A stretch of DNA of 64,000 bases from an uncultured virus (IMG/VR IMGVR_UViG_3300030001_000223). Its lineage: Duplodnaviria > Heunggongvirae > Uroviricota > Caudoviricetes. Positions within the stretch are counted from its first letter, which is position 1, and every line of letters begins with the position of its first letter. A program made the translations under genes and the position numbers. A model generated the notes under the pieces. That model ran no database searches. It was not told the DNA's origin and was given only the letters and a program-made list of their open reading frames with translations. Shown here piece after piece: positions 1 through 64,000 of the stretch. The stretch lies in the IMG/VR virus record IMGVR_UViG_3300030001_000223, positions 1-64,000 of that record, one strand, 5' to 3'.

Positions 1-2
1 GT

Positions 3-1403
3 TCTTGTGGAAAATGGAACATTAAAGATGGTTCAATTATCAAAAAAGGAACAATATACTGCAATAACTTTGAAGAAGTGAAACTTATAGGATCAAGGAG
101 TCCTCACCCTTCTCCTAGTTGTATATTCGTTTCTAAAAACACTATATATAATGAAATAGATAAATATTTTAATAGTAGTAAACAAATAGTACATATAAAT
201 GCAATAGAAGAGAATAACTTAGAAAAATTATCATCAGCAGATTATGATAGTGACCAAATGCTTCTTAGTGATAATGAAAAACTTATTGAAATTGCAGAAA
301 GACATTCCAAAGATTATCCTGTATCAGTAAATTGTGTGATTGGAAAGAAGACTCCTAGATATTATACTAATGAAGATAAATGTGATTTAGATGTGAAAAC
401 TAGCAAGAATTTTATAGGACAAATAATAAATCAAGCACAAATATTAGAAAGTCATTTAAATGACATTAGATTTAAAATAAAAAAAACAAAGGATAAAAGT
501 ATAAAACAAAAATTACAAGAACAGATAGATGATGTATTCATTGATATATCAACGTTAAATATAATGTCTTGTATAGAAATAGATAAAGCAAAAAAAGAAT
601 TTGATATAGATAATGAATCTGAATTAAATAAAATAAAAGAAAAATATAATAATATTAAATTACCTAATTTCTTTAAATATACAGCAAAAAAAACATATCA
701 AGATAAAAAAAACAAGATAAAAGAAAAGATATTAAAAAACACTCCATATGAAAAAATAGATAAAATTAGTGATACGGATGATATTATTATCAAGAAGAAA
801 GAAAACAATAAAGTAATTAAAGAGATAATAGATAAAGCAATTTCTTCTATGGAGAAGGAAAAATATCATCATTACGAAACAACAATGGATTATTTGGAAA
901 CGGAAATAGATAAATTTACATATAGAAAAATTGATAGACGAGTTGACAATAAAGATAATATTACTAATATACTAGATTTATTAACTAATAAATATAAAGA
1001 AATATTAAAGCATATAAGTGATGCAGACAGAAAGCAGATAGATAGAATCATGGGTTTAATAATAGATAGCGATAAAAAAACTAGAGCATTATGGTGTAAT
1101 ACCAATTTAACAGGTGAAGATAAATATTTTAAAACTATCCAGTATAGAGTCGAATTAATAAATAAACTATCTACTTTTAAAATAAAGTTTGTAACTTTGA
1201 TATCAATTTTAAAACAAATTAAGGAAGGAAAATATAGTAACATAGGAAGAGTTGCATTAAGTGTGCTATATTCTAGTCATAGAGAAATGTTCCTTGAAAT
1301 GTTTAGGATTCAACAAGAAGAAATAGAAATACTATGTGATGGAGAAGATATAGAGTTATATGGAATGTGCTTTGGGAAAAAGAAAACAACTAGGGATATT
1401 TAA
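3..1403 (+). CDS. YonO-like single-subunit phage RNA polymerase, 5'-truncated by the window edge
   Basis: Frame is open from position 3. Contains RSPH, ADYDSD (variant of the DxDGD metal-binding motif) and IEIDKAKK motifs of two-barrel polymerases. Followed by HU and then the virion module, as in SPbeta. Confidence 0.8.
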   Translation, partial: SCGKWNIKDGSIIKKGTIYCNNFEEVKLIGSRSPHPSPSCIFVSKNTIYNEIDKYFNSSKQIVHINAIEENNLEKLSSADYDSDQMLLSDNEKLIEIAERHSKDYPVSVNCVIGKKTPRYYTNEDKCDLDVKTSKNFIGQIINQAQILESHLNDIRFKIKKTKDKSIKQKLQEQIDDVFIDISTLNIMSCIEIDKAKKEFDIDNESELNKIKEKYNNIKLPNFFKYTAKKTYQDKKNKIKEKILKNTPYEKIDKISDTDDIIIKKKENNKVIKEIIDKAISSMEKEKYHHYETTMDYLETEIDKFTYRKIDRRVDNKDNITNILDLLTNKYKEILKHISDADRKQIDRIMGLIIDSDKKTRALWCNTNLTGEDKYFKTIQYRVELINKLSTFKIKFVTLISILKQIKEGKYSNIGRVALSVLYSSHREMFLEMFRIQQEEIEILCDGEDIELYGMCFGKKKTTRDI

Positions 1404-1914
1404 TCAAAAAATATCACAAATTTCCACACTTTAAATAAATTAATAGAAGAATAAATGATGTCAGACGTTGGTATTACTAGGGTTAACAGATATACATATA
1501 ATACGAAACTTCGGGATTATAGGGAGAAAGAAAAACATTTTAATAGTTGAAAAATCTAAGACCGTATAAGTGTATTCTCCCAACACTTATAAAAACAAAA
1601 AGATATTATAGCTTTAATTAGCTTTATTATACCAACGCCTTGAAACATAGGCGAAACACTATATATTTTTTAATTTTTCATAAACATTTCATTTTACCCC
1701 TTTATTTATTTAACTTTTCTCTCTCCTAAATGGACGTTTAGTTATAACACAGATAACTGGCGTTCATTAGAGAGAAAGAGTAAAAGAAATGTAATTGAAA
1801 ATAAATTAATAGAAGTATAAAAACTAATAAACTTACAGTTTTAACAATTAGTAAATATCCCTATTAAGGGTTATAAATAAAAAAAATTAGAGAGAAGAAA
1901 GAGGAGATTTTAAA

Positions 1915-2226
1915 ATGAAGAAAGAACAAGTAATTGAAGTAATTAAGGAAACATTAGGACTAGAAAGCAAAAAGGAAACAGAAGGTAAATTTACTGAATT
2001 TGATAAAATTATTAAAGCAGTAGTAGAAAAATTAGAAGTAGGAGATAAAGCTAAAATTGGTTCATATTTAGAAGTAGAAAAGAAGCATATGGAAGCTAAG
2101 CATACAGATGCTAGAGTAGGAAGAAATCCTAGAACCAAGGAAGCTATCAATATTGATGCCAAGGATTATCCGGCATTTGATAAAGTAACAATTAAAGCAA
2201 CTAAGGCTTTGGGTAAAGCAGAATAA
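1915..2226 (+). CDS. hup: HU/IHF-family DNA-binding protein
   Basis: 103 aa, basic, GRNPRT arm motif, good RBS (AGAGGAG). Confidence 0.9.
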   Translation: MKKEQVIEVIKETLGLESKKETEGKFTEFDKIIKAVVEKLEVGDKAKIGSYLEVEKKHMEAKHTDARVGRNPRTKEAINIDAKDYPAFDKVTIKATKALGKAE

Positions 2227-2240
2227 TAAAGACATTTGAG

Positions 2241-2277
2241 AAGGACTAGATTAGAAATAATTCAGTCCTTCTATTTT
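2241..2277 (+). terminator. Rho-independent terminator
   Basis: aaggact...agtcctt stem followed by a T-rich tail after HU. Confidence 0.6.
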
Positions 2278-2373
2278 GTATTAATCATAGAACTTATATT
2301 AATGTATAGGTTGTTAGTTAATATAAACAAAAATATATACCGTATATATCGGTGGAGGGTTTGAGGGAGAATT

Positions 2374-3855
2374 ATGGGAGGAAAAAAGAATAAAGAAAAT
2401 GAAATTGTAATAAGTCTAAATGGAAATCAAGCCGAAGAAGTAGTAGGCAGTAATTTAAGCATTTCATATTTATCAGATATAGGTAGAAAATGTGTTTTGG
2501 TCGAATTAGGAATGATACAAAATAACGATATGGCTGACGAATATATACTAAATAAGGAAATGTTAAATAATATTCCTATTAAAGAGTCAGATTATTGTTT
2601 TATGCTTCATTTACATTGTGATCATATTGGATTGTTTCCAGCATTATCTTCAATGGGATTTAAAGGTAGGATAATAACTACAAAGACTAATTCAATATTA
2701 TCTAAACCAATGTTAAAAGATTGCATTAAAATTCATGTGAAAAATTGCGAGTATTTAAGAGAAAATAAAGATAAATTTAAAAAGAAAATCAAAGGGAAAG
2801 TAAAAGAATTATTTGAAGAAAAAGATTTAGATAATGTAATGAGTATGATGGACGTTTATGAATTGGATAATATATATCATTTAGATGACTATTTGTCTTT
2901 TAGATTTACAAATAACTCACATATTATTGGTTCGACACAATTAGAAATTTTTATAAAGAAATTTGGAACAAATATTGTAAAAAAGATTTGTATTACAAGT
3001 GATTTAGGAAATACAGATAATTACTCATATACATATTTTACAGAACCAACAATTCCAGTATCTAATTCAAATATTCTATTTATAGAAAGTACATATGGAT
3101 TAGGAGATAGAAATTTCAACAAGAGAACTTGTATAGAAGAAAGAAAACAATTAGAAAAAGATATACTAGGATTTGTAAATTATAATCATTCGTGTATGAT
3201 ACCATGTTTTGCCTTATCTAGACTTAGTAATATGATGAGTTGGCTATATGATACGTTTAAAGATAGATGGGATATGTCTAAACCAATTATAATAGCAACT
3301 AATCTAGGTAAAAAAATAAATGACAAAATGTATGAGGTTTTAGATAATGAAGATTTGGCTTATTGGGATGAAGTTATGACTTGGAAAGCTTTTAAATTTA
3401 TAAATGATAATAAGAGTTGTGAAGCTTTTGTTAATTCTAAACCAAAAAGTTACCTAGTACTAAGTTCAAGTGGGATGATATCAGGAGGTTTTAGTAATCT
3501 ATTTGTTAATCAAATGTTACAAGATTCTCATAATGGAATATTATTTTGTGGATATTGTTCTCCTAATACAATAGGTGGTCAATTATTAGATAATAGTACA
3601 GATACAGTTATTGTTGATGGTAGAACATTAAAAAAGAGATGTATTGTGAAAAGATACTATTCATTCAGTAGCCACGCATCACAAAAAGATATTGTAAACT
3701 ATATTAAGCAGTGTGATTGTCAAAAAGTAGTATTGCAACATGGAAGTAGTGACGCAAAAGAAGAATTAAAGAAATTATCTGAAATAGAATTGAGCAAAAT
3801 GAACAGGACAACAAAAGTTATTTCATCATATAAGGATATGCAAATAACTTTGTAA
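2374..3855 (+). CDS. Metallo-beta-lactamase/beta-CASP family nuclease (CPSF73/RNase J-like)
   Basis: HLHCDH motif, SHIIGS, TSDLG, IESTYG, SSSGM and the C-terminal FSSHAS motif. Confidence 0.88.
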   Translation: MGGKKNKENEIVISLNGNQAEEVVGSNLSISYLSDIGRKCVLVELGMIQNNDMADEYILNKEMLNNIPIKESDYCFMLHLHCDHIGLFPALSSMGFKGRIITTKTNSILSKPMLKDCIKIHVKNCEYLRENKDKFKKKIKGKVKELFEEKDLDNVMSMMDVYELDNIYHLDDYLSFRFTNNSHIIGSTQLEIFIKKFGTNIVKKICITSDLGNTDNYSYTYFTEPTIPVSNSNILFIESTYGLGDRNFNKRTCIEERKQLEKDILGFVNYNHSCMIPCFALSRLSNMMSWLYDTFKDRWDMSKPIIIATNLGKKINDKMYEVLDNEDLAYWDEVMTWKAFKFINDNKSCEAFVNSKPKSYLVLSSSGMISGGFSNLFVNQMLQDSHNGILFCGYCSPNTIGGQLLDNSTDTVIVDGRTLKKRCIVKRYYSFSSHASQKDIVNYIKQCDCQKVVLQHGSSDAKEELKKLSEIELSKMNRTTKVISSYKDMQITL

Positions 3856-3887
3856 ATAAATTAATAAAATAAAAGGAGATAGAAATA

Positions 3888-4223
3888 ATGGCTAAAGCAT
3901 TAAAAGTAGATTATAAAGGCATTAAAGTAGAATATAAAGATGGTGAATTAAAGGGAACTATAAAAGTTGAGAATGAGGAAAATGAATTAGTAGAAACAGA
4001 AATTAATGTAACTGCTGAGGTAAAAGAATTATTAGCTACATTAGAGGAAGAAGATACAATCTCAATTAATATTAAGAAATTTAAAGAGCCTAAAGAAAAA
4101 GAAAAACAACCTATATTTAAATATGTATGTGGTTGTGGAAAAGAAATTAAATCTAAGTTTGAAGGACTTGATATAACATGCAATGAGTGTGAGAATACAT
4201 TCTGCATGGAAGAAGGCAAATAA
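3888..4223 (+). CDS. Hypothetical protein with C-terminal zinc ribbon
   Basis: CGC...CNEC motif; RBS AAGGAG. Confidence 0.7.
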   Translation: MAKALKVDYKGIKVEYKDGELKGTIKVENEENELVETEINVTAEVKELLATLEEEDTISINIKKFKEPKEKEKQPIFKYVCGCGKEIKSKFEGLDITCNECENTFCMEEGK

Positions 4224-4224
4224 T

Positions 4225-4350
4225 ATGAAATGTGATAACTGTCAACATGAAAGAGTTTGTATAATGTATAAAGAGTACATATTAAAACTTGAAAGAAGTG
4301 GTGTAGAAATTACAATTGATAAATGTAAAGAATTTGATGAAGTCGAATAG
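4225..4350 (+). CDS. Small Cys-rich protein (41 aa), not in the ORF track
   Basis: MKCDNCQHERVC...KCKEFDEVE*, starts 1 nt after the upstream stop. Confidence 0.6.
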   Translation: MKCDNCQHERVCIMYKEYILKLERSGVEITIDKCKEFDEVE

Positions 4351-4409
4351 CAGATACTTGAGAAAGATTTGACTATAAAATAAATTAAAACAACTAATTG
4401 ATATTAACG

Positions 4410-5200
4410 AGAACCTTATAGATGTTACAGAGAAGTCGTGAGAAATATCTATAACCTTGTAATATTTTATATTTATCTATGGGTTTAAATAATATATGAG
4501 GACTAACACTCATTCCCCAGAGTAATTTTCAGTTACTCGGTACTCCTTGAGGGGACGTTAAAATAATATTCAAGGCAAGGTTAGAAAACAGGCTCACTAG
4601 CTGAGGAAATTATAATGATTAATTCGGTCACACCCCTGTATAAAAAATAATAGTGAACGCTTACCATTAGTCCGATAGGGACGTTAAATCTATTTTTATT
4701 TAGATGTTATCGTAGCATGCCAAAAACGGAATAGATAACAAGTGTATCTATTAAGCAATAAAGTAAATGTCGTTTCAAGATTAGGTATTTAACTTTGCTT
4801 TATAATGGTTTTATGTTTACCAAAACTTGAATAGGATTGATAATCTGAAAGAAAACATATGATACAAAACGCTGGTCAATATGCGTTTAATAAATGGTTG
4901 ATTGGATTGAATAGATGGAGACGTTTTAGTTGTACCATCGAGACTAATTAGTCACTCTAGATTAATTAGATGTTGAAGATAGGCTTTACGCCAGTGATTA
5001 GGGAGTTGACATAGGTAATTCTTCCGTAGATATATGTAATAGTCTATATTAAAAACCTACTATCAGAAAATTTCTAAGACAGGATTAAGGAAATGCGATA
5101 GCTATTCGTTAACTGGAAAAGCTTCCGATTATATGATACTCGAAGTACAAGAGTATTACCCTATAGAATTAGTGGACATAACCATACGGATAGGGATTTT
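4410..5200 (+). ncRNA. Putative large structured non-coding RNA (or cluster of RNAs)
   Basis: No long ORF, more GC-rich than flanking intergenic DNA, many hairpins and long-range pairings (ggactaa/ttagtcc, ccttga/tcaagg, ttccgta/tacgga, ccagt/actgg, ccctat/ataggg). Confidence 0.55.
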
Positions 5201-5522
5201 AAAAATAAATTAATAAAATAAAGTAGCAATAAAATCACATATATAAATATAACAACCTCCTACAGTTTTTATAAAAATGTGTGATTTTATTGGTGTTTTA
5301 TTACACTATGTTCCAAGTGATGATACTTGGTAAAAACTAAATATAAATAACTAGAATTATTTCCAGTAGCACTCTTAGGATAGTTAGTGCTTTACAATTA
5401 GACTTCCTCATTTAATTGAATATTTATTATTAGCAATACAGCTAAGATGTGATTTTAGGATATTTTCACATTTATCAACAAAATACCTCATTTAATAATA
5501 AATTAAAAAGTGAGGTAATAAA

Positions 5523-6386
5523 ATGAAGAAATTTACAAAGCAAGAATTAAAAGAACAATTAGGTATGACAGAAAAAAACTCTAAGTTAGTTATGGATGCA
5601 CAAAGAAAATTTCCAGCAGTATTAACAAATACTGATGATGGATTTTGTATTGATGGTAGAAAATTACATAGTAATCTAGTTGAGAATGTAAAAACAGGAA
5701 AAAACGGAAATAAAATAAAATCAACTAAATTTAGTGATTGGATAAAAGGAAGAATAGAAAAATATACCTTTGTTGAAAATGAAGATTATATTAAACATTA
5801 TAAAATACCATCAAATCCAGTAATAGCCTACGTTCAAAAATTTGGGAACGCACTGTTATCACAGGAACAAATATTAGAACTTAATTCTCAACAACGTTCA
5901 TACTATGGAATAACAGAAGAATATTCTTTAAATTTAGAAATGTCAAAACAATTATGTATGATTGAAAACAATGAAATGGGTTTGTTATGTAGAAAATATT
6001 TTATTAAAATAGAACAAGCAATAAAAGATAAAATTGAATGGCTAGAAATTAGAGAACCCGAGGCTAAAGGGTATACTGACATGAAAGTGTATATTAATAA
6101 ATGGTGTGAATTAAATGGATTTGATAATTCAGATGACTCATTAACAAAACGAGAAGCTAACTTATTGAATATAGCTTTAACTGGAAAATCGGCTATGGAA
6201 TTAAGAGACTATATTGGATATAAAGATATTACTACAAGAAATCACTTACAAGGTTCAGTTAATAAAGCTTTATCAGAACTACAATTAGTTAATAGTAGTT
6301 TATTGATGGCTAATTTAGATTTTAAAACTAGAAAACCAATTATAGAAGATACTTGTAAGGCTAAATATTCAGACTTGAAATTCTAA
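5523..6386 (+). CDS. AntA/AntB-family phage antirepressor
   Basis: IDGRKLH...KFSDWIKGRIEKYTFVENEDY...EYSLNLEMSKQLCMIEN...RKYFIKIE signature. Confidence 0.85.
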   Translation: MKKFTKQELKEQLGMTEKNSKLVMDAQRKFPAVLTNTDDGFCIDGRKLHSNLVENVKTGKNGNKIKSTKFSDWIKGRIEKYTFVENEDYIKHYKIPSNPVIAYVQKFGNALLSQEQILELNSQQRSYYGITEEYSLNLEMSKQLCMIENNEMGLLCRKYFIKIEQAIKDKIEWLEIREPEAKGYTDMKVYINKWCELNGFDNSDDSLTKREANLLNIALTGKSAMELRDYIGYKDITTRNHLQGSVNKALSELQLVNSSLLMANLDFKTRKPIIEDTCKAKYSDLKF

Positions 6387-6478
6387 TAAATTAATAATAC
6401 ATATATGTAAATTATAAATCGGATTGACATTGAAGTAAATCCGATTTTGATAAATAAAAACGAAAAGGAAGATATAAA

Positions 6479-6691
6479 ATGGGAGAAAAAGAATATCAAC
6501 AAGGTAGTAATAAAGATAAGAAGAAAAAACACAAAAAGTACAGAGATATTAAATGTAGTGGTTGTAAAGATATTATAGATATTGATTTATGCATCAGTAA
6601 TGATGATATGGATTATGTAGATACTACTAAATCTAAAATATATGTTTATTGTGGCTCATGCGGATTACAACATGAAGTAAAACTAAAGTAA
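6479..6691 (+). CDS. Small zinc-ribbon protein
   Basis: CSGC...CGSC, 70 aa. Confidence 0.65.
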   Translation: MGEKEYQQGSNKDKKKKHKKYRDIKCSGCKDIIDIDLCISNDDMDYVDTTKSKIYVYCGSCGLQHEVKLK

Positions 6692-6718
6692 CAAATAATA
6701 ATAAGGGGAGAAATTATT

Positions 6719-8326
6719 ATGAATGAAATATTGAAGAAGAAAATTGAAGAGTATGACAATGAGTATATAGGTCGTATTTACAGAAATAAGTGTGAATACG
6801 AATTAACTAATACTATGTGTAAGAATGCTATAAATGAAGAGCTAGGAACGAGTTATGCCGAAAGTACATTAAGAGGAATTGCTAAAATTTTCAATGAAAC
6901 CTATGAATTAATTCTTGAAAGAGTATTAAATAAAGATAATAATGAATGTTTAAAAGGATTGGAAATAAAAAAGAAGTCATTAGAAGTTGAAAGCAATAAA
7001 CAAATTAAAGAACAAGAAAAAGAGTTAGATAAAATAAAGAAAGAAAAAGAAAAATATGAGAAGGAACTTGATAAATTAGATGCTAAAGAAGAAAAAAGAT
7101 TAAGAGTTATTGAGAATGGTGAATACTATACAATATCATCTAATAAGAGAGAGATAAAAGTATCTAAAGAAAAAGTAAAAGAAATTAAGAAAATATATTG
7201 TGATGAAAATGGAATAGGAGTTTCTCAATTGTGTAGAAAACTGGATATTCCAAGAAGAGATTTTATGTTAATCAAGTATGCTTTCAATATAGTTCATGAT
7301 GATGTTCCTTATTTAGATGAAGAATTAGAATGTGAAGATAATATAGACTCATTAGTTGAAGAAACTATTGAAAGAAGAAAAGAAAAATATTTCTTAAAAC
7401 TTCAAGAAGAAGAAATAAATAAAATGAAACAAGAATTAAAGTCTTATAGAAATAAAGACTATCTTTATGATAAGATATTTGATAAATTAAGCGAAATAGA
7501 AATTAATCCTGTTAAATATAATGTTGAATTAAGACCTAGCATTAAAACAAGATGTGGATTATTGGATTTAGAAGATATGCATGTGGGAATTAAATCAAAC
7601 AATTTATTCAATAAATATGATGTAGAAACTGCATATTTAAGGGGAACAGAATTAACAAAAGAGATTATTAAAACATCTTCTGAACTAGGCATTACTGAAT
7701 TATATGTAAACAATCTTGGTGATAATATTACAGGCATAATCCACGATAGTCTTATAGCAGAAAGTGAAATACCAGTAGAAGAACAAGTTAAAGTTGCAAC
7801 AGAAATAATATTAAATATGTTGATATCATTTGCTGATTGTGGTTTATTCAGTAAGGTTCATTATAGTGCTGTTAATGGTAATCATGGACGCATATCAATT
7901 AAAGAAAAAACTCCAAATGATATGCATAATTTTGAAACTTTTATCACATGGGGAATTGAATTATCATTAGCAAGTAGTGAATATGCAGATAAAATATTAA
8001 TAGAGAAAAACTATTTAGATGAAGGAGTTATTTCAACAGAAATAAATGGATGCAGAATCCTTTCTACACACGGACATAATGATAAATTTGGAAAAATAGT
8101 TCAAGATTTAATACTAATGTTTGGTGATGCAGTTGAAGTTCACACAGCACATTTACATCATAATAAATCAGATGAAATTCATTGTAGAGAATTGTTTATG
8201 GGTAGAAGTTTTGCTGGTACTGATACATATGCTAAAGATGGAAGACATACGTCAAAAGCTGGACAAAGACTATATGTTTATTCAGAAGGTGAAAGAGAGT
8301 TTATAAGAGATATAATATTTAAATAA
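6719..8326 (+). CDS. Calcineurin-like metallophosphoesterase with N-terminal coiled-coil region
   Basis: DMHVG, LGDNITG, NGNHGR, HGH and AHLHH motifs. Confidence 0.85.
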   Translation: MNEILKKKIEEYDNEYIGRIYRNKCEYELTNTMCKNAINEELGTSYAESTLRGIAKIFNETYELILERVLNKDNNECLKGLEIKKKSLEVESNKQIKEQEKELDKIKKEKEKYEKELDKLDAKEEKRLRVIENGEYYTISSNKREIKVSKEKVKEIKKIYCDENGIGVSQLCRKLDIPRRDFMLIKYAFNIVHDDVPYLDEELECEDNIDSLVEETIERRKEKYFLKLQEEEINKMKQELKSYRNKDYLYDKIFDKLSEIEINPVKYNVELRPSIKTRCGLLDLEDMHVGIKSNNLFNKYDVETAYLRGTELTKEIIKTSSELGITELYVNNLGDNITGIIHDSLIAESEIPVEEQVKVATEIILNMLISFADCGLFSKVHYSAVNGNHGRISIKEKTPNDMHNFETFITWGIELSLASSEYADKILIEKNYLDEGVISTEINGCRILSTHGHNDKFGKIVQDLILMFGDAVEVHTAHLHHNKSDEIHCRELFMGRSFAGTDTYAKDGRHTSKAGQRLYVYSEGEREFIRDIIFK

Positions 8327-8344
8327 AATATAAAGGATTAAAAG

Positions 8345-8947
8345 GTGATTATTATGGGAGAGATGTTTCAACCAATAGATAATATTTACAATGAAATGAT
8401 TGTTCAAGATGCGCTTAAACGTAGAAAATTACATTTGAATGATGATGTAGATGAAATATCAATGTTTAAATTAATGTATTATATGGACAAAATTAAGCAA
8501 AAAGATGATAATGAAGGAATTAAATTAGGAGAAAGACAACCTATAAGAATAATAATTAATTCATATGGTGGGGTAATTTATGATTGTATGGCTTTATTAA
8601 GTAAAATAGAAAGATTTCAACAAGAATATAAGTATAAAATAATAACTGAATTAACTGGTAAAGGTATGAGTTGTGGAGCTTTTATTTTTGTATTCGGAGA
8701 TGAACGTTTAATAAATAGTTATGGAACTTTATTATTTCATCAGTTGTCTGGAGGAAATTATGGGAATTTTACTCAATTAAAAATAAGACATGAGGAACAA
8801 GTTAGGTTACAAACATTAATTGATGATTTAATTGTTAAAAAGACAAGTATACCAAGAGAATTATTTGAACAAAAGACAGATGGTAAAGATTGGTATTTAA
8901 GTCCAGAAGATTGTATTAAATATGATATTGCTACAAAAATAATTTAA
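8345..8947 (+). CDS. ClpP-like serine protease
   Basis: IIINSYGG, GMSCG (catalytic Ser), LLFHQ (His) and KDWYLSPEDC motifs. Confidence 0.85.
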   Translation: MIIMGEMFQPIDNIYNEMIVQDALKRRKLHLNDDVDEISMFKLMYYMDKIKQKDDNEGIKLGERQPIRIIINSYGGVIYDCMALLSKIERFQQEYKYKIITELTGKGMSCGAFIFVFGDERLINSYGTLLFHQLSGGNYGNFTQLKIRHEEQVRLQTLIDDLIVKKTSIPRELFEQKTDGKDWYLSPEDCIKYDIATKII

Positions 8948-8952
8948 GGAAT

Positions 8953-9297
8953 ATGGTGATAGATATGAATGAAGAATTAAATCAAGTAGAAGAAATGGAA
9001 GAAGAATATATAGGTTCTGAAGAACAAATGGGATTAATTGCAGTTGATGAGGAATTAAAAAGAATACAAATACAAGATAATCCTAAATCAGAAATAAGTG
9101 AAGATGTTAAAAATAGTGATTTCTATAAAGACAGTATGTCTTATATTGATATTATTGGTGCTGGATTTCAGAAATTAATAGGATATGGGATTGATTATAA
9201 TAATGCAGTTAGTATTTCTAATAATGTATATCAAAATACTATTAATGAAAGATTAGCTAAGATACAACAAGTTCAAGCAGAACAAAATCAAGTTTAA
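8953..9297 (+). CDS. Hypothetical protein
   Basis: ORF tightly packed in the operon. Confidence 0.6.
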   Translation: MVIDMNEELNQVEEMEEEYIGSEEQMGLIAVDEELKRIQIQDNPKSEISEDVKNSDFYKDSMSYIDIIGAGFQKLIGYGIDYNNAVSISNNVYQNTINERLAKIQQVQAEQNQV

Positions 9298-9299
9298 GA

Positions 9300-9890
9300 T
9301 TGGAGAATAGAATAATGAATAATGAAAAGATAAATGTAGAAAAAGTATATGAGGATTATTTAGATGCATTAATGAAAGTGTTAAAGGATTTTGATAATAT
9401 TAGTTTTATACTTTCAAATGAAAAAGCTTTAGAATTGATAGAAAGAATGGAAACTTTAGGTTATAAATTTAATGAATATGATACATTCAGTTTTAAGGAA
9501 TTTGAAGAGTTGTACAATACTGATATATTACTAATTTCTAAATCATATTGGGACAATAAAGAACATTATAGTTTAGAAAGTGCTTATGGTTATGATAATT
9601 TAAAAATCATTGAAGGTCAAGATGTAGTATTTATTGAAGAAGATTTAATTGATTCTGATGAATTAAAAGAATACATTGATTGCCCAATAGTAACTTTAAC
9701 TGAAAAGGAATATTCCGATGAAGAAGATGAGTTAGATGATTTGTATGAGGAATTAACACAAGATTTAATTGAAAGTTTAAATGAGAATATGGAGGATGAA
9801 GATTTTTGTCCACATTGTGAAATTAAAGATATTGTAAGAGAAGCTTATGAGATTGGATTTCAAGACGGATTTTATTGTGAAGAAGAATAA
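9300..9890 (+). CDS. Hypothetical highly acidic protein with CPHC motif
   Basis: ORF in the operon, D/E-rich. Confidence 0.65.
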   Translation: MENRIMNNEKINVEKVYEDYLDALMKVLKDFDNISFILSNEKALELIERMETLGYKFNEYDTFSFKEFEELYNTDILLISKSYWDNKEHYSLESAYGYDNLKIIEGQDVVFIEEDLIDSDELKEYIDCPIVTLTEKEYSDEEDELDDLYEELTQDLIESLNENMEDEDFCPHCEIKDIVREAYEIGFQDGFYCEEE

Positions 9891-10012
9891 ATTAATAGAA
9901 TAATAATCGAATAAAAGAGTAGTTTTAAAGCAACTTAAGGAGGTATTTTAAAACAAAAAGTGAATCTATAGAATTTTAAATAAATTAAAAATATCAAGGA
10001 GGAAAATATAAT

Positions 10013-10309
10013 ATGAAATTAGCAAATGGAATACAATTAACCGATGGTTCTATTTTAGATGAAGCCTTTTCAGAATTAAAAGAAAAGGTGAAATCTTTAT
10101 CTGGAGTTTCTAGTACAGGAGTAACAGATAATACTTATATAGATAGTAAAATAGAAGAAGTAAAAGCTTTAATACCTGTGGTTGATTTAAGTGGATATGC
10201 TAAAACTACTGATATTGCTGAGGTTGTTAATAGTTTGAATTCTTTAATTGAAGAGTTAAAGGCTGGTAAATATAATGTTAGTGTGGCTAATACAACTACC
10301 ACAGTATAG
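10013..10309 (+). CDS. Hypothetical protein (VDLSGYAK motif typical of phage fibre proteins)
   Basis: Strong RBS AAGGAGG, terminator-like hairpin downstream. Confidence 0.6.
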   Translation: MKLANGIQLTDGSILDEAFSELKEKVKSLSGVSSTGVTDNTYIDSKIEEVKALIPVVDLSGYAKTTDIAEVVNSLNSLIEELKAGKYNVSVANTTTTV

Positions 10310-10439
10310 GTAAATTGGATTATTTGACTAAGTAGATTTAGGTTTACTTAGTTGTTTTTTGATATTTATATGTTATTTATTTTAATGGAACTTATTTTTT
10401 TGGTAAGTTGCTAAAGATAAATAAATTAAAATTAAAATA

Positions 10440-10468
10440 TTGACAGTGAATACTCTATGGAGTATAAT
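10440..10468 (+). promoter_or_regulatory. Sigma-A-type promoter of the HNH cassette
   Basis: TTGACA-N17-TATAAT, perfect consensus. Confidence 0.85.
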
Positions 10469-10472
10469 TGTG

Positions 10473-10594
10473 ATATAGGATAGATAAGAAAGTCATGAGT
10501 CTTATTAATAAGTGAGTGTTCCGAAACTCATTTCCTATATTCTAAATAATAAATCGGAATAAATTAAATGCAATCGGAGGTAATAAATATTATG
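10473..10594 (+). ncRNA. Structured 5'-leader RNA, copy 1 (loop palindrome TCATGA)
   Basis: P1 atatagga/tcctatat; P2 gataaga/tcttatt; P3 gtgagt/actcat; P3 loop ttccga is complementary to tcggaa (10554) and tcggag (10574, overlapping the SD). Confidence 0.7.
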
Positions 10595-11553
10595 GGGAAA
10601 GGTCAATTTTGGACAATAGAAGATGAAGAATTTTTAAAAGAAAATTACATATATTTATCGAAAGAAGAATTAATGAATAAATTTAATAATAGGACTTGGA
10701 AGGGAATAAGACATAAGGCTAATGATATGGGAGTTAAAAAACAAAACGACTATGAAAATATTTCAAACGATGAATTATATAAAATAGAAGGTGGAATAAA
10801 ATATAAATTATGTAAGTGTTGTAGAAGATATTTACCTTTGGAATTAAAATATTTTCCAAAAGACAATACGTGTACAGATGGGTTTAGAAATATTTGCAAG
10901 GAATGTAAAGGTGAGAACTTTGAGATTTCAAATGCGATTGATTGGACAGATAAAGATGTGGAGTTATTAAAAAAGTTTATTCCAATATGATAAATGAAGA
11001 TATTATTAAAGAATATTTTCCAAATAGAAAAATAAAACATCTAACAGATAAATCTTCGAAATTAGGATTAAAGAAAAATAAAGAGACTTTTAATAGATGT
11101 AGAATTATGAGTTGTGAGGGCAGAATTAAGATATCTAATATTAGAAAAATAGATGGAATTTTTAAAGGAAGAAATAATCCAATGTATGAATCTAAAAGAT
11201 ATGGTAATCTTAATCCTAATTGGCAAGGTGGGATTACTTCAGAAAAAAGCAGAATAATGAATACTGAGGAATATAAAAATTGGAGAAAACAAGTTTTTGA
11301 AAGAGATAATTATACTTGTCAATGTTGTGGTGAGAAAACACATAATAATGAAGCTCATCACATAGATAATTTTGCAGACTATGAAGATAAAAGATTTGAT
11401 GTTGAAAATGGAATGACTTTATGTAAGCAATGTCATAATCCAAATCAAGAAGGAAGTTTTCATAATACTTACGGAACGTTGCACAATAATAAAGAACAGT
11501 TAGAAGAATATATTGAAAGTAAAACAGATAAAGATTTAAAAGTCGCTAATTAA
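10592..11553 (+). CDS. HNH endonuclease with N-terminal Myb/HTH-like repeats and zinc finger, split into two frames at A-AAA-AAG (10969-10975)
   Basis: The C-terminal ORF has WRKQVFERDNYTCQCCG..EAHH..NGMTLCKQCH. The second WTxxD repeat is completed only by a -1 shift. Confidence 0.8.
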
Positions 11554-11604
11554 TTTAGTGGCTTTTTTATTATGTAAAAAATCAATCAAAGGAGAAATGA
11601 GAAA

Positions 11605-12495
11605 ATGGCAAATGCAGTAAAAAATAAATTAACATGTACTTGTTGTGGACAAGAATCTAGTGAGAGAAACTTTTATATAAGTAAATCATTTATATATAAA
11701 GCCAATTCTCATTTACCTATTTGTAAAACATGTTTAGGAGATTTATACGATAAGTATTATAGCAAGTATCAAGATTATAAATTAGCTTTATATTACATGT
11801 GTAGAGCAGTAAGTATATGCTTTAATCTAGGTAGTTATAATGCTGTTTTACAAGAAATTCAGAACGGGAAAACAACAAATGTATGGCAAATATATATGAC
11901 CAAGTTAAATAGTCTTGGTGGGAAAAATGGTGCTGGGGACGATTTCGATTCTAGTGATGATGTAAATGTTGTGGCACAGATAGAAGACTCAAATGAAGAA
12001 CGAGGACTTAGTAAAGATATACTCATTAAGTGGGGCAATGGATATAATGATGATGATTATATATGGCTAGAAAACACATATAATGAATGGGTTGGAAAAT
12101 ATAAGAGTGACACATTATCAGAACAAAAAACTTTTAAACTTCTTGCTATCAAAGAATTTCAAATAATGAAAGCAGTTGAGAAGAATAGTAATACTGATAA
12201 ATTAGAAGAAACTTATCTTAAATTAATGTCAGCAGGTAATGTTACTCCTAGAGATGCTAATGCTTCAATGGACGATGAAAATACAAAAGGACTTGGAGTT
12301 TGGACTAAAGACATTGAAAAGTATAGACCAGCAGAATATTTTGCAGACAAAAAATTATATAAAGACTATGATAGTTTAATTGATTACTTAAATAGGTTTG
12401 TATTCAGACCTATTAAAAATTTATTAATGAAAACTAAAGAATATGATGGAGAGTTCTCAATAGAAGATGACTTCAAAGTTGGTGGTGAAGATTAA
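11605..12495 (+). CDS. Putative terminase small subunit / terminase-associated zinc-finger protein
   Basis: CxxC...CxxC N-terminus; lies immediately upstream of the large terminase. Confidence 0.55.
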   Translation: MANAVKNKLTCTCCGQESSERNFYISKSFIYKANSHLPICKTCLGDLYDKYYSKYQDYKLALYYMCRAVSICFNLGSYNAVLQEIQNGKTTNVWQIYMTKLNSLGGKNGAGDDFDSSDDVNVVAQIEDSNEERGLSKDILIKWGNGYNDDDYIWLENTYNEWVGKYKSDTLSEQKTFKLLAIKEFQIMKAVEKNSNTDKLEETYLKLMSAGNVTPRDANASMDDENTKGLGVWTKDIEKYRPAEYFADKKLYKDYDSLIDYLNRFVFRPIKNLLMKTKEYDGEFSIEDDFKVGGED

Positions 12496-12497
12496 TA

Positions 12498-14288
12498 ATG
12501 GCTAACAACTTTAAAACAGCAAGACAAAATAATGCAAAAAAAACCAATATACATGAAAAACCTAGACAACAAGAAAAGAAACAAGAAAAAACTTTTGATT
12601 ATACAGAAAGGCTAATAGATTGGATTACATTCTATAGACGTAATTTACATAGAGCTGTTCAACATTATTTACAACTAGATTTACATTTATATCAAGCTAT
12701 AGCATTATACCTAATGAATATATGCCCATTAGTAGTAATAGTTGCATGTAGAGCTTCTGCAAAATCATATATTATAGCTATTTTTGCATGTATAAAAGCG
12801 ATACTTTATCCAAATTCATTAATTGTTATAGCATCAGCCACAAAAAAACAAGCATCTTTAATTGTAACTGAAAAAATAGTTAAAGAATTAATGCCAAAGT
12901 CTCCTAATTTAAGGAGGGAAATTAAACAAATTAAAACAAGTGGTAATGAAACTGAGGTAATGTTTGTTAATGGAAGTTCAATAGTTGTTGTTCCTGCAAC
13001 AGATAATGCGAGAGGATACAGGGCTACTTGCTTGGTATATGAAGAATTTCGGATGATTAAAAAAGATATTATAGATTTTGTATTATCACCATTTTTAATT
13101 ATACGTCAAGTACCATATTTGAATAATCCAGAATATGAACATTTAAAAGAAGAACCTACTGAAATATATATAAGTTCAGCATATTTTGCACAACATTGGA
13201 TGTCTAAAATGATAAAATTATCAGTAACTGATATGTATAAAAAATCAGAAGCTCTCTTTTTAGCATTTGATTATTCTATTACATTAAAACATAATATACG
13301 TACAAGAAAACAATTAATTAAAGAAAAGAAAAAATTAGGAACGGTTGCGTATGCAATGGAGTATGAAAACACAATGGTTGGTCAAGGAGAAGATGCTTTC
13401 TATTCGTTTGATTTAATGAATAATGCACAAAGTATGAAAAAAGCCTTTTATCCAAGAACTACTCAAGACGTATTAGAAAAGAAGAAAAATCCACATGACA
13501 TACCTAAACAAAATGGTGAAAAAAGATTAATTTCGGTTGATATAGCTATGGTTAATAATGATAAAAATGATAATACAGTTATAACCTGTATTAGAGCTTT
13601 GCCGAGCGGAGATATCTATGAAAGACAAATACCATATATTGAAGCTTTCAAAGGAGATAATACAACAGTACAAGCAACAAGAATCAAAGAAATATTTTAT
13701 GATTTTGATGCAGATATATTAGTATTAGATACTCAGAATGCAGGATTATCAATAGCAGATGAATTAGGTAAAATAACTTATTCAGAAGAAAGAGATAAAG
13801 AATACCCTCCATTTAAATGCTTTAATGATGAAGATGTTGCTAAAAGAATTAAAAATAAAGATGCTTTGCCTGTATTATTTAGTTATAAAGGTCAATCAAA
13901 AATTAATGAACAAATGCATTATGCTATGAAAGATGCATTAGATAGGAAGAAATTAAAACTATTAATTAATGCTGTTCAAGCGAGAGACTATTTAGATACT
14001 AAACCATTTTATAATAAAAAAGATATTGGACTTGAACAACAAGTATTATATGAACTTGTTTATGTACAAACAGATTTATTGATAAATGAAATGGTAGGTT
14101 TAAATCAAACTATAAGTAAAGGTTGTTTAGCACTTGAAGAACCTACAGCCTCAGCAACAAAAGATAGATATATTTCATTAGCAATGGGAAATTATTTAAT
14201 CAAACAATGGGAATTGGATTTACAAGAAAAAGATAGTGAAGAATCTTGGTCAGACGCCCCATCATTTGTAACCTCATACACGTTCTAA
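12498..14288 (+). CDS. terL: Terminase large subunit
   Basis: Variant Walker A (CRASAKS), ARGYRA, Walker B (VYEEFR), YISSA, nuclease motifs ISVDIA and KDRYISL. Confidence 0.9.
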   Translation: MANNFKTARQNNAKKTNIHEKPRQQEKKQEKTFDYTERLIDWITFYRRNLHRAVQHYLQLDLHLYQAIALYLMNICPLVVIVACRASAKSYIIAIFACIKAILYPNSLIVIASATKKQASLIVTEKIVKELMPKSPNLRREIKQIKTSGNETEVMFVNGSSIVVVPATDNARGYRATCLVYEEFRMIKKDIIDFVLSPFLIIRQVPYLNNPEYEHLKEEPTEIYISSAYFAQHWMSKMIKLSVTDMYKKSEALFLAFDYSITLKHNIRTRKQLIKEKKKLGTVAYAMEYENTMVGQGEDAFYSFDLMNNAQSMKKAFYPRTTQDVLEKKKNPHDIPKQNGEKRLISVDIAMVNNDKNDNTVITCIRALPSGDIYERQIPYIEAFKGDNTTVQATRIKEIFYDFDADILVLDTQNAGLSIADELGKITYSEERDKEYPPFKCFNDEDVAKRIKNKDALPVLFSYKGQSKINEQMHYAMKDALDRKKLKLLINAVQARDYLDTKPFYNKKDIGLEQQVLYELVYVQTDLLINEMVGLNQTISKGCLALEEPTASATKDRYISLAMGNYLIKQWELDLQEKDSEESWSDAPSFVTSYTF

Positions 14289-14358
14289 AACTAATTAATA
14301 AAACGACACTAACATCTAAACAAATTAAAATAAAAAATAAAAAGGAGGTGAAAGCGAT

Positions 14359-16062
14359 TTGCCTACAAAGAAAGAAAAGACAATAATTTCAGTAGAAGTA
14401 GCGAATGAAATATTAGATGCTTCACAACCAATAACTCTAGTTCCAAATGAAAATAAAGAATATACTGCGTTTGCATCAACTCATGTAAAAACTGGTGATG
14501 AATTAGATTTTGAACAAGCATCTTATAATTTTAGTACAAATCAACATCTAATAAATAAGATAGTTCAAAATGAAAATCATTGCTATAGTACATCAATAGA
14601 AGATTTAAATATGTTAGCACGAGGGACACAAAATAATATTGACAAAGTATTGAAAATAAATAGTTTGATTAAGTATTATGCTAATAAAAATGATTTAGTT
14701 GGTATTGTTATTGGAACTATAGAAAATAATGTAAATACAAATTATAAGATATCGTATCCTAAATTACCTGATAATGTAAAAAAGAAAAATAAATTAAAAG
14801 ATAAAGTTGATACTATATTGAGTAATTTCATTGACAATGTAGATTTAAAACTTCAAATAAGAAAAGAAGGAATGTCAACATTTACGCAAGGAACATATTT
14901 TACTTATTTGAGAAGTAATAATGATGGTACATACGGAATATCTACATATCCATTAGGATTAGTTGATTTTACTGATTATACCATTGATGGAGAACCTGTT
15001 ATATATATGGATATGATAAAATTAAGAAGTTCGTTAGCAACTACTCAATCGAAATATAAGACAATAAAATCTAGCTTTATTAATTTTTCAGATAAAATAG
15101 AAGATGAAATACAAAAAAATTATCCACCAGAAGTATATGACGCATATATCAATAATTATAAATGGGCAATATTAAATCCTCAAAGAACTGGCATACATAG
15201 AATAAATGAGTTAGATGGTATATATGGAGTGTCACCTATATTTAAGGCTTTAAATGCGTTACTTATGCTTGAAACTATAGATAATATAGATAGGGAAAAT
15301 ATACTAGCTAGGTCAAAGAAGATATTCTATCAAAAGACTAGAAAAGAAATATTAGGAACTAATGGTGATAAAACAAAAAACTTTGCAGAATTGAAATTTG
15401 CTCAAGATGAATTAGTTAAAGCTATGAGTCAAAAGATTGTAATATACACATCTCCTGCTTATATTGAGGATTTACAAATAATAGAACCTAAAGCTGAATT
15501 AGTTAGTCAAGAAGTTATAGCAAGATATAAAAATCAAGTATTAAATAGTTTAGGAATATCATTTTTAAGTAATGAAGCTAAGTCATCTTTTAATACTGTG
15601 CAAGTTTCAGTTGATGAATTATTAAAAACAGTTAATAAAGTAGTTTATCAGTTTGAGAATACATTAAATAAATATATTAAAGTTATTTGTCAAGAGAATG
15701 GAATCGATTCTAACTATATCCCAGTAATTAATATTGAAAAATCTGAACTATTATCAGATGATGCAAAACTGAAGTTAGTTGAAATTTTATTTTCAAAAAT
15801 GGGTATGTCTTATTCTACTATCTTTGAGATGTTAGGTATGGATTATAATACTGAGGTCGAAAGACGAAAAGCTGAAAACGCTGATGATATAGAAAATGTC
15901 TTTAGCCCACATATTACTTCATATACTTCAAGCGATAGTGAAAAGGGTGATATAACTGGTACTAATACTATAGACACAACAACTAATACAAATGGTTCAA
16001 TTAAAAATACCAACCTAGATAAAAATGCAAATGATAAAGCATTAAAAGATGGTCAATTATAA
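14359..16062 (+). CDS. Portal protein
   Basis: Position after terL, 567 aa, YGVSPI motif. Confidence 0.75.
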   Translation: MPTKKEKTIISVEVANEILDASQPITLVPNENKEYTAFASTHVKTGDELDFEQASYNFSTNQHLINKIVQNENHCYSTSIEDLNMLARGTQNNIDKVLKINSLIKYYANKNDLVGIVIGTIENNVNTNYKISYPKLPDNVKKKNKLKDKVDTILSNFIDNVDLKLQIRKEGMSTFTQGTYFTYLRSNNDGTYGISTYPLGLVDFTDYTIDGEPVIYMDMIKLRSSLATTQSKYKTIKSSFINFSDKIEDEIQKNYPPEVYDAYINNYKWAILNPQRTGIHRINELDGIYGVSPIFKALNALLMLETIDNIDRENILARSKKIFYQKTRKEILGTNGDKTKNFAELKFAQDELVKAMSQKIVIYTSPAYIEDLQIIEPKAELVSQEVIARYKNQVLNSLGISFLSNEAKSSFNTVQVSVDELLKTVNKVVYQFENTLNKYIKVICQENGIDSNYIPVINIEKSELLSDDAKLKLVEILFSKMGMSYSTIFEMLGMDYNTEVERRKAENADDIENVFSPHITSYTSSDSEKGDITGTNTIDTTTNTNGSIKNTNLDKNANDKALKDGQL

Positions 16063-16098
16063 TAAATAAATATATTTGAAGGGAGGTGAGGAGAATAA

Positions 16099-17730
16099 AT
16101 GGAAGATAATAAATTGATTTTAAATGGAGAATTATTAGCACTTTCCTCAAATGACAACGGGGATTTAATAGGTAAATTTTTAATATGTCCACTTGATGAA
16201 TCAAATTTAAACGGAGTAGGACTTCGTGAATCTGACTTATCACAAGATGAATTATTAGGACTAGCTACAAGACCAGTTCAATGCAAAGTAATTGATAGAA
16301 ATGGAACATTGGATTTTGGCAGTCATGAGGCAAAACTAACATATGTAAAAGACGAAAATGGAAATTTAGTTAAAAAATATGTTTTTGATACTCAATCGGT
16401 TGGTTATCATACAGAAGTTTCAGTAGAAAATATTGAAATTGATGGAATAACTAAAAGGTGTATTGTTGCTATAGCTACAATTTGGGCTAGATATGAAAAT
16501 GTTATTTCAGTAATTAATAGATTAGGAGAATCCTTACATACAAGTTGGGAAATTGCATACTCAGAATATTATATGGATGAAGGTATTAAATGGATAAAGG
16601 GTTTAAATTGGCTTTCAAATTGTTTATTGGGAAGTAATATTTGTCCTGCTTATGGCGATGCTGGATTGCTTGAAGTAGCAGAAGAAGACCAAGAAATCCA
16701 ATTATCTAATGCAATCATTGAAGATAATAACAAAATAGAAGTGGCTAATAAAATTAACGAACCTAATATAGAACAATTTACTAATACAATTATAAGTAAT
16801 CAAACTGACGAAAATTCAGTTGATAATAAATTAAACAATGAAAATTCGCAATGTAATGAAGGAGGAAATAAAAAAATGGCAAATAAAAAGAAAAGTAAAC
16901 AAATAGAAAATTCATCTTTAACTATTGGGGATGTTTATCAAGCTATTTATAATGCATTATGGGATAGTGAATATGACCCAGATACAGTAATAATTCATCC
17001 AGTAGAACAAGAGATATTAATTCATCAATATGGTGATTTGGAAGAAAATTATATTCAAATTTCATATACAATTAATGAAGATGGAACAGTTACTTTAGGT
17101 GATGGCACATGTGTTGCTATGGTATTTATGCCACAATCAACATATAATATGCAATGTTGTGAATCAACACTAGCTAAAGAGAAAGCAACTAAGGAATTAG
17201 ATGAAGCTAACTCAACATGTAAGAAAAAGGATGAAGAAATGTCAGAGTTAAAAAAAACAATAGAAACACAAAAAACTGAATTATCTTCAAAGATTAGTTC
17301 TATAGTAGATCTAGGTAAAAATATTTCCGAAAAGGAAACTGTAATTGCTGAAAAAGATGAATTACTTCAAACTAAAGAATTGGAACTTTCTGAATTAAAA
17401 CCTTTTAAAGAAGAATTAGATAAAATAAATGCAGAAAAAGAAGCTTTAGAAATAGCTGAAAAGAAAGAAGCATTTAAAAATGAATATTTAGGAACTAAAT
17501 TAATTTCTGAAAAAGATTTGGAAATTGCAGAAGTAAAAGAAGCTATTGATACTATGGATAATTCTAAAATAGAAATATTTATAGCTCAAAAGGTAATTGC
17601 AAAAGCAAAAGCTGGAAAACCACAAGTTGAAGTTTCAGAAATAGTAAAAGAACAAAAAGTTGAGGTTGTTTTAAGTTCAGTAAATGATGATAGTAATGAA
17701 CTTAACTTTTCAGAAATGAATTGGAAATAA
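16099..17730 (+). CDS. Prohead protease fused to a coiled-coil scaffold
   Basis: NLNGVG, GSHE, IWARY, TSWEI and PAY motifs in the N-terminal domain; charged coiled-coil C-terminus; synteny. Confidence 0.7.
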   Translation: MEDNKLILNGELLALSSNDNGDLIGKFLICPLDESNLNGVGLRESDLSQDELLGLATRPVQCKVIDRNGTLDFGSHEAKLTYVKDENGNLVKKYVFDTQSVGYHTEVSVENIEIDGITKRCIVAIATIWARYENVISVINRLGESLHTSWEIAYSEYYMDEGIKWIKGLNWLSNCLLGSNICPAYGDAGLLEVAEEDQEIQLSNAIIEDNNKIEVANKINEPNIEQFTNTIISNQTDENSVDNKLNNENSQCNEGGNKKMANKKKSKQIENSSLTIGDVYQAIYNALWDSEYDPDTVIIHPVEQEILIHQYGDLEENYIQISYTINEDGTVTLGDGTCVAMVFMPQSTYNMQCCESTLAKEKATKELDEANSTCKKKDEEMSELKKTIETQKTELSSKISSIVDLGKNISEKETVIAEKDELLQTKELELSELKPFKEELDKINAEKEALEIAEKKEAFKNEYLGTKLISEKDLEIAEVKEAIDTMDNSKIEIFIAQKVIAKAKAGKPQVEVSEIVKEQKVEVVLSSVNDDSNELNFSEMNWK

Positions 17731-17820
17731 GTTAAAACTAAGAGGTTTGAGATATAGCTTCTTTTTTATTGTAAAAAATAATATTAAAAAATTAAAATTA
17801 TGAAAGCGAGGAAATAAATT

Positions 17821-18282
17821 ATGTTAAGAAATTTACAAACAAACGGAAATGGTGCAAGTAATGGTCAAAATAAAGCTTCAGTTGATATGGTAAGGGGGTC
17901 TTTTGTTACTGCTGATGAAGCAACAAAAACATTAGCACTTGCAACAGGTATCGCAGGCGTTAAAATCGTAGATAGAGGAACTAAATTAACAGTATCAGTT
18001 GCACAAAATTTTGCAATATCACCTTATGACGCCGATCAAGATACAATTTTAGCTGGTGAAAGAGGATATTTAAATGATTTAGAAGGTAGATGGGCAACAT
18101 CAATGTACGATTCAACAGTAAATTCAGTATTGGCAATTGGTAGTTATTTAACTATAACTGCTGGTAAATTAGTAGCTTCACCTTTAAATGCAGTTACAAT
18201 AATTAAATTTCTAGGATTAATTCCAGATAACGGACATACATTAGCTGGATTTGAAATAGATGCTACAGTAAAATTAGCTTAA
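17821..18282 (+). CDS. Putative capsid decoration/cement protein
   Basis: Small beta-rich protein between scaffold and capsid genes. Confidence 0.55.
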   Translation: MLRNLQTNGNGASNGQNKASVDMVRGSFVTADEATKTLALATGIAGVKIVDRGTKLTVSVAQNFAISPYDADQDTILAGERGYLNDLEGRWATSMYDSTVNSVLAIGSYLTITAGKLVASPLNAVTIIKFLGLIPDNGHTLAGFEIDATVKLA

Positions 18283-18337
18283 TAAATTAAAAACAATATT
18301 AACAAAAATAAATTAAAATTATGAAAGCGAGGAAATA

Positions 18338-19333
18338 ATGATGAATATAGAATTAAGTAATCACGTAAAAGAAAGAGGTACTATGTATGAATGGGCAGAA
18401 AAAGTAGTAGGGAAAAAGGAACTTTCACCAGACCAAATTATAATTTCCGAATCAATGAATAAGTGGGCATTAGAAATTGCAAATAGTGGAACAACTAATG
18501 TAGCATTATCTGATTATCTACAAAGAGTTGTTCAAGAACAAATTTATGATGAACCATCACAATTATTAGATACAATGTTTAATCAAGGTTCAATTGGAGA
18601 ATTTGATGATTATAATTCAATCGGAACTTATAAAAATAATCTATTAGCACATGAAGTTTCTGAAAGAGGCGGTTCTGTTGATAAGTCTTATGTAGATTTC
18701 AGTAGATATTCAATGGTACATACAAACTTACAAATAGAAACTGAATTAAGATATGATGAACTAAGAAGAAATGGTGCTATGACAATTGCACAATTAACTC
18801 TTTATGCAATTGAATCATTACAAAATAAAAAGTTCCAATCAATATTTACTAACCTTAATACATTGTTAGTATCAGGTTCAAATGTATTTGATGCAACTGG
18901 TGGATTAACAGTTCAATTAATGGATGATTTTGCAGGTTATGTAACAGACCATTCATTTACAGGTCAACAATTAATTACTGGTTTGTCAACTGATTTAAGA
19001 GATATCAAGAATATGCCAGGATATACAGACTTCTTATCTTATACTATGAAGGATGCTTTAAACATGGGTTCTGGTGTACTTAGTGTATATAACAGTGTTC
19101 CATTAGCTTCTATTTCTGCTGGTAAATTACTTGCAGATGGAAGCACTTTAATTCCAGCAAAAACAATCTATGGTTTCTCAGACAAAATTGGTCAATGTGA
19201 TATGAGAGGATCTTTAAGAGTCCTACAAACTCCAGACAATGCTAAAGAAGTAATCAGATTGAAATTTACTGGATATGAATTCATTTATGCAATAGATAAA
19301 TTAGAAAAAGTTTCAAAAATTAAAGTAAAATAA
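18338..19333 (+). CDS. Major capsid protein
   Basis: 331 aa, synteny, followed by a terminator-like hairpin. Confidence 0.75.
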   Translation: MMNIELSNHVKERGTMYEWAEKVVGKKELSPDQIIISESMNKWALEIANSGTTNVALSDYLQRVVQEQIYDEPSQLLDTMFNQGSIGEFDDYNSIGTYKNNLLAHEVSERGGSVDKSYVDFSRYSMVHTNLQIETELRYDELRRNGAMTIAQLTLYAIESLQNKKFQSIFTNLNTLLVSGSNVFDATGGLTVQLMDDFAGYVTDHSFTGQQLITGLSTDLRDIKNMPGYTDFLSYTMKDALNMGSGVLSVYNSVPLASISAGKLLADGSTLIPAKTIYGFSDKIGQCDMRGSLRVLQTPDNAKEVIRLKFTGYEFIYAIDKLEKVSKIKVK

Positions 19334-19394
19334 TAAATTAAAATAAAAAAAGGGAGGAATTATTCTTCCCTTTAAATTTAAGGAGAGATATACA

Positions 19395-20009
19395 ATGATT
19401 AATAAAAAAGAAGAATTTGAAGTATTGAATTATTATGATTATCCTAAATATTTACCTAGTATGGATGGATTAGGATATAAGATTAGTGGTCAAACAGAGA
19501 ATGAAGCAGGGTTTGACTTTGTAACATTTAATGATATAAGATCAATAAATCAAAAATCAGAAGCATTCAGAAATGGTACTTTAGAATTTGCTGAGGATGT
19601 AAAAGAAGGGTTATTTAAAGAATTAAGAATAGATATAAATAACGATAACTATTTCACTAGAAAAATGATTGAAGATATAATACTAGACCCTAACGATGAA
19701 AAAATGATAAAAATAGTACATATAACAAGTAAAGATACTATAGATAATTTTAGAAGAATGTTAGTTAAACTTACTAATGATAATGAATATGATATAAGTA
19801 ATAGAGTAAGAGAATATATAGACGGTAGAGAATATGAATTAAATCATAAGATTACAAAAAGTACTTTACCAATCCCAAAAAGTAAAATATATATACCAAT
19901 AAAAGAAGAAAATATTGAAATAGCAGTAGTTCCAGAAAATAAGGAAATTATTAGCGAAGAAATAATAGAACCAAAAGCGAAAGTTCAAAAACCAAAATTA
20001 ACAAAGTAA
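19395..20009 (+). CDS. Hypothetical head-associated protein
   Basis: Position after the capsid gene, RBS AAGGAG. Confidence 0.55.
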   Translation: MINKKEEFEVLNYYDYPKYLPSMDGLGYKISGQTENEAGFDFVTFNDIRSINQKSEAFRNGTLEFAEDVKEGLFKELRIDINNDNYFTRKMIEDIILDPNDEKMIKIVHITSKDTIDNFRRMLVKLTNDNEYDISNRVREYIDGREYELNHKITKSTLPIPKSKIYIPIKEENIEIAVVPENKEIISEEIIEPKAKVQKPKLTK

Positions 20010-20061
20010 AGATAGGGTAAAAAATCTCTATCTTTTTTTATATTTGAAAGGAGAAGAGAGT

Positions 20062-20532
20062 ATGGTAAAAACACCCTATCAATATGTAATAGCAAAATTC
20101 ATAAAAAAGATAAAGCAAGATGTAAAATTCTTTTTATATAACGGTTTAACCGAATCAGAAGTAGAAATTATAGTGAACGAACGTTCTTTAGAATTATTAG
20201 ATTCTGCTTGTGATGAGATTGAACCACAATTAGACCAATTAGTTCTATCTAGCAGAGATGATACCTTAGAATGTTTTGATGATGAATTAACAAGAATAGA
20301 GACTGATACTATCTCAGATATGATGAAAGTTATATATATGAGAGAACCAATATTAAGATTAGCAGAATTTCAAAAATATCTTGGAACTGATATTAAAGCA
20401 TGGAGTCCAGCGGATGAAAGACGAACCTATTTAGAAATATTAACTGACACAGAAGACAAAATGCAATTAAAAATTGATAAATGTAATTCAGTTAATAGAA
20501 CTACAGGGAAGCCAAGGTCGTTATATGAGTGA
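20062..20532 (+). CDS. Putative head-tail adaptor
   Basis: Helical ~156 aa protein after the capsid genes; ATG with RBS AAGGAG upstream. Confidence 0.5.
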   Translation: MVKTPYQYVIAKFIKKIKQDVKFFLYNGLTESEVEIIVNERSLELLDSACDEIEPQLDQLVLSSRDDTLECFDDELTRIETDTISDMMKVIYMREPILRLAEFQKYLGTDIKAWSPADERRTYLEILTDTEDKMQLKIDKCNSVNRTTGKPRSLYE

Positions 20533-21841
20533 TATAGGTAACATAATAAATTATTGCAGAACTATAAATGGTTCTAAAGGCTTTGATGATAGAAAATCCC
20601 AATTACAATCTGAAATGACAACTGATTATAATATTGCTAGACCTAATGTAGTTACTAGATTCTCTATAATGGTCAATACAATTGATGGTAAAGATGTATA
20701 TATCAATAATTCAGATACTTTAATAAGAGGCGTAATTGATGTGAAAAGACATCAAACTGCTGATACTGAAATGGAAGAAACTGTACAGGTATATCCTAAT
20801 CAGATTAAATGTGGAGACTATTTAAAATTTAAAGTAAATGATACTGATGAGTTACGTGATTATATAATAACTTCAAAGATAGAAAAGAAACATGGATATG
20901 ATGAAGGTGTATTTAAGGAATGCAATCATTTATTGAAGTGGGTGTATAAAGGAAATTTATATGATACACAAGTTATTATAAGTAATCAAACTAAATACAC
21001 ATTAGGAATTTCAACGATTGTAGCAGGCATTACCGAAGGGGATAGTAGATATGTAATTACTTTACCATATAATTCTAAAACTCAAAATATTAAAGTTGGA
21101 CAAAGATTTATATTTAATGCAAATGCTTGGAAAGTAACTCAAACTGACTTTGTAAGCGATGTGGGTTTATTGTCTATATTACTTGGTCAAGATAGTATCA
21201 ATACTGAAATTGATGATGTGGATAATGAAATAGCCAACAAATGGGAAATCAAACATAACTATGATACTACCTGTACAAATTCGTTAAGTGTTACTAAGGG
21301 TAGTGATTGTGGTTTAGTTTATTCATTTTTAGATAATGGTAATCCTATTGATAATAATTTAATAAATATAGAAAATACAAGTAACTTGATTTCAATTATT
21401 AAATCTAATGATGGTAAAATAACTATTACTGGAGTTGATATTGGAACTGGAAGTTTTAAAATTAAATTAAATCTCACTGATGAAGTTAGAGAATTTATTG
21501 TGAATTTTGAAGTAGTATCTAGTATTGTTAGTCAAGTAAATTATGAAATCAAAACAAGTAATGGATACGTATATAGAACAAAAGAAGGTAGTACAATTTC
21601 AGCTATAAAATATGAAAATGGCGTAATTCAAAATAATTTAATAATTGAATATCAATTAGATTCATTTGGTCAAGATTTGTTAAATAAACAAAACATATCA
21701 ATTGTTAAAAAAACAGACTCTAGTTTTACAATTAGAAATCTCAATATAAATGTATTAAAAACATTTACTATAACTATAATTGATAAAAACACAGGAGAAA
21801 AAATATTAAATAGTCAAACAATAACACTAAAAGGGATGTAA
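20525..21841 (+). CDS. Putative head-closure/neck protein with C-terminal Ig-like extension
   Basis: CNHLLKW and GQRFIFNANAWKVT motifs, beta-rich C-terminus, synteny. Confidence 0.5.
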   Translation: MSDIGNIINYCRTINGSKGFDDRKSQLQSEMTTDYNIARPNVVTRFSIMVNTIDGKDVYINNSDTLIRGVIDVKRHQTADTEMEETVQVYPNQIKCGDYLKFKVNDTDELRDYIITSKIEKKHGYDEGVFKECNHLLKWVYKGNLYDTQVIISNQTKYTLGISTIVAGITEGDSRYVITLPYNSKTQNIKVGQRFIFNANAWKVTQTDFVSDVGLLSILLGQDSINTEIDDVDNEIANKWEIKHNYDTTCTNSLSVTKGSDCGLVYSFLDNGNPIDNNLINIENTSNLISIIKSNDGKITITGVDIGTGSFKIKLNLTDEVREFIVNFEVVSSIVSQVNYEIKTSNGYVYRTKEGSTISAIKYENGVIQNNLIIEYQLDSFGQDLLNKQNISIVKKTDSSFTIRNLNINVLKTFTITIIDKNTGEKILNSQTITLKGM

Positions 21842-21929
21842 AATTGTATGTTAATTATAAAGACATTAGGATTATTTCTAGTGTCTTTACATTAGTATAT
21901 AAATAAATTAATGTAAATTAAAAAAGATA

Positions 21930-21958
21930 TTGACAATCTTTGTTAAAGATGTTAATAT
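21930..21958 (+). promoter_or_regulatory. Sigma-A-type promoter
   Basis: TTGACA-N17-TAATAT. Confidence 0.7.
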
Positions 21959-21964
21959 AAATTT

Positions 21965-22086
21965 AGGAAGATTACTTAGTATAAGGTTCGAAACTTATAC
22001 TAAGGACAGGGTTTTTCATGTGCCTTTCTTTCTTTTATAAAATACACATGAAAATAAATTATAACATGAAGGAGATAATACATATG
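21965..22086 (+). ncRNA. Structured 5'-leader RNA, copy 2 (loop palindrome TTCGAA)
   Basis: P1 aggaaga/tctttct; P2 cttagtataag/cttatactaag; loop ttttcatgtg is complementary to cacatgaaaa and to catgaagg at the SD. Confidence 0.7.
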
Positions 22087-23715
22087 AATGAAAAGGAATA
22101 TTTAGAATTTATTAAACAGTGGAAAGAAGAGAATAAGGAATTAATTAAAAGTGGTAAGTGTAGAAAAACTTTTTTAGAATGTTTACCTAGGAAGTATGGA
22201 GTCGGTGGAAATAAAAATAAATTAGTTATTGATTGGATAAATTCAATTGGATATAATGTGTATTTTATATACGAAAATATTATAGGGTGGATTGAAATTA
22301 TTAGTTATAAAAAAGATAAAAGAATATTAAAAGTAAAATACAACAAATTTGAATCAGAGATAAATACTAATCAAATGTCAAACTGTAATATAGGAAGAAT
22401 TATAGGAAAAATCACATCAGAATTCAAAATAGAAATTGGACAAACTTTTAAAGATAACAAAAGAGATATAACTGTAACTGATAAAGAAATTAGAATTAGA
22501 TATAAAAAAGATGGTTCTTTGTGCAATGATAAATGGTACAAATACACTTGTAACGTTTGTAGTTGGAATGAAGGGTGGATGACAGAAGGAGATTTATTAA
22601 GAAAAGAAAAACGAGGATGTTCATGTTGTTCTGGGAAAACACTTATAGAAGGTATTAATGATGTAGCTACAATATCACCTTGTATAGTTAAATATTTTCA
22701 AGATGGTTATGATGAGGCTAAGAAGTATACAAAATGGGGAAGTGGAAACCCTGATAATCCAAAAGGTTATATCTATCCTATCTGTCCTGATTGTGGAAGA
22801 GTTAAAAAAAAGAAAACTAATATTGGTTATATTTACAAATCACATTCAATAGGGTGTTCTTGTAGTGATAATATTTCAAAAGGGGAAAAATATGTTTTTA
22901 GTTTATTAGAACAAATAGGTATAAAATTTATAACTCAATTATCAAAAAGAGAACAATCGTGGTGTAATAATTATAGATATGATTTTTATTTTCAGTTAGG
23001 TAATAAAGAAAATTATATAATAGAAGTAAATGGACAACAACATTACGAAGAAAATACTAATTTTGAAATGAATTTGGATGAACAGGTAGAGAATGATAAA
23101 AACAAAAAAGAACTAGCATTAAAAAATGACACAAAAGAAGAAAACTATATTATTATTGATTACAGAAAAGCTGATTTAAATTTGCTAAGAAAAAATATAT
23201 TGAATGATAAAATATTAAATGAATTATTTGATTTAAGTAAAATTAATTGGATAAAATGCTATGAATTTGCTTTGTCTAACTTAGTAAAAAAAGCTTGTGA
23301 ACTTAAAAAACAAAATCCTAAGATGACTACTACTGAAATAGGTAAATTAATGGGAGGATATTGTAGGCTTTCAATTCAAAAATGGTTAGAATCTGGTAAT
23401 GAATTGGGCTGGTGTCACTATAATAAAAATGAAGAAATAAATCAAAATTATAAAAACAGTGTAATAAGAAATAAGAAAAATTATTCAAAACCAGTAGAAA
23501 TATTTAAAGATGGAATTAGTCTAGGTTTATTCCCCTCAGCTAGTGAATTAGAAAGACAAAGCATAGAACTTTTTAAAGTAAAATTAATTAGAAGTAATAT
23601 TACTTTAGTCTGCCAAGAAAAACAAAAGCATCATAAAGGTTATGAATTTAATTATTTAACACAAGAAGAATATGATAGAAGGAAAAATGAAGAAAATTTA
23701 AAACAAGCAATATAA
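22084..23715 (+). CDS. Free-standing homing-endonuclease-like protein (zinc ribbons, Vsr/DUF559-like nuclease, NUMOD1-like HTH), paralog 1
   Basis: Multiple CxxC; YDFYF..IIEVNGQQHY..END..K motif; C-terminal GLFPSASEL...HKGYEF. Confidence 0.7.
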   Translation: MNEKEYLEFIKQWKEENKELIKSGKCRKTFLECLPRKYGVGGNKNKLVIDWINSIGYNVYFIYENIIGWIEIISYKKDKRILKVKYNKFESEINTNQMSNCNIGRIIGKITSEFKIEIGQTFKDNKRDITVTDKEIRIRYKKDGSLCNDKWYKYTCNVCSWNEGWMTEGDLLRKEKRGCSCCSGKTLIEGINDVATISPCIVKYFQDGYDEAKKYTKWGSGNPDNPKGYIYPICPDCGRVKKKKTNIGYIYKSHSIGCSCSDNISKGEKYVFSLLEQIGIKFITQLSKREQSWCNNYRYDFYFQLGNKENYIIEVNGQQHYEENTNFEMNLDEQVENDKNKKELALKNDTKEENYIIIDYRKADLNLLRKNILNDKILNELFDLSKINWIKCYEFALSNLVKKACELKKQNPKMTTTEIGKLMGGYCRLSIQKWLESGNELGWCHYNKNEEINQNYKNSVIRNKKNYSKPVEIFKDGISLGLFPSASELERQSIELFKVKLIRSNITLVCQEKQKHHKGYEFNYLTQEEYDRRKNEENLKQAI

Positions 23716-23784
23716 TAAGTGAGACATCTTTATATAAGGTGTCTTTTTGTTATGTAAAAATAAAATATAGAAAGAAGTGATGAT

Positions 23785-23946
23785 ATGAAATTAGGTGTAT
23801 TAACGTCTTCTTATAAAATAAGGGGATATAACAATAATAAATTAATAGAAAAAACAGTTAATAAAAGTACAATTTTATGGGGTTTTATAGGCGTGAAAAT
23901 TGAAGTATTCGATAGTATGAGAGAGTATTTGGGAGGTGATGGTTAG
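23785..23946 (+). CDS. Small hypothetical protein (53 aa), not in the ORF track
   Basis: MKLGVLTSS...YLGGDG*; its stop overlaps the start of the next gene. Confidence 0.45.
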   Translation: MKLGVLTSSYKIRGYNNNKLIEKTVNKSTILWGFIGVKIEVFDSMREYLGGDG

Positions 23947-24530
23947 TGAATATTGATGATTTGAAAGAATTAGATGATTTTGATTTATTTAAAAAGTATA
24001 TAAAAAATTTCATTATAGATAATGATGATTTGTTTCGTTTAATATGGTTTTCTAATAGTAACCCTTTAGATGAAGATATTTGCCAATATCCAGATAATCC
24101 TTGGGATATATTTAAACCATCATCAAATTCAGAACATGGTTGTTTATTATTTAGACGTAAGAATGATATCGTTCAAAGTGGAGAACAAGTTTGCATTTTA
24201 ATAACTTTTCATTCAGCGCCAAAAGGCAATTCTTTAACTTTTAGAGATATATTTGTAATTGTAAGAATTATAACAAAAGGTACTAATATACAAGAGTTAG
24301 AGAATGGTTTAAATCGTATAAATTGTATAGCCAAAATTTTTGATGATGAATTTAATCAAGCTAATATAACTGGACTAGGTAAAACAAATAAAGAAAAATA
24401 TCGTGATTTAAGTCTTAACGAGGAAAATGACGGTATGATGTTAATGTATACAGCTAATGATTTTAGTTATGATTATTTAAATAATAAAAATATTCAAAAA
24501 CAAATAAGAGGTGATGATACTAATGAATAG
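23946..24530 (+). CDS. Putative tail completion/terminator protein
   Basis: Size and position in the neck/tail block; RBS GGAGGTG. Confidence 0.5.
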   Translation: MNIDDLKELDDFDLFKKYIKNFIIDNDDLFRLIWFSNSNPLDEDICQYPDNPWDIFKPSSNSEHGCLLFRRKNDIVQSGEQVCILITFHSAPKGNSLTFRDIFVIVRIITKGTNIQELENGLNRINCIAKIFDDEFNQANITGLGKTNKEKYRDLSLNEENDGMMLMYTANDFSYDYLNNKNIQKQIRGDDTNE

Positions 24531-25401
24531 TGATTCACTTAAGTATCAACTAATTAGAGGTTTATCAATTATATTTCAAGATAATAATAATCAACGAATT
24601 AAAGTTAAACAACCTAAAATAGAAGATATAGACGATATTGGATTATTACCATATCTTAGTATGACTTATATATTTAGAATACAAAAAGAACATTTACAAA
24701 TATATGATGAAATAAAAGATAAAATAAATAATAAGTCATTATTTGAATCAATGATAATTCAAGAAGAAATATTAAACAGTAAATCAGATTTTAATATTTC
24801 AGAGTCAATAATTATGTTATTAATTCAATCATTAGCTTTTTTTTTAGATATTAAAGATTTTAATAGAATTGGAGTATCTGATAACATTGATGCTATTATA
24901 GTTTATGATTTTAAAGATGTTAATGGGGAAATATGTAAGATTCCTATATTTCAGCTAGATAATAATAACTTTGGTGAATTTAGTGAACTTATTAGAATTA
25001 TTACTTGTAATAGCATCATTGAGATTGATAAAGATAATAATGTTAAAAAATTGTATTATGCAGACCCAGAAGTTCAAAGAATGTATGAGGAACAAATTAA
25101 GTTATATTTAGAAGAAGAAAAGAAAGAAGAAAAAGAAAATCAATTGACTATATCTGATGTTATTGGTTCTATTTGTATTAATGAAAATACAAAATATAAT
25201 TATAAAAACATACAAGATTTAACTATTTGGCAATTATTTTATCAATTTAATTCAATGTTTGCTAAAGAAAATATTGAAATAGTTAAATCTCAATATACAT
25301 CTGGTAATTATAATTTTGAAAAAGTACCTGATTTAGATTGGTTGCGAAAAGTTAAAGTTAAATTACCTAATGATATGGAAAACAATAAAATGAATGATTA
25401 A
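24511..25401 (+). CDS. Hypothetical tail-region protein
   Basis: IQDLTIWQLFYQF motif resembles tail-assembly proteins; synteny. Confidence 0.5.
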   Translation: MMILMNSDSLKYQLIRGLSIIFQDNNNQRIKVKQPKIEDIDDIGLLPYLSMTYIFRIQKEHLQIYDEIKDKINNKSLFESMIIQEEILNSKSDFNISESIIMLLIQSLAFFLDIKDFNRIGVSDNIDAIIVYDFKDVNGEICKIPIFQLDNNNFGEFSELIRIITCNSIIEIDKDNNVKKLYYADPEVQRMYEEQIKLYLEEEKKEEKENQLTISDVIGSICINENTKYNYKNIQDLTIWQLFYQFNSMFAKENIEIVKSQYTSGNYNFEKVPDLDWLRKVKVKLPNDMENNKMND

Positions 25402-25467
25402 GTCTTTATAATATAAAGACTTTTTTATTATATAAAAATTACACAAATTAAAAGGAGGAATTTATAA

Positions 25468-26580
25468 ATGTCAAATATAATGGAAAGATTTGGTATACTA
25501 AATGCAAGTGAAGTAAAACTTTTTGATAAAAGTTCAGGTAAATTAATATTAAAAATACCACAAGCTAATACTTGTAGTTTGGAATACAAATCAACTCAAA
25601 AAACAGCAAAAGAACAAGGTTTAGATGTAATGGCGTGGTCAGTTGACCCACAAGGAACTTATAAAATGTCAACAGAGACAATATCATTTGCACAATTAGC
25701 AGAAGCTTTAGGTAGCAATGGTATGAAATTAAATACTGAAAATGGGACTTATGATAAATCAGAAACATTTACAGTAACAACAGATGGTTCTATGGTAATT
25801 ACATTAGTTTCTGAACCATTATTAAATTCAGTAACTAATTTCCATTTATTAACTAGAGACGGAGAATTACAAAAAGAACTTGTAGCAGTACAAGATGGAA
25901 CAGATAAAAAGAAATTTACAATAACTGATACAGATTTAGTTGCAAATACTAGTATAGTTGAAGCTAACTATATTGAGTCAATGCCAATAGGTACTGTATA
26001 TTCATTTAATGTAAGTGGAAAAGGAAGTTTAAATGGAGCAAGAAAGTTAGTCGCTAATGTATTATGTAAAAATAGAGTAGATGGAACTATGAGTTTTAAA
26101 CAGCTTGTTATTCCTAATGTATTGGCAGAAAATTCTATAACAATTACATTTGATGCTTCGAATCCATCTAAATTTGATATTTCAATGAAAGTTATGGCTG
26201 ATTCTATATTAAAAGATGAGAATGGAGATCCACTTTTCTTCACTTTAAAGGAAAAAGCACCGATTGTTGCAGTAGTAACACCAATTACAGATTTAGCTGG
26301 AAGTAGTTTAATAGCAGGACAAGCTAGTTTAACATTTACCGCACCAACATCAGCTACAAATATTGATTTGATGTACAAGTTAAGTACAGATAGTACATAT
26401 TCTACAGTAGCTACTAGTGGAACTACTGGTGTGTATTTAAATGGAGGTGCAATAACTGCAACTTCAACTAGTGCATTAGTTAAAGGATTGACTTCAAGTA
26501 GCTCTTACAACTTTAAATTAGTTGTTACTGGAGGAACTCATGAAGGTACTTCAAATGTGTCAACTACTACTATAGCATAA
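25468..26580 (+). CDS. Major tail (tube) protein with C-terminal fibronectin-III-like domain
   Basis: Strong RBS; ITFDASNPSKFDI motif; C-terminal LTFTAP..VKGLTSSSSYNFKL..SN pattern of FN3. Confidence 0.75.
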   Translation: MSNIMERFGILNASEVKLFDKSSGKLILKIPQANTCSLEYKSTQKTAKEQGLDVMAWSVDPQGTYKMSTETISFAQLAEALGSNGMKLNTENGTYDKSETFTVTTDGSMVITLVSEPLLNSVTNFHLLTRDGELQKELVAVQDGTDKKKFTITDTDLVANTSIVEANYIESMPIGTVYSFNVSGKGSLNGARKLVANVLCKNRVDGTMSFKQLVIPNVLAENSITITFDASNPSKFDISMKVMADSILKDENGDPLFFTLKEKAPIVAVVTPITDLAGSSLIAGQASLTFTAPTSATNIDLMYKLSTDSTYSTVATSGTTGVYLNGGAITATSTSALVKGLTSSSSYNFKLVVTGGTHEGTSNVSTTTIA

Positions 26581-26667
26581 TAAGTTATAGAAATTAAAAT
26601 TAAATATTGATAGTAGGCACTTTCGGGTGTCTATTCTTGAGTATTTAAATAAATTAATATAAAAGGA

Positions 26668-27120
26668 GTGCAGATAATGGATTATGGAAGTATTGAAGAA
26701 TTTTATGCACAGTTACAAAGAGATACTCTTCGAGAATTAGAAGAAATAGCAGTTAAAGTACAACAAGATATTAGATTATATTTCTTAGAGAATATCTATA
26801 ATTATGAACCAAAAGTTTATGAAAGAACTGACATGTTACTAAATTCATGCAAAGTATCGCCAGTACAAAATAAAAATAGTGAGTTTTATATTGAAATATA
26901 CATAGACCATGATACAGTACATGCAAATCCAGCTTGGTATGATGAATCTGAAATGGGAATATCTGTTGGAGACTACATGACACTTGATGAAGTCTCTGAG
27001 CATTTCGCACTTGAAATGGGTAAAGATGCAGTAGGAACGGTCAATGAAGAATGGGAAAGTACAGGAAAGTTTATAAATGAAATGATGTCATTTTTACGTT
27101 CAAAATACGATATGGTATAA
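26668..27120 (+). CDS. Hypothetical tail/neck protein
   Basis: YEPKVYERT..LLNS motif typical of phage tail-completion proteins. Confidence 0.5.
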   Translation: MQIMDYGSIEEFYAQLQRDTLRELEEIAVKVQQDIRLYFLENIYNYEPKVYERTDMLLNSCKVSPVQNKNSEFYIEIYIDHDTVHANPAWYDESEMGISVGDYMTLDEVSEHFALEMGKDAVGTVNEEWESTGKFINEMMSFLRSKYDMV

Positions 27121-27170
27121 TAAATTAATAGAACGAACATAATTCAAAACACAGATTTTAACAAGACTTT

Positions 27171-27218
27171 TATCTATATATTGTGGTTATATTTATTTAT
27201 AAACACAATATATAGTGT
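27171..27218. promoter_or_regulatory. Tandem NrdR-box-like sites
   Basis: tatCtAtATaTtGtgg (27171) and acaCaAtATaTaGtgt (27203), starts 32 bp apart. Confidence 0.55.
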
Positions 27219-27347
27219 ATAAAAATTACTTAAACAAATTAATAGAAATAAGTATTGACTTTAATCTTTCCTAGGTGTAATATTAATCTTGTAAAGGGAA
27301 TTAATAACTTTTACAAAATAAATTAATATATTAAAGGAGAGAAAGAA

Positions 27348-28106
27348 ATGGACAAGAGGATTATGATTTTTGAAAACAAAGAAGTTGAAGTATTTGAATA
27401 CGAAGGGAGAGTTTTATTTAATCCAAAAGATGTTGCTAAGTGTTTAGACATTACTGATGTTAATAGTAGTATGAGAAATTTTAATGAAAAGCAAGTAATA
27501 AAGCTAACTAATTCAGATATGCATGATGTGCAAATCCGAAAATTAAACAATGCTGGAGAGAAATTCTTAACTGAGAGTGGAGTGTATAAGCTAATATTTA
27601 AATCTAAAAAAGAAGAAGCTGAAAAATTTCAAGATTGGGTAACTGATGAGGTTTTACCTTCATTAAGAAAGAATGGTACATATTCAATTACTACACCAAA
27701 TGTAAATAACAATCTAGTAGATTTAGTACAAGCTACAATTACTAATATAATTCCATTAATAACTAACGAGATGGGTAAGTTAGTATTGCAATCACAAGAT
27801 AAAATAGATCAAAGTATTGAAATGCTACATAATCAATCAGTAATATACGATTCAGACAGAGAAAATTTAAAAGATTTAATTGGATTCCATTCAGTAAATA
27901 CAACTAGAATAGTAAAGACTATCAAGGAAATACTAAGTGAAAAATTAGGATATCATATAATGGCTAATAATCCTATATTTCAAAAGGTTAAGAAATCAGT
28001 ATTTAAAGAATTTAAAGTTATTAAATGGGAAGATGTTCCTGTAGAAAAATATTCAAGAGTATTTGCTTTTGTTGATGAGTATATTAGTGAAATGGAGTGT
28101 AAATAA
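27348..28106 (+). CDS. BRO-N domain antirepressor-like protein
   Basis: LFNPKDVAKCL...FLTESGVYKLIFKSKKEEAEKFQDWVTDEVLPSLRKNGTY; own promoter TTGACT-N17-TAATAT near 27255. Confidence 0.9.
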   Translation: MDKRIMIFENKEVEVFEYEGRVLFNPKDVAKCLDITDVNSSMRNFNEKQVIKLTNSDMHDVQIRKLNNAGEKFLTESGVYKLIFKSKKEEAEKFQDWVTDEVLPSLRKNGTYSITTPNVNNNLVDLVQATITNIIPLITNEMGKLVLQSQDKIDQSIEMLHNQSVIYDSDRENLKDLIGFHSVNTTRIVKTIKEILSEKLGYHIMANNPIFQKVKKSVFKEFKVIKWEDVPVEKYSRVFAFVDEYISEMECK

Positions 28107-28614
28107 TATGAGTATAGATTGGAAAGAACAAATTAAAATAAATGAGAAATATAGTATAAAATTATGCGAATTATTAAATAAAAGTGTTAAAAATAATAAT
28201 GTAGAATATTTTCCATATGTATCTAGCGATACTGTTGGAGTTAAACAAATATTAGATAAACGAGGACTTCAATATAATGAAATATGTTTTGATTATAAAA
28301 TAATAGAAGCAAGTAAATTAGAAGAAGTAAAAACCTTGATATATTATAATTTAGGGCGTGGAATGTTCAAGTCGGTTTATCCAAGAGATAGAGATATTGA
28401 ATTATATGATGATTTGGAATCAAATGGTTGGAATATTTATATAGATGAAGGAACATTATATATTAACAATAAAGGAGTTATGATAGAAGATATTATTTCT
28501 AAAGAAATTAATAAAGATAATATCAAATTGGAAGTAGATAGATATAATTATGATTGCTCGTATATAGTTGTAACTAAAAATAATGATGAATTTACTATTG
28601 AATACATAGATTAA
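28088..28614 (+). CDS. Hypothetical protein
   Basis: ORF overlapping the end of the BRO gene; start uncertain. Confidence 0.5.
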
Positions 28615-28713
28615 CAAATTAATAGAATAATGAAAACATAAGACAATCCAAATGAAACAATATAGATTGGACTGAATTAGATGATAAAAGTATGTAAGAC
28701 TAGAATTTATTTT

Positions 28714-29541
28714 CTAGTCTTTTTGCTTAGTAGTGGATTTATTTTTAGAAATTTCATTGAAAAAATAAACAGAAGCATTTGATATAACTTGCAAGTCATT
28801 ATCACTTAAATCTAATAATCCACCATGCGCATATATATTTCTTAATCTTGTTAAAAATCCAAGAAGTTCAGAAGAATTAGATTGCGAAGAAAGAATATTA
28901 TAAATTAAGCGATACGATGGTATTAATTTAAATGTTATATTAAATTCTTCCATACTATAAATATAATATTTATCAATTTCATTTTTATATTTTTCATAGA
29001 TTGATGGTTCACAATTTAAAACTATGTTATTTAATATTGAATTAAGATTAGATTCAATATTAAATTCCAAATCTAATTTAGATTGCATTTCTTCCATTTC
29101 AAGAATTTCTTTATCTGATTGAATTGGATTATAACCATTTTGTTCTTCAAATATTTCATTTTCTTTTATTTCTTTACGACCTAAAAGAAAGCCTGATTTA
29201 TGTTCTTCTTTAAGTATATTAACCATTTTTAAAGTATATTGATTTAATAATGGTTTTTTATTATATTCGTGTCCAACCGCATCAGTATTACTAATATCCA
29301 TCCAGTTTCCAATTTCAGAAGGTGGAAACATCTTTTGTTGAACTGGTTCTAATTCTAATAAATCATTAGGAGTACACCTAAAGAGGTCACATAGCAAATC
29401 AATATGTCCTTTATCAATTTTTTCAAAGGTATTATTTACATATTTGCTAATAGTATTTTTATTGATTCCAGTATAATCAGATACATCTTTTTGATTATAT
29501 CGGCTATCTTTTAATAGTTTATCTAACTTCATTTTAGCCAT
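28714..29541 (-). CDS. XRE/Cro-C1 HTH regulator with long C-terminal domain
   Basis: QKDVSDYTGINKNTISKYVNN...LLCDLFRCTPNDLL. Confidence 0.85.
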   Translation of the reverse strand: MAKMKLDKLLKDSRYNQKDVSDYTGINKNTISKYVNNTFEKIDKGHIDLLCDLFRCTPNDLLELEPVQQKMFPPSEIGNWMDISNTDAVGHEYNKKPLLNQYTLKMVNILKEEHKSGFLLGRKEIKENEIFEEQNGYNPIQSDKEILEMEEMQSKLDLEFNIESNLNSILNNIVLNCEPSIYEKYKNEIDKYYIYSMEEFNITFKLIPSYRLIYNILSSQSNSSELLGFLTRLRNIYAHGGLLDLSDNDLQVISNASVYFFNEISKNKSTTKQKD

Positions 29542-29787
29542 ATTCTCACCTCTTTTATAGTATATAACATTTTTTGACTATATGCAATAAAGGGATTTAA
29601 TATTTACTATAATACTTAAAAAACATATTGACATTATACAAAAAGAGGATTACTATAGTTACATAAGGTAAGTTAATCCAACTTATCCAAATAAAAATAA
29701 GGCAACAACAAAAATAGTTATCACCTAATCCCTCAACAAGATTAATGATAACACATTGTTTAGCCTAAATCAAGGAGATGTGTTAAT

Positions 29788-30276
29788 ATGGAAAGTATTA
29801 TGCAAACAGGAATGAAAAGAGAAAATTACTATGAAGGAACAATTATTGATATCCGTAAAATTTTTGTAGGCTTTGGTCATTATCTTGAAAGGTTAGGTAT
29901 TGAGGAAGAAGGAGAAATTTCAGATTACGAACAGTATCTTATAGAAGTGGACAAGCGAAGGGAATTGAAAAGGCAGGATGAGCATTTGCATTTGCTTAAA
30001 TGGATTGATGAAAATACAGATGATGACTTTCCATTTAAAATTTCTACTAGGAAAGAATTTGATAGGTTTTATAATTCAGATGATGAAGATGATATAATGG
30101 ACATGCTGATTATAGAATGTGATGAATTTTATGCTAGGTTTAAAGAAATAACAGGTGTAAATTTGTTGAGCAATAATGACTTTATAGAAATGTCATACAT
30201 AGATGAATCACAAAATGATATAGAACTTGTAGTTAGGATAAATGATAGACAGGAAAGATTTATTATAGGAGTTTAA
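29788..30276 (+). CDS. Acidic hypothetical protein, paralog of 43959-44321
   Basis: Shares the EFDRFY...F..IT...YIDE...LVVRI...RFII pattern; divergent from the XRE gene. Confidence 0.7.
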   Translation: MESIMQTGMKRENYYEGTIIDIRKIFVGFGHYLERLGIEEEGEISDYEQYLIEVDKRRELKRQDEHLHLLKWIDENTDDDFPFKISTRKEFDRFYNSDDEDDIMDMLIIECDEFYARFKEITGVNLLSNNDFIEMSYIDESQNDIELVVRINDRQERFIIGV

Positions 30277-30390
30277 AAATTAAATATTGTTTAAATGAAT
30301 AGATATGATATAATTAGAGTATAATAAAAGAAAAAGGAACGAATTGTAGTTCGTCCCTCAGCCCCAGCTCTAATTCAAGTGTTCGGCTCT

Positions 30391-30525
30391 CTACTTCAGA
30401 ATACTTAAAATTAGGGCTATTATTATGTCTTGACTTACGCCATTATTAATAGCGTATATAACTAACTCAATAGCCAAAGAGAATAACAATAGTGTGCTAA
30501 AGCTTTTTATGTACCATTCTTTCAT
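30391..30525 (-). CDS. Small hydrophobic peptide (44 aa), putative type I toxin
   Basis: MKEWYIKSFSTLLLFSLAIELVIYAINNGVSQDIIIALILSILK*; SD AAAGGAGGTG; convergent promoter on the + strand. Confidence 0.65.
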   Translation of the reverse strand: MKEWYIKSFSTLLLFSLAIELVIYAINNGVSQDIIIALILSILK

Positions 30526-30818
30526 AAAAACACCTCCTTTATAAAGTATTTTATTTTGGAAACAATAATATTTCTAATGTAAAATACTTTAAAGAAGATG
30601 GCAAAGAGTTATGAATGGATACAATATTCTATATTAATTTAGATATAATGTTTTATTTTAAATAGGTTTAGTTTCATTTTCATAACATTTCATTTTTTCC
30701 CTTTATCTATTTTAATATAGTATGTTTATTATACCATAAAATTGGAAAACTGTAAAATTAGATATAAAATTTTAGGATTGATTATAAATTACTTGAAAAA
30801 GTGTTATAATATAGATAT

Positions 30819-30943
30819 GGAAGGATAGATATATGAAGGGTTGCAAACTGGATTATATTGATAAGTGAATTTCGACCTCACTTCCTTTCTATTTTTATAA
30901 AATGGTCGAATAAATTAAATTATGAAAGGTCGAGATTGTAATG
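30819..30943 (+). ncRNA. Structured 5'-leader RNA, copy 3 (loop palindrome TTGCAA)
   Basis: P1 ggaagga/tcctttc; junction gataa; P3 gtga/tcac; loop ttcgacc is complementary to ggtcgaa and to ggtcgag just before the ATG. Confidence 0.7.
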
Positions 30944-32491
30944 GAGGATAATAAACAACTAAATCAAGAAGAATATATGGAGATTATTGAAAAATTTAAA
31001 AAAGAAAATAAAGAAGATTATGAAAAGGGTAAGATTAGAAAGGTATTTGATGAAAATCTTATATATAGTAAAAGTGGAAGAACTATTCATTGGAATGCTA
31101 GTATAGGTTATCAAGTATATTTTATACATGAAAATATAGAAGGATGGCTTAAAATAATTAATTATGATGTAAAAACAAGAAAATTAACAATAGATTATAA
31201 TAATGAATTGTTTTATATATTTTATGGAGATTTTTGCAAAGGTGGATTGTGTGCTATTTTGGGAATTGTTACAGTAGATTTCAAAATAGAAATAGGACAA
31301 ACATTTAAAGATGATAAAAGAGATTTAACTATTATTAATAGAGAATATAGAAAAGAAGAACATATTGATAAAAAAGGTAGAAAAAGTATAGTGAATTTAA
31401 AATACTACACATATAAGTGTAATAAATGTGGGCACAAAGGATTGTCATTAGAAGGGTCATTATTACGACAAAAGACAGGCTGTGCATGTTGTAATTCATC
31501 TAATAGAACTGTTGTATTGGGGATTAATACAATATATGATACTGATAAATGGATGATTCCATATATAGGTGAAGAATGTGCCAAAACTCATACTCATGGT
31601 AGCAATAAAAAAGTTGAAGTAACTTGTCCCGATTGTGGAAGAATTAAAAACAAACCTATGACAATAGGTAATATTTATAAACGACATTCAATAGGATGTC
31701 ATTATTGTTCTGATTCTGTAAGTTATCCAAATAAATTTGCATATGAACTATTAAATCAATTAAATAAAATATATAAATTTATTTATTTTCAACATGAATA
31801 TTCACCATCTTGGCTAGGTCAAAGAAGATTTGATAATTATTTTATATATAATGATAAAGAATACATAATAGAGATGGACGGAGGATTAGGTCATGGTAAA
31901 GGAAATTATAAAAATAACATGACATCTGAAGAATCTAAAGCTATTGATGATGAAAAAGATAGATTAGCTAAAGAACACAATATTGAAGTAATCAGAATAG
32001 ATTGTGAAATAAGTAGTTTGGATTATATTAAAAAACATATATTAGAAAGTAATTTAAATAAATTATTTGATTTAAGCAAAATAAATTGGCTAAAAGTCGA
32101 AGAATTTGCATTATCTAATTTAGTTAAAGAAGCTTGTAATTTATGGGATAGTGGTATTCATGATACTTTGAAAATTGCTGAGATAATGAAATTATCGAGA
32201 CCTACAATTACAACATATCTCAAAAAAGGTTCAAAGGAAGTATCTTGGTGTGAATATAACCCTAATGAAGAAAGTAAAAAAGGTACTATTCAATGCAAAC
32301 AAGTTAATAAAAAACCTTTAGAAGTATTTAAAGATAATATTTCTAAAGGAATATTTGAATCTGCTAGTGAATTAATAATAATAAGTGAAAAGTTATTCGG
32401 AGTTAAATTTGATTTTAGAAAAATATCATTAGTTTGTCTAGGAAAACAAAAGAAACATAAAGGATATACATTTAAATATATAATGAATTGA
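30941..32491 (+). CDS. Homing-endonuclease-like protein, paralog 2
   Basis: Same architecture as 22084: CxxC ribbons, RFDNYF..IIEMDGGLGH, C-terminal FESASEL..HKGYTFKY. Confidence 0.7.
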   Translation: MEDNKQLNQEEYMEIIEKFKKENKEDYEKGKIRKVFDENLIYSKSGRTIHWNASIGYQVYFIHENIEGWLKIINYDVKTRKLTIDYNNELFYIFYGDFCKGGLCAILGIVTVDFKIEIGQTFKDDKRDLTIINREYRKEEHIDKKGRKSIVNLKYYTYKCNKCGHKGLSLEGSLLRQKTGCACCNSSNRTVVLGINTIYDTDKWMIPYIGEECAKTHTHGSNKKVEVTCPDCGRIKNKPMTIGNIYKRHSIGCHYCSDSVSYPNKFAYELLNQLNKIYKFIYFQHEYSPSWLGQRRFDNYFIYNDKEYIIEMDGGLGHGKGNYKNNMTSEESKAIDDEKDRLAKEHNIEVIRIDCEISSLDYIKKHILESNLNKLFDLSKINWLKVEEFALSNLVKEACNLWDSGIHDTLKIAEIMKLSRPTITTYLKKGSKEVSWCEYNPNEESKKGTIQCKQVNKKPLEVFKDNISKGIFESASELIIISEKLFGVKFDFRKISLVCLGKQKKHKGYTFKYIMN

Positions 32492-32505
32492 AAAGGAGAG
32501 ATATT

Positions 32506-33042
32506 ATGAATAACATATTGGAAAAACATCAAAAGGGAAAATATCGATATAAGAACAAGGACATAATTCTTTATCACCCGACCTCAGAACAAGATGAAGA
32601 AATAAAACAACTAGTACAAGGTAGTATACAAATAGATAAAGAAATGCAAGTTAGTGGAGAATTGTCATTTAAAAGTGTAAGATATATAATCAGAGAAATT
32701 ACTTCAATAGGTCATGAAATAGATAATATAGAAGATAAAGAAATACAAGAAAAATTAGAGAATGGAGATAGGTGTTTAGTTTTATTAAAAAGAGAAATAG
32801 ATTTATTGATTCAAGAAGTTGTTGATGATATATTTTATGATTATACGCAACAAATTAAAGAAATGAGTAGTTTATTAAATATATTCAATAGCAATGATGA
32901 TTTAAATAAATTACAAACTAAATTTAATAAAGTAATGAAGAAATTTAAAATAGATGTAAAATTTGAGGAATTTATGGGTATGCAAAATAACCCACAAGCA
33001 ATTGAAGATTTAACTAAAAAATTAAATATAAAAACTAAGTAA
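32506..33042 (+). CDS. Putative tail assembly chaperone
   Basis: Immediately upstream of the tape-measure gene; helical; RBS AAGGAG. Confidence 0.5.
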   Translation: MNNILEKHQKGKYRYKNKDIILYHPTSEQDEEIKQLVQGSIQIDKEMQVSGELSFKSVRYIIREITSIGHEIDNIEDKEIQEKLENGDRCLVLLKREIDLLIQEVVDDIFYDYTQQIKEMSSLLNIFNSNDDLNKLQTKFNKVMKKFKIDVKFEEFMGMQNNPQAIEDLTKKLNIKTK

Positions 33043-33106
33043 AGAAGTACTGTTTATAATTTGTACTTCTTTTATTTTTGTGTAAATGAAAGGAGAACGA
33101 TTATAA

Positions 33107-34664
33107 ATGGCTGATTCATATAAAAATTCAATAAAATTAGGCATTGCTCTTAAACCAACAAGCGAGGTACAAAATGAGTTAAATAGTGCTATACAACAAT
33201 TAGAGAAAAATTCTAGTATAGATTTAAAAATAGATACAAAACAAATTAATCAATCTTTAAAAGATTTTAGTGAAACTTTAAATAGTATTAGTAATCAAAT
33301 GAAAAACGGGTTTAATTTGGGGAGTGTTTTTAATGCTCAAGCAAGTAGCGTTGAAGGTGTTACTAATAAATTAAAAGAAGAACAACAAGCAATTGAACAA
33401 ACTGCAAATACTATGAAAATTTTATCTAGTACTAAAATAGGTAATTCTGATTCTAATGGAAATATAACAGAAACATTAAAAACAGTTGAACAATTACAAG
33501 AAGGTATTGGTAAAACAACTAGATTAACAACTGATTTAAAAACTGGATTAAATACTGCAACTAATACAGAAAATTTTCAGAAGTTAGAGAATATAGTTGA
33601 TAATTTACAAAACAAATTAAATAAATCAAGTAATAATAAATTTGTAAATGAATCTGTAATTACTGAATTGCAAAATAAATTAAATGGAATTAATACTAAC
33701 ACAGCCGAAAAAGAAATCAAAGAATTACAAACTACTATTAATAACTTAGGAAGTTCAGACAATCAAATAGTGAGACTACAATCAACAATTAGTAAAATGG
33801 AATCCAGTCTTACATTAATGAAAAGTAAATATGGAAGTTTAGTAGGTGATAATAGTTCAAAGTCTTCTTTAGATGCTTATGTATCTGAAATAGAAAAATT
33901 AAAAACATTAATGGCTAGTTTACAAAACGGTGGAACAATTAGTGGTCAAAAACTAGCTTCTGAATTAAATTTAGGAACAGAAGCTAGTAGGAATTTATCT
34001 AATTCAGTTAAAAATTCTAGTTCAGCACTTAAACTAGCTCAACAAGATGCAAATTCTTTTGGAGGAACATTATCTAAAGTTTTGAGCAACGCTGGAATAT
34101 ATATGGGTGCTTATCAAGGTATTCAAATGTTAACTAATGCCGTAAAAGATGGTGCAAAATATGTAGAGTATTTAAATGCATCTTTTACAGATATGAAAAT
34201 GACAATGGATATTTCAGAAAGTGGTTTTACTAAATTATCTTCAGAAATAGATGAAATGGGTAAAAAAATCGGTGCAGTTTCTACAGATATGCATGATATC
34301 GCTAGAGTTTATGCTAACGCTAATACGTCTGCCGATGAAATAATGCAGAAGGTTAAGTCTGCTTCTGAATTGTCAAATATATCTGGCATGAGTGGAGTAG
34401 ATACTACAAAATCCATGCAATCAGTAATAAATCAGTTTAAGCTAATGTCGCAAGAAGGTGCTACTGCTAGTTCAGTCACTCAACATGTTGGAGATGTATT
34501 AACTACTGTTTCTAGAAATATGCAATATGATTTTGCAGATGGAATAAAGCAAGTTAATGAAGCAATAAAGACTTCAGGTTCAGTGGCAGAGACTGCTGGA
34601 GTAAGTTTAGAGTCATATGCTTCTATGGCAGGTGCTTTTATACAACAAACAGGCAAAACTGGGT
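33107..34664 (+). CDS. Tape measure protein, exon 1
   Basis: Coiled-coil followed by TP901-like core repeats; ends at the predicted 5' splice site ...ACTGGGT. Confidence 0.85.
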
Positions 34665-34804
34665 TAAATTTAGGCTCAGTATAAACTTATTCTAATATAC
34701 GGCGAACACCCAGAGATGGACAACGCCTTGGAAGATTAATTTTAATACATAATAAAATAAATTAAAAGTGTTTACAATGATATAATAAAAAGGTATTATT
34801 ATAT

Positions 34805-34920
34805 TAGAAACTAGATAAGGAGTAATTAACCATATTGAAAAGGAGTATCCGAACTCCCTGTTTCTATTTTTATAAATTCGGAAATAAATTAAAATACATA
34901 TCGGAGGTATTATAGTAATG
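34805..34920 (+). ncRNA. Structured 5'-leader RNA, copy 4 (loop palindrome TAATTA), inside the intron
   Basis: P1 tagaaac/gtttcta; P3 ggagt/actcc; loop tccga is complementary to tcgga twice downstream, the second at the SD; promoter TTTACA-N17-TATTAT at 34771-34799. Confidence 0.7.
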
Positions 34921-35955
34921 AAAGTAGGAAACTTAGAAGTATATGGTATTATATATAAAATAATAAATAAGTTAAACAATAAGATATATATTGGACAAAC
35001 AGCTAGAGATTTTAATAAAAGATATTTTTATACAGGAGAAACAAAATTAGAAAGAGTTTATAATCTGCATAAAAATATAAAAGAAAAGAATAATGGATAT
35101 TATAATAGACACTTATTAGAGTCTATGGAAAAATACAGTTTAAATAATTTTGAATTGGTTGAAGTCTTTGATATAGCTTTTTCAAAAGAAGAACTAAATA
35201 TTAAAGAACAATGTTGGATTAACGTTTACGATAGTTATCATAATGGATATAATCAAAATTTAGGCGGAGATGGGAATTATGGAGTTGAACGGAAAAAAGG
35301 AAAAGATAATCCAAGTTCTAAAGCTGTGGTTCAATTAAATAAAAAAGGAAAATATATAAAAACGTGGGATTGTATGGCTGATGCTGAAAGAGAATTACAG
35401 ATTGCCATAGGATGTATAAGTGGAGTATGCATTGGTTTATGTGATAAAAATGGATACATAAGAAAATCAATAGGTGGTTTTATGTGGAAATTTTTAGACG
35501 ATTATAATAAAGAAGAATCAATTATATATGATAATAAGGTAGGAGAGTATAATAAAAAACCTATAGTTCAACTAGGTTTAAATGGGGATTTTATAAAAGA
35601 ATATAATTCCATATCTGACGCTTGCAAAGAAACAGAAGGTTCTATAACATCTAAAATATCTAATTGTTGTCAAAATAAAAGAAAATCTCATAATGGTTAT
35701 ATATGGATATATAAAAGAGATTATAATAAAGATAATAATTATAATTATAATGTAAAAAATAGTGGGAAAAATAAACCAGTAATTCAACTATCAAAAGATA
35801 ATATTTTTATTAAAGAATATAATAGTATGTCTGATGCAAGTAAAGAATTAAATTTAAATATATCAAAAATATCTAATTGTTGTAATAATAAAAGAAAAAC
35901 ACATGGAAATTATATATGGTTATTTAAAGAAAACTATCAAGCTATAATAAAATAA
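34918..35955 (+). CDS. Intron-encoded GIY-YIG homing endonuclease with three NUMOD1-like repeats
   Basis: GIIYKI..KIYIGQT..E..GYN; repeated KPIVQL...IKEYNSISDA...ISNCC..KRKSHNGYIW. Confidence 0.92.
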   Translation: MKVGNLEVYGIIYKIINKLNNKIYIGQTARDFNKRYFYTGETKLERVYNLHKNIKEKNNGYYNRHLLESMEKYSLNNFELVEVFDIAFSKEELNIKEQCWINVYDSYHNGYNQNLGGDGNYGVERKKGKDNPSSKAVVQLNKKGKYIKTWDCMADAERELQIAIGCISGVCIGLCDKNGYIRKSIGGFMWKFLDDYNKEESIIYDNKVGEYNKKPIVQLGLNGDFIKEYNSISDACKETEGSITSKISNCCQNKRKSHNGYIWIYKRDYNKDNNYNYNVKNSGKNKPVIQLSKDNIFIKEYNSMSDASKELNLNISKISNCCNNKRKTHGNYIWLFKENYQAIIK

Positions 35956-36217
35956 GAATCAAAAATAAGCTAAAGTTTAACACTCTTTAGTTTATTTTAT
36001 TATGTATTAAATTAATCACCAACAACGACTTAACGAATAAGGCTTGTATTTCTTATACAAGTATGTAAAAGTCTGAACTACACGCTATAATCTAAAAAAG
36101 AAACGTGTGAGAAAAGGTCAAGTGTAAAGACACTTTAAGAAGAACCTTTTCCGCTATATAATATTATTAATTATATAGTCAGTAGCCTTTAAATGAAGGG
36201 TGAAAGTAACAGAATCG

Positions 36218-39200
36218 CAGAATTTGCAGATTCATTTAAAATGGTATCAGCTAGAGTATTACAACAAAAAGAATTAGGTGCAGATTTAGGTATTTCAGAA
36301 GCAGATATGGCAGGAGCAGAAAAGGCATTAACTAAATATAATATATCTATCAGAGAGTCTAATGGGGGGTTAAGAAATTTAGATGATATATTAAAAGATA
36401 CATCGGTTGCTTTTTCAACCATGAGTGACAGTGATAAACAATATGTTGCAAATAAACTAGCAGGTGTCAGACAAACATCAAGTTTTATAGCCATGATGGA
36501 TTCTATGAAAGTTCAACAAGATCTATATGGAAAAGCATTGGCATCAACTGGTGCTTTAGAAGATGCAAATTCAATTAAAGCAGAAAGTTATCAAGGAAAA
36601 TTAAACACTCTTAAAACAACTTTTAATCAATTATCAGCAACAATGATAAATGGAAAAATGTTAACTGGTGGTTTAGATATAGCTAGTGGTTCATTAAATG
36701 GAATTAACACAGTTGCTAGTAAATTAGGTACATTCCCAACATTAATAATGGCTATAACTGGTGCATTAACAATATTTAATACTAAATTTAGAGAAAATGT
36801 TAATATAATTGGTGGAGTAATTCCTGGATATTCAAAACTTACAAATTCTTTAAATGGATTAAAAGAAAGTTTATCAGCACAGGCAATAAAACAAGCAGAA
36901 AATATAAGTACATTAAAAACATTTGAAATGGCATATCAAAGTGGTGGAGTTTCAGTTAAAGGAATGTCTACTCAATTAGCAGGAATGGAAGCTAAATTAG
37001 TAGCAACAAGATTAGCGATGGTTGCTACTACAATTGCCACAGTTGCTATGGAAACAGCAGTAAGTATGGGTTTATCATTAGCAGTATCTTTCGCAATAAC
37101 AAAAATAATGGATTTAGTAAATGCACAAGAAAATTTAAAAAAGTCTAATGAAGAAGTTATATCTAGTTATAAAAGTGAAAAAGAAAGTATAACCAACGCT
37201 ACTAATTTATTGAAGCAAAAAACAGATTTAGAAAATAAAATATCTCAAACCAATGAAGGAACTAAAGAAAACAAAGATTTAAAAGAAAAGTTATTAGATA
37301 TTGAACGTCAACTAGCAACAGCATTACCTAATAGTGTAACAGGATTTGATTCAGAAGGAAAAGCTATATCCTCAAATAATAAACAAATTGAAGAACAAAT
37401 TAGACTAAAAAAAGAATCTATGTTAGCAGATACTATGAAACAATTAGGTAAAAATAATTCTGCAATAGATTTAACGTTAGGATACAATAATGGAGATCTT
37501 AGTAATATTCAGAATACTTTAGAAACGTTAAAAAAAACTAAAGCAGAATTTGAAAGTCAACTTGAAAGTGCTACAACAAATTTTGAAAAGTGGCAAGCAA
37601 AAACAGGAATAGAAAGTTATTCAAAAATGATAACAGATGCAGAATCCAGAATAGCTTCAAATAGAAGTCTAGTATTGCAAGCAGTAGACGCTGGCAAATC
37701 GTATCAACAAATAGCTGATGAAATGGGAGTATCTGAAGATGTTGTAAAAAGTTATGGAAAGGCAGTTCAAGATAATACTGAAAAACAAAAACAAAATTCC
37801 AATCAAATTAAAGAAGCATCAAATCAAACAAAAATTTTAGCACAAGCAAATAAAGAATTAAGTAGTGGTTCTAATCTTAGTACAGATACTATTAGTAAAA
37901 TAGCTGAAATTTATCCTGAAGTTGGAGATAATGCAGAAAAAGCAACAGCAAAAGTTGATGAGTTTAATAATTCTGTAAAAGAAGCCCAAGCAAAGGAAGT
38001 TGAAGATGCAACAACCGCATATACAAAATCAGCAGAAGAAATAGCTAAAGCACAAGGGTTTTTAGATAAACTTAATAAATCTCAAGCTGTAACCCCAGCT
38101 TTAGTTGGTGAAGTTTTAAAAGTATATCCAGAATTAGCAACTAGTTTAGGTAGTGTTACTAGTCTTCAAGAAGGATTAAATAGTAAGATAAAAGAACAAC
38201 AAGTTAGTCAAAATGAAGCCTATTTAACTATGATGTCAGATGATGAAACATTTTATCAAAATAAAATTGCCAATAACGATGAATATAAGAATGCATATAA
38301 TAATCTATTAAATGCATTCGTAGCAGATGGGGAACAAGCATATACTATAGATTTTTCAAAATATAAAACTCTTAACGAACTAAAGCAAGGAACAATGAAT
38401 AGTTTCGGTACGTCTGTTAATAAATGGTTGTCTCAGTATGTAGATGTTAATGCAGATGGCTATGCAGTAGATTTGTCTAATTTTACAGATATAGCAAAAG
38501 CAAAAGTCGCAGTTCTTGCAAAGCTAAATGAAGAAATAAAAAAGATTAATGCAAATTTAGCTGGTACAGAAGCGATGAAATCAGTATTTGACAATACTAA
38601 TCAAAGATTAGAATGGCAAGGAGACACTGATTTACCACAGTCTGATGCTGATAAATTTTTACAAAAATCGAATGATGATGTTATTTCTAAATATAAAACA
38701 AAAATTGATCAATTGAACGGTGCGGTTAAAGAAGTTGATACTAAGTTTGATGGATTTGGTACAAGCATGAAAGGTTTCTCAGGCGGGGATTTAGGTGGGG
38801 CTTCTGATTTTAGTGGAACTGGAGAAGATTCTGGCAAAAAAGGTAAATCAGCAGAAACTTTAGCAAAAGAAGCAGAAGCTGAATTAGTTAAATCAGAAAA
38901 ACAAATGCTTACTGATATTACTGATGCATATAATCAAGCAAAAGATAAAATAGATGATGATATTAATGCAATAGATACATCACTTCAATTACTTGGAGAT
39001 GCAGATGATTCCAATTTTACTCAACGTGTAGATTTAGCTACTCAAAAAATAGCTAAACAAAAGGATGAAGTAACTAATGCAAGTGACCAATTACAAAAAT
39101 TAAAAGATACAACGGTTACTACAGCAGAAGCACAGAAAGAACTAGAATCAGCTACATTAAAAGCTTCTAAAGAATTACGTACTCAAACTCTTGAAGCGAG

Positions 39201-40941
39201 TAAACTTCAAAAAGAATTAGAAAAGACTACACAAGAAGAAATTAAAGCAACTTTAGAAAAACAAAAGGAAATTGATACTGAGACACTTGATGCACAACAA
39301 AAAGCACAAACTGATAGATTAGATGCTATTAAAACTAAACAAGAAACTTTACATCAAGAAAAGTTAGATGCTTTAGATTCTGAAACCAAAGCTTTAGAGG
39401 CGCAATCAACAGCCTTAGACGAACAAAATACTGCAACAGAAAGAGCTACTGAATTAGAAAAAGAGAAGACTGACCTTTTAGAAAAACAACAAGAATTAAC
39501 AAATTTAGAAAGTCAAAAAACTAATCAAGTATATCAAAAGCAAGCAGACGGCTCTTGGAACTTCATGTATGTTTCTGATAAAGAAGCTGTATCTTCCAAA
39601 CAAAAGGAAGTTGATACCGCTCAAGCTACTTTAGATGAAACAAATAGAAAAAATGCTTTAGATGATGCTAAAAAAGAAATAGAAGACCAAAAAAGTGTTA
39701 TTGAAGCAGAAAAAACATCTGAAGATACTGCATACGATAAGAAAAAATCATATTTAGATAAATATTCAGATGATTTAAAAGAATCACAAGAAAGAGATAA
39801 ACAACGTCTTGAAACTCATTATGCTGATATTGATACTTTATCAAAAGAGACATTAAAACAGTTAGAAACAGAATATAATAATAATTGGGATGCGATAGCT
39901 GAACATATAACTACAACTTTGACTGCAACTAAAAAGCAATTAGAAGATTTAACTACATTGAAAGCCAATTTTACAACCACTGAAGCAGATGAGGCTATTA
40001 ATAGTGGTGATGTATCGGGTTATATAAATAAAAATAAAAGTAAAATGACTGATGAAGCTAAAGTAGACGAAAACGAGATAAATACTAATCTAAAGAATAT
40101 TGACACAAGTGCAAAAGTTGCTAATACTTCTATTGATGACTTAACTCAAAGTTATAAAGATTTATTATCTGTAAAAAATAATAATGAAATAACAAATGAA
40201 GATATCACAACTAGAAAGTCACAAGTTAAAACAATAACTAATATAGATTCAGAAGGATTAAATACGTCCTTAAAGAATTTACAAGATACTGATAAGAAAC
40301 TTGAAATTGAGCAAGATACCCATTGTAAAACTGAATTAACAAGACAAAGTAAAGCACAAGATGATGAGTTGGCTAGTTTAAAGAAGTTCTCAGAATCATA
40401 TTTATTAGTTACTAACAAATTCTTAGAATTATTACAAGTAGTATATGACTTCAGATTTAATAATATTACTACAATTGTTAGTGGTGCTGTGAGTAATATA
40501 TTAGAAGCATTGATACAAACTGAAGCAGATTATGAAAAATTTGCTGAAATGTGGAATAAAATGCATAAAGAAGATGACCAAATACCTTCAAGTGTGGATA
40601 TTTCAAGTAATGTATCTGGGACTGCTAGTTATAAACAATCTACTACAGATTATCAAACTGGTAAATTGTCCTTATATTCTGCTGATGCTTTTGAAAAATA
40701 TGCAAGTCAAATTGGAAACGGAATAAGTGAAAGTTTATTAAGTAAGCTTAGTAACTATTCAGCTTCTGTTGGAGTATCAACTAGTACAAGTAATTCATCA
40801 ACGGTAAATAATAAGAGTAATTCATCTTCTAGTAGTACTACTAATGTTAATATTAGTCAACTTGATGTAAATACAAAAGATGCACAAACATTATTAAATC
40901 AATTATTAATAATAGTTCAAAACAAAACAAACTTGAGTTAG
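36218..40941 (+). CDS. Tape measure protein, exon 2 (spliced product 2093 aa)
   Basis: Continues the TMP core (GLRNLDDIL...LAGVRQ), then hydrophobic segments and a long coiled coil. Confidence 0.88.
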
Positions 40942-40975
40942 GAAAATCATCCTAACTCTTTTTATAAATAGTGAG

Positions 40976-41275
40976 GTGAATAGAGTAATGGATTTAAATT
41001 TAAATAAAGGTGCGGATATTCTTATAAATGCAATGCAAATCCATTCAAAAAATGAAGTAGATAGAAATGCAATAAAAAGTATGCATAGACAAGGATATAT
41101 AAAAACAGTTTTAGGAAATAATTTATATACTGTAGTTATAGATGAAGAAGATTATACAATAGAAGCAAGAGATGGATTAAATTTATCTGTAAATGATATA
41201 GTTATAATAATGTTGTATAACGGAGATATAAGTAGATCTTGGATAATAGATAAAAAACCAAAAAGATGGAAATAA
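40976..41275 (+). CDS. Small tail-tip region protein
   Basis: Beta-rich ORF directly after the TMP. Confidence 0.55.
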   Translation: MNRVMDLNLNKGADILINAMQIHSKNEVDRNAIKSMHRQGYIKTVLGNNLYTVVIDEEDYTIEARDGLNLSVNDIVIIMLYNGDISRSWIIDKKPKRWK

Positions 41276-41310
41276 TTATAAAAACAATATAAGAAAGGAG
41301 ATATTTTATT

Positions 41311-42531
41311 ATGGAAACCAATAATCAACAAATATGTGGATTATCTAGAAATAGAACATTGTCTTGTAGAATAGAATTATTAGATTCAATAAATTATAAT
41401 GTAGTGGATACTTTACAAGGAGAAATAACTACAGGAAGTATAACTTTAACTAATAATAATTCAACAAGCAGTGCAAGTGGTTCTAGTGGAGATGATAGTG
41501 ACAATAGTAATTTTGCAAGAATATCAGGTAGTATTGAATTTATTTTATCTTCTGATTTAGTAATAGATTATTTTAAATTAGATTTAAAACATTTAATACG
41601 ATTGATTGTAATAATTAAAGATAATGTTAGTTCTATATCTGCTTCATATACTTTAGGAATCTGCATTATAAACACTCCTAATATTATTAGAGGAATTGAT
41701 GGAAGTAATAAAATATCTATAAATTTAAATGATTTAATGTCAAATTTTAATGGAGATTTTAGTGGGGAACTCGATCATAAAGTTACAATAGAAGCAAGTG
41801 ATACTACTAGTGCTAATTTATCACAGACTATTCAAGGAATTGCAACTAATGCAGATTTAATGGGGTTAGATATTAGTAAAGTTATATTTGAATCTAATAC
41901 ATATCAAATATTATCTGAAATTACTTGTGAAGTAGGTGGCAAGGTAACGGATTTATTGAAATCATTAATGGATTTATATAAGGGGTATGAATTATTTTTT
42001 AATGCAGATGGTATATTAGTTTATCAAAAAATTAAAAAATATAGTACAGATTATCCTATTCAAGAATATAATAATAGCCCTAATATTATTAGTTATAGTA
42101 TAAAAAAAGATTTTACTAATGTGAGAAATGATATAGTTGTCTTAGGTTGTACTGAAAGTGATACATCTAATAATAATGTTGGTAAACAGTATAAGGGAGA
42201 ATCAACTGAAGAAAATGATAATCACCCTTTTAGTATAAATAATATTGGTAAAAGAAAAAAAGTTATTTCTGATGAAAAGCAATTAACTGATGATTCTTGT
42301 AAAAGTGAAGCAGACTATTGGTTAGATAAATATACAAATTATGCTGAAACTTTAGAGCTGAATATACTACAAGACTTTAGACTAATACCTAATAGAGTTA
42401 TAAAAGTGACATATACAGATGATAATATTTCTATAAATAATAAAAGATATTTAATAAATAGTGTTACTTTTGGATTAAAACCGTCTGATTTATCTACAGT
42501 AAGTTGTTCATTGTTATATGATAATATTTAA
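41311..42531 (+). CDS. Putative tail tip/baseplate hub protein
   Basis: ELFFNADGILVY and DFTNVRNDIVVLG motifs; position after the TMP. Confidence 0.6.
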   Translation: METNNQQICGLSRNRTLSCRIELLDSINYNVVDTLQGEITTGSITLTNNNSTSSASGSSGDDSDNSNFARISGSIEFILSSDLVIDYFKLDLKHLIRLIVIIKDNVSSISASYTLGICIINTPNIIRGIDGSNKISINLNDLMSNFNGDFSGELDHKVTIEASDTTSANLSQTIQGIATNADLMGLDISKVIFESNTYQILSEITCEVGGKVTDLLKSLMDLYKGYELFFNADGILVYQKIKKYSTDYPIQEYNNSPNIISYSIKKDFTNVRNDIVVLGCTESDTSNNNVGKQYKGESTEENDNHPFSINNIGKRKKVISDEKQLTDDSCKSEADYWLDKYTNYAETLELNILQDFRLIPNRVIKVTYTDDNISINNKRYLINSVTFGLKPSDLSTVSCSLLYDNI

Positions 42532-42691
42532 TAAAAACATAATACTAATAAATAAATTATAAAACAAACGTTGTAATTTTCTTTTATTAGTATTATTATA
42601 TAAGCATACCGAATAAATACAAATTGTGGTATAATATTCTAAGAAAACAATATGGTGTATTTATATAATGATACTAAGGAGAGTGGACAAT

Positions 42692-43495
42692 ATGAAAAAA
42701 TCTATAAGAAAATTAATAGTTATAGGCTTGATATCAAGTTCAATAAGTATTTTACCATTAGTTGGAGCAAGTGCAGAATGGAAACAAAATTTAGATAACA
42801 CATGGTCAAATACAGATGTTTCAGATGGTTGGTTTAAAGATGATTCAAATTGGTATTTCTTTAAGAATGGAGTTATGCAAACTGGTTGGTTAAAAGATTC
42901 TAATGGAAAATACTATTATCTATCGAGTAATGGAAATATGTTATCAAATACAACTACACCAGATGGATTTAAAGTAGATAATAATGGAGTCTGGATTCAA
43001 AATACAACAATAAATTCAAATAATACTACTAACATAAGTACAAATGTAGCAAATACCGCTAATAGCAATAATAGTTCTAATACTAATGTAACTAGCAATA
43101 CGGATAACAGTACAAAAACCACAGCTAATACGACATTAAATAATACTGGAGTAATTAATGCTAATACAACTAACAATGTTGATGTTACAGTTGATAATAC
43201 CAGTAAAGCTGAGAATGAATATTATAAAGAGTTAAAGAAGAGTGAGCAAAAAAGTGATGATAGTTTAAAAGCATATTATCAAAAACAATTAGATGAAGCG
43301 AGATCAGATTTAGCATCAGCACAACAAGAACTAAGTAATGTTAAAGGTCAATTAACTAACAAGACATTAACAAAACAGTCAGATGGTACATGGCAATATG
43401 TATATGTTGCAGATTCACAAAAAGTAGCACAATGTGAAAAGAAGGTAAAAAGTTGTCAAAGTAATGTTGATTATTATGAGAAACTGGTTAAATAA
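42692..43495 (+). CDS. Secreted cell-wall (choline-binding repeat) protein with Asn/Thr linker and TMP-like C-terminal domain
   Basis: Signal peptide MKKSIRKLIVIG...ASA/EWKQ; WYFFKNGVMQTGWLKDSNGKYYYLSSNGNM repeats; C-terminus similar to TMP 39454-39636. Confidence 0.85.
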   Translation: MKKSIRKLIVIGLISSSISILPLVGASAEWKQNLDNTWSNTDVSDGWFKDDSNWYFFKNGVMQTGWLKDSNGKYYYLSSNGNMLSNTTTPDGFKVDNNGVWIQNTTINSNNTTNISTNVANTANSNNSSNTNVTSNTDNSTKTTANTTLNNTGVINANTTNNVDVTVDNTSKAENEYYKELKKSEQKSDDSLKAYYQKQLDEARSDLASAQQELSNVKGQLTNKTLTKQSDGTWQYVYVADSQKVAQCEKKVKSCQSNVDYYEKLVK

Positions 43496-43574
43496 TTAAG
43501 ATTAGTATATATAGTTTAATTTAAGACTTAGATTTATTTCTAGGTCTTTTTATTATGTAAGATTAGAATAAAAT

Positions 43575-43805
43575 CTAATCTTCAAGTTTAATTCTATGAA
43601 TTTTAACTTTCTTTCGTTCAACTAAATCATTAATTTCACAATCAAAGAATTCGCATAAAATTTCTAAATGTTCTTTATTGATCATTTTAAAAGTATTATT
43701 TACATAATCACTAATAGTTCCTTGACGTATACCAGTTTGACGGCTTAATTCTCTTTGACCTATATTATGTTGTTCCATTATTTCTTTTAGTTTTAAATGT
43801 ATCAT
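43575..43805 (-). CDS. XRE/Cro-C1 HTH repressor
   Basis: QRELSRQTGIRQGTISDYVNN...LCEFFDCEINDLV. Confidence 0.9.
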   Translation of the reverse strand: MIHLKLKEIMEQHNIGQRELSRQTGIRQGTISDYVNNTFKMINKEHLEILCEFFDCEINDLVERKKVKIHRIKLED

Positions 43806-43844
43806 ATCATCACCTCAATTATATTATACCATAAAATTTAAAAA

Positions 43845-43933
43845 TGATACGAAAAAAGTTTCAAAAAAGTATTGACACGAAAATTGTATCAATGTATAGT
43901 ATAAATATACCAAGTGATACGAAATATGTATCA
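43845..43933. promoter_or_regulatory. Three palindromic operators TGATAC-N7-GTATCA across divergent promoters
   Basis: tgatacgaaaaaagtttca (43845), tgacacgaaaattgtatca (43873, overlaps TTGACA), tgatacgaaatatgtatca (43915). Confidence 0.8.
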
Positions 43934-43958
43934 AATAAAACTTGAGGAGAGTGTTATT

Positions 43959-44321
43959 ATGGAAACAATTATTAATAATGATTATGAAAGCAACCTACCA
44001 CAAAGAACCATAGAATATTTAGGGTTCTTAAATTTCTTACAAGAACAAAGAGATTGGGATAATGATTTAGTAATTATAAGTGGTGAAGAGTGGGATAAGT
44101 TTTATGATCCTACTACAGATGATGAATATGAAATGAAACTAGATATAGTTAATGTCAAAGACTTCTTTAATAAATTTGCAGAGATAACTAAAACAGACCA
44201 ATGGAAATTTGAGAATTATTTTGTTAGTAGTAAATACATAGATGAATGGACGTATAATACAATGAATTTAATAGTTAAAGTTGATGGATTGAATCAAAGA
44301 TTTATTATTGATTGCGTTTAA
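43959..44321 (+). CDS. Acidic hypothetical protein, paralog of 29788-30276
   Basis: Visible similarity to the paralog; RBS GAGGAG. Confidence 0.7.
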   Translation: METIINNDYESNLPQRTIEYLGFLNFLQEQRDWDNDLVIISGEEWDKFYDPTTDDEYEMKLDIVNVKDFFNKFAEITKTDQWKFENYFVSSKYIDEWTYNTMNLIVKVDGLNQRFIIDCV

Positions 44322-44359
44322 TTAATGGTTATATCGTAGAAATACTTTATAATATATAG

Positions 44360-44488
44360 GAGTAGAGAATAGATATTAGTAGATAGTCGACGATTTGTTA
44401 ATATTGATAAGTAACAACTTCTAAGTTACTTTTTCTACTTTATTTAATTATTAGGAGAAATATAATTAAAATGGAGGAATTAGTTATG
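44360..44488 (+). ncRNA. Structured 5'-leader RNA, copy 5 (loop palindrome GTCGAC)
   Basis: P1 agtagagaa/ttttctact; P2 gatattagtagat/atttgttaatatt; junction gataa; P3 gtaac/gttac; loop cttctaa pairs with ttaggag and tggagg (SD). Confidence 0.7.
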
Positions 44489-46114
44489 GAACAATTAAAT
44501 GAGAAAGAATATTTAGAGTATATTGAGAAGTGGAAGCTAGAACATGAAAATAAGATTAAAAGTGGTAAATGCAGACATATATTTTTAGAGTGTTTACCTA
44601 AATTAAAAAATAATAACAGTAAAATAATAAATTGGCAAAAAAGTCCTAAATATGTTATATTTTTTATATATGATAATATCGAAGGCAATATTGAAATTAT
44701 AGAATATAATAAAAATACGAGAAATTTGTTATTACAGTATAATAGTAAAAAAAATAAATTATACACTCATGATTTATTAAATTGTTATATCGAAGGAATA
44801 ATAGGAAGAAGAATATCAAATTTTAAATTAGAAATAGGGGCTCATATTCGGGATATAAAAAGAAATTTAACTATTACAGATAAAGAATATAGACCTACTT
44901 ATAATGATAATGGTAACTTAAGACAAAACGTAAAATGGTATAAATATACTTGTAATAAGTGTGGATGGACTGAAGGTTGGGTGAGAGAAGGTTCATTATT
45001 AGGAGAAAAAACAGGTTGTGGATGTTGTTGCAAAAATAATAAGACTTTAGTTGAAGGAATAAATGATATTCCTTCAACTGCACCTTGGATGATACCATAT
45101 TTTCAAGGTGGATATGAAGAAGCTAAATTGTATACTCATAGTAGTAATGAAAAGATTTTCCCCATATGTCCTGATTGTGGGAGGATTAAAGATAAAAAGA
45201 TGACGATTTCTAAAATTTATAATAGACATTCTATTGGATGCTCTTGCTGTGACAAAATTCCTTATCCAGAAAAATTTGTATTTTCAATTTTAGAACAGTT
45301 AGATTTGGATTTTCAAATACAACTATCCAAATCGACTTTTATATGGTGTAATAAATATAAATATGATTTTTATTTTAAGTTAAATAATGAACTATATGTA
45401 ATAGAAACGCATGGAATTCAACACTATGAAGATTCAAGTGGAGTTTTTACAAAGTCAATTAAAGAAGAGCAAGAAAATGATAGATTAAAGAAAGAATTAG
45501 CTTTATCTAATGGAATTAAAGAAGAAAACTATATAGTGATTGATTGTAGATATAGCACATTGGAGTGGATTAGAGATAACGACAATGGAATGTTAAATAG
45601 TAGATTAAATGAATTGTTCGATTTAAGTAAAGTTGATTGGCTAAAATGTGCCGAATTTTCTTGCTCAAATTTAGTAAAAATAGCATGTAAATTAAAAAGA
45701 GATACTCCTAATTTAACAACAACCGAAATAGGTGAAATAATGAAGTTAGAAGGACAAACTATAAGAAAATACCTAAAACAAGGTTCTGAGATATGGAATT
45801 GGATTAATTATAATGCAAAAGAAGAAATAATGAGAAATGGAAAACGATGTAGTTTAAATTCAGCTTTAAATCCAATAATAATGTTCAAAAATCAAAAATA
45901 TATATATTTGTTCAAATCAGGACGTTCATTAGAAAGACAGTCGGAAAAATTATTTGAAACTAAATTATGGCAAGCTAATATATCAGCAGTATGTCGTGGT
46001 AAAAAGCCACAATACAAAGGATATACTTTTAAATATGTTCAAGACCTAACTTCAGAAGAAAGAATTAAATATGATATAGAAAATAAACTTAAAGAATTAG
46101 AAAAATCAGCTTGA
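44486..46114 (+). CDS. Homing-endonuclease-like protein, paralog 3
   Basis: Same architecture; YDFYF..VIETHGIQHY..END. Confidence 0.7.
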   Translation: MEQLNEKEYLEYIEKWKLEHENKIKSGKCRHIFLECLPKLKNNNSKIINWQKSPKYVIFFIYDNIEGNIEIIEYNKNTRNLLLQYNSKKNKLYTHDLLNCYIEGIIGRRISNFKLEIGAHIRDIKRNLTITDKEYRPTYNDNGNLRQNVKWYKYTCNKCGWTEGWVREGSLLGEKTGCGCCCKNNKTLVEGINDIPSTAPWMIPYFQGGYEEAKLYTHSSNEKIFPICPDCGRIKDKKMTISKIYNRHSIGCSCCDKIPYPEKFVFSILEQLDLDFQIQLSKSTFIWCNKYKYDFYFKLNNELYVIETHGIQHYEDSSGVFTKSIKEEQENDRLKKELALSNGIKEENYIVIDCRYSTLEWIRDNDNGMLNSRLNELFDLSKVDWLKCAEFSCSNLVKIACKLKRDTPNLTTTEIGEIMKLEGQTIRKYLKQGSEIWNWINYNAKEEIMRNGKRCSLNSALNPIIMFKNQKYIYLFKSGRSLERQSEKLFETKLWQANISAVCRGKKPQYKGYTFKYVQDLTSEERIKYDIENKLKELEKSA

Positions 46115-46460
46115 AAACTATTTAATATAATCCTATTAAAAGCTTTAAATTATATAATCAATCATTTTTATAAAATATAATAAGAATATTATCGTATAAT
46201 TTGTAGAAATATGTTAAAATATAGATATAAACAGATTGATAATTATAAATTGATTTATTATTGTCAAAACTTTACTAATATTTATATTTTAACATATATA
46301 AGATTGTGGTAAAATTAAAAGGTAATAATTTACAATATAACTATTAAGTTGGTTTAATTGGAATAAAATTCTTGTAATATTATGTTAAGGGGTGTATTAT
46401 ATGGTTATAAAGAGATATATAAAAAACGTAAGTATATTAAATAAAGATGGGGGTGTTAGT

Positions 46461-46634
46461 ATGGAAAATGTCATTTCTATGGATAAATATATTGAAGATA
46501 CACAATCGAATGAATGTGAATGGGATATAATTAGAAATATATGTCAAAAGGCTATACAAAGAAAAGGATATACATCACAACAGGTTCATGAAATTTCAAA
46601 GAAGATATTAAGAGAGGTACGTGAAGACAAATGA
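46461..46634 (+). CDS. Putative antitoxin
   Basis: Small ORF overlapping the PIN gene start (ATGA); C-terminal ILREVRE. Confidence 0.55.
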   Translation: MENVISMDKYIEDTQSNECEWDIIRNICQKAIQRKGYTSQQVHEISKKILREVREDK

Positions 46635-47107
46635 ATGTAATTTTAGATACTAATATATTTATAGGAGCATTTTTTGAAAATAATAAAGATTGTAGTTTAA
46701 TATTAAAAGAGGAAAAGAATGGTGAATTTGAGTTAATAATGAGCCACGAAATGCAAGAAGAACTTAATAGAATTTTACATAGTTCATTTAAAAAATACGA
46801 ATTCACTGCGAGTCAAATAGAGATAATATTTAAAATGTTATCAAAAGCCTTATTAAGAACAACTAATATTAAACCATCTCATAATTTTAGTAAATGCAGT
46901 GATAAAGATGATAATATGTTTTTCTCTTGTGCTATAGATGGAAATGCTAACTATATAATTAGTAAAGATGCTCATATCCATGCATTAAAAGATGATAAAA
47001 ATCCTATAAAGAATAAAAATAAAGAAGAAATAAAGATATTATATCCAGATGAATTTATTATGGAACTAAAAAAAATAAAATTAGTTGCAAATTTTAGTAA
47101 TCATTAA
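46631..47107 (+). CDS. PIN-domain (VapC-like) toxin
   Basis: VILDTNIFI, E, DKDDNMFFSCA, YIISKD and KILYPDEF motifs. Confidence 0.88.
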   Translation: MNVILDTNIFIGAFFENNKDCSLILKEEKNGEFELIMSHEMQEELNRILHSSFKKYEFTASQIEIIFKMLSKALLRTTNIKPSHNFSKCSDKDDNMFFSCAIDGNANYIISKDAHIHALKDDKNPIKNKNKEEIKILYPDEFIMELKKIKLVANFSNH

Positions 47108-47187
47108 AGAGTTTAGTACAAGCTAGGCTCTTTTATTATGAAAAAATAATAGTTGACAATCTAATCCAAGGGGATTAAAATAAAGAA

Positions 47188-47268
47188 GTAAAAGAAGTTT
47201 ACAAATAAAATTTAAATATACAGTTCATGTAAATAAGATACTTAGTTTCAGTAGGTATCTTATTTTTA
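47188..47268 (+). ncRNA. Putative antitoxin sRNA
   Basis: TTGACA-N17-TAAAAT promoter near 47153, intrinsic terminator, and an 11-nt tract (tacagttcatg) antisense to the start codon of the peptide at 47519. Confidence 0.5.
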
Positions 47269-47390
47269 TATCTATAATTAAAAAAGACTTTCTAATTATA
47301 TCACTTACCATCCCACATGAGTTTCAGTCACGCTTTTAAAATGATATAATTATACTAGTCCTTTAATTAACTCAATCTATCTTTAGTATA

Positions 47391-47519
47391 TTAAAAATGG
47401 GATATGTTAATGTATATTAAAATTACTGTTGTAGCAAAATTAAGAAGCCCAGTTGAAATTGCAAGTATTGCTAAAACAGTATCTTTATCAAATAGTTTTT
47501 TAGATTTATTACAGTTCAT
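47391..47519 (-). CDS. Small transmembrane peptide (42 aa), putative type I toxin
   Basis: MNCNKSKKLFDKDTVLAILAISTGLLNFATTVILIYINISHF*; SD GGGAGG. Confidence 0.6.
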   Translation of the reverse strand: MNCNKSKKLFDKDTVLAILAISTGLLNFATTVILIYINISHF

Positions 47520-47733
47520 GATATAATCGCCTCCCATCCCCATAGGAATATTCGAATATGAGATGGCATAATAATTATATCACTTATTACTAATAATTAC
47601 AATTTAATACAAAAACATTAAGAATCTAGTATAAAAAATATTAGGTTCTTTTTTTGTTATAAAAAACAAATTAAAACAAAATTAAACATCAATTTTAAAA
47701 ACAAATTAAAGATAGAAAGAAGGTGAATTAATA

Positions 47734-48651
47734 ATGGGTTTTATTACAAGGTTCGGATTTAACGGAAAACCTTTTTTAGAAAATTGTCATACAAATAGTA
47801 AAGTATCCAGTTTATTTGCTTCAAATGGTGTGATAGATGAAATAAAAATAGATGAAACATTAGATAGTGAAAATTCTATAGAACAAACTCCTTGGACTAT
47901 GGATACAGGGTTTTTATGTCACTTCTTAAATTCACTTGAAGCAGGGAATCTGACAAATAATGGTATAAAAATTCAAAAAATAAGATTTAAAAGAAGAAAA
48001 GTTGGAGATTTAACTTGGCAGACTATGATAGATTATCCTTTTAGTGATGATATAGAGAATTATGATACAGAAGATTTTTATATCTGTGCAGGATATAACT
48101 ACGATTATACATTAATTCCTGTGGTTCAAAATTTTGAAGGAGTTGGGGTTACAAGTAATATAACACCAATGTATAAAAGCTTATTTTTAACTGGTAGAAA
48201 TAGTAGCGGAGATTTAGTAAATTATCCTTTAAGATTCGATTTAAATTTATCGGATATTAGTCTCAATGAGGATAAAACTGTTATGAAGACATTATCTTCT
48301 CAATATCCAGCAATATTATGTGGAGGTTCTAAATATATGTCGGGTAGTTTAGCATTTGATATAATTAGTCCAAATTGTGAATCTAATAGTGGAAAAATTG
48401 ATATGCAAGCTGAAAATGCCTATAGAGAAAGTTTTGAAGAATTTATACATACTGGTAAACCTATGTTGGTCAGAACTCACAGCTTTTATACATTAGGAGT
48501 TTTAAGTGATATTAAAAAGAATCCTTTGTTTGGTGACGACGCAGGATGGGGACTCTACAAATATACCTGCACATTTACTGAGATAGGAAATGGCAAAGAT
48601 ATGGATACATTACAAAAAAACAATCTAACCTATGAAATCACAACAAGTTAA
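47734..48651 (+). CDS. Putative tail/baseplate structural protein
   Basis: Resumes the tail module; C-terminal FTEIG motif, beta-rich. Confidence 0.55.
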   Translation: MGFITRFGFNGKPFLENCHTNSKVSSLFASNGVIDEIKIDETLDSENSIEQTPWTMDTGFLCHFLNSLEAGNLTNNGIKIQKIRFKRRKVGDLTWQTMIDYPFSDDIENYDTEDFYICAGYNYDYTLIPVVQNFEGVGVTSNITPMYKSLFLTGRNSSGDLVNYPLRFDLNLSDISLNEDKTVMKTLSSQYPAILCGGSKYMSGSLAFDIISPNCESNSGKIDMQAENAYRESFEEFIHTGKPMLVRTHSFYTLGVLSDIKKNPLFGDDAGWGLYKYTCTFTEIGNGKDMDTLQKNNLTYEITTS

Positions 48652-48688
48652 AAATAAATTAAATTATTAAGAAGGGAGTGAATATATT

Positions 48689-51334
48689 TTGTCAGTTCAA
48701 AAAGTAGTACAGGGTAGTTTATATCAGAATGGTATACAAGCGCAATTTTCATCTGTACCAATTTCATATATAAATAATGCAGTTTTAGAGTTAAAATCTA
48801 GTGGAACTGATATTGAATGGTTAGTAATCGATAGTGGAGCACATCATTATCTATTATCCACTAAAAATTTATTAAGTGGAATTAGTTATAATCAATTAAA
48901 TATACAAGGGTTTGTAAGTGGAAATTCTTTGATAAATATTGGTGATTCACAATATAAAATCAGATTAATAACAAATAAAGAATGGAATGATTTTGTATTA
49001 AATCAAATAAATCTTAATACATTATTAATACCAAATGCAGATGATTTAAGTGGGAACTATAATGTAACGACTATTTCTACTTCTAATACAAACACTTTGC
49101 TTCATTGGTGGAATACTCCTTCTTTAACTAAAGATGTTAATGGTAACAATATCATTATCAGAGGTGGAAATGCTATTAATACTTCTTCTAATATATTAAC
49201 AACAGATAATTCTAATTGGAGAATAATGTTAGAAAAGCTTGACCTACCACCAGCAATATCAGATAATGATAGATTTTTAGGAAATTTTACATCTAGTATT
49301 GTACAAGAATACACTATAACAGACCCAGAAAATGATTTATTTAAAGTTGAAGAAATACTTGATGGGTCTGTTACAAGAACATTAGAAAATCAACCAAGTA
49401 AAACTAAATTTACATATGGTTTATCAGGTACATATTGGAGTAATATAACATCAGGAAGTCATACAATTGTTATCAGAGTTACAGATATTTGCGATAATAT
49501 TTCAATTAGAACATGGACTTTTAATAAAATAGTAGACTATTCAACAGGAACATCTACAAATTTGACACGACCAATTATAACTACACCTACAAGTTCACTT
49601 TCATTAGTACCAATGAATGCATTAGTTGACAATATTGTTAATTTTAATGTAGTTGGTGGTGAATTGGTATATGCAAATGAAATAAATATTGTAGATAATT
49701 CCAATTCATCTATTGTGATATATAATAAAAAAGTTGAAAGTTTTGATTTTTATAATACAATTCCACTTAATACATTAATTAATGGACATACGTATCAAAT
49801 AAAAATGCGGACATATAATTCAAATAATCAATATTCTGCATGGAGTGATACTGTTTTAGTAAAATGTTTAACTCCACCAAATTTAAATATAACTACAATT
49901 ATTGATGGTAAAATACAAAGTCCAAATCCATTAATAATGGCTACATATAATCAAAATGAGGGAGACGAATTATACAGTTATATATATAATTTATATAAAG
50001 ATGGTGCATTAATTGCATCCAGTGAAGTTTTATTAGATAAATTATTGGAATATCAATTTTCAAATTTAGAAAATAAAACAAATTATCTAATGGAATTAAA
50101 AGTAAGAACTTCTAGTGGAATGGAAAATAGTGTAACTCAAGATTTTTATTGTGTATACTTACAAACAAAACTTCCAGCAGTACTAAAAACTGAAAATAGT
50201 TCGACTACAGGTAGTGTAAAAATAACAAGTTATGTTAGACAAATTAGAGGACGGATTTTTAGTGGAGATGATATTAATTATATTGATGATACGTGGGCAG
50301 ACTTACATAACACAGTAGTAATATGGGACAAAGATGGAGCTTTTCGTCTAGACGGAGATTGGACTGCTAAAATATGGGCAAGAGATTTAGAAAATAATGA
50401 TGTAATGTTAGTGAAATTTGTATTGGATGATAATAATTATATACAATTATCTCGTTATAATAATATGTTTTCGCTATCCAAAATAGTAAATGGAATTAAA
50501 TTATATGAACTTCATTCATTTGTTTTAGGAGACATATTATCAACAGACCAATTATATTTCTTTATTCAAAATGATGTTGATTTAGGATTAATGAATTTTG
50601 ATGTAAAAAGAGTAACAGATGGTAGAAACACTTGGTATAGTAAATCCTATGATAATGATATAATGCCTAGTTATGCAAGTGAAAATGGATTTTTAACATT
50701 TTTAGAAGACGATTTTAAAAATATATTACTTGATAATAATATAGATGGAGATAATATGAAAGTTTATATTCCTACAATTGATGATTTATTAAATGCAAAT
50801 ACAAGTAGTATATTAGGAAAAGCAATTGTTGGAGATATGATATTAGGCAATGATAAGGGGATAATTGATTTAACTTCAACTCAGCCTTATTTTACAAGAA
50901 CTATAGATAATTTAGATGTAAATAAAATAAAAATATTTAATACAGATGGAACAATAAGCACAAGCTATCCAAATTCTCAACTTGGAATAAGATTTGTTAT
51001 AAAAATACCAAATAACATTAAAGTTTCCAGTTATATAGATTCTAGTGATGGTTGTCATTTATTAGCATTGAAAATATTAAATTTATTTACAATACAAAAT
51101 ATAGGAAATTTGCAAGTAGGAGATAGAATAAAAGCATACGCAATAAAATATAAAAATGAATTAGTTAAGTTTACAATATTATCGAAAACGGATAGTACTA
51201 TTTCTTTATTATCTGATGTAATCAATACTTCTAAAGAATTTGATAAAGAAGAAACAGTATTTATAAATGGTAATCCAAATTGGAATTTGAGTAATTTAAA
51301 ACAATGGCTAAACAGTAACTCAAAAATAGGCTAG
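48689..51334 (+). CDS. Large tail/baseplate protein with FN3/Ig-like repeats
   Basis: LINGHTYQIKMRTYN..SAWSD and LENKTNYLMELKV FN3-like motifs; WNLSNLKQWLN at the C-terminus. Confidence 0.6.
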   Translation: MSVQKVVQGSLYQNGIQAQFSSVPISYINNAVLELKSSGTDIEWLVIDSGAHHYLLSTKNLLSGISYNQLNIQGFVSGNSLINIGDSQYKIRLITNKEWNDFVLNQINLNTLLIPNADDLSGNYNVTTISTSNTNTLLHWWNTPSLTKDVNGNNIIIRGGNAINTSSNILTTDNSNWRIMLEKLDLPPAISDNDRFLGNFTSSIVQEYTITDPENDLFKVEEILDGSVTRTLENQPSKTKFTYGLSGTYWSNITSGSHTIVIRVTDICDNISIRTWTFNKIVDYSTGTSTNLTRPIITTPTSSLSLVPMNALVDNIVNFNVVGGELVYANEINIVDNSNSSIVIYNKKVESFDFYNTIPLNTLINGHTYQIKMRTYNSNNQYSAWSDTVLVKCLTPPNLNITTIIDGKIQSPNPLIMATYNQNEGDELYSYIYNLYKDGALIASSEVLLDKLLEYQFSNLENKTNYLMELKVRTSSGMENSVTQDFYCVYLQTKLPAVLKTENSSTTGSVKITSYVRQIRGRIFSGDDINYIDDTWADLHNTVVIWDKDGAFRLDGDWTAKIWARDLENNDVMLVKFVLDDNNYIQLSRYNNMFSLSKIVNGIKLYELHSFVLGDILSTDQLYFFIQNDVDLGLMNFDVKRVTDGRNTWYSKSYDNDIMPSYASENGFLTFLEDDFKNILLDNNIDGDNMKVYIPTIDDLLNANTSSILGKAIVGDMILGNDKGIIDLTSTQPYFTRTIDNLDVNKIKIFNTDGTISTSYPNSQLGIRFVIKIPNNIKVSSYIDSSDGCHLLALKILNLFTIQNIGNLQVGDRIKAYAIKYKNELVKFTILSKTDSTISLLSDVINTSKEFDKEETVFINGNPNWNLSNLKQWLNSNSKIG

Positions 51335-51388
51335 AGATTTATTTTTCTTTAGTCTATTTTATTATGCAAAAATTAAGGAGGAACAACA

Positions 51389-52936
51389 ATGGCAACTAAT
51401 ATGACTAGTGATATAGTACCAAGATATTCAACATTCACAACTGATGATAATTTAACATTAGATAGTTTTATTGTATTTCAAGATATGGATAAAGCCCATT
51501 CAGATATGGTTGATAGATACTACGTATTGAAAAACAAACAATATACAACAGATGCAGAAAAGACAGAAATGACTGGATTAGAAGTTAATTTACAAGAATA
51601 TCTACCAACAAGTGATACATGGAATAAATTATGTGCATGTATTTTAGGTATGCAAATGTATATGAGAGATGGAATAGTAGTATTTACAGAACAAAAGAAA
51701 GCAGAATTTGAAAAAATAATATCTAATTATTCATATCAAGGAGAATGGACTAATACAATAATATATTCAGAAGGGAATTTAGTTTTACATAATGGACAAG
51801 GTTTTACAAGTAAAGTTGATAATAATTTAAATTATGAACCGAATAGCGAAGTTTCAACTGATGATTATTGGATTCGTTATACTATCAAAGGAGACAAAGG
51901 CGACCCATCTTTAAATGTATCTATTAAGAAAGGCACAGATGGTACAGCTAATTATGACCTGCTGACTACATATAACGTTGGAGATGCGTGCGTTTACAAT
52001 CATAGATTATATTATTGTTTAGTAGATGGGACTATAGGAATAGCAGTAACAGATAATACTAAATGGGCATGTGCTGATAAAATATGGATTGGAACAGATG
52101 AACCATTAGACCATTTTGTAATATGGTGGGATATAAATAATGGACAAAATGTATTAAAAAGATATTCAGATAATAATGTATGGGTAGAGCAAACTGTAAA
52201 AGCTGGAGATATGATTATACTTGATAGTGCTAATTATTTTACTAGCAGTAATGTTGAAGGAGCTTTAATTGAATTAAAAATAGCTATTAATAATATTGAT
52301 TTAACTGCAAGCAAAGTAACTGTGGTTGATAGTGCTAATTTATACAATGGAGTTAATGCTGAGACGTGCCTAGCAGAAGTTATGAATAAAACTAATACAG
52401 CACAAAATACAGCTAATAATGCAACTAATTTAGCAAATACTGCACAAGCTAGAGCAGATTCGGCTTTTACATATGCCAATAATGGAAAGACTAGTGTTAC
52501 TGGTGTTGTTGGTAATGTTTCAAGTAGTAACACATTTGGAGATATAATTAATGAAATACAATATGATAAAAATATATTAGCTAGTAATTTAAATAATAAA
52601 GGAGTTTCAGCTAATAATGGTGATACATTAAGAAATTTAGCTAGTTTAGTTGGGAATATATCATTAGGAAGAAAACATACTACTGGTACAGGAACGACAG
52701 TCAGATATAATAATCAAAATTGTATAGCGATAAATTTTATATTTACTCCATCTGTAGGTATATTTAAATTCTCTCAAAGTACAAGCAATCCTACCCAAAA
52801 TTATTATATTAATGGAGAAAATATAATAACTGGATATGGTTATGCTACACGCACAGACTCTGTATACTCCTCTGGTACATCAATATATATAGTGGCTGTA
52901 GGATCTGGAACATATACATATGAGATTTGGGAGTAA
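51389..52936 (+). CDS. Tail fibre / receptor-binding protein
   Basis: YSEGNLV and YNVGDAC carbohydrate-binding-like modules, KGDKGD, FTSSNVEGAL fibre repeats. Confidence 0.7.
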   Translation: MATNMTSDIVPRYSTFTTDDNLTLDSFIVFQDMDKAHSDMVDRYYVLKNKQYTTDAEKTEMTGLEVNLQEYLPTSDTWNKLCACILGMQMYMRDGIVVFTEQKKAEFEKIISNYSYQGEWTNTIIYSEGNLVLHNGQGFTSKVDNNLNYEPNSEVSTDDYWIRYTIKGDKGDPSLNVSIKKGTDGTANYDLLTTYNVGDACVYNHRLYYCLVDGTIGIAVTDNTKWACADKIWIGTDEPLDHFVIWWDINNGQNVLKRYSDNNVWVEQTVKAGDMIILDSANYFTSSNVEGALIELKIAINNIDLTASKVTVVDSANLYNGVNAETCLAEVMNKTNTAQNTANNATNLANTAQARADSAFTYANNGKTSVTGVVGNVSSSNTFGDIINEIQYDKNILASNLNNKGVSANNGDTLRNLASLVGNISLGRKHTTGTGTTVRYNNQNCIAINFIFTPSVGIFKFSQSTSNPTQNYYINGENIITGYGYATRTDSVYSSGTSIYIVAVGSGTYTYEIWE

Positions 52937-53097
52937 AATTCTCATATTAACCAAACACATTTTGTGATAGGATAAAATGAAAGTTTTATAAGAAGTTAAT
53001 AAATTAATAGAAATACTATTGACATACATCACTCCTTAATATATAATTAAATTATAGAAATACAGGAAATAATATGATATAATTTGAAATATAAGGA

Positions 53098-53889
53098 GTG
53101 AATAACATGAATATGAAGTCAATAAAGAACTTGATAAAAATAGTTGCAATTAGTGGAATCGTAGTGATGTTTAATATAACACCAAGTTTTGCAAGTGATA
53201 AAGTTGAAACCATTAATGATTTTTGTAATAAGTATGGAATTGTTAATAATGGTAAGATTGATAATGAAAGACTTTATGGTATTAATACCGAGACTAAAGA
53301 AAATGGAGACTCTATTATTAAATATTCTAATGGAAGTTGGTCTTTATATAATATTAAAGCAAATAAGTATATATTTAAACCCCTAGAGTCAAATGAGAAT
53401 TTGGTTTGCAATAATATAGATGATTTAAGTAAATGTAGTCTAGCTTATACAGAAATAAAAAATGACCATTTAAATATAGAATTAGGAGCACATAGTAATA
53501 TTATTTATGCAGATAATTTAAATACTAATCAAGATTTAGAAAATTATGCTAAACAATGGCTAAAAGATACTTATAATATAACATTAGATATTCCCATTTA
53601 TTATAATAATATAACTGATAAAGATGGAGTTACAATAAATGGATTATATAACTATAAAACATATAAAGACAAGTATACTCCAATATCTATAGAAATAAAT
53701 CAAGGAAATATAGATATTCAAAAAGAAAAATATATTATTCATGAAATGACACATTATGCTTTAGATAAATTAGATAAACCTTCAAAAGATAGTGATACAA
53801 TATTCGAAAAAGAATGCATAAAAAATGGAGGAGACACTAATTATGGAGGAATAGGATTATTGCACAGTCATTTAAAAAGTACATTGTAA
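53098..53889 (+). CDS. Secreted SprT-like zincin metalloprotease (moron)
   Basis: Signal peptide ..TPSFA/SD, IIHEMTHY motif, own TTGACA promoter upstream. Confidence 0.65.
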   Translation: MNNMNMKSIKNLIKIVAISGIVVMFNITPSFASDKVETINDFCNKYGIVNNGKIDNERLYGINTETKENGDSIIKYSNGSWSLYNIKANKYIFKPLESNENLVCNNIDDLSKCSLAYTEIKNDHLNIELGAHSNIIYADNLNTNQDLENYAKQWLKDTYNITLDIPIYYNNITDKDGVTINGLYNYKTYKDKYTPISIEINQGNIDIQKEKYIIHEMTHYALDKLDKPSKDSDTIFEKECIKNGGDTNYGGIGLLHSHLKSTL

Positions 53890-53979
53890 TAATAGAAAAT
53901 TAAAACACATAAAGTGATTAAGAATAGTATTTTTGCTATTCTTTTTTGTTGTGTAAAAATAAATTAAAGGAGGGACTTT

Positions 53980-54363
53980 ATGACAACATTAGAGAAAATA
54001 AATAAAACAGACAATGAAAAATTAACAGGCAGTGATATAAAAAAAATTGATGATAATGCTACTAAGATAGAAAATACTTTAAATAATCTCCCAACTGGTT
54101 CTGGAAGTACTGTTACAACAAGTACTACTAATGGAAATATAAAAATAGATGGAGTAGAGAGCAAAGTATATACTGCACCTACCTATACTAAATCAGATGT
54201 TGGGTTAGGAAATGTAGATAATACAAGTGATTTAAACAAACCAATATCAACAGCAATGCAAACGGCTTTAAATTTAAAAGCAACAGTGGTAGCATTAACT
54301 GCAACTGAATATTCTGCTATAACGACTCCTGTTGCCACTACTTTGTATTTAATAAAAGCGTAG
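53980..54363 (+). CDS. Tail fibre-related protein
   Basis: TKSDVGLGNVDNTSDLNKPISTA motif; C-terminal TLYLIK. Confidence 0.7.
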   Translation: MTTLEKINKTDNEKLTGSDIKKIDDNATKIENTLNNLPTGSGSTVTTSTTNGNIKIDGVESKVYTAPTYTKSDVGLGNVDNTSDLNKPISTAMQTALNLKATVVALTATEYSAITTPVATTLYLIKA

Positions 54364-54373
54364 GTGAAGGAAT

Positions 54374-55060
54374 ATGAGAGTAGAAATTAAAGATGTTCAT
54401 TATGGGAATAATATAATAAATAAAATATATTATGGAAGTAATCTAGTATTTGATAGATTTACAGATAAATCTTACAATGTATATGTGTTTAATTTAACTA
54501 AAGTTACTAGCAATTATACTTTGACGTTACAAAATATAAACGAGGGAACACAAACAAATTGGGGAGATGGTATGATAGATACAAGTTTAACTCATACATA
54601 TGCAAGTCAAGGTATTTATACTGTAAAAACTAGACAAAGGGTGAATACAACAAATGGTAATGGGAATACAAATACTAAAAAAAGTTTAATTGAATGCACT
54701 AATATCGATAACACTTTAACCGTTTGTAGTTTTATGTTTATTGATTGTACTGGTTTAACTAATGCACCTATAATACCTAATAGTGTTACTAATTGTGATA
54801 CTATGTTTGATGGTTGTACTGGTTTAACTAATGCACCTATAATACCTAATAGTGTTACTAATTGTAGTTTTATGTTTAATAATTGTACTAGTTTGACTAG
54901 CATTCCACAAACTAATATAGATTTAATGCAAGCAGTTAAAAATGGAACTAATACTATTTGTGCAGATTATATGTATTGTTATGGTGGTTGTACACATATT
55001 ACTAGTCCTCAAACATATGCTACTTTGTTAAGTTTATACTCTAACTGGTTCACTATGTAA
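54374..55060 (+). CDS. BspA/TpLRR-type leucine-rich-repeat protein with PKD-like segment
   Basis: NWGDG..THTY; 23-aa repeats MFxxCTGLTNAPIIPNSVTNC. Confidence 0.7.
   Translation: MRVEIKDVHYGNNIINKIYYGSNLVFDRFTDKSYNVYVFNLTKVTSNYTLTLQNINEGTQTNWGDGMIDTSLTHTYASQGIYTVKTRQRVNTTNGNGNTNTKKSLIECTNIDNTLTVCSFMFIDCTGLTNAPIIPNSVTNCDTMFDGCTGLTNAPIIPNSVTNCSFMFNNCTSLTSIPQTNIDLMQAVKNGTNTICADYMYCYGGCTHITSPQTYATLLSLYSNWFTM
54745..54865 (+). repeat. Exact 52-bp direct repeat with 69-nt period
   Basis: ttgtactggtttaactaatgcacctataatacctaatagtgttactaattgt at 54745 and 54814. Confidence 0.9.
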
Positions 55061-55202
55061 ACTTTAAATTAAAAGAATCAATTTATAAGGACTTTTAGGA
55101 GACATAATTTTATTATGTAAACTAAACTGTATTAATTTTGGCGATAACTCCAAATGTTGTCGTCTATTTTAATGAAATCAAAAAATGAAAGGAAGTAATA
55201 AA

Positions 55203-56111
55203 ATGAAAATATCAATAGATTTAGGACATGAATGCTCCCCTTATGATATTGGGGCAGACGGTAATATCTCTGAACAAGAAATAATTGATGCTGTAGGTAG
55301 TTTAGTAATATTTAAATTAAAAAATTTAGGTAACACAGTAATTGAGACAAGACCTAACTCTTGTATAAGTGTAGGTAACTCATTATGGCAAAGATATAAT
55401 AAATCAGATGATAATAAAAGTGATTGGTGTATAAGTATTCATGCAAATGCCTCAGATAATTTAACCGCAAATGGAGTAGAAATATTTACATATGGTGGAA
55501 AAGAAATATATGAAGCAAGACAAATATTAAATAATATTGCATCAATTGGTTTTTGTAATAGAGGAATTAAAGATGGCTCAAACCTTGCGATGGTACATCG
55601 TCCTCAAGCTAAGTCGATGTTAATAGAAATATGCTTCTGTACAAATGAAAATGATTGTAATTTGTATAGAAACAATATTGAAAATATAGCAAATGCAATT
55701 GTAAATGGATTAGTTGGTTCTAGTTTGCAAAATACCAAATATTCAGTTGGTTGGAATAATGATGATTATGGTTGGTTTTATTCTTCTGATGGTACTGATT
55801 TTTATTCAAATTGTTGGAATCAAATAGTTGATAGTACAGATAGTTCTATTTCATATTATTATTATTTTGATAACAATGGGTATATTTTAACAAATAAATG
55901 GAAGAAAGATGAAAATGATAAATGGTATTATTTAGACCAAAATGGTAATATGGTACAAGCTAGAACACCTGAAATAGTTAAATGGAAGAACATTGGTGGA
56001 AAATATTATTGTTTTGCTACAGATGGTTCTTTATATCAAGATTGTACTACCAATGATGGTTATACTGTAAATAAAAATGGAGAATGGGAAACTTCTATAC
56101 CTCAAAAATAA
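55203..56111 (+). CDS. Endolysin: N-acetylmuramoyl-L-alanine amidase (Amidase_3) with cell-wall-binding repeats
   Basis: IDLGH, E, ISIHANA and LIEICF motifs; WYYLDQNGNM repeats. Confidence 0.92.
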   Translation: MKISIDLGHECSPYDIGADGNISEQEIIDAVGSLVIFKLKNLGNTVIETRPNSCISVGNSLWQRYNKSDDNKSDWCISIHANASDNLTANGVEIFTYGGKEIYEARQILNNIASIGFCNRGIKDGSNLAMVHRPQAKSMLIEICFCTNENDCNLYRNNIENIANAIVNGLVGSSLQNTKYSVGWNNDDYGWFYSSDGTDFYSNCWNQIVDSTDSSISYYYYFDNNGYILTNKWKKDENDKWYYLDQNGNMVQARTPEIVKWKNIGGKYYCFATDGSLYQDCTTNDGYTVNKNGEWETSIPQK

Positions 56112-56166
56112 ATTTAAAAAATATAATATGTTATGCTACGTAAAAGGCAAAAGGAGTATGATAATT

Positions 56167-56898
56167 ATGGAACAATTACAAAATCAATTATTATTAATTG
56201 AACAAGTTATTATAGGAGGTGCAATAGCTTTTGGTTTAGCTTATTTATTAAAAGAAGTTGGTGTATTATTTACTTATTTAAAAACAAAAACATCGTTAAT
56301 AAAGGATGAGAAAGTTAGAAAAATAGTAGATTCCACATTAGATGCAGTAGATAAATTAGTTATTAAGAATATTACTAATGTTGATGTAACTTTAAAGCCT
56401 GTTATTTTGCAAAGTATTGCAGATGGAAAAGTAACTCCTGATGAAATTAATAAATTATTAGAAATTGTAAAAAACAATACTATAAAACAACTTTCTGATG
56501 ATTCTCTTAAAGTATTAAATGATAGTCTTGGAGATGTAGATTTATATTTAGAAAGTACTATTGAGGACAAATTAGCTACATTAAAAATTGACCCTACTAG
56601 TGCAGTATCAAAGACCATTTTACCAGAAAAGTCTGTAGTAGTTGTGGATACAAGTATATTGACTAATCAAATAAATCAATTACAGTCTGATAAAGATGTT
56701 TTGATTCAACAAATATCACAAGTAACTTCAGATAAGACTAATGTTGAACAAGCTAATGCACAGTTATCTAACCAAGTAGATAGTTTAAATGCTCAAGTTT
56801 CACAAGTTGAGGCAGATAAAAAAATATTACAGGACAAGCTAAGTTCTATCACCAATACTTTGACTCAAGTTGTTAATCCTACTACAAATATACAATAA
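56167..56898 (+). CDS. Holin-like protein (single N-terminal TM segment, C-terminal coiled coil)
   Basis: Hydrophobic VIIGGAIAFGLAYLL; YLESTIE motif; adjacent to the endolysin. Confidence 0.6.
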   Translation: MEQLQNQLLLIEQVIIGGAIAFGLAYLLKEVGVLFTYLKTKTSLIKDEKVRKIVDSTLDAVDKLVIKNITNVDVTLKPVILQSIADGKVTPDEINKLLEIVKNNTIKQLSDDSLKVLNDSLGDVDLYLESTIEDKLATLKIDPTSAVSKTILPEKSVVVVDTSILTNQINQLQSDKDVLIQQISQVTSDKTNVEQANAQLSNQVDSLNAQVSQVEADKKILQDKLSSITNTLTQVVNPTTNIQ

Positions 56899-56974
56899 AT
56901 AATTAATATAAATAACTATAATAAAAAGACCTAAATTTAAAATGTACCCTTTGTCAAGGACGATTTAAAAAAGC

Positions 56975-57826
56975 CTAGGCTACATTGAGAAGATGATTTC
57001 TGTATTGGACAGGAGTCATCTTTTCTAAATCCCATTGATATCTATATTCGTTGTAATAAATCATGTATTGATTAACTTCTTCTTTTAGCGCATCTAAAGT
57101 TTCACATTGCTTTATATATGCCTCATCTTTAAAATGCCCGAAGAATGACTCTTGTGGAGCATTATCCCAACAATTACCTCGTCTAGACATAGATTGTCCT
57201 AATTTAGCATCTTTAACTACTTGTTGAAATTTAGGGCTAGTATAATGTACACCTTGATCAGAGTGGATAAATGCATCTTTATGTAATTCTATTGATTTAT
57301 TGTCTTTTAGATTCTGTATTGTATCAGTTACTATATCTAGTTTTAGACTCGATGATACATTATATGCTACTATTTCATTTGTGCTGGCATCTTTAATTGT
57401 GGATAAGTATGCTTTTTGACCTTTACCATAAAATAAATATGTTATATCTGTTAGTAATATTTTACCTGGTATACCTTGTTTGAAATTTCTCTTTAGTAGA
57501 TTTGGTAAAACAGTATGTTCTCTTGTTGCTTTCATCATTCTTCTATATGGATTTGCTTTTCTAATAGGACAAATGATACTATATTTTTTCATAACTCTTC
57601 TAATACGCTTCAAGTTATATATAATTCCAAACTGACCTTCTAAAGTCATTTTAATTTGTCTAGCGCCCTTTTTACGATTTTTAAACTTATATGCCTTAAT
57701 TATATTATCTCTAATCAACTCATCTTCTATATCTCTAGACTCTCTATATCCTTTAGATTTAGTTGAAAAATAATTATAGTACCCCGAACGTGAAACGCCT
57801 GCTAAATCACATAAATTGCTAATCAT
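56975..57826 (-). CDS. IS3 transposase OrfB (DDE); frame extends upstream to an A8 slippery site near 57930-57937
   Basis: TDITY, HSDQGVHY and GNCWDNAPQESFF motifs. Confidence 0.95.
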   Translation of the reverse strand: MISNLCDLAGVSRSGYYNYFSTKSKGYRESRDIEDELIRDNIIKAYKFKNRKKGARQIKMTLEGQFGIIYNLKRIRRVMKKYSIICPIRKANPYRRMMKATREHTVLPNLLKRNFKQGIPGKILLTDITYLFYGKGQKAYLSTIKDASTNEIVAYNVSSSLKLDIVTDTIQNLKDNKSIELHKDAFIHSDQGVHYTSPKFQQVVKDAKLGQSMSRRGNCWDNAPQESFFGHFKDEAYIKQCETLDALKEEVNQYMIYYNEYRYQWDLEKMTPVQYRNHLLNVA

Positions 57827-57891
57827 ATTGCTATGTTTATACTTTTCAATTACTGATTTTATGATGATAAATTTTTGATTAGCGCATAAAT

Positions 57892-58320
57892 TTATTTGTT
57901 CTTTATCAGCCCCCTTTCTAGGAATTGTATTTTTTTTAGCAGTTCATTCTCTGCTTTCAATAAATTAATTTGAGCCTGAAGGCGTTCGTATTTAGTCTCT
58001 ATGGACAACTCTTTCTTAGTTGGTCTTCCACTATTTAATTTTCTAGTATCATTTAGCCCTATAACACCATTTTCTTTATACGCTTTTTTCCACCTCTTAG
58101 CAGCAGAACTTATTCTATACATGCCTATAATATTTATATCAAATCCACACTCAGTAAATATTATTCTTGGAATTTTTCCTTTGTCATGCTCTATAATAAA
58201 GATATTTCTAAATTCTTCAGTATATGTAACACCTTTTGCGCTCACATTTTTTACATGTTTATTATTTGAAAGTATTTCAATCTCTTTATTTGTAAAAATC
58301 TTTTTACTCATAGTCTCCAC
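57892..58320 (-). CDS. IS3 OrfA (HTH protein)
   Basis: Upstream of orfB, leucine-zipper LKAENELLKK, -1 overlap with orfB. Confidence 0.9.
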   Translation of the reverse strand: METMSKKIFTNKEIEILSNNKHVKNVSAKGVTYTEEFRNIFIIEHDKGKIPRIIFTECGFDINIIGMYRISSAAKRWKKAYKENGVIGLNDTRKLNSGRPTKKELSIETKYERLQAQINLLKAENELLKKIQFLERGLIKNK

Positions 58321-58464
58321 CTCTAATATTATTTATTTTATTATACACAAAAATACCCTATAGGTAGACTTTTTTAAACTGTCTACTCTATAGGGTACAT
58401 TTTAATTTTTAATATTTAAATTTAGGTCTTTTTATTATGTCTAATTTAGAAAGGATGGTTAATT

Positions 58465-58641
58465 ATGAATAAATATTTTGCAATAAATCAAAAGAGTTTA
58501 GCGGATGCATTAGTATTTTTAGGATTTAATTATATGAAGTTTGATGATAAAAAATATGGAAAGATTTATTCTTTTGTAAATTCTGATAAGTTACAAGAAT
58601 CAATTCATGAATTTAATATATTAAAAAATAAATTAAAATAA
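58465..58641 (+). CDS. Small hypothetical protein (58 aa), not in the ORF track
   Basis: MNKYFAINQKSLADALVFLGF...KNKLK*; RBS AAGGATGG. Confidence 0.65.
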   Translation: MNKYFAINQKSLADALVFLGFNYMKFDDKKYGKIYSFVNSDKLQESIHEFNILKNKLK

Positions 58642-58664
58642 AATAATAAGGAGTGTGGATAATT

Positions 58665-60122
58665 ATGAAAGATACAAAAAGAATTATATATTCAGATAAA
58701 TTACCTAGATATACAGAAGGTAGATATAGAAATAAAATAAATTGGAAAGAAAGTATAGGTTGTAAAGTACAATTTATATATGATGATATAACAGGATATG
58801 TTGAAATTATTGAATATAATAAGATTACTAAGGAATTAATAATAAAACATAACAATCTTGAGTCTATAATATTATGTGGAAATTTTTTAAAATGTAAGTT
58901 AGGTACAATTTTAAAGAAATATACTTCGGAATTTAAACTCGAAATAGGAGATAGATTTCAAGACAATAAGAGAGATATAATTATTGTAGACAAAGAATAT
59001 AGACTAAAATATGATAATAAAAACAAAAAGTATAACATGAAATATTATAAATACAAATGCAATAGATGTAGATATAATGAAGGTTGGATTGTAGAATATG
59101 ATTTATTAAAAGGACATGGTTGCTCATGTTGTCATGGATTAACTACAGTATTAGGTATTAACACAATATGGGATACTGCTAGATGGATGTGTGACTTGGG
59201 TGTGTCAGAAGAAGATGCTAAAACTCATACACATGGAAGCAATAATAAAGTAAGCGTCATATGTCCAGATTGTAAATTAGAAAAGATGGTAAAAATATGT
59301 GATTTATATACAAATCACTCAATATCATGTAAATGTGGGGATGGCTTTAGTTATGGTCATAAGTACATATTTAGTTTACTAACTCAATTAAAACAAGATT
59401 TCATAGATAATTATACATTTGATTGGTGTAAATTCTATAATCTATATAAAGAAAAAGAAGTTTCAGGAGAATATGATTTTATTTTAGAAGATAAAAATAT
59501 AATTATCGAAGTAGATGGAGGATTTCATAGAACAGATAATAATAGAAGTGGGCAGACGAAAGAAGAATCTATATTTTTAGACAATGAAAAGGATAAACTG
59601 GCTCTAGATAATGGGTATAAAGTTATTAGAATAATTTATAACGATGATAATTTAAATATCAAACAAAATATAATATTAAATAAATATTTAAACATCTTAT
59701 TTGACTTATCTAATATTGATTGGACTAAATGTGAAGAATTTGCGTTAAGTAACAGAGTTAAGGAAGCTTGTAAATTAAAAAATAATAACCTTGAAATGAC
59801 AACTACTGAAATTGGATTAATCTTAAATATTAGTTCAGATTCAGTTAGAAATTATTTAAAAAAGGGAAATAAACTTGGTTGGTGTTACTACAATGCTAAA
59901 GAAGAACAAATTAGAAATTCCATAAAAACAGGATACAAGGTAACAAAAAAAATAGAAGTATTTAAGAATGGAGAATCATTAGGAGTTTTTGAATCTATAA
60001 AATGTTTAATTGATAAAAGCAAAAAAATATTAGAAGTACAATTATGTAGAAATGGAATAAGAGAACAAATAAAAAATAATACAGAGTCATATAAGGGATT
60101 TACCTTTAATATTTCAAGCTAA
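58665..60122 (+). CDS. Homing-endonuclease-like protein, paralog 4
   Basis: Same architecture; YDFIL..IIEVDGGFH. Confidence 0.7.
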   Translation: MKDTKRIIYSDKLPRYTEGRYRNKINWKESIGCKVQFIYDDITGYVEIIEYNKITKELIIKHNNLESIILCGNFLKCKLGTILKKYTSEFKLEIGDRFQDNKRDIIIVDKEYRLKYDNKNKKYNMKYYKYKCNRCRYNEGWIVEYDLLKGHGCSCCHGLTTVLGINTIWDTARWMCDLGVSEEDAKTHTHGSNNKVSVICPDCKLEKMVKICDLYTNHSISCKCGDGFSYGHKYIFSLLTQLKQDFIDNYTFDWCKFYNLYKEKEVSGEYDFILEDKNIIIEVDGGFHRTDNNRSGQTKEESIFLDNEKDKLALDNGYKVIRIIYNDDNLNIKQNIILNKYLNILFDLSNIDWTKCEEFALSNRVKEACKLKNNNLEMTTTEIGLILNISSDSVRNYLKKGNKLGWCYYNAKEEQIRNSIKTGYKVTKKIEVFKNGESLGVFESIKCLIDKSKKILEVQLCRNGIREQIKNNTESYKGFTFNISS

Positions 60123-60273
60123 ATTGGATAGTATCAATGCTACATTGAATCAAGTTGTTAATTCAAATGTAAGTAATAATGTAACAGTTAGTGGAATTAC
60201 AGTTAATAGCAATGATGCAACTAATATTATGAACAATGTAGTTGATACTGCTAATCAAACAGTATCACAATAA
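60109..60273 (+). pseudogene. Displaced alternative 3' end of the holin-like gene
   Basis: IFQAKLDSINATLNQVVN versus holin ILQDKLSSITNTLTQVVN (12/18 identical); no suitable start codon; runs to its own stop and terminator. Confidence 0.7.
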
Positions 60274-60378
60274 ATTAATATAATATAAAAAGACAATAAA
60301 TCAATTAATTTATTGGGATTTGAAAGGGCTTAGATGAAATACTCTAGGTCTTTTTATTATGAAAAACTTGTATGTTGT

Positions 60379-60563
60379 GATAGGGAGTATTCGCTCACTT
60401 CCTTTAGTTTGGAAATATATAAGATTGATGGGTTAGAGAGTAATTAACTCTAACCTTATTAGTTGTGAACCAAATTAATTAGAGTGGAAATTCGATTGGA
60501 ATATATAAGAGAGTGAAATTATATAGTCCAAACTATAAAAAATGAAAGAGAGTGATTTTAATG
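60379..60563 (+). ncRNA. Rearranged variant of the structured leader (copy 6, palindrome TAATTA)
   Basis: gggagt/acttcc hairpin whose loop ttcgctc pairs with gagtgaa and gagtga at the RBS; ggttagag-AGTAATTAA-ctctaacc hairpin; tagtttgga/tccaaacta stem. Confidence 0.55.
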
Positions 60564-61454
60564 AACAAAGAACAATTAATTAAATTCAAAACAGGAGAAT
60601 CTAAATTAGAATTATTAAATAAAGGAGGTGTTTATTTTATAAAAAATAATTCTAATAATCTTATTAAGATTGGAAAATCTAAAAACATTTATCAAAGAAT
60701 GACACAATTATATTCAACTTTTAGACATATTGGAGAAGAGAAAGTAGACGTAGATTTAATAGGTTATATATTATGTGAAAATTATGATAAATTAGAAATA
60801 GATTTACATAAAAAATTTAAGAAAAATAAAATTGTAAATGAATGGTTTGATATTAATGAAGATAAAGTATCAAATGTAATTAAATTAATAAATGCAAATG
60901 AATATAATAATTCTAAAGAAAAAGAATTAACAATAGAATCTCTATATAACGAGATAGATAAAATAAAGCATAACAAGGAAACATGGAATTTACATTTGTG
61001 TAGTTCAATTGTAAAAAGATGCAATGAGGAAGAATGTATATGTGATTTAGAAAAATGGGATGAAAATGAGGAAGATACAAAATATATTTATAATATGCTA
61101 TTAGAAAATATTAAGTATTTAGAAGAAATCGGAGAAATTGATAATTATAATGATTATAAAGAATATAAAATTGAAGCAGATAATAAAAATTACAAAGCAT
61201 TACAAGAATATATGATGGATTTAAATGGATGTGATTATCAATATTTTGCAATTAAAGATTTAATTTCAGAAAAGGAATTAGAATTAACAAAAAGAGTTTG
61301 TGGCATAACAGAAGTAATATATAATCCTTGGTTCGATTTATGGTGTAGAAATGCTGTTCAAGAATTAAAAGAAAAATTTTCAGAGTTTAAAAACATTATA
61401 GAACAATATAAAGATGAATTGTTATATTGTTATCTTCCATATGGTGATAAATAA
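60561..61454 (+). CDS. GIY-YIG (T5orf172-like) domain protein
   Basis: GVYFIKN..LIKIGKS..R..LE..LH..NEWF. Confidence 0.8.
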   Translation: MNKEQLIKFKTGESKLELLNKGGVYFIKNNSNNLIKIGKSKNIYQRMTQLYSTFRHIGEEKVDVDLIGYILCENYDKLEIDLHKKFKKNKIVNEWFDINEDKVSNVIKLINANEYNNSKEKELTIESLYNEIDKIKHNKETWNLHLCSSIVKRCNEEECICDLEKWDENEEDTKYIYNMLLENIKYLEEIGEIDNYNDYKEYKIEADNKNYKALQEYMMDLNGCDYQYFAIKDLISEKELELTKRVCGITEVIYNPWFDLWCRNAVQELKEKFSEFKNIIEQYKDELLYCYLPYGDK

Positions 61455-62575
61455 TGAATATAGAAAATTTAGAATTAAAAGAATATAAAAATTACAAAGA
61501 GTTATGCATAATAATAAATGAACCAATTAAAACAGGAAAGTCAAAACAATTACAATTGAAAGATTGGGAAAGATATTTTGAATATCATAAGGAAGGACAA
61601 AAAATAATCATTGATAAAGTTTTTAATGAGGTAAAGGAGAAAATTGATATGAGGGGAAAACAAGATAATAACACACCTAAATATGTTGAAAATATTGAAT
61701 TGAATATCATTGGTGAATTGCTTACTAGAGGACAAAATAATAAATATGTTGTTGGTCGTGGAGTATTACTTAGAAATGTTGGCTTGACTAATACTAATTA
61801 TTCATATTGCAAAAGAAGGCAAGATAAATTAGCTTCATATCTAGAAGTAAAAAAAGAAGTAGTTAATGATTATTATACTTGTGTTGATTCTATGATATTA
61901 GGCAATTTAGAAAAAGCTCTTAAAAATTTATCTAATAAAAAGATAATACAATTAAATAGTACATTATTGATTTGCAAAAATGTACTAACGGATGTTACAT
62001 ATCAACATATTACTCAAGTAGATGAATTTGATGAAGAAATAGAAATAATCAAGCCAGTTGTACAATCAGATGTAATTTATGTACAAGCTACAGATGAAGA
62101 AAGACTTCTTATTAATGTTTCAGAAAAGAAAGTGCTAACTGATATGGGATTTGAAAAATTAACAGATGTCTTTTTAAAGAATAAATTAAAACAATATTAC
62201 GACCAATGCTATAAAGAAATAAGAAGAGAAATGAAAGACTTAAACTTCTATTTTCAAGCTTATGATATAATTTATGATTTTGATATTCTAGCAAATGAAT
62301 TAGAAAAGCGTGGATATGATGATTGGAGTAAAGAACTAAAAAAAGAACAGTCAGATATAATTAATAGTGGTGCTATGAATAGAATAATGGACAATGCTGA
62401 AAAAAGAAAAGATAAAGCAACTCCTGATCTTGGAACACTATTAGAATCTGATAGGAAATATATTAGGACACAAGATGATTATATAGCAAATTATAGTCAA
62501 CTAAACAATAGTGTAATTAATGTGAATTCTAAAAACATTAAGGCTAATGTCAAGAAAACTAAAAATAAAAAATAG
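61454..62575 (+). CDS. Hypothetical protein (basic, possibly DNA-binding)
   Basis: 373-aa ORF translationally coupled to the upstream gene. Confidence 0.6.
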   Translation: MNIENLELKEYKNYKELCIIINEPIKTGKSKQLQLKDWERYFEYHKEGQKIIIDKVFNEVKEKIDMRGKQDNNTPKYVENIELNIIGELLTRGQNNKYVVGRGVLLRNVGLTNTNYSYCKRRQDKLASYLEVKKEVVNDYYTCVDSMILGNLEKALKNLSNKKIIQLNSTLLICKNVLTDVTYQHITQVDEFDEEIEIIKPVVQSDVIYVQATDEERLLINVSEKKVLTDMGFEKLTDVFLKNKLKQYYDQCYKEIRREMKDLNFYFQAYDIIYDFDILANELEKRGYDDWSKELKKEQSDIINSGAMNRIMDNAEKRKDKATPDLGTLLESDRKYIRTQDDYIANYSQLNNSVINVNSKNIKANVKKTKNKK

Positions 62576-62829
62576 TCACTTTTAGAGTCTGTTATATTGT
62601 ATATAGGGGATTCATACAATCACTATTATAATGTTTTCTGAAAGTGACAAAATAAATTAAAAGTCAATTCTATTTGTGAGTCTGAAAGACGAAACAAAAG
62701 AACAACCGACAGGGCGTTAGGTGTTGGCACTAAAGTTTGGGTGGATAAGAGTCTTGTAGCTAACGCTACGCTTTTCTTCCACCTACGGTGTCAGAGAATT
62801 ATACTAATTGAATTATGGAGTGATTTAAA

Positions 62830-63132
62830 ATGAGTGGAGTATACATAATTAAAAATTTAAATAAATCTACTGAGGACAAGCTTTTCGTAAAAATAGGTTG
62901 TTCAAAAGATATAGATAAAAGATTTTCACAGATTAAAAGTAGCCACAGATTTAATGGAAGTTTAGATGAATTAGAAATTTATAAAACTATTGAATGTAAA
63001 TCATATATGAAGTTAGAAAAAATAATCCATCAAATAATGAAAAGCAGACAACAAGTTAATGAATGGTATTTTACAGAACCAAACTTTTTGGAAGGTAGAT
63101 TGGCGATGGTTGATTTAAACAGATATAATTAA
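62830..63132 (+). CDS. Stand-alone GIY-YIG (T5orf172-like) domain protein
   Basis: GVYIIKN..FVKIGCS..R..LE..IH..NEWY. Confidence 0.8.
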   Translation: MSGVYIIKNLNKSTEDKLFVKIGCSKDIDKRFSQIKSSHRFNGSLDELEIYKTIECKSYMKLEKIIHQIMKSRQQVNEWYFTEPNFLEGRLAMVDLNRYN

Positions 63133-63325
63133 TAAATTAATAGAACAATAAAAGGAGATTAGGAAATAAAATCCTAGTCTCTTTTTAAAATAAATTCCAA
63201 TTCAAATTCATCATTTATCCACAGTTGTTTTTATAAGATTTATTTTAGATTAGTAAATCTTAAAAGATAATTTTTGCAAAGATTATTAACTGAACAAATT
63301 ATACAATAGAAAGGAATGATTGATA

Positions 63326-63628
63326 ATGTCTTTTATAAGCTACAACATAAAAAAAGGTAATGAATATAATCGTTTTACAAAAGAACTTGATTTTTTTACT
63401 GAAGATTCTGGAGTAACTACTAGTAATTTTAGTAATTATATGTCTAATAATTTTAGTAATTATGATGATGAGATTGGATTTATTCCACAAGGAACTATAG
63501 GAATATTAACCACAATGACAGATATGTACGTTGCCAGATTTCTAGAAGATACGGGGAATATAAACCCAGAAAATAATTGGCATGAGGGAGTATGGTTTTT
63601 ACTTGCAAGTGTGCCTAGAGTTTTATAA
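63326..63628 (+). CDS. Hypothetical protein
   Basis: ORF with RBS AAGGA. Confidence 0.55.
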   Translation: MSFISYNIKKGNEYNRFTKELDFFTEDSGVTTSNFSNYMSNNFSNYDDEIGFIPQGTIGILTTMTDMYVARFLEDTGNINPENNWHEGVWFLLASVPRVL

Positions 63629-63646
63629 GAAAGGAGGAAATAAATT

Positions 63647-64000
63647 ATGAATTTAGGTTTAGTAATAGCTTTAATTGAAGCATTAGGAAAACAAATATCA
63701 TCAAAATATGAAAGTATTGGTATTATAGGAATAAACACTACAGATACAGGAATTAATTTTATACTGGCTGATGGAACTAATATACCTATATCTATTTCAG
63801 GGTGGCACTCACTAACTGTAGACGAACAATATACACTTTCTCAGTTGGTGGCTTCTGCAAACGATAAAGGAAAAACTTACATTGGTGGGGATCTCAAAAA
63901 ATATCCTATAAATTTTAATGAAACAAATGATAATAAATCATATAGTTTTACTATTGCTGATTGGACAAAAATATCAGATACAGAATATACATTGACAAAA
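63647..64000 (+). CDS. Hypothetical protein, 3'-truncated by the window edge
   Basis: RBS AAGGAGG; MNLGLVIALIEALGKQ... is open to the window end. Confidence 0.6.
   Translation, partial: MNLGLVIALIEALGKQISSKYESIGIIGINTTDTGINFILADGTNIPISISGWHSLTVDEQYTLSQLVASANDKGKTYIGGDLKKYPINFNETNDNKSYSFTIADWTKISDTEYTLTK

Follow-up and report, generated by a model that had tools for sequence, protein, structure and literature searches.

The loops of the C4 RNA of P1 and P7 (RF01695) and of the CI RNA of P4 are complementary to sites on the operon transcript that carries them: the targets of C4 include an RBS, and a single element of the P4 RNA is complementary to two sites. These RNAs are processed (RNase P) and serve immunity control in temperate phages and satellites. 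Kissing-loop dimerisation is known from the HIV-1 DIS. Natural RNA dimers have been surveyed (PMC7357161), and in the account given in PMC2988022 the T-even endonuclease genes I-TevI, I-TevII, I-TevIII and segB as well as mobE of Aeh1 have an RNA structure that sequesters the RBS and in which a late or middle promoter is embedded.

Here, we analysed a stretch of 64,000 nt (the window) from the uncultured Caudoviricetes virus IMGVR_UViG_3300030001_000223, in which an earlier note had described five endonuclease leaders (S1-S5). The stems, palindromes and loop/target matches given for them are all present in the sequence where the note had placed them (Table 1).

Table 1. Leaders S1-S5 and the genes downstream of them, with positions in the window
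Leader	Feature	Position	Strand	Remarks
S1	promoter, sigma-A/sigma-70-type, TTGACA-17-TATAAT	10440-10468	+	12/12 consensus match
S1	three-way junction P1/P2/P3	10473-10541	+	model and covariation
S1	P2 loop AAG-TCATGA-G	10490-10499	+	
S1	P3 loop GTTCCGAA	10518-10525	+	
S1	site 1 TCGGAA	10554-10559	+	
S1	box ATAAATTA	10559-10566	+	
S1	site 2 TCGGAG	10574-10579	+	overlaps SD GGAGG; ATG 10592
S1	ORF 1, 132 aa, DNA-binding/zinc-finger-like	10592-10990	+	
S1	ORF 2, HNH endonuclease	10987-11553	+	
S1	terminator-like hairpin	11538-11566		
S2	promoter-like site TTGACA-17-TAATAT	21930-21958	+	TG ahead of second hexamer
S2	divergent junction	21964-22035	+	17.4 bits, local model search
S2	palindrome TTCGAA	21987-21992	+	
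S2	P3 loop GTTTTTCATGTG	22011-22022	+	
S2	site 1 CACATGAAAA	22045-22054	+	
S2	box ATAAATTA	22054-22061	+	
S2	site 2 CATGAAGG	22065-22072	+	ATG 22084
S2	543-aa homing-endonuclease-like	22084-23715	+	phrog_4538/9084
S2	terminator-like hairpin	23721-23745		
S3	extended -10 promoter element TGtTATAAT	30802-30810	+	
S3	junction	30818-30891	+	model and covariation
S3	palindrome TTGCAA	30841-30846	+	
S3	P3 loop ATTTCGACC	30869-30877	+	
S3	site 1 GGTCGAA	30904-30910	+	
S3	box ATAAATTA	30910-30917	+	
S3	site 2 GGTCGAG	30928-30934	+	ATG 30941
S3	516-aa homing-endonuclease-like paralogue	30941-32491	+	
S4	promoter-like site TTTACA-17-TATTAT	34771-34799	+	
S4	junction	34804-34868	+	model and covariation
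S4	palindrome TAATTA	34823-34828	+	
S4	P3 loop TATCCGAA	34846-34853	+	
S4	site 1 TTCGGA	34877-34882	+	
S4	box ATAAATTA	34884-34891	+	
S4	site 2 TCGGAGG	34901-34907	+	ATG 34918
S4	GIY-YIG/NUMOD homing endonuclease	34918-35955	+	between two tape-measure-like ORFs
S5	-10 box TATAAT	44348-44353	+	
S5	junction	44362-44439	+	model and covariation
S5	palindrome GTCGAC	44386-44391	+	
S5	P3 loop AACTTCTAA	44416-44424	+	
S5	site 1 TTAGGAG	44451-44457	+	variant box AAATATAATTAAAA
S5	site 2 TGGAGG	44472-44477	+	ATG 44486
S5	542-aa homing-endonuclease-like paralogue	44486-46114	+	

Structure and covariation of the leader RNA

The leader is about 65-85 nt long and has the arms P1, P2 and P3, in this order, in a three-way junction. 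When a model was built from the single sequence S1 (R1), its next-best matches in the window were S4, S5 and S3 (E 6e-5 to 1.7e-3). The one architecture that had been proposed for all five copies is thus shared, by model, by S1, S3, S4 and S5, but S2 is a weak, divergent member that the models did not retrieve in window-wide and genome-wide searches; it lacks the conserved junction nucleotides and retains the loop/site logic. Searches with models R2 and R3, of a kind that the earlier note had suggested along with a covariation check, located the motif immediately upstream of related endonuclease genes. Of 45 related viral records, 24 contain it, each in 1-4 copies, which gave a set of 30 distinct leaders.

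The best-conserved letters are the junction strands UAG (between P1 and P2) and UGAUAA (between P2 and P3); stems and loops are variable. In an alignment of 19 sequences, all 20 modelled pairs have both-side (compensatory) changes, 91.3% of 356 cells are paired (44-56% in slid controls) and covariation is 0.785, compared with 0.11-0.19 for slid partners and 0.236 for shuffles, all from an alignment that was fitted to the model and is biased towards the structure. The leader alignment has 36 G.U cells and only 6 A.C cells, indicating that the strand read is the sense strand. Folding-energy z-scores of single sequences are unremarkable (-0.14 to +1.07 in four copies, -3.05 in S2). Directly downstream of P1, most leaders carry 4-7 U in a row, the exceptions including S1 and L064. 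No Rfam family, int-alpA and C4 included, was matched by the leader, in agreement with the earlier view that it is not a recognised family. Sequence comparison supports the view that the leader is a genuine RNA module, encoded in sense orientation and with stems that covary.

Endonuclease genes downstream of the leader

The three large proteins encoded downstream of S2, S3 and S5 had been called Vsr-like, which we could not confirm: they are paralogues with 44-52% identity and match PHROG homing-endonuclease families. There is an HNH domain in the S1 cassette, but it resides in the second ORF and not, as previously assigned, in the ORF starting at 10592. Likewise, the S4 gene had been read as an intron GIY-YIG gene; the GIY-YIG assignment stands, but the region 34550-36300 has no group I intron match.

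The suggestion that the leader is portable between unrelated nuclease families is supported by the combinations of leaders and genes: one loop/site set (TCTCCAAT with ATTGGAGA/G) is found ahead of phrog_4538-type genes and also of GIY-YIG-type genes, and S3 and L070 have common sites and different cargo. For L035 and L039, identity is 100% over the leader, 57-72% in the flanking DNA and 66% within the ORF, in a comparison in which apparently unrelated AT-rich stretches score 54-69%.

Sites complementary to the P3 loop

Loss of loop/target complementarity in homologues had been named as an argument against the earlier reading, according to which the P3 loop matches two sites, the second near the RBS. 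Downstream of each of the 24 distinct P3 loops (8-14 nt), within 55 nt, lie two complementary sites that do not overlap and measure at least 5 nt each. In 12 of 24 cognate pairs both sites reach 7 nt or more; this holds for 23 of the 552 non-cognate combinations and for 3% of shuffles. Interior differences between site 1 and site 2 are typically A/G facing a U of the loop and wobble-compatible. Site 2 ends at most about 20 nt from the start codon. Many sites are SD-like (GGAG, GGAA); non-SD-like loops and sites are also numerous (GGTCGA, GATTGAGA, GGTTAAC, GATTGATAAA), and these keep the second copy exactly in the initiation region, covarying with the loop. Such matches support a P3 loop with two putative downstream targets, the second in the translation-initiation region. 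Calculated loop/site duplex energies range from -4 to -16 kcal/mol and are similar for both sites, with an inconsistent hierarchy; this balance is compatible with a switch between the sites.

Palindromes in the P2 loop

The palindrome reported for every P2 loop is present in all five window copies; across the family, 24 of 30 instances have a central 6-nt palindrome, and seven different palindromes occur. The loop has 8-10 nt with purine flanks (AAG-N6-G, AG-N6-A, G-N6-A or TA-N6-GA). A second copy of the palindrome in cis is absent save in 3 of 24 cases, at scattered places. Some palindromes consist only of A and U, and the predicted kissing interaction of TAATTA is very weak (-0.4 kcal/mol by nearest-neighbour rules). 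Judged from these loops, dimerisation via the P2 palindrome is plausible. A private palindrome for each copy that prevents cross-talk, as had been envisaged, is contradicted by record G002, which has two identical leaders, by record G003, which has TCATGA twice, and by the window itself, where the S1 P3 loop is complementary to the sites of S4 as well as to its own.

Promoters and the gene-proximal box

In 23 of 30 instances a -10 hexamer with no more than 1 mismatch lies ahead of the junction, its end 3-12 nt away, and 15 of the 30 have a -35 hexamer (at most 2 mismatches) in addition. The S1 promoter is the sole full consensus match within 9.5-29.4 kb, and its -10 stops 4 nt short of the junction.

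The phage has a gene-proximal signal of its own, the AATAAATT box: among 8-mers upstream of genes in this genome, ATAAATTA is the most enriched (32 of 122, 3.5 expected, 0 antisense), a looser box pattern is found 45 times in sense and 3 times in antisense orientation, and 17 of 30 leaders have ATAAATTA at +15 to +20 past the junction. In record G005 the leading upstream 8-mer is AATATAAA (54 of 206, 6.8 expected), and this motif lies between both sites in L073 (G005) and L103 (record G004), although just two of the six leaders from the G004/G005 lineage have their lineage's exact motif. The earlier T4-like idea of an internal promoter that allows bypass gains support: the box is a gene-proximal signal whose place is taken by that of another lineage in two of six cases, but it precedes genes of the structural and the replication module alike, and the label "late" is thus unsupported. 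The box between the sites is probably a promoter; alternatively, it may be a non-promoter element, and at 53959 the SD begins 2 nt past the box, a short distance for a -10 element. In three of the five window cassettes the box is additionally present upstream of the leader. A paralogous endonuclease gene at 58653 has the box and no junction, indicating that the leader is not obligatory.

Proposed mechanism and alternatives

We consider it moderately probable that the leader is a portable element that pairs, through its P3 loop, with the translation-initiation region, with two targets and a bypass made by the box. Each cassette would be autonomous, in the order sigma-A-like promoter, junction, site 1, box, site 2 over the SD and endonuclease ORF, and the leader RNA would begin at or near +1. 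In transcripts bearing the leader, the P3 loop would pair with site 2, at about -20 to -1 of the start codon, and block 30S binding, resulting in low nuclease synthesis. Site 1, an equal cis target adjoining the box, would compete for the P3 loop, which would make the leader a two-state device and not a fixed lock. The box would most probably give rise to a second 5' end between the sites, through T4-late-like initiation or perhaps through cleavage of the RNA, and the short mRNA, devoid of junction and site 1, would be freely translated. The self-complementarity of the P2 loop would be kept, probably for pairing of two RNA copies. Most likely, the leader limits nuclease synthesis, by what its sequence suggests to be translational repression; the function of the box, the switching between sites and the dimerisation we infer. 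A point against a simple RBS lock is that site 1 precedes site 2 in transcription and pairs equally well: such a lock leaves the conservation of site 1 unexplained, and the default state could conceivably be "on".

The strong promoter directly ahead of the junction and the U-run after P1 would also suit a separate small antisense RNA, like C4 of P1/P7 or CI of P4, that is made from its own sigma-A promoter, ends at the U-run and dimerises via the palindromic P2 loop; the two identical P3 loops of the dimer would clamp both mRNA sites, in trans or half in cis. Two direct-repeat targets per loop and a self-complementary loop fit such a symmetric dimer, the palindrome is rarely repeated in cis, and the S4 P3 hairpin was flagged as terminator-like. 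However, P1, AU-rich and closing a multi-branch loop, would make a poor intrinsic terminator, the U-run is missing from S1 and L064, the Rfam C4 model has no match and the predicted kissing of TAATTA is very weak; we regard an antisense RNA as rather unlikely. It is clearly improbable that the UAG/UGAUAA junction is a riboswitch-like sensor, with a small molecule or a protein of the phage or host as ligand that sets the P3 loop to site 1 (on) or site 2 (off): the strong conservation of the junction strands next to variable stems and loops and the switch-like balance of both duplexes would fit, but no ligand is apparent, the cargo genes give no metabolic hint, Rfam riboswitches have no match, the strands are short and AU-rich, and S2 lacks them with its loop/site logic intact.

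In Bacillus, 5' stem-loops and SD-like stabilisers are known, and in a Firmicute-type host the pseudoknotted junction with P3/site 1 could guard the mRNA from 5'-to-3' decay, pairing with site 2 being incidental because both sites are SD-like. The structure does lie at the predicted +1 and many sites do resemble an SD; nevertheless, we find this very unlikely, as the many non-SD-like loops and sites still have a covarying second copy in the initiation region, and the palindrome would be unexplained. Extremely improbable, finally, are operators at the DNA level, with direct repeats round the box and their inverted copy bound by the DNA-binding domain of the endonuclease, which would repress its own promoter in the manner of I-TevI, and with the palindrome as a protein site. 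Repeats are indeed present on both sides of the promoter-like box, and I-TevI autorepression is documented in the account of PMC2988022, but a given repeat set is combined with different protein families and homologous GIY-YIG proteins with different repeat sets, the inverted copy is always part of a hairpin loop within a strand-specific RNA fold that covaries, the repeat differences are wobble-compatible, and one protein cannot use seven different palindromes.

Comparison with known systems

The preferred reading, a leader whose P3 loop would pair with the initiation region, has likenesses to several described RNAs. The int-alpA model (RF02996) is of similar length (71 positions, 68 here) and had no match on the five leaders (E up to 10), nor in the whole record or the 24 motif-bearing records (E up to 1); what sets the leader apart from int-alpA is the outcome of this Rfam model search. 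With C4 and CI it shares a small folded RNA at the head of the controlled transcription unit and loops that match repeated sites of the transcript to which they belong, but it has no sequence or structure match to RF01695, and processing and an immunity role are features of C4 and CI. Like the HIV-1 DIS, it has a hairpin loop of 8-10 nt with a self-complementary core of 6 nt and purine flanks; the DIS, however, belongs to a retroviral genome and not to an mRNA leader of a bacterial virus, and here some palindromes are AU-only with weak pairing and the dimer is putative.

By analogy, the proposed logic most resembles that of I-TevI, segB and mobE in T-even phages: common to both are the homing-endonuclease cargo, an upstream RNA segment complementary to the ribosome-binding region and a phage promoter-like element from which a short transcript would lose the inhibitory part. 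Of the T4-like scheme in the earlier note, RBS sequestration with promoter bypass, the bypass is supported by the placement of the box, and repression itself we infer. In contrast to the local hairpin of the T-even leaders, the predicted inhibitory element here is the loop of a three-way-junction arm that would act from a distance as a pseudoknot; the leader also differs in its two equivalent targets, its second, self-complementary loop and its own host-type promoter, and it belongs to a module family common to several endonuclease families and to many uncultured phages.

Five copies of a three-way junction leader

The five leaders proposed in the earlier note were all found in the sequence at the positions it had named, with the stems, loops and downstream sites it had described. 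Each is a three-way junction RNA with a closing stem (P1), an arm with a palindromic loop (P2) and a further arm (P3). As claimed, a TATAAT-like hexamer stands ahead of every window leader, with the junction starting 3-9 nt after it; the promoter of the first copy, S1, is a perfect TTGACA-17-TATAAT and the only 12/12 match within 20 kb.

The three-way junction is the minimum-energy fold of S1, S4 and S5. Their folding energies are ordinary for the composition, and the evidence thus does not rest on single-sequence thermodynamics. When a covariance model made from S1 only was run on both strands of the whole window, the next-best matches were S4, S5 and S3 (E-values of 6e-5, 1.2e-4 and 1.7e-3, respectively). 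S2 was missed by this search and by later wide model searches; a local search of 201 nt found it with 17.4 bits, exactly where expected. S2 is a divergent copy: the plan is kept and the junction strands differ. One more match of the S1 model (E 0.24), past the window end, was rejected as it is no full copy: it consists of a promoter-like site and a single hairpin ahead of a small gene and resembles the 5' half of the leader.

Aligning the five copies with MAFFT gave structurally inconsistent results, and model-guided alignments were used instead. In an alignment of 19 sequences, which was fitted to the model and thus favours the structure, standard pairs make up 91.3% of 356 cells, all 20 pairs (20/20) have changes on both sides and the covariation score is 0.785 versus 0.236 for shuffled data, with none of 500 shuffles as high; controls with partners slid by 1-3 columns, which carry the same fit, reach 0.11-0.19. 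The paired cells include 36 G.U and 6 A.C, indicating that the functional strand is the sense strand. Conservation is highest in the letters of the junction strands, with UAG joining P1 to P2 and a UGAUAA-like stretch joining P2 to P3.

An Rfam match had been left open in the earlier note. No Rfam 15 family matches the leaders at gathering score, and looser E-values give only matches at chance level. The covariance model of C4 antisense RNA (RF01695)/P4 CI RNA matches no leader in any E-value search. The int-alpA model (RF02996) has no match on the five leaders or on the whole record (both at E up to 10), nor, at E up to 1, on the 24 records that carry the motif; the comparison with int-alpA was by covariance-model search, with a gathering cut-off of 35.8 bits, and an int-alpA copy in E. 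coli K-12 was not found. Hammerhead and other three-way-junction ribozymes were rejected: judged by eye, the junction strands differ from theirs in order and sequence, and there are no Rfam matches. No description of the leader was found in the literature, and the 10,006 candidate RNAs from IMG/VR of PMC10690425 may list the motif unnamed.

Positions of the features (in the window, unless stated otherwise)
Feature	Position	Strand
Leader S1	10473-10541	+
Leader S2	21964-22035	+
Leader S3	30818-30891	+
Leader S4	34804-34868	+
Leader S5	44362-44439	+
ATAAATTA box before leader promoter	10421; 21903; 30784; 34753	+
ATAAATTA box, examples	3856; 5498; 9980; 18308; 27318; 53959	
ORF with HNH domain	10987-11553	
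Tape-measure/minor-tail-like ORF	33107-34684	+
Tape-measure/minor-tail-like ORF	36193-40941	+
Small ORF before fourth large-endonuclease paralogue	58466-58640	
Fourth large-endonuclease paralogue	58653-60122	+
Drum RNA (RF02958)	4753-4863	+
Anti-repressor (Ant)-like gene	5523-6386	+
Anti-repressor (Ant)-like gene	27348-28106	+
Transposase-like gene (phrog_157)	56975-57826	-
Partial leader-like match (whole record, G000)	116033-116086	-
Leader with palindromic P3 loop (locus L066, record G003)	1501-1572	

The phage and its other features

The record is 120,845 bp long with a G+C content of about 27%, and the window is its first 64 kb. The large terminase shares 37-43% identity with terminases of SPbeta-like Bacillus and Lysinibacillus phages; a megablast search of 4 kb against named phages gave no match. 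Packaging, head, tail, tape-measure and lysis genes form the plus-strand half, and the replication genes are on the minus strand, past the window end.

The only Rfam match in the window that reaches a gathering score is a drum RNA (55.9 bits, gathering score 43). Two anti-repressor-like genes lie in or beside the structural module. Directly past the lysis genes and on the opposite strand is a transposase-like gene (E 1.8e-70), probably an insertion sequence within the phage.

Leaders are shared by several endonuclease families

Scanning other viral contigs with the proteins as guide gave 58 related endonuclease loci, and at many of them a model made from four copies matches immediately upstream of the gene. 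With the 19-sequence model, the motif was found in at least 24 of 45 related records, with one to four copies each among the matches listed; 108 candidates were scored per record and the record and copy counts are therefore lower bounds. Removal of rows identical across the core and 60 nt left 30 instances.

The genes behind the leaders are of endonuclease type and of at least four kinds. The large proteins encoded at 22084, 30941 and 44486 are paralogues with 44-52% identity and match PHROG homing-endonuclease families; the name Vsr-like, used for them in the earlier note, is given by neither Pfam nor PHROGs. The HNH domain that had been assigned to ORF 10592 is absent there and sits in the overlapping next ORF. 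The gene at 34918 had been called an intron GIY-YIG gene: it does encode a GIY-YIG/NUMOD protein, and no group I intron model matches between 34550 and 36300. This ORF lies between two tape-measure-like or minor-tail-like ORFs; an intron or a split gene may be the reason for their separation. Near the window end, a fourth large-endonuclease paralogue follows a small ORF and has a box and a Shine-Dalgarno (SD) sequence, without a three-way-junction leader.

Two of the related loci, L035 and L039, share 100% identity across the junction and 50 nt beyond it. Outside the leader, their identity is 57-72% upstream and 66% in the ORF, and the same comparison of apparently unrelated AT-rich stretches gives 54-69%; judged by these identities, the leader is uncoupled from its flanks. 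A given set of loop and sites can precede cargo of different families and, conversely, homologous cargo genes have different sets.

The P3 loop matches two downstream sites

That the P3 loop is complementary to two downstream sites, the second at the initiation region, applies far beyond the window: for all 24 distinct P3 loops (24/24), the next 55 nt hold two complementary stretches that are 5 nt or longer and do not overlap, as predicted pairing. The mean summed match length is 14.6 nt for cognate sites, 8.9 nt for the downstream regions of other instances and 8.8 nt for shuffled loops, and both sites reach at least 7 nt in 12/24 cognate versus 23/552 non-cognate pairs. Site 1 starts 5-17 nt past the junction; site 2 lies over the SD or just 3' of it and ends not more than about 20 nt from the start codon. 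Differences between sites 1 and 2 within the paired stretch are typically A/G facing a U of the loop, as in ATTGGAGA/ATTGGAGG, GTCGAA/GTCGAG, GGTGGATAAAA/GGTAGATAA and GATTGGTAAA/GATTGATAAA. By predicted duplex energy (-4 to -16 kcal/mol), sites 1 and 2 are similar and neither is consistently stronger. At one locus (L066), the P3 loop is matched by both sites over 12 nt, and the palindrome GTTAAC lies within this stretch of the loop.

The box between the sites is probably a general gene-start signal

In an unbiased 8-mer count over 55-nt windows before every called gene, ATAAATTA/TAAATTAA ranked first, present in 32 of 122 windows (3.5 expected) and 0-2 times antisense. With a looser pattern and a wider window, the counts are 45 sense versus 3 antisense, spread over the structural and the replication modules alike. 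This frequency upstream of genes of both modules suggests that the box is the general gene-start signal of the phage, probably a promoter element; the label 'late' is unsupported. ATAAATTA is found 11-30 nt upstream of about one quarter to one third of the genes of the record, nearly always sense. An ATTTTA-like element precedes it by about 10 nt at many genes of the minus strand (replication module), and the two are a candidate bipartite phage promoter. A link of the box to the late promoters of YonO/SPbeta was considered and dropped, as the YonO promoter is stated to be undefined in a passage of PMC5467207.

In 17 of the 30 leaders the box lies at +15 to +20 past the junction, adjoining site 1. 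An exact box upstream of the leader is present in 4 of the 30 model-found instances, three from the window and one at locus L100, with S2 outside the 30; within the window, four of five cassettes have such an extra box just before the sigma-A-type promoter of the leader.

Record G005 belongs to another lineage (loci L112-L121) and has a different top upstream 8-mer, AATATAAA, in 54 of 206 windows (6.8 expected); its gene-proximal motif is AATAATATAAAA. Among the six leaders of this lineage, the exact AATATAAA lies between the sites in two, and a third has a 7/8 match. A lineage-specific signal between the sites suggests that the leader seems to carry the signal of its resident phage, whichever that is. 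One gene has its SD only 2 nt past the box, which counts against a simple -10 element, and the box may have a role at the RNA level, for example as cleavage site or translational enhancer.

The P2 palindrome is kept by paired substitutions

The earlier note described a palindromic hexamer in every P2 loop. This is correct for all five window copies; with the relatives included, 24 of 30 instances have a central 6-nt palindrome (12 of 18 distinct loop contexts), compared with a chance of 0.105 in shuffled loops (binomial P 1.7e-8). Of the remaining six, one lacks a palindrome and the other five show one of 4 nt (AGCT, GTAC or TATA). There are only a few loop frames (AAG-N6-G, AG-N6-A, G-N6-A and TA-N6-GA), and within them paired substitutions keep the self-complementarity: TAATTA to TCATGA (positions 2 and 5), TCATGA to TCGCGA (positions 3 and 4) and TTCGAA to TTGCAA (positions 3 and 4). 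Nearest-neighbour energies of the self-duplexes range from -7.9 kcal/mol (TCGCGA) to -0.4 kcal/mol (TAATTA).

No intramolecular partner for the palindrome was found: a second copy of the hexamer is nearby in 3/24, at scattered places only. A naive scan for palindrome-loop hairpins was too noisy for use. Since no second hexamer recurs nearby, the consistent partner would be the same loop of another copy, or a protein. The idea of a private palindrome for each copy fails as a rule, because palindromes are reused within genomes (record G002 has two identical leaders and G003 two TCATGA copies) and because the P3 loop of S1 is complementary to the sites of S4 as well as to its own.

Discussion

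Homing endonucleases need to be expressed without harm to the carrier phage and, to our knowledge, the T4-type hairpin is the only control of their expression that has been worked out. The leader is a conserved portable RNA domain and the predicted controller of endonucleases from several families, across many uncultured phages. In this setting, two of its features have no described counterpart that we found: one loop has two interchangeable targets flanking what is probably the phage's own gene-start signal, and a second loop is kept self-complementary via paired substitutions. As a by-product, likely promoter or gene-start motifs are now at hand for two uncultured phage lineages.

The best-supported reading, based on predicted pairing and a putative promoter, is a leader that acts in cis: the P3 loop would occlude the initiation region on leader-bearing transcripts, and the box would yield a 5' end that skips the leader. 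An RBS-blocking leader with a bypassing 5' end is documented for I-TevI, segB and mobE in a section of PMC2988022. A DNA-level reading, with the sites as operators for the encoded proteins, was rejected: leaders and cargo proteins shuffle independently, and this reassortment argues against protein-specific operators; moreover, A/G changes facing a loop U are expected from RNA pairing and not from DNA recognition.

T4-type logic alone leaves the conserved site 1 and the palindrome unexplained; both point to a two-state device and deserve bench work. Possibly, two copies of the leader work together as a dimer, or the leader is a small RNA of its own. In the most elaborate version the leader would be a self-dimerising bivalent antisense module, with the two P3 loops of a symmetric, P2-joined dimer clamping the two box-flanking sites in a dose-sensing repression. 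Such a clamp would jointly account for exactly two targets per loop and for the self-complementarity of the other loop; we nevertheless consider it unlikely. If true, repression would be steep with leader RNA concentration, an RNA-only copy or dose sensor on selfish endonuclease cassettes. Should the palindrome mean dimerisation in any form, the leader would be a small, tractable addition to the few natural RNA homodimers known, and a compact programmable part for translational control.

The leader is a real, recurrent and uncatalogued RNA and a variation on a known control principle. With DIS-type kissing-loop elements it shares a loop-exposed self-complementary hexamer with unpaired purine flanks, the dimer being a prediction here. 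In the hairpin-regulated endonuclease genes of T-even phages, the RBS can pair with a segment further upstream on its own transcript, and such pairing is predicted here for 24/24 loops. The T-even genes have a phage promoter placed to drop the inhibitory strand, and here the box, a putative promoter, lies between the leader and site 2. The difference is in the architecture: in the T-even genes the RBS is part of a simple local hairpin, whereas here a junction loop 40-60 nt upstream would reach the initiation region by long-range pairing of the pseudoknot type.

Follow-up and report, generated by a model that had tools for sequence, protein, structure and literature searches.

How the tape measure protein (TMP) of a tailed phage opens a DNA path through the thick Gram-positive wall is poorly understood, and the contacts made by exclusion proteins that act at the TMP step are not known. 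The locus described here lies in the first 64,000 nucleotides of the IMG/VR virus record IMGVR_UViG_3300030001_000223 (hereafter the window), and raises the question of why a phage should carry a TMP-type module a second time, in a small protein with a predicted signal peptide and cell-wall anchor. A preliminary description of this DNA proposed that the module is a copy of the phage's own TMP segment, displayed by the lysogen to exclude superinfecting phages. The record, an incomplete contig of metagenomic origin that CheckV rates at 49%, carries two tyrosine recombinases, anti-repressor-like genes and HTH regulators, and its source is a large Clostridium-type phage of about 220-230 kb. The 24 sequencing runs listed for it are all DNA runs labelled peat metagenome and flagged as possible sources of this same DNA, and so bear neither on expression nor, independently, on habitat.

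Anatomy of the 267-aa protein

The gene and the parts of its product are:

42676-42683, + strand: ribosome-binding site AAGGAGAG, ~10 nt 5' of ATG 42692, read from the sequence
42692-43495, + strand: open reading frame from ATG 42692, encoding a 267-aa protein with a TMP-type module, predicted to be exported and wall-anchored
42692-42772, + strand: Sec-type signal peptide, residues 1-27 (basic start, hydrophobic core, ASA/EW), read from the translation
42779-43003, + strand: choline-binding-type cell-wall-binding repeats, residues ~30-104, from Pfam matches and the AF2 model
43004-43198, + strand: Asn/Thr-rich tether, residues 105-169 (~65 aa), with a TLNNTG motif; pLDDT <50, predicted disordered
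43205-43489, + strand: C-terminal helix/beta-hairpin/helix module, residues 172-266, from homology to a TMP segment; AF2 pLDDT >=90
43358-43408, + strand: aromatic beta-hairpin of the module, residues 223-239, core KQSDGTWQYVYVA, with strands at 223-228 and 234-239 in the full-length model

The start at ATG 42692 agrees with the N-termini of homologues, from which the in-frame upstream ATG at 42668 is absent. Cleavage of the signal peptide would fall at ASA/EW; residues 1-27 have pLDDT <50 in the full-length AF2 model, and A28, E29 and W30, at the signal-peptide end, are invariant in 12 of 12 homologues in the family alignment. There is no lipobox Cys within residues 1-30, the signal peptide ending LVGASA/EW here as in 12 homologues. 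Residues 46-101 exceed the Pfam cut-offs for PF19085 (34.1 bits, cut-off 27), PF19127 (33, cut-off 27) and PF01473 (26.3, cut-off 20.5), and residues 30-104 are modelled as roughly three to four beta-hairpins with pLDDT 72-86. The signal peptide and repeats together suggest that the protein is exported and anchored to the wall. NCBIfam matches to PspA and PspC involve the repeats only, and phrog_7854 matches both this protein and the phage's endolysin, which have a wall-binding-type region in common. The anchor of the Clostridioides difficile protein CwpV is of the CWB2 type, and no similarity to that type is among the Pfam matches of the 267-aa protein; PF07553, the Ltp repeat domain, is likewise absent from its Pfam matches at E <=0.01, and the PADLOC-DB 2.0 defence models returned 0 families at E <=0.01.

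The tether varies in length – the homologue P0001 is 18 residues shorter there, yet its module is 100% identical – and has invariant columns at L149, N150, N151, T152, G153 and I155 in 12 homologues, TLNNTG being kept despite the predicted disorder. The signal peptide, choline-binding-type anchor and Asn/Thr spacer of the preliminary description are thus borne out by the translation, the Pfam cut-offs, the AF2 model and the 12-row alignment.

A module common to tape measure and secreted proteins

The TMP gene of the window comprises two open reading frames, the second of which contains the related module:

33107-34684, + strand: TMP N-terminal ORF, from TMP PHROGs, TIGR01760 (37.3 bits, cut-off 28.8) and collinearity with the TMP of L007
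36193-40941, + strand: TMP main (C-terminal) ORF, 1582 aa (phrog_4211 TMP, E 7e-41), collinear with the uninterrupted TMP of L007
39388-39693, + strand: TMP-embedded homologue of the module, residues 1066-1167; the BLAST alignment covers 39451-39636

An endonuclease-bearing insertion separates the two ORFs, and no Rfam intron family is found in the interruption at the gathering threshold. Endonuclease insertions often interrupt the TMP genes of these phages. In the TMPs of Firmicute phages the module lies in the C-terminal third.

BLASTP of the 267-aa protein against the 1582-aa TMP gives a single ungapped match, of residues 199-260 to 1087-1148, with 24/62 identical and 45/62 positive positions (57.8 bits, E 3e-13 when adjusted for composition); the second-best segment scores 18.5 bits. 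By Smith-Waterman alignment the 98-aa C-terminal part scores 145 against the TMP, with z 14.1 relative to 500 composition-preserving shuffles (mean 53.6, sd 6.5, max 78), and the best score with 26 other TMP windows is 43. The N-helix, hairpin core and C-helix, taken separately, each exceed 2000 of 2000 in-register shuffles. The shuffle z, other-window and sub-segment scores show that the match is not explained by coiled-coil composition. Both regions are helical and rich in K, E and Q, as a chance or compositional likeness of two coiled-coil-rich sequences would have it, but these scores, and the fact that a profile search of 1.84 billion representatives independently ranks the TMP first, leave such a likeness exceedingly improbable. 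By these alignments the small-protein module is a true homologue of the TMP segment; the gene, its coordinates and the gap-free alignment stand as first described, and the similarity remains significant after composition correction.

AF2 modelling of the module from a 50-row alignment predicts a helix (2-50), two strands (54-59 and 65-70) and a second helix (73-97) with pLDDT 95.9, backing the earlier reading of the aromatic motif as a hairpin. Across the 50 rows the hairpin G is invariant and the D nearly so; the module core reads Q-K-T-x-Q-x-L-x-K-Q-x-D-G-x-W-x-x-x-Y-x-x-D, and the 267-aa protein matches the whole-module profile. That the hairpin might be a stray choline-binding repeat was considered and rejected, hhalign of the repeat region against the module alignment giving a probability of 0.8% and E 0.071.

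The module is conserved and so far undescribed, with no Pfam, NCBIfam or PDB sequence family covering it. The 267-aa protein has no TMP-family match in Pfam, PHROG or NCBIfam, and only the ~90-aa module is common to it and TMPs. A PDB sequence profile search with the module found nothing below E 0.9, Foldseek against the PDB nothing at E <=1e-3, and the Atlas, searched by features, no usable match; BFVD structure matches below the top one are mostly minor tail and tape measure proteins. Foldseek shows a likeness to prefoldin beta (2zdi_B, E 0.055, TM 0.57), two antiparallel helices in prefoldin being joined by a beta-hairpin, and VIA-align finds generic helical hairpins only (best Z 8.9, within the range of common helical arrangements), including the membrane-fusion/adaptor alpha-hairpins of AcrA, HlyD and MexA (Z 8.4-8.6). 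These are likenesses in shape only, with no sequence relation and with scores in the range of common helical arrangements.

A profile search of the 1.84 billion representatives recovered 78 proteins at E <=1e-3, which sorting by best single-domain score divided into 68 genuine matches and 10 with a short DGTW-like repeat only. The 68 cluster representatives are TMP-like proteins and secreted ones; in the latter the N-terminal part takes one of three forms, namely choline-binding repeats, a pair of Fn3 domains (P0037) or a part without assigned family (P0023). PF10145, a TMP family, is present in 9 of the 22 long matches scanned, and choline-binding-type repeats exceed Pfam cut-offs in 5 of the 13 short ones. 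The module therefore occurs both in TMP-like proteins and in small secreted, anchored proteins, the distribution that the preliminary description had looked for. A word-index search among longer proteins had given no match, whereas the exhaustive profile search did. Secreted forms have at least two origins on the tree; the P0037 and P0023 clusters are single-member ones on short contigs, and neither protein was found in viral contigs.

One TMP, P0044, is collinear with the small protein in two blocks, the repeats (E 1e-11) and the module (E 2e-9, 24/54 identical), with choline-binding repeats just upstream of the module. Because at least one TMP has this order, the mature small protein mirrors a wall-contacting TMP stretch. 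In bacterial genomes, 79 loci encode relatives of the N-terminal repeats only and none encodes the full architecture. Among isolate phages, megablast with 12 kb and tblastn with the TMP module found no match, and tblastn with the small-protein module gave a single match, to a 1655-aa tail-region protein of Clostridium phage D-1873. To date, this phage group and metagenomes are the only known sources of the family.

Paired copies and the transcription unit

In four of five related virus records searched, the module occurs exactly twice, once in the TMP and once in the small protein; the remaining record, 13% complete, shows the small-protein copy only. On the tree, the modules of the small proteins group in a well-supported clade that excludes the TMP modules of the phages encoding them. 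Long branches (0.83-0.88) separate the two sets, and the small-protein modules end in a family-specific VDYYEKLVK helix that the TMPs do not have. Judged by tree and alignment, the small-protein module is a diverged paralogue of the TMP module and its separate clade is old, so that with their own helix these modules may have gained another partner. The proposal that the module is a copy of the phage's own TMP segment accordingly fails: the clades are separate, and the core of the window module is nearer the TMP of a related phage (21/35 identical) than its own (13/35).

The proposed test for co-variation of TMP and small protein is also negative overall. For the core, own pairs have a mean identity of 0.463 vs 0.414 on permutation, and 20 of 120 permutations reach the own-pair value; the corresponding counts are 9 of 120 for the full-length module and 1 of 120 for the N-helix alone, among five related phages only. 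A matched pair is seen in one lineage only, that of G004, in which 21/35 core residues are identical and exact DNA runs of 26 and 17 nt point to recombination (local gene conversion) between the TMP and small-protein genes. Locus L006 has two tandem paralogues with nearly identical N-terminal 40 residues, the differences including the second strand of the hairpin and other C-terminal positions.

The gene is flanked by the following features:

42627-42635, + strand: extended -10 promoter-like site TGGTATAAT, exact match, 57 nt upstream of the start codon
43523-43558, + strand: terminator-like hairpin, itself at 43523-43548, with a T-run, 3' of the stop codon (1 found vs 0.2 expected)
43575-43805, - strand: convergent small HTH regulator gene (PF13443, E 1.2e-15), with its own TGGTATAAT at 43823-43831 (-)

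TGGTATAAT occurs 6 times on both strands of the window vs 1.99 expected, and precedes the homologous gene by 41-65 nt at 5 of 6 representative loci whose flanks differ; it probably acts as a promoter. A generic two-hexamer promoter scan was not above chance (16 found vs 16.3 expected). Comparable 3' hairpins, found by eye, are clear in L007, L013, L015 and L018 and weak in L016. The gene follows the TMP and a tail protein in the window and in L016 and precedes the TMP in L007, L013, L015 and L018, a variation among related ~220-kb phages that is as expected of a moron. There is no shift in base composition, with GC of 0.251 at 42001-44000 vs 0.261 and 0.260 in the adjacent 2-kb windows. On its conserved promoter-like site and terminator-like hairpin, the gene is predicted to be a self-contained, moron-type transcription unit, in keeping with the preliminary description.

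A minus-strand regulator, identified as HTH-type by eye, also follows the homologous gene in 3 of the 6 loci (L015, L017 and L018), with an N-terminal sequence common to all three; at that position different minus-strand ORFs are found in L007 and L013, and none in L016.

This context bears on when the protein is made. Located among the tail genes and on their strand, the gene could simply be made late, and the product might then coat the wall in productive infection, sparing progeny or co-infecting virions ejection into infected cells or wall debris, or aiding the phage's own entry or release. Phages do protect progeny from receptor-bearing debris, T5 Llp being an example, and the position within a tail/baseplate cluster (in L016 between a tail protein and baseplate-like genes) and the wall-binding-type region common to the endolysin both suit such a helper. 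Its own promoter-like and terminator-like sites, however, insulate the gene, and the HTH-type regulator that follows it in half of the loci, with the anti-repressor-like genes nearby, makes the locus resemble an early or maintenance region rather than a late gene. A lytic-cycle role is accordingly improbable; its mechanism overlaps that of interference with DNA entry, the main difference being one of timing.

The conservation of the locus also weighs on whether it is a decaying fragment of a duplicated TMP gene with a chance ORF, as the TMP-derived module and the frequent breakage of TMP genes by endonuclease insertions in these phages might suggest. Relatives of the protein are encoded at 16 viral-contig loci, over which the full architecture is kept to 49% best-segment identity (more weakly, 28%, in L018). 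There are no frameshifts or stops in 12 aligned members, the end of the signal peptide does not vary, conservation extends to the promoter-like site, the module is found in three different fusion architectures, and AF2 confidence is high. Decay is thus very hard to credit.

Proposed function and known exclusion systems

The 267-aa protein is a good candidate for blocking DNA entry by rival phages. We propose tentatively, as a possibility somewhat short of probable, that it interferes with TMP-dependent DNA entry at the wall. The Sec signal peptide would export the product, the choline-binding-type repeats would hold it on the wall, and the disordered tether would display an alpha-hairpin capped by the aromatic beta-hairpin. 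The tethered module would then disturb DNA delivery by incoming phages with a module-bearing TMP, either by occupying the envelope ligand of the TMP module or by associating with the ejected TMP module itself. The original idea of exclusion by TMP mimicry survives in part: the homology, the protein's anatomy and the moron-like unit favor it, and the copying of the phage's own TMP and the co-variation do not. Exclusion at the TMP step has precedents among exported, tethered proteins, namely Ltp and HK97 gp15 (PMC10883804, PMC4737114), and entry is likewise blocked by the wall-anchored CwpV (PMC4737114). Weighing against interference with DNA entry are the age, long branches and own C-terminal helix of the small-protein clade, the want of general own-pair matching together with the closer likeness of the window module to another phage's TMP, a generic alpha-hairpin fold (PDB Z <=8.9, below the level meaningful for helical folds), and the absence of a full-architecture relative from the 79 bacterial-genome loci. 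Complex prediction for the TMP and small-protein modules, made without controls, scored 0.10 vs a mark of 0.32 and counts neither way on binding.

A different role on the surface is possible though rather unlikely: the module may have been recruited as a stalk, oligomerisation or envelope-ligand unit that changes the host surface and leaves incoming phages unaffected. Aggregation, adhesion, wall turnover or conversion of the carrier cell are possible effects. A choline-binding anchor followed by a linker and a coiled coil is a common Gram-positive surface-protein layout, and the alpha-hairpin, tipped by a beta-hairpin, is similar to generic assembly modules such as prefoldin beta and the adaptor hairpins; the old clade with its own helix and the lack of general own-pair co-variation also agree with display of this kind. 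Against it, the module is found only in TMP-like and small proteins and is absent from the 79 bacterial wall-protein loci with the same N-terminal part, and the secreted forms retain the hairpin core that is conserved in TMPs. The protein's occurrence alongside a module-bearing TMP and, in one lineage, recombination with the TMP gene likewise point to a TMP-linked role.

A more specific form of interference with DNA entry, which we regard as doubtful, is that the protein is a dominant-negative TMP mimic, whose tethered hairpin module would meet the incoming TMP and co-assemble with it or take its ligand, such that no DNA conduit forms. The hairpin would then be the specificity determinant and under an arms race, which would account for tandem paralogues that differ in a hairpin strand, the gene-conversion patch, and the resemblance of the window module to a competitor's TMP. 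TMP mimicry would also have arisen at least twice, with different anchors.

The locus offers a conserved and confidently folded TMP module absent from databases, together with a natural experiment in which – if export is as predicted – the same module is displayed at the cell surface free of the remaining TMP. The paralogues and the conversion patch supply sequence variants that point to the hairpin as the working part. Should the protein exclude phages, it would be the first such factor made out of part of its own target and would mark which stretch of the TMP meets the envelope; should it not, the module is still a new family and offers a way to learn what this TMP region binds.

No exclusion protein in the literature that we searched shares homology with a TMP segment, in agreement with the preliminary description, and known systems resemble the 267-aa protein in other ways. 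Among the closest is Ltp from Streptococcus phage TP-J34, which is exported, tethered outside the membrane and blocks DNA entry, with escape mutations in the TMP (PMC10883804, PMC4737114). Ltp is phage-encoded, exported and tethered, as is predicted for the 267-aa protein, but it is a lipoprotein, has HTH-like repeat domains and shows no TMP homology; the 267-aa protein has neither the lipobox Cys nor PF07553, and has instead a choline-binding-type anchor and, as its candidate effector part, the TMP-type module. CbpL of Streptococcus pneumoniae has the same design logic, a choline-binding module and linker followed by a C-terminal domain of a phage-exclusion family (Ltp), for which the authors expect contact with a protein or wall component (PMC5137146). 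It differs in being host-encoded, in having an Ltp-like and not a TMP-like C-terminal domain, and in having been studied for virulence and not for phage exclusion.

CwpV is, like the proposed product, a clostridial wall-anchored protein with a Sie-like C-terminal part, which prevents phage DNA replication with adsorption unaffected and acts most strongly on siphophages (PMC4737114); it differs in being host-encoded and phase-variable, with a repeat-containing C-terminal domain. HK97 gp15, also encoded by a moron, excludes incoming phages in a way that depends on their tail tube and TMP genes (PMC10883804), but it is a predicted inner-membrane protein of a phage with a Gram-negative host and has no TMP homology. 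Mycobacteriophage TMPs provide a precedent of another kind, that of TM4 embedding a small peptidoglycan-hydrolase or Rpf-like motif (PMC1796659). There too, TMPs carry short modules in common with secreted proteins, acting at the wall; those motifs are related to host wall-acting proteins and promote the phage's own infection, whereas the module described here is non-enzymatic and is common to the TMP and the phage's own secreted protein.

A predicted secreted protein with a module homologous to the tape measure protein

The 267-residue product of the open reading frame at 42692-43495 – here the small protein – resembles part of the tape measure protein (TMP) encoded by the same phage. BLASTP against the 1582-residue TMP (36193-40941) with compositional adjustment on returned a single ungapped match, residues 199-260 against 1087-1148, in which 24 of 62 positions are identical (57.8 bits, E 3e-13); all remaining segments scored at most 18.5 bits. 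The local alignment of the domain with the TMP scores 145, compared with a mean of 53.6 (sd 6.5, maximum 78) for 500 domain shuffles and a best of 43 among 26 further TMP windows with similar composition, and the N-helix, hairpin core and C-helix each score above 2000 of 2000 in-register shuffles. Because the shuffle and window controls score far lower, coiled-coil composition is ruled out as the cause of the match, and the gapless similarity claimed in the preliminary description holds with composition controlled. Chance similarity is contradicted by the composition-adjusted E value and the shuffles, and we regard its likelihood as negligible.

Residues 1-27 read as a Sec-type signal peptide (a basic start, a hydrophobic core and ASA followed by EW), A-E-W after the signal peptide is invariant in 12 homologues, and we infer that the protein is exported. 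Residues 46-101 lie above the cut-offs of three choline-binding-repeat families and are modelled as beta-hairpins, and residues 105-169 are Asn/Thr-rich and disordered in the model (pLDDT under 50). Residues 172-266 have a high-confidence fold, a long first helix joined to a second by a two-stranded beta-hairpin, present in the full-length model as well as in a model of the 98-residue domain built from a 50-row alignment (H2-50, E54-59, E65-70, H73-97; pLDDT 95.9). Pfam cut-offs, homologue alignment and model agree with the anatomy proposed earlier, of signal peptide, choline-binding repeats and Asn/Thr spacer. Inside the tether, which is otherwise low-complexity and modelled as disordered, TLNNTGxI (43136-43156, residues 149-155) is invariant in 12 homologues; P0001, a natural variant of the small protein, lacks 18 tether residues.

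The module family and its relation to the phage's own TMP

A profile built from the two window segments (small protein and TMP) matched 78 of 1.84 billion cluster representatives at E up to 1e-3. Of these, 68 gave, on local re-scoring, a single full-length match including the core Q-K-T-x-Q-x-L-x-K-Q-x-D-G-x-W-x-x-x-Y-x-x-D; the other ten have only a short DGTW-like piece within unrelated repeat proteins and were discarded as module members. A Pfam scan of the 22 long matches found PF10145, a TMP family, in nine, matches below cut-off only in one (P0033), and no match at E up to 1e-4 in the remaining 12; long matches without PF10145 are presumed to be TMPs from their likeness to those bearing it. 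The module lies in their C-terminal third, about 170-430 residues before the end. The proposed check, a profile search for the module in both TMPs and secreted small proteins, recovered both classes among the 68. No family in Pfam, NCBIfam, PADLOC or the PDB sequences covers the module, and PDB structure searches gave generic helical hairpins only; a viral structure library gave an uncharacterized 129-residue siphovirus protein (E 6.1e-5), then minor tail and tape measure proteins, and tblastn against 50,697 isolate phage records gave one match, a 1655-residue tail-region protein of Clostridium phage D-1873. As judged from these searches, the module is a real, hitherto undescribed family. The observation is confirmed, and widened to a family-level pattern.

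Beyond TMPs and TMP fragments, the matches include small proteins with signal-like N-termini, whose N-terminal parts are of three types: choline-binding repeats, as in the family of the small protein (five of the 13 short matches scanned), two Fn3 domains and a Pro/Thr linker (P0037), and a part without assignment (P0023). In a module tree of 59 sequences and 102 columns, many forks of which are unsettled, the choline-binding family groups together in a single clade (16 rows; support 96/94) with P0037 as its sister (support 95/96), and P0023 and a further match, P0043, are placed apart, beside the TMPs P0044 and P0052; the starred branches require at least two origins for the small forms. P0044 is a 1697-residue TMP (PF10145) from a 127-kb contig, with choline-binding repeats at residues 1163-1236 and the module about 160 residues further on, at 1393-1449. 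It matches the small protein in two collinear blocks (E 1e-11 and E 2e-9), and the mature small protein therefore resembles a wall-contacting TMP stretch, to which a signal peptide has been added. To our knowledge, a TMP with internal wall-binding repeats has not been described, and a literature search on TMPs with choline-binding repeats or on jumbo Clostridium phages listed no such case.

The preliminary description had taken the module for a copy of the phage's own TMP segment and had proposed asking whether TMP and small-protein pairs co-vary; neither a copy of the own TMP nor co-variation is sustained in general. Four related records with enough sequence have exactly two module copies each, carried by the TMP and the small protein, and a fifth (13% complete) has the module in the small protein only. 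Over a 35-residue core, own-pair identity averages 0.463 versus a permutation mean of 0.414, and is equalled by 20 of 120 permutations; the small-protein module of the window, which falls in a separate clade, shares 13/35 core residues with its own TMP versus 21/35 with the TMP of G002, a related virus record. The own pair of G004, another such record, has 21/35 core residues in common and perfectly matching DNA stretches of 26 and 17 nt within a 165-nt region (111/165 identical), which points to a patch of recombination between the TMP and small-protein genes. On these comparisons the small-protein module is an ancient paralogue rather than a recent copy, and occasional sequence exchange with the TMP persists. 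That the small protein is a decaying TMP fragment we consider very improbable.

At L006, a locus in a related phage, two tandem paralogues of the small-protein gene lie at 8114-8848 and 10001-10756; they hardly differ over the first 40 residues but diverge in the second hairpin strand (YVPSVD vs YVYVAD) and at other C-terminal positions. The TMP gene of the window (33107-40941) is itself two open reading frames about 1.5 kb apart, collinear with residues 1-547 and 607-1778 of the uninterrupted TMP of locus L007. The insertion (about 34685-36192) contains a GIY-YIG/HNH-type homing endonuclease gene (34918-35955) and no Rfam intron family at gathering score, and the TMP is likewise interrupted in the relatives L013, L015 and L016.

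Transcription signals and genomic setting

A perfect extended -10, TGGTATAAT, lies 57 nt 5' of the small-protein start codon, and the motif is found six times in the window versus 1.99 expected:

1626-1634
14975-14983
27113-27121, about 230 nt upstream of an anti-repressor-like gene at 27348
30728-30736
42627-42635, 5' of the small-protein gene
43823-43831, just upstream of the convergent minus-strand HTH regulator gene 43575-43805

The six copies may form a group of host-polymerase promoters that serve non-structural islands. In five of six representative loci, with flanks of different sequence types, the motif recurs at 41-65 nt before the homologous gene, and the sixth has, by eye, a TTGACT/TATTAT pair in its place; a generic two-hexamer promoter scan gave no excess over chance in the AT-rich window DNA. 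A terminator-like hairpin lies 3' of the small-protein gene (one found versus 0.2 expected), comparable hairpins 3' of the homologues are, by eye, clear in L007, L013, L015 and L018 and weak in L016, and terminator-like hairpins are also present 5' of the gene in L013, L015 and L016. In the window and at L016, the gene comes after those for the TMP and a tail protein; in L007, L013, L015 and L018 it is upstream of the TMP, amid anti-repressor-like genes, minus-strand regulator-like open reading frames and endonuclease genes. Base composition of the gene region does not differ from that of its flanks, and all sequence-level moron features are present except deviant composition. The conserved motif, hairpin and differing position bear out the proposed moron-like gene at this level, and fit an independently transcribed unit.

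The window (GC about 26%) covers the first 64 kb of a longer record, and its + strand holds the phage structural cluster: terminase, head protease, virion proteins, split TMP, tail, baseplate and fibre genes, endolysin and holin. The remainder of the 120,845-base IMG/VR source record (CheckV class linear, 49% complete) encodes DNA polymerase III alpha, gyrase-type topoisomerase subunits, NAD-dependent ligase, ribonucleotide reductase, dUTPase and two tyrosine recombinases, and related records of 218 kb (88% complete) and 229 kb (100% complete) indicate a group of jumbo size. Because the nearest bacterial-genome relatives of the small protein's N-terminal part are in Clostridium species, and one family member is filed as a hypothetical protein under a Clostridium sp. 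MAG, the host is probably a Clostridium.

Four paralogous large endonuclease-like genes (22018-23715, 30941-32491, 44471-46114 and 58653-60122; phrog_4538 with a homing-endonuclease core) are spread across the structural cluster, one of them 1 kb downstream of the small-protein gene. At 46392-47107, a PIN-family toxin-type gene (TIGR00305, 61.7 bits versus cut-off 29.15) and an 80-residue open reading frame that overlaps its start likely form a toxin-antitoxin pair within the tail gene cluster. A transposase gene (56975-57826, - strand; phrog_157, E 2.1e-70) directly follows the endolysin-holin pair on the opposite strand, and a drum RNA (RF02958) matches at 4753-4863 (+) with 55.9 bits versus a gathering score of 43, no other Rfam family being found in the window. 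At locus L111, a LAGLIDADG endonuclease gene separates two parts of the gene for the ribonucleotide reductase large subunit (11464-14900; record 95464-98900, - strand).

Possible role and comparison with known systems

The TMP exits the tail first and is believed to form the DNA conduit. The wall-anchoring part and flexible tether of the small protein would present a module otherwise located inside TMPs, and the tethered module could interfere with TMP-dependent DNA delivery by phages bearing a like module, either by competing for the envelope ligand of the TMP module or by associating with the ejected TMP module. We propose this block to delivery tentatively, as a plausible reading that falls somewhat short of probable, because a TMP-type module sits on a tether, wall-binding repeats lie beside the module in at least one TMP, and phages that encode the small protein have the module in their TMP too. 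Several points speak against interference: the small-protein clade has long evolved apart and has a C-terminal helix of its own, own pairs do not co-vary in general, and the gene is placed among late genes. A surface protein with another role, in which the module is merely reused, is possible though rather unlikely, and a helper of the lytic cycle is a good deal more doubtful.

The proposal of interference draws also on exported phage proteins that block entry in a TMP-dependent manner, Ltp and HK97 gp15 (PMC10883804, PMC4737114), and on the clostridial wall protein CwpV, which blocks it after adsorption (PMC4737114). Full-text literature searches, judged mainly from listings, turned up no report of an exclusion protein with homology to part of a TMP. 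The sharing of modules between TMPs and secreted proteins has a precedent in mycobacteriophage TMPs, in which wall-acting motifs are embedded (PMC1796659). Ltp-type exclusion proteins would be nearest in the proposed way of working, but the small protein is not a member of the Ltp family, having neither the lipobox cysteine nor a PF07553 domain. Its layout is paralleled by that of pneumococcal CbpL, in which a choline-binding module and linker are followed by an Ltp domain (PMC5137146).
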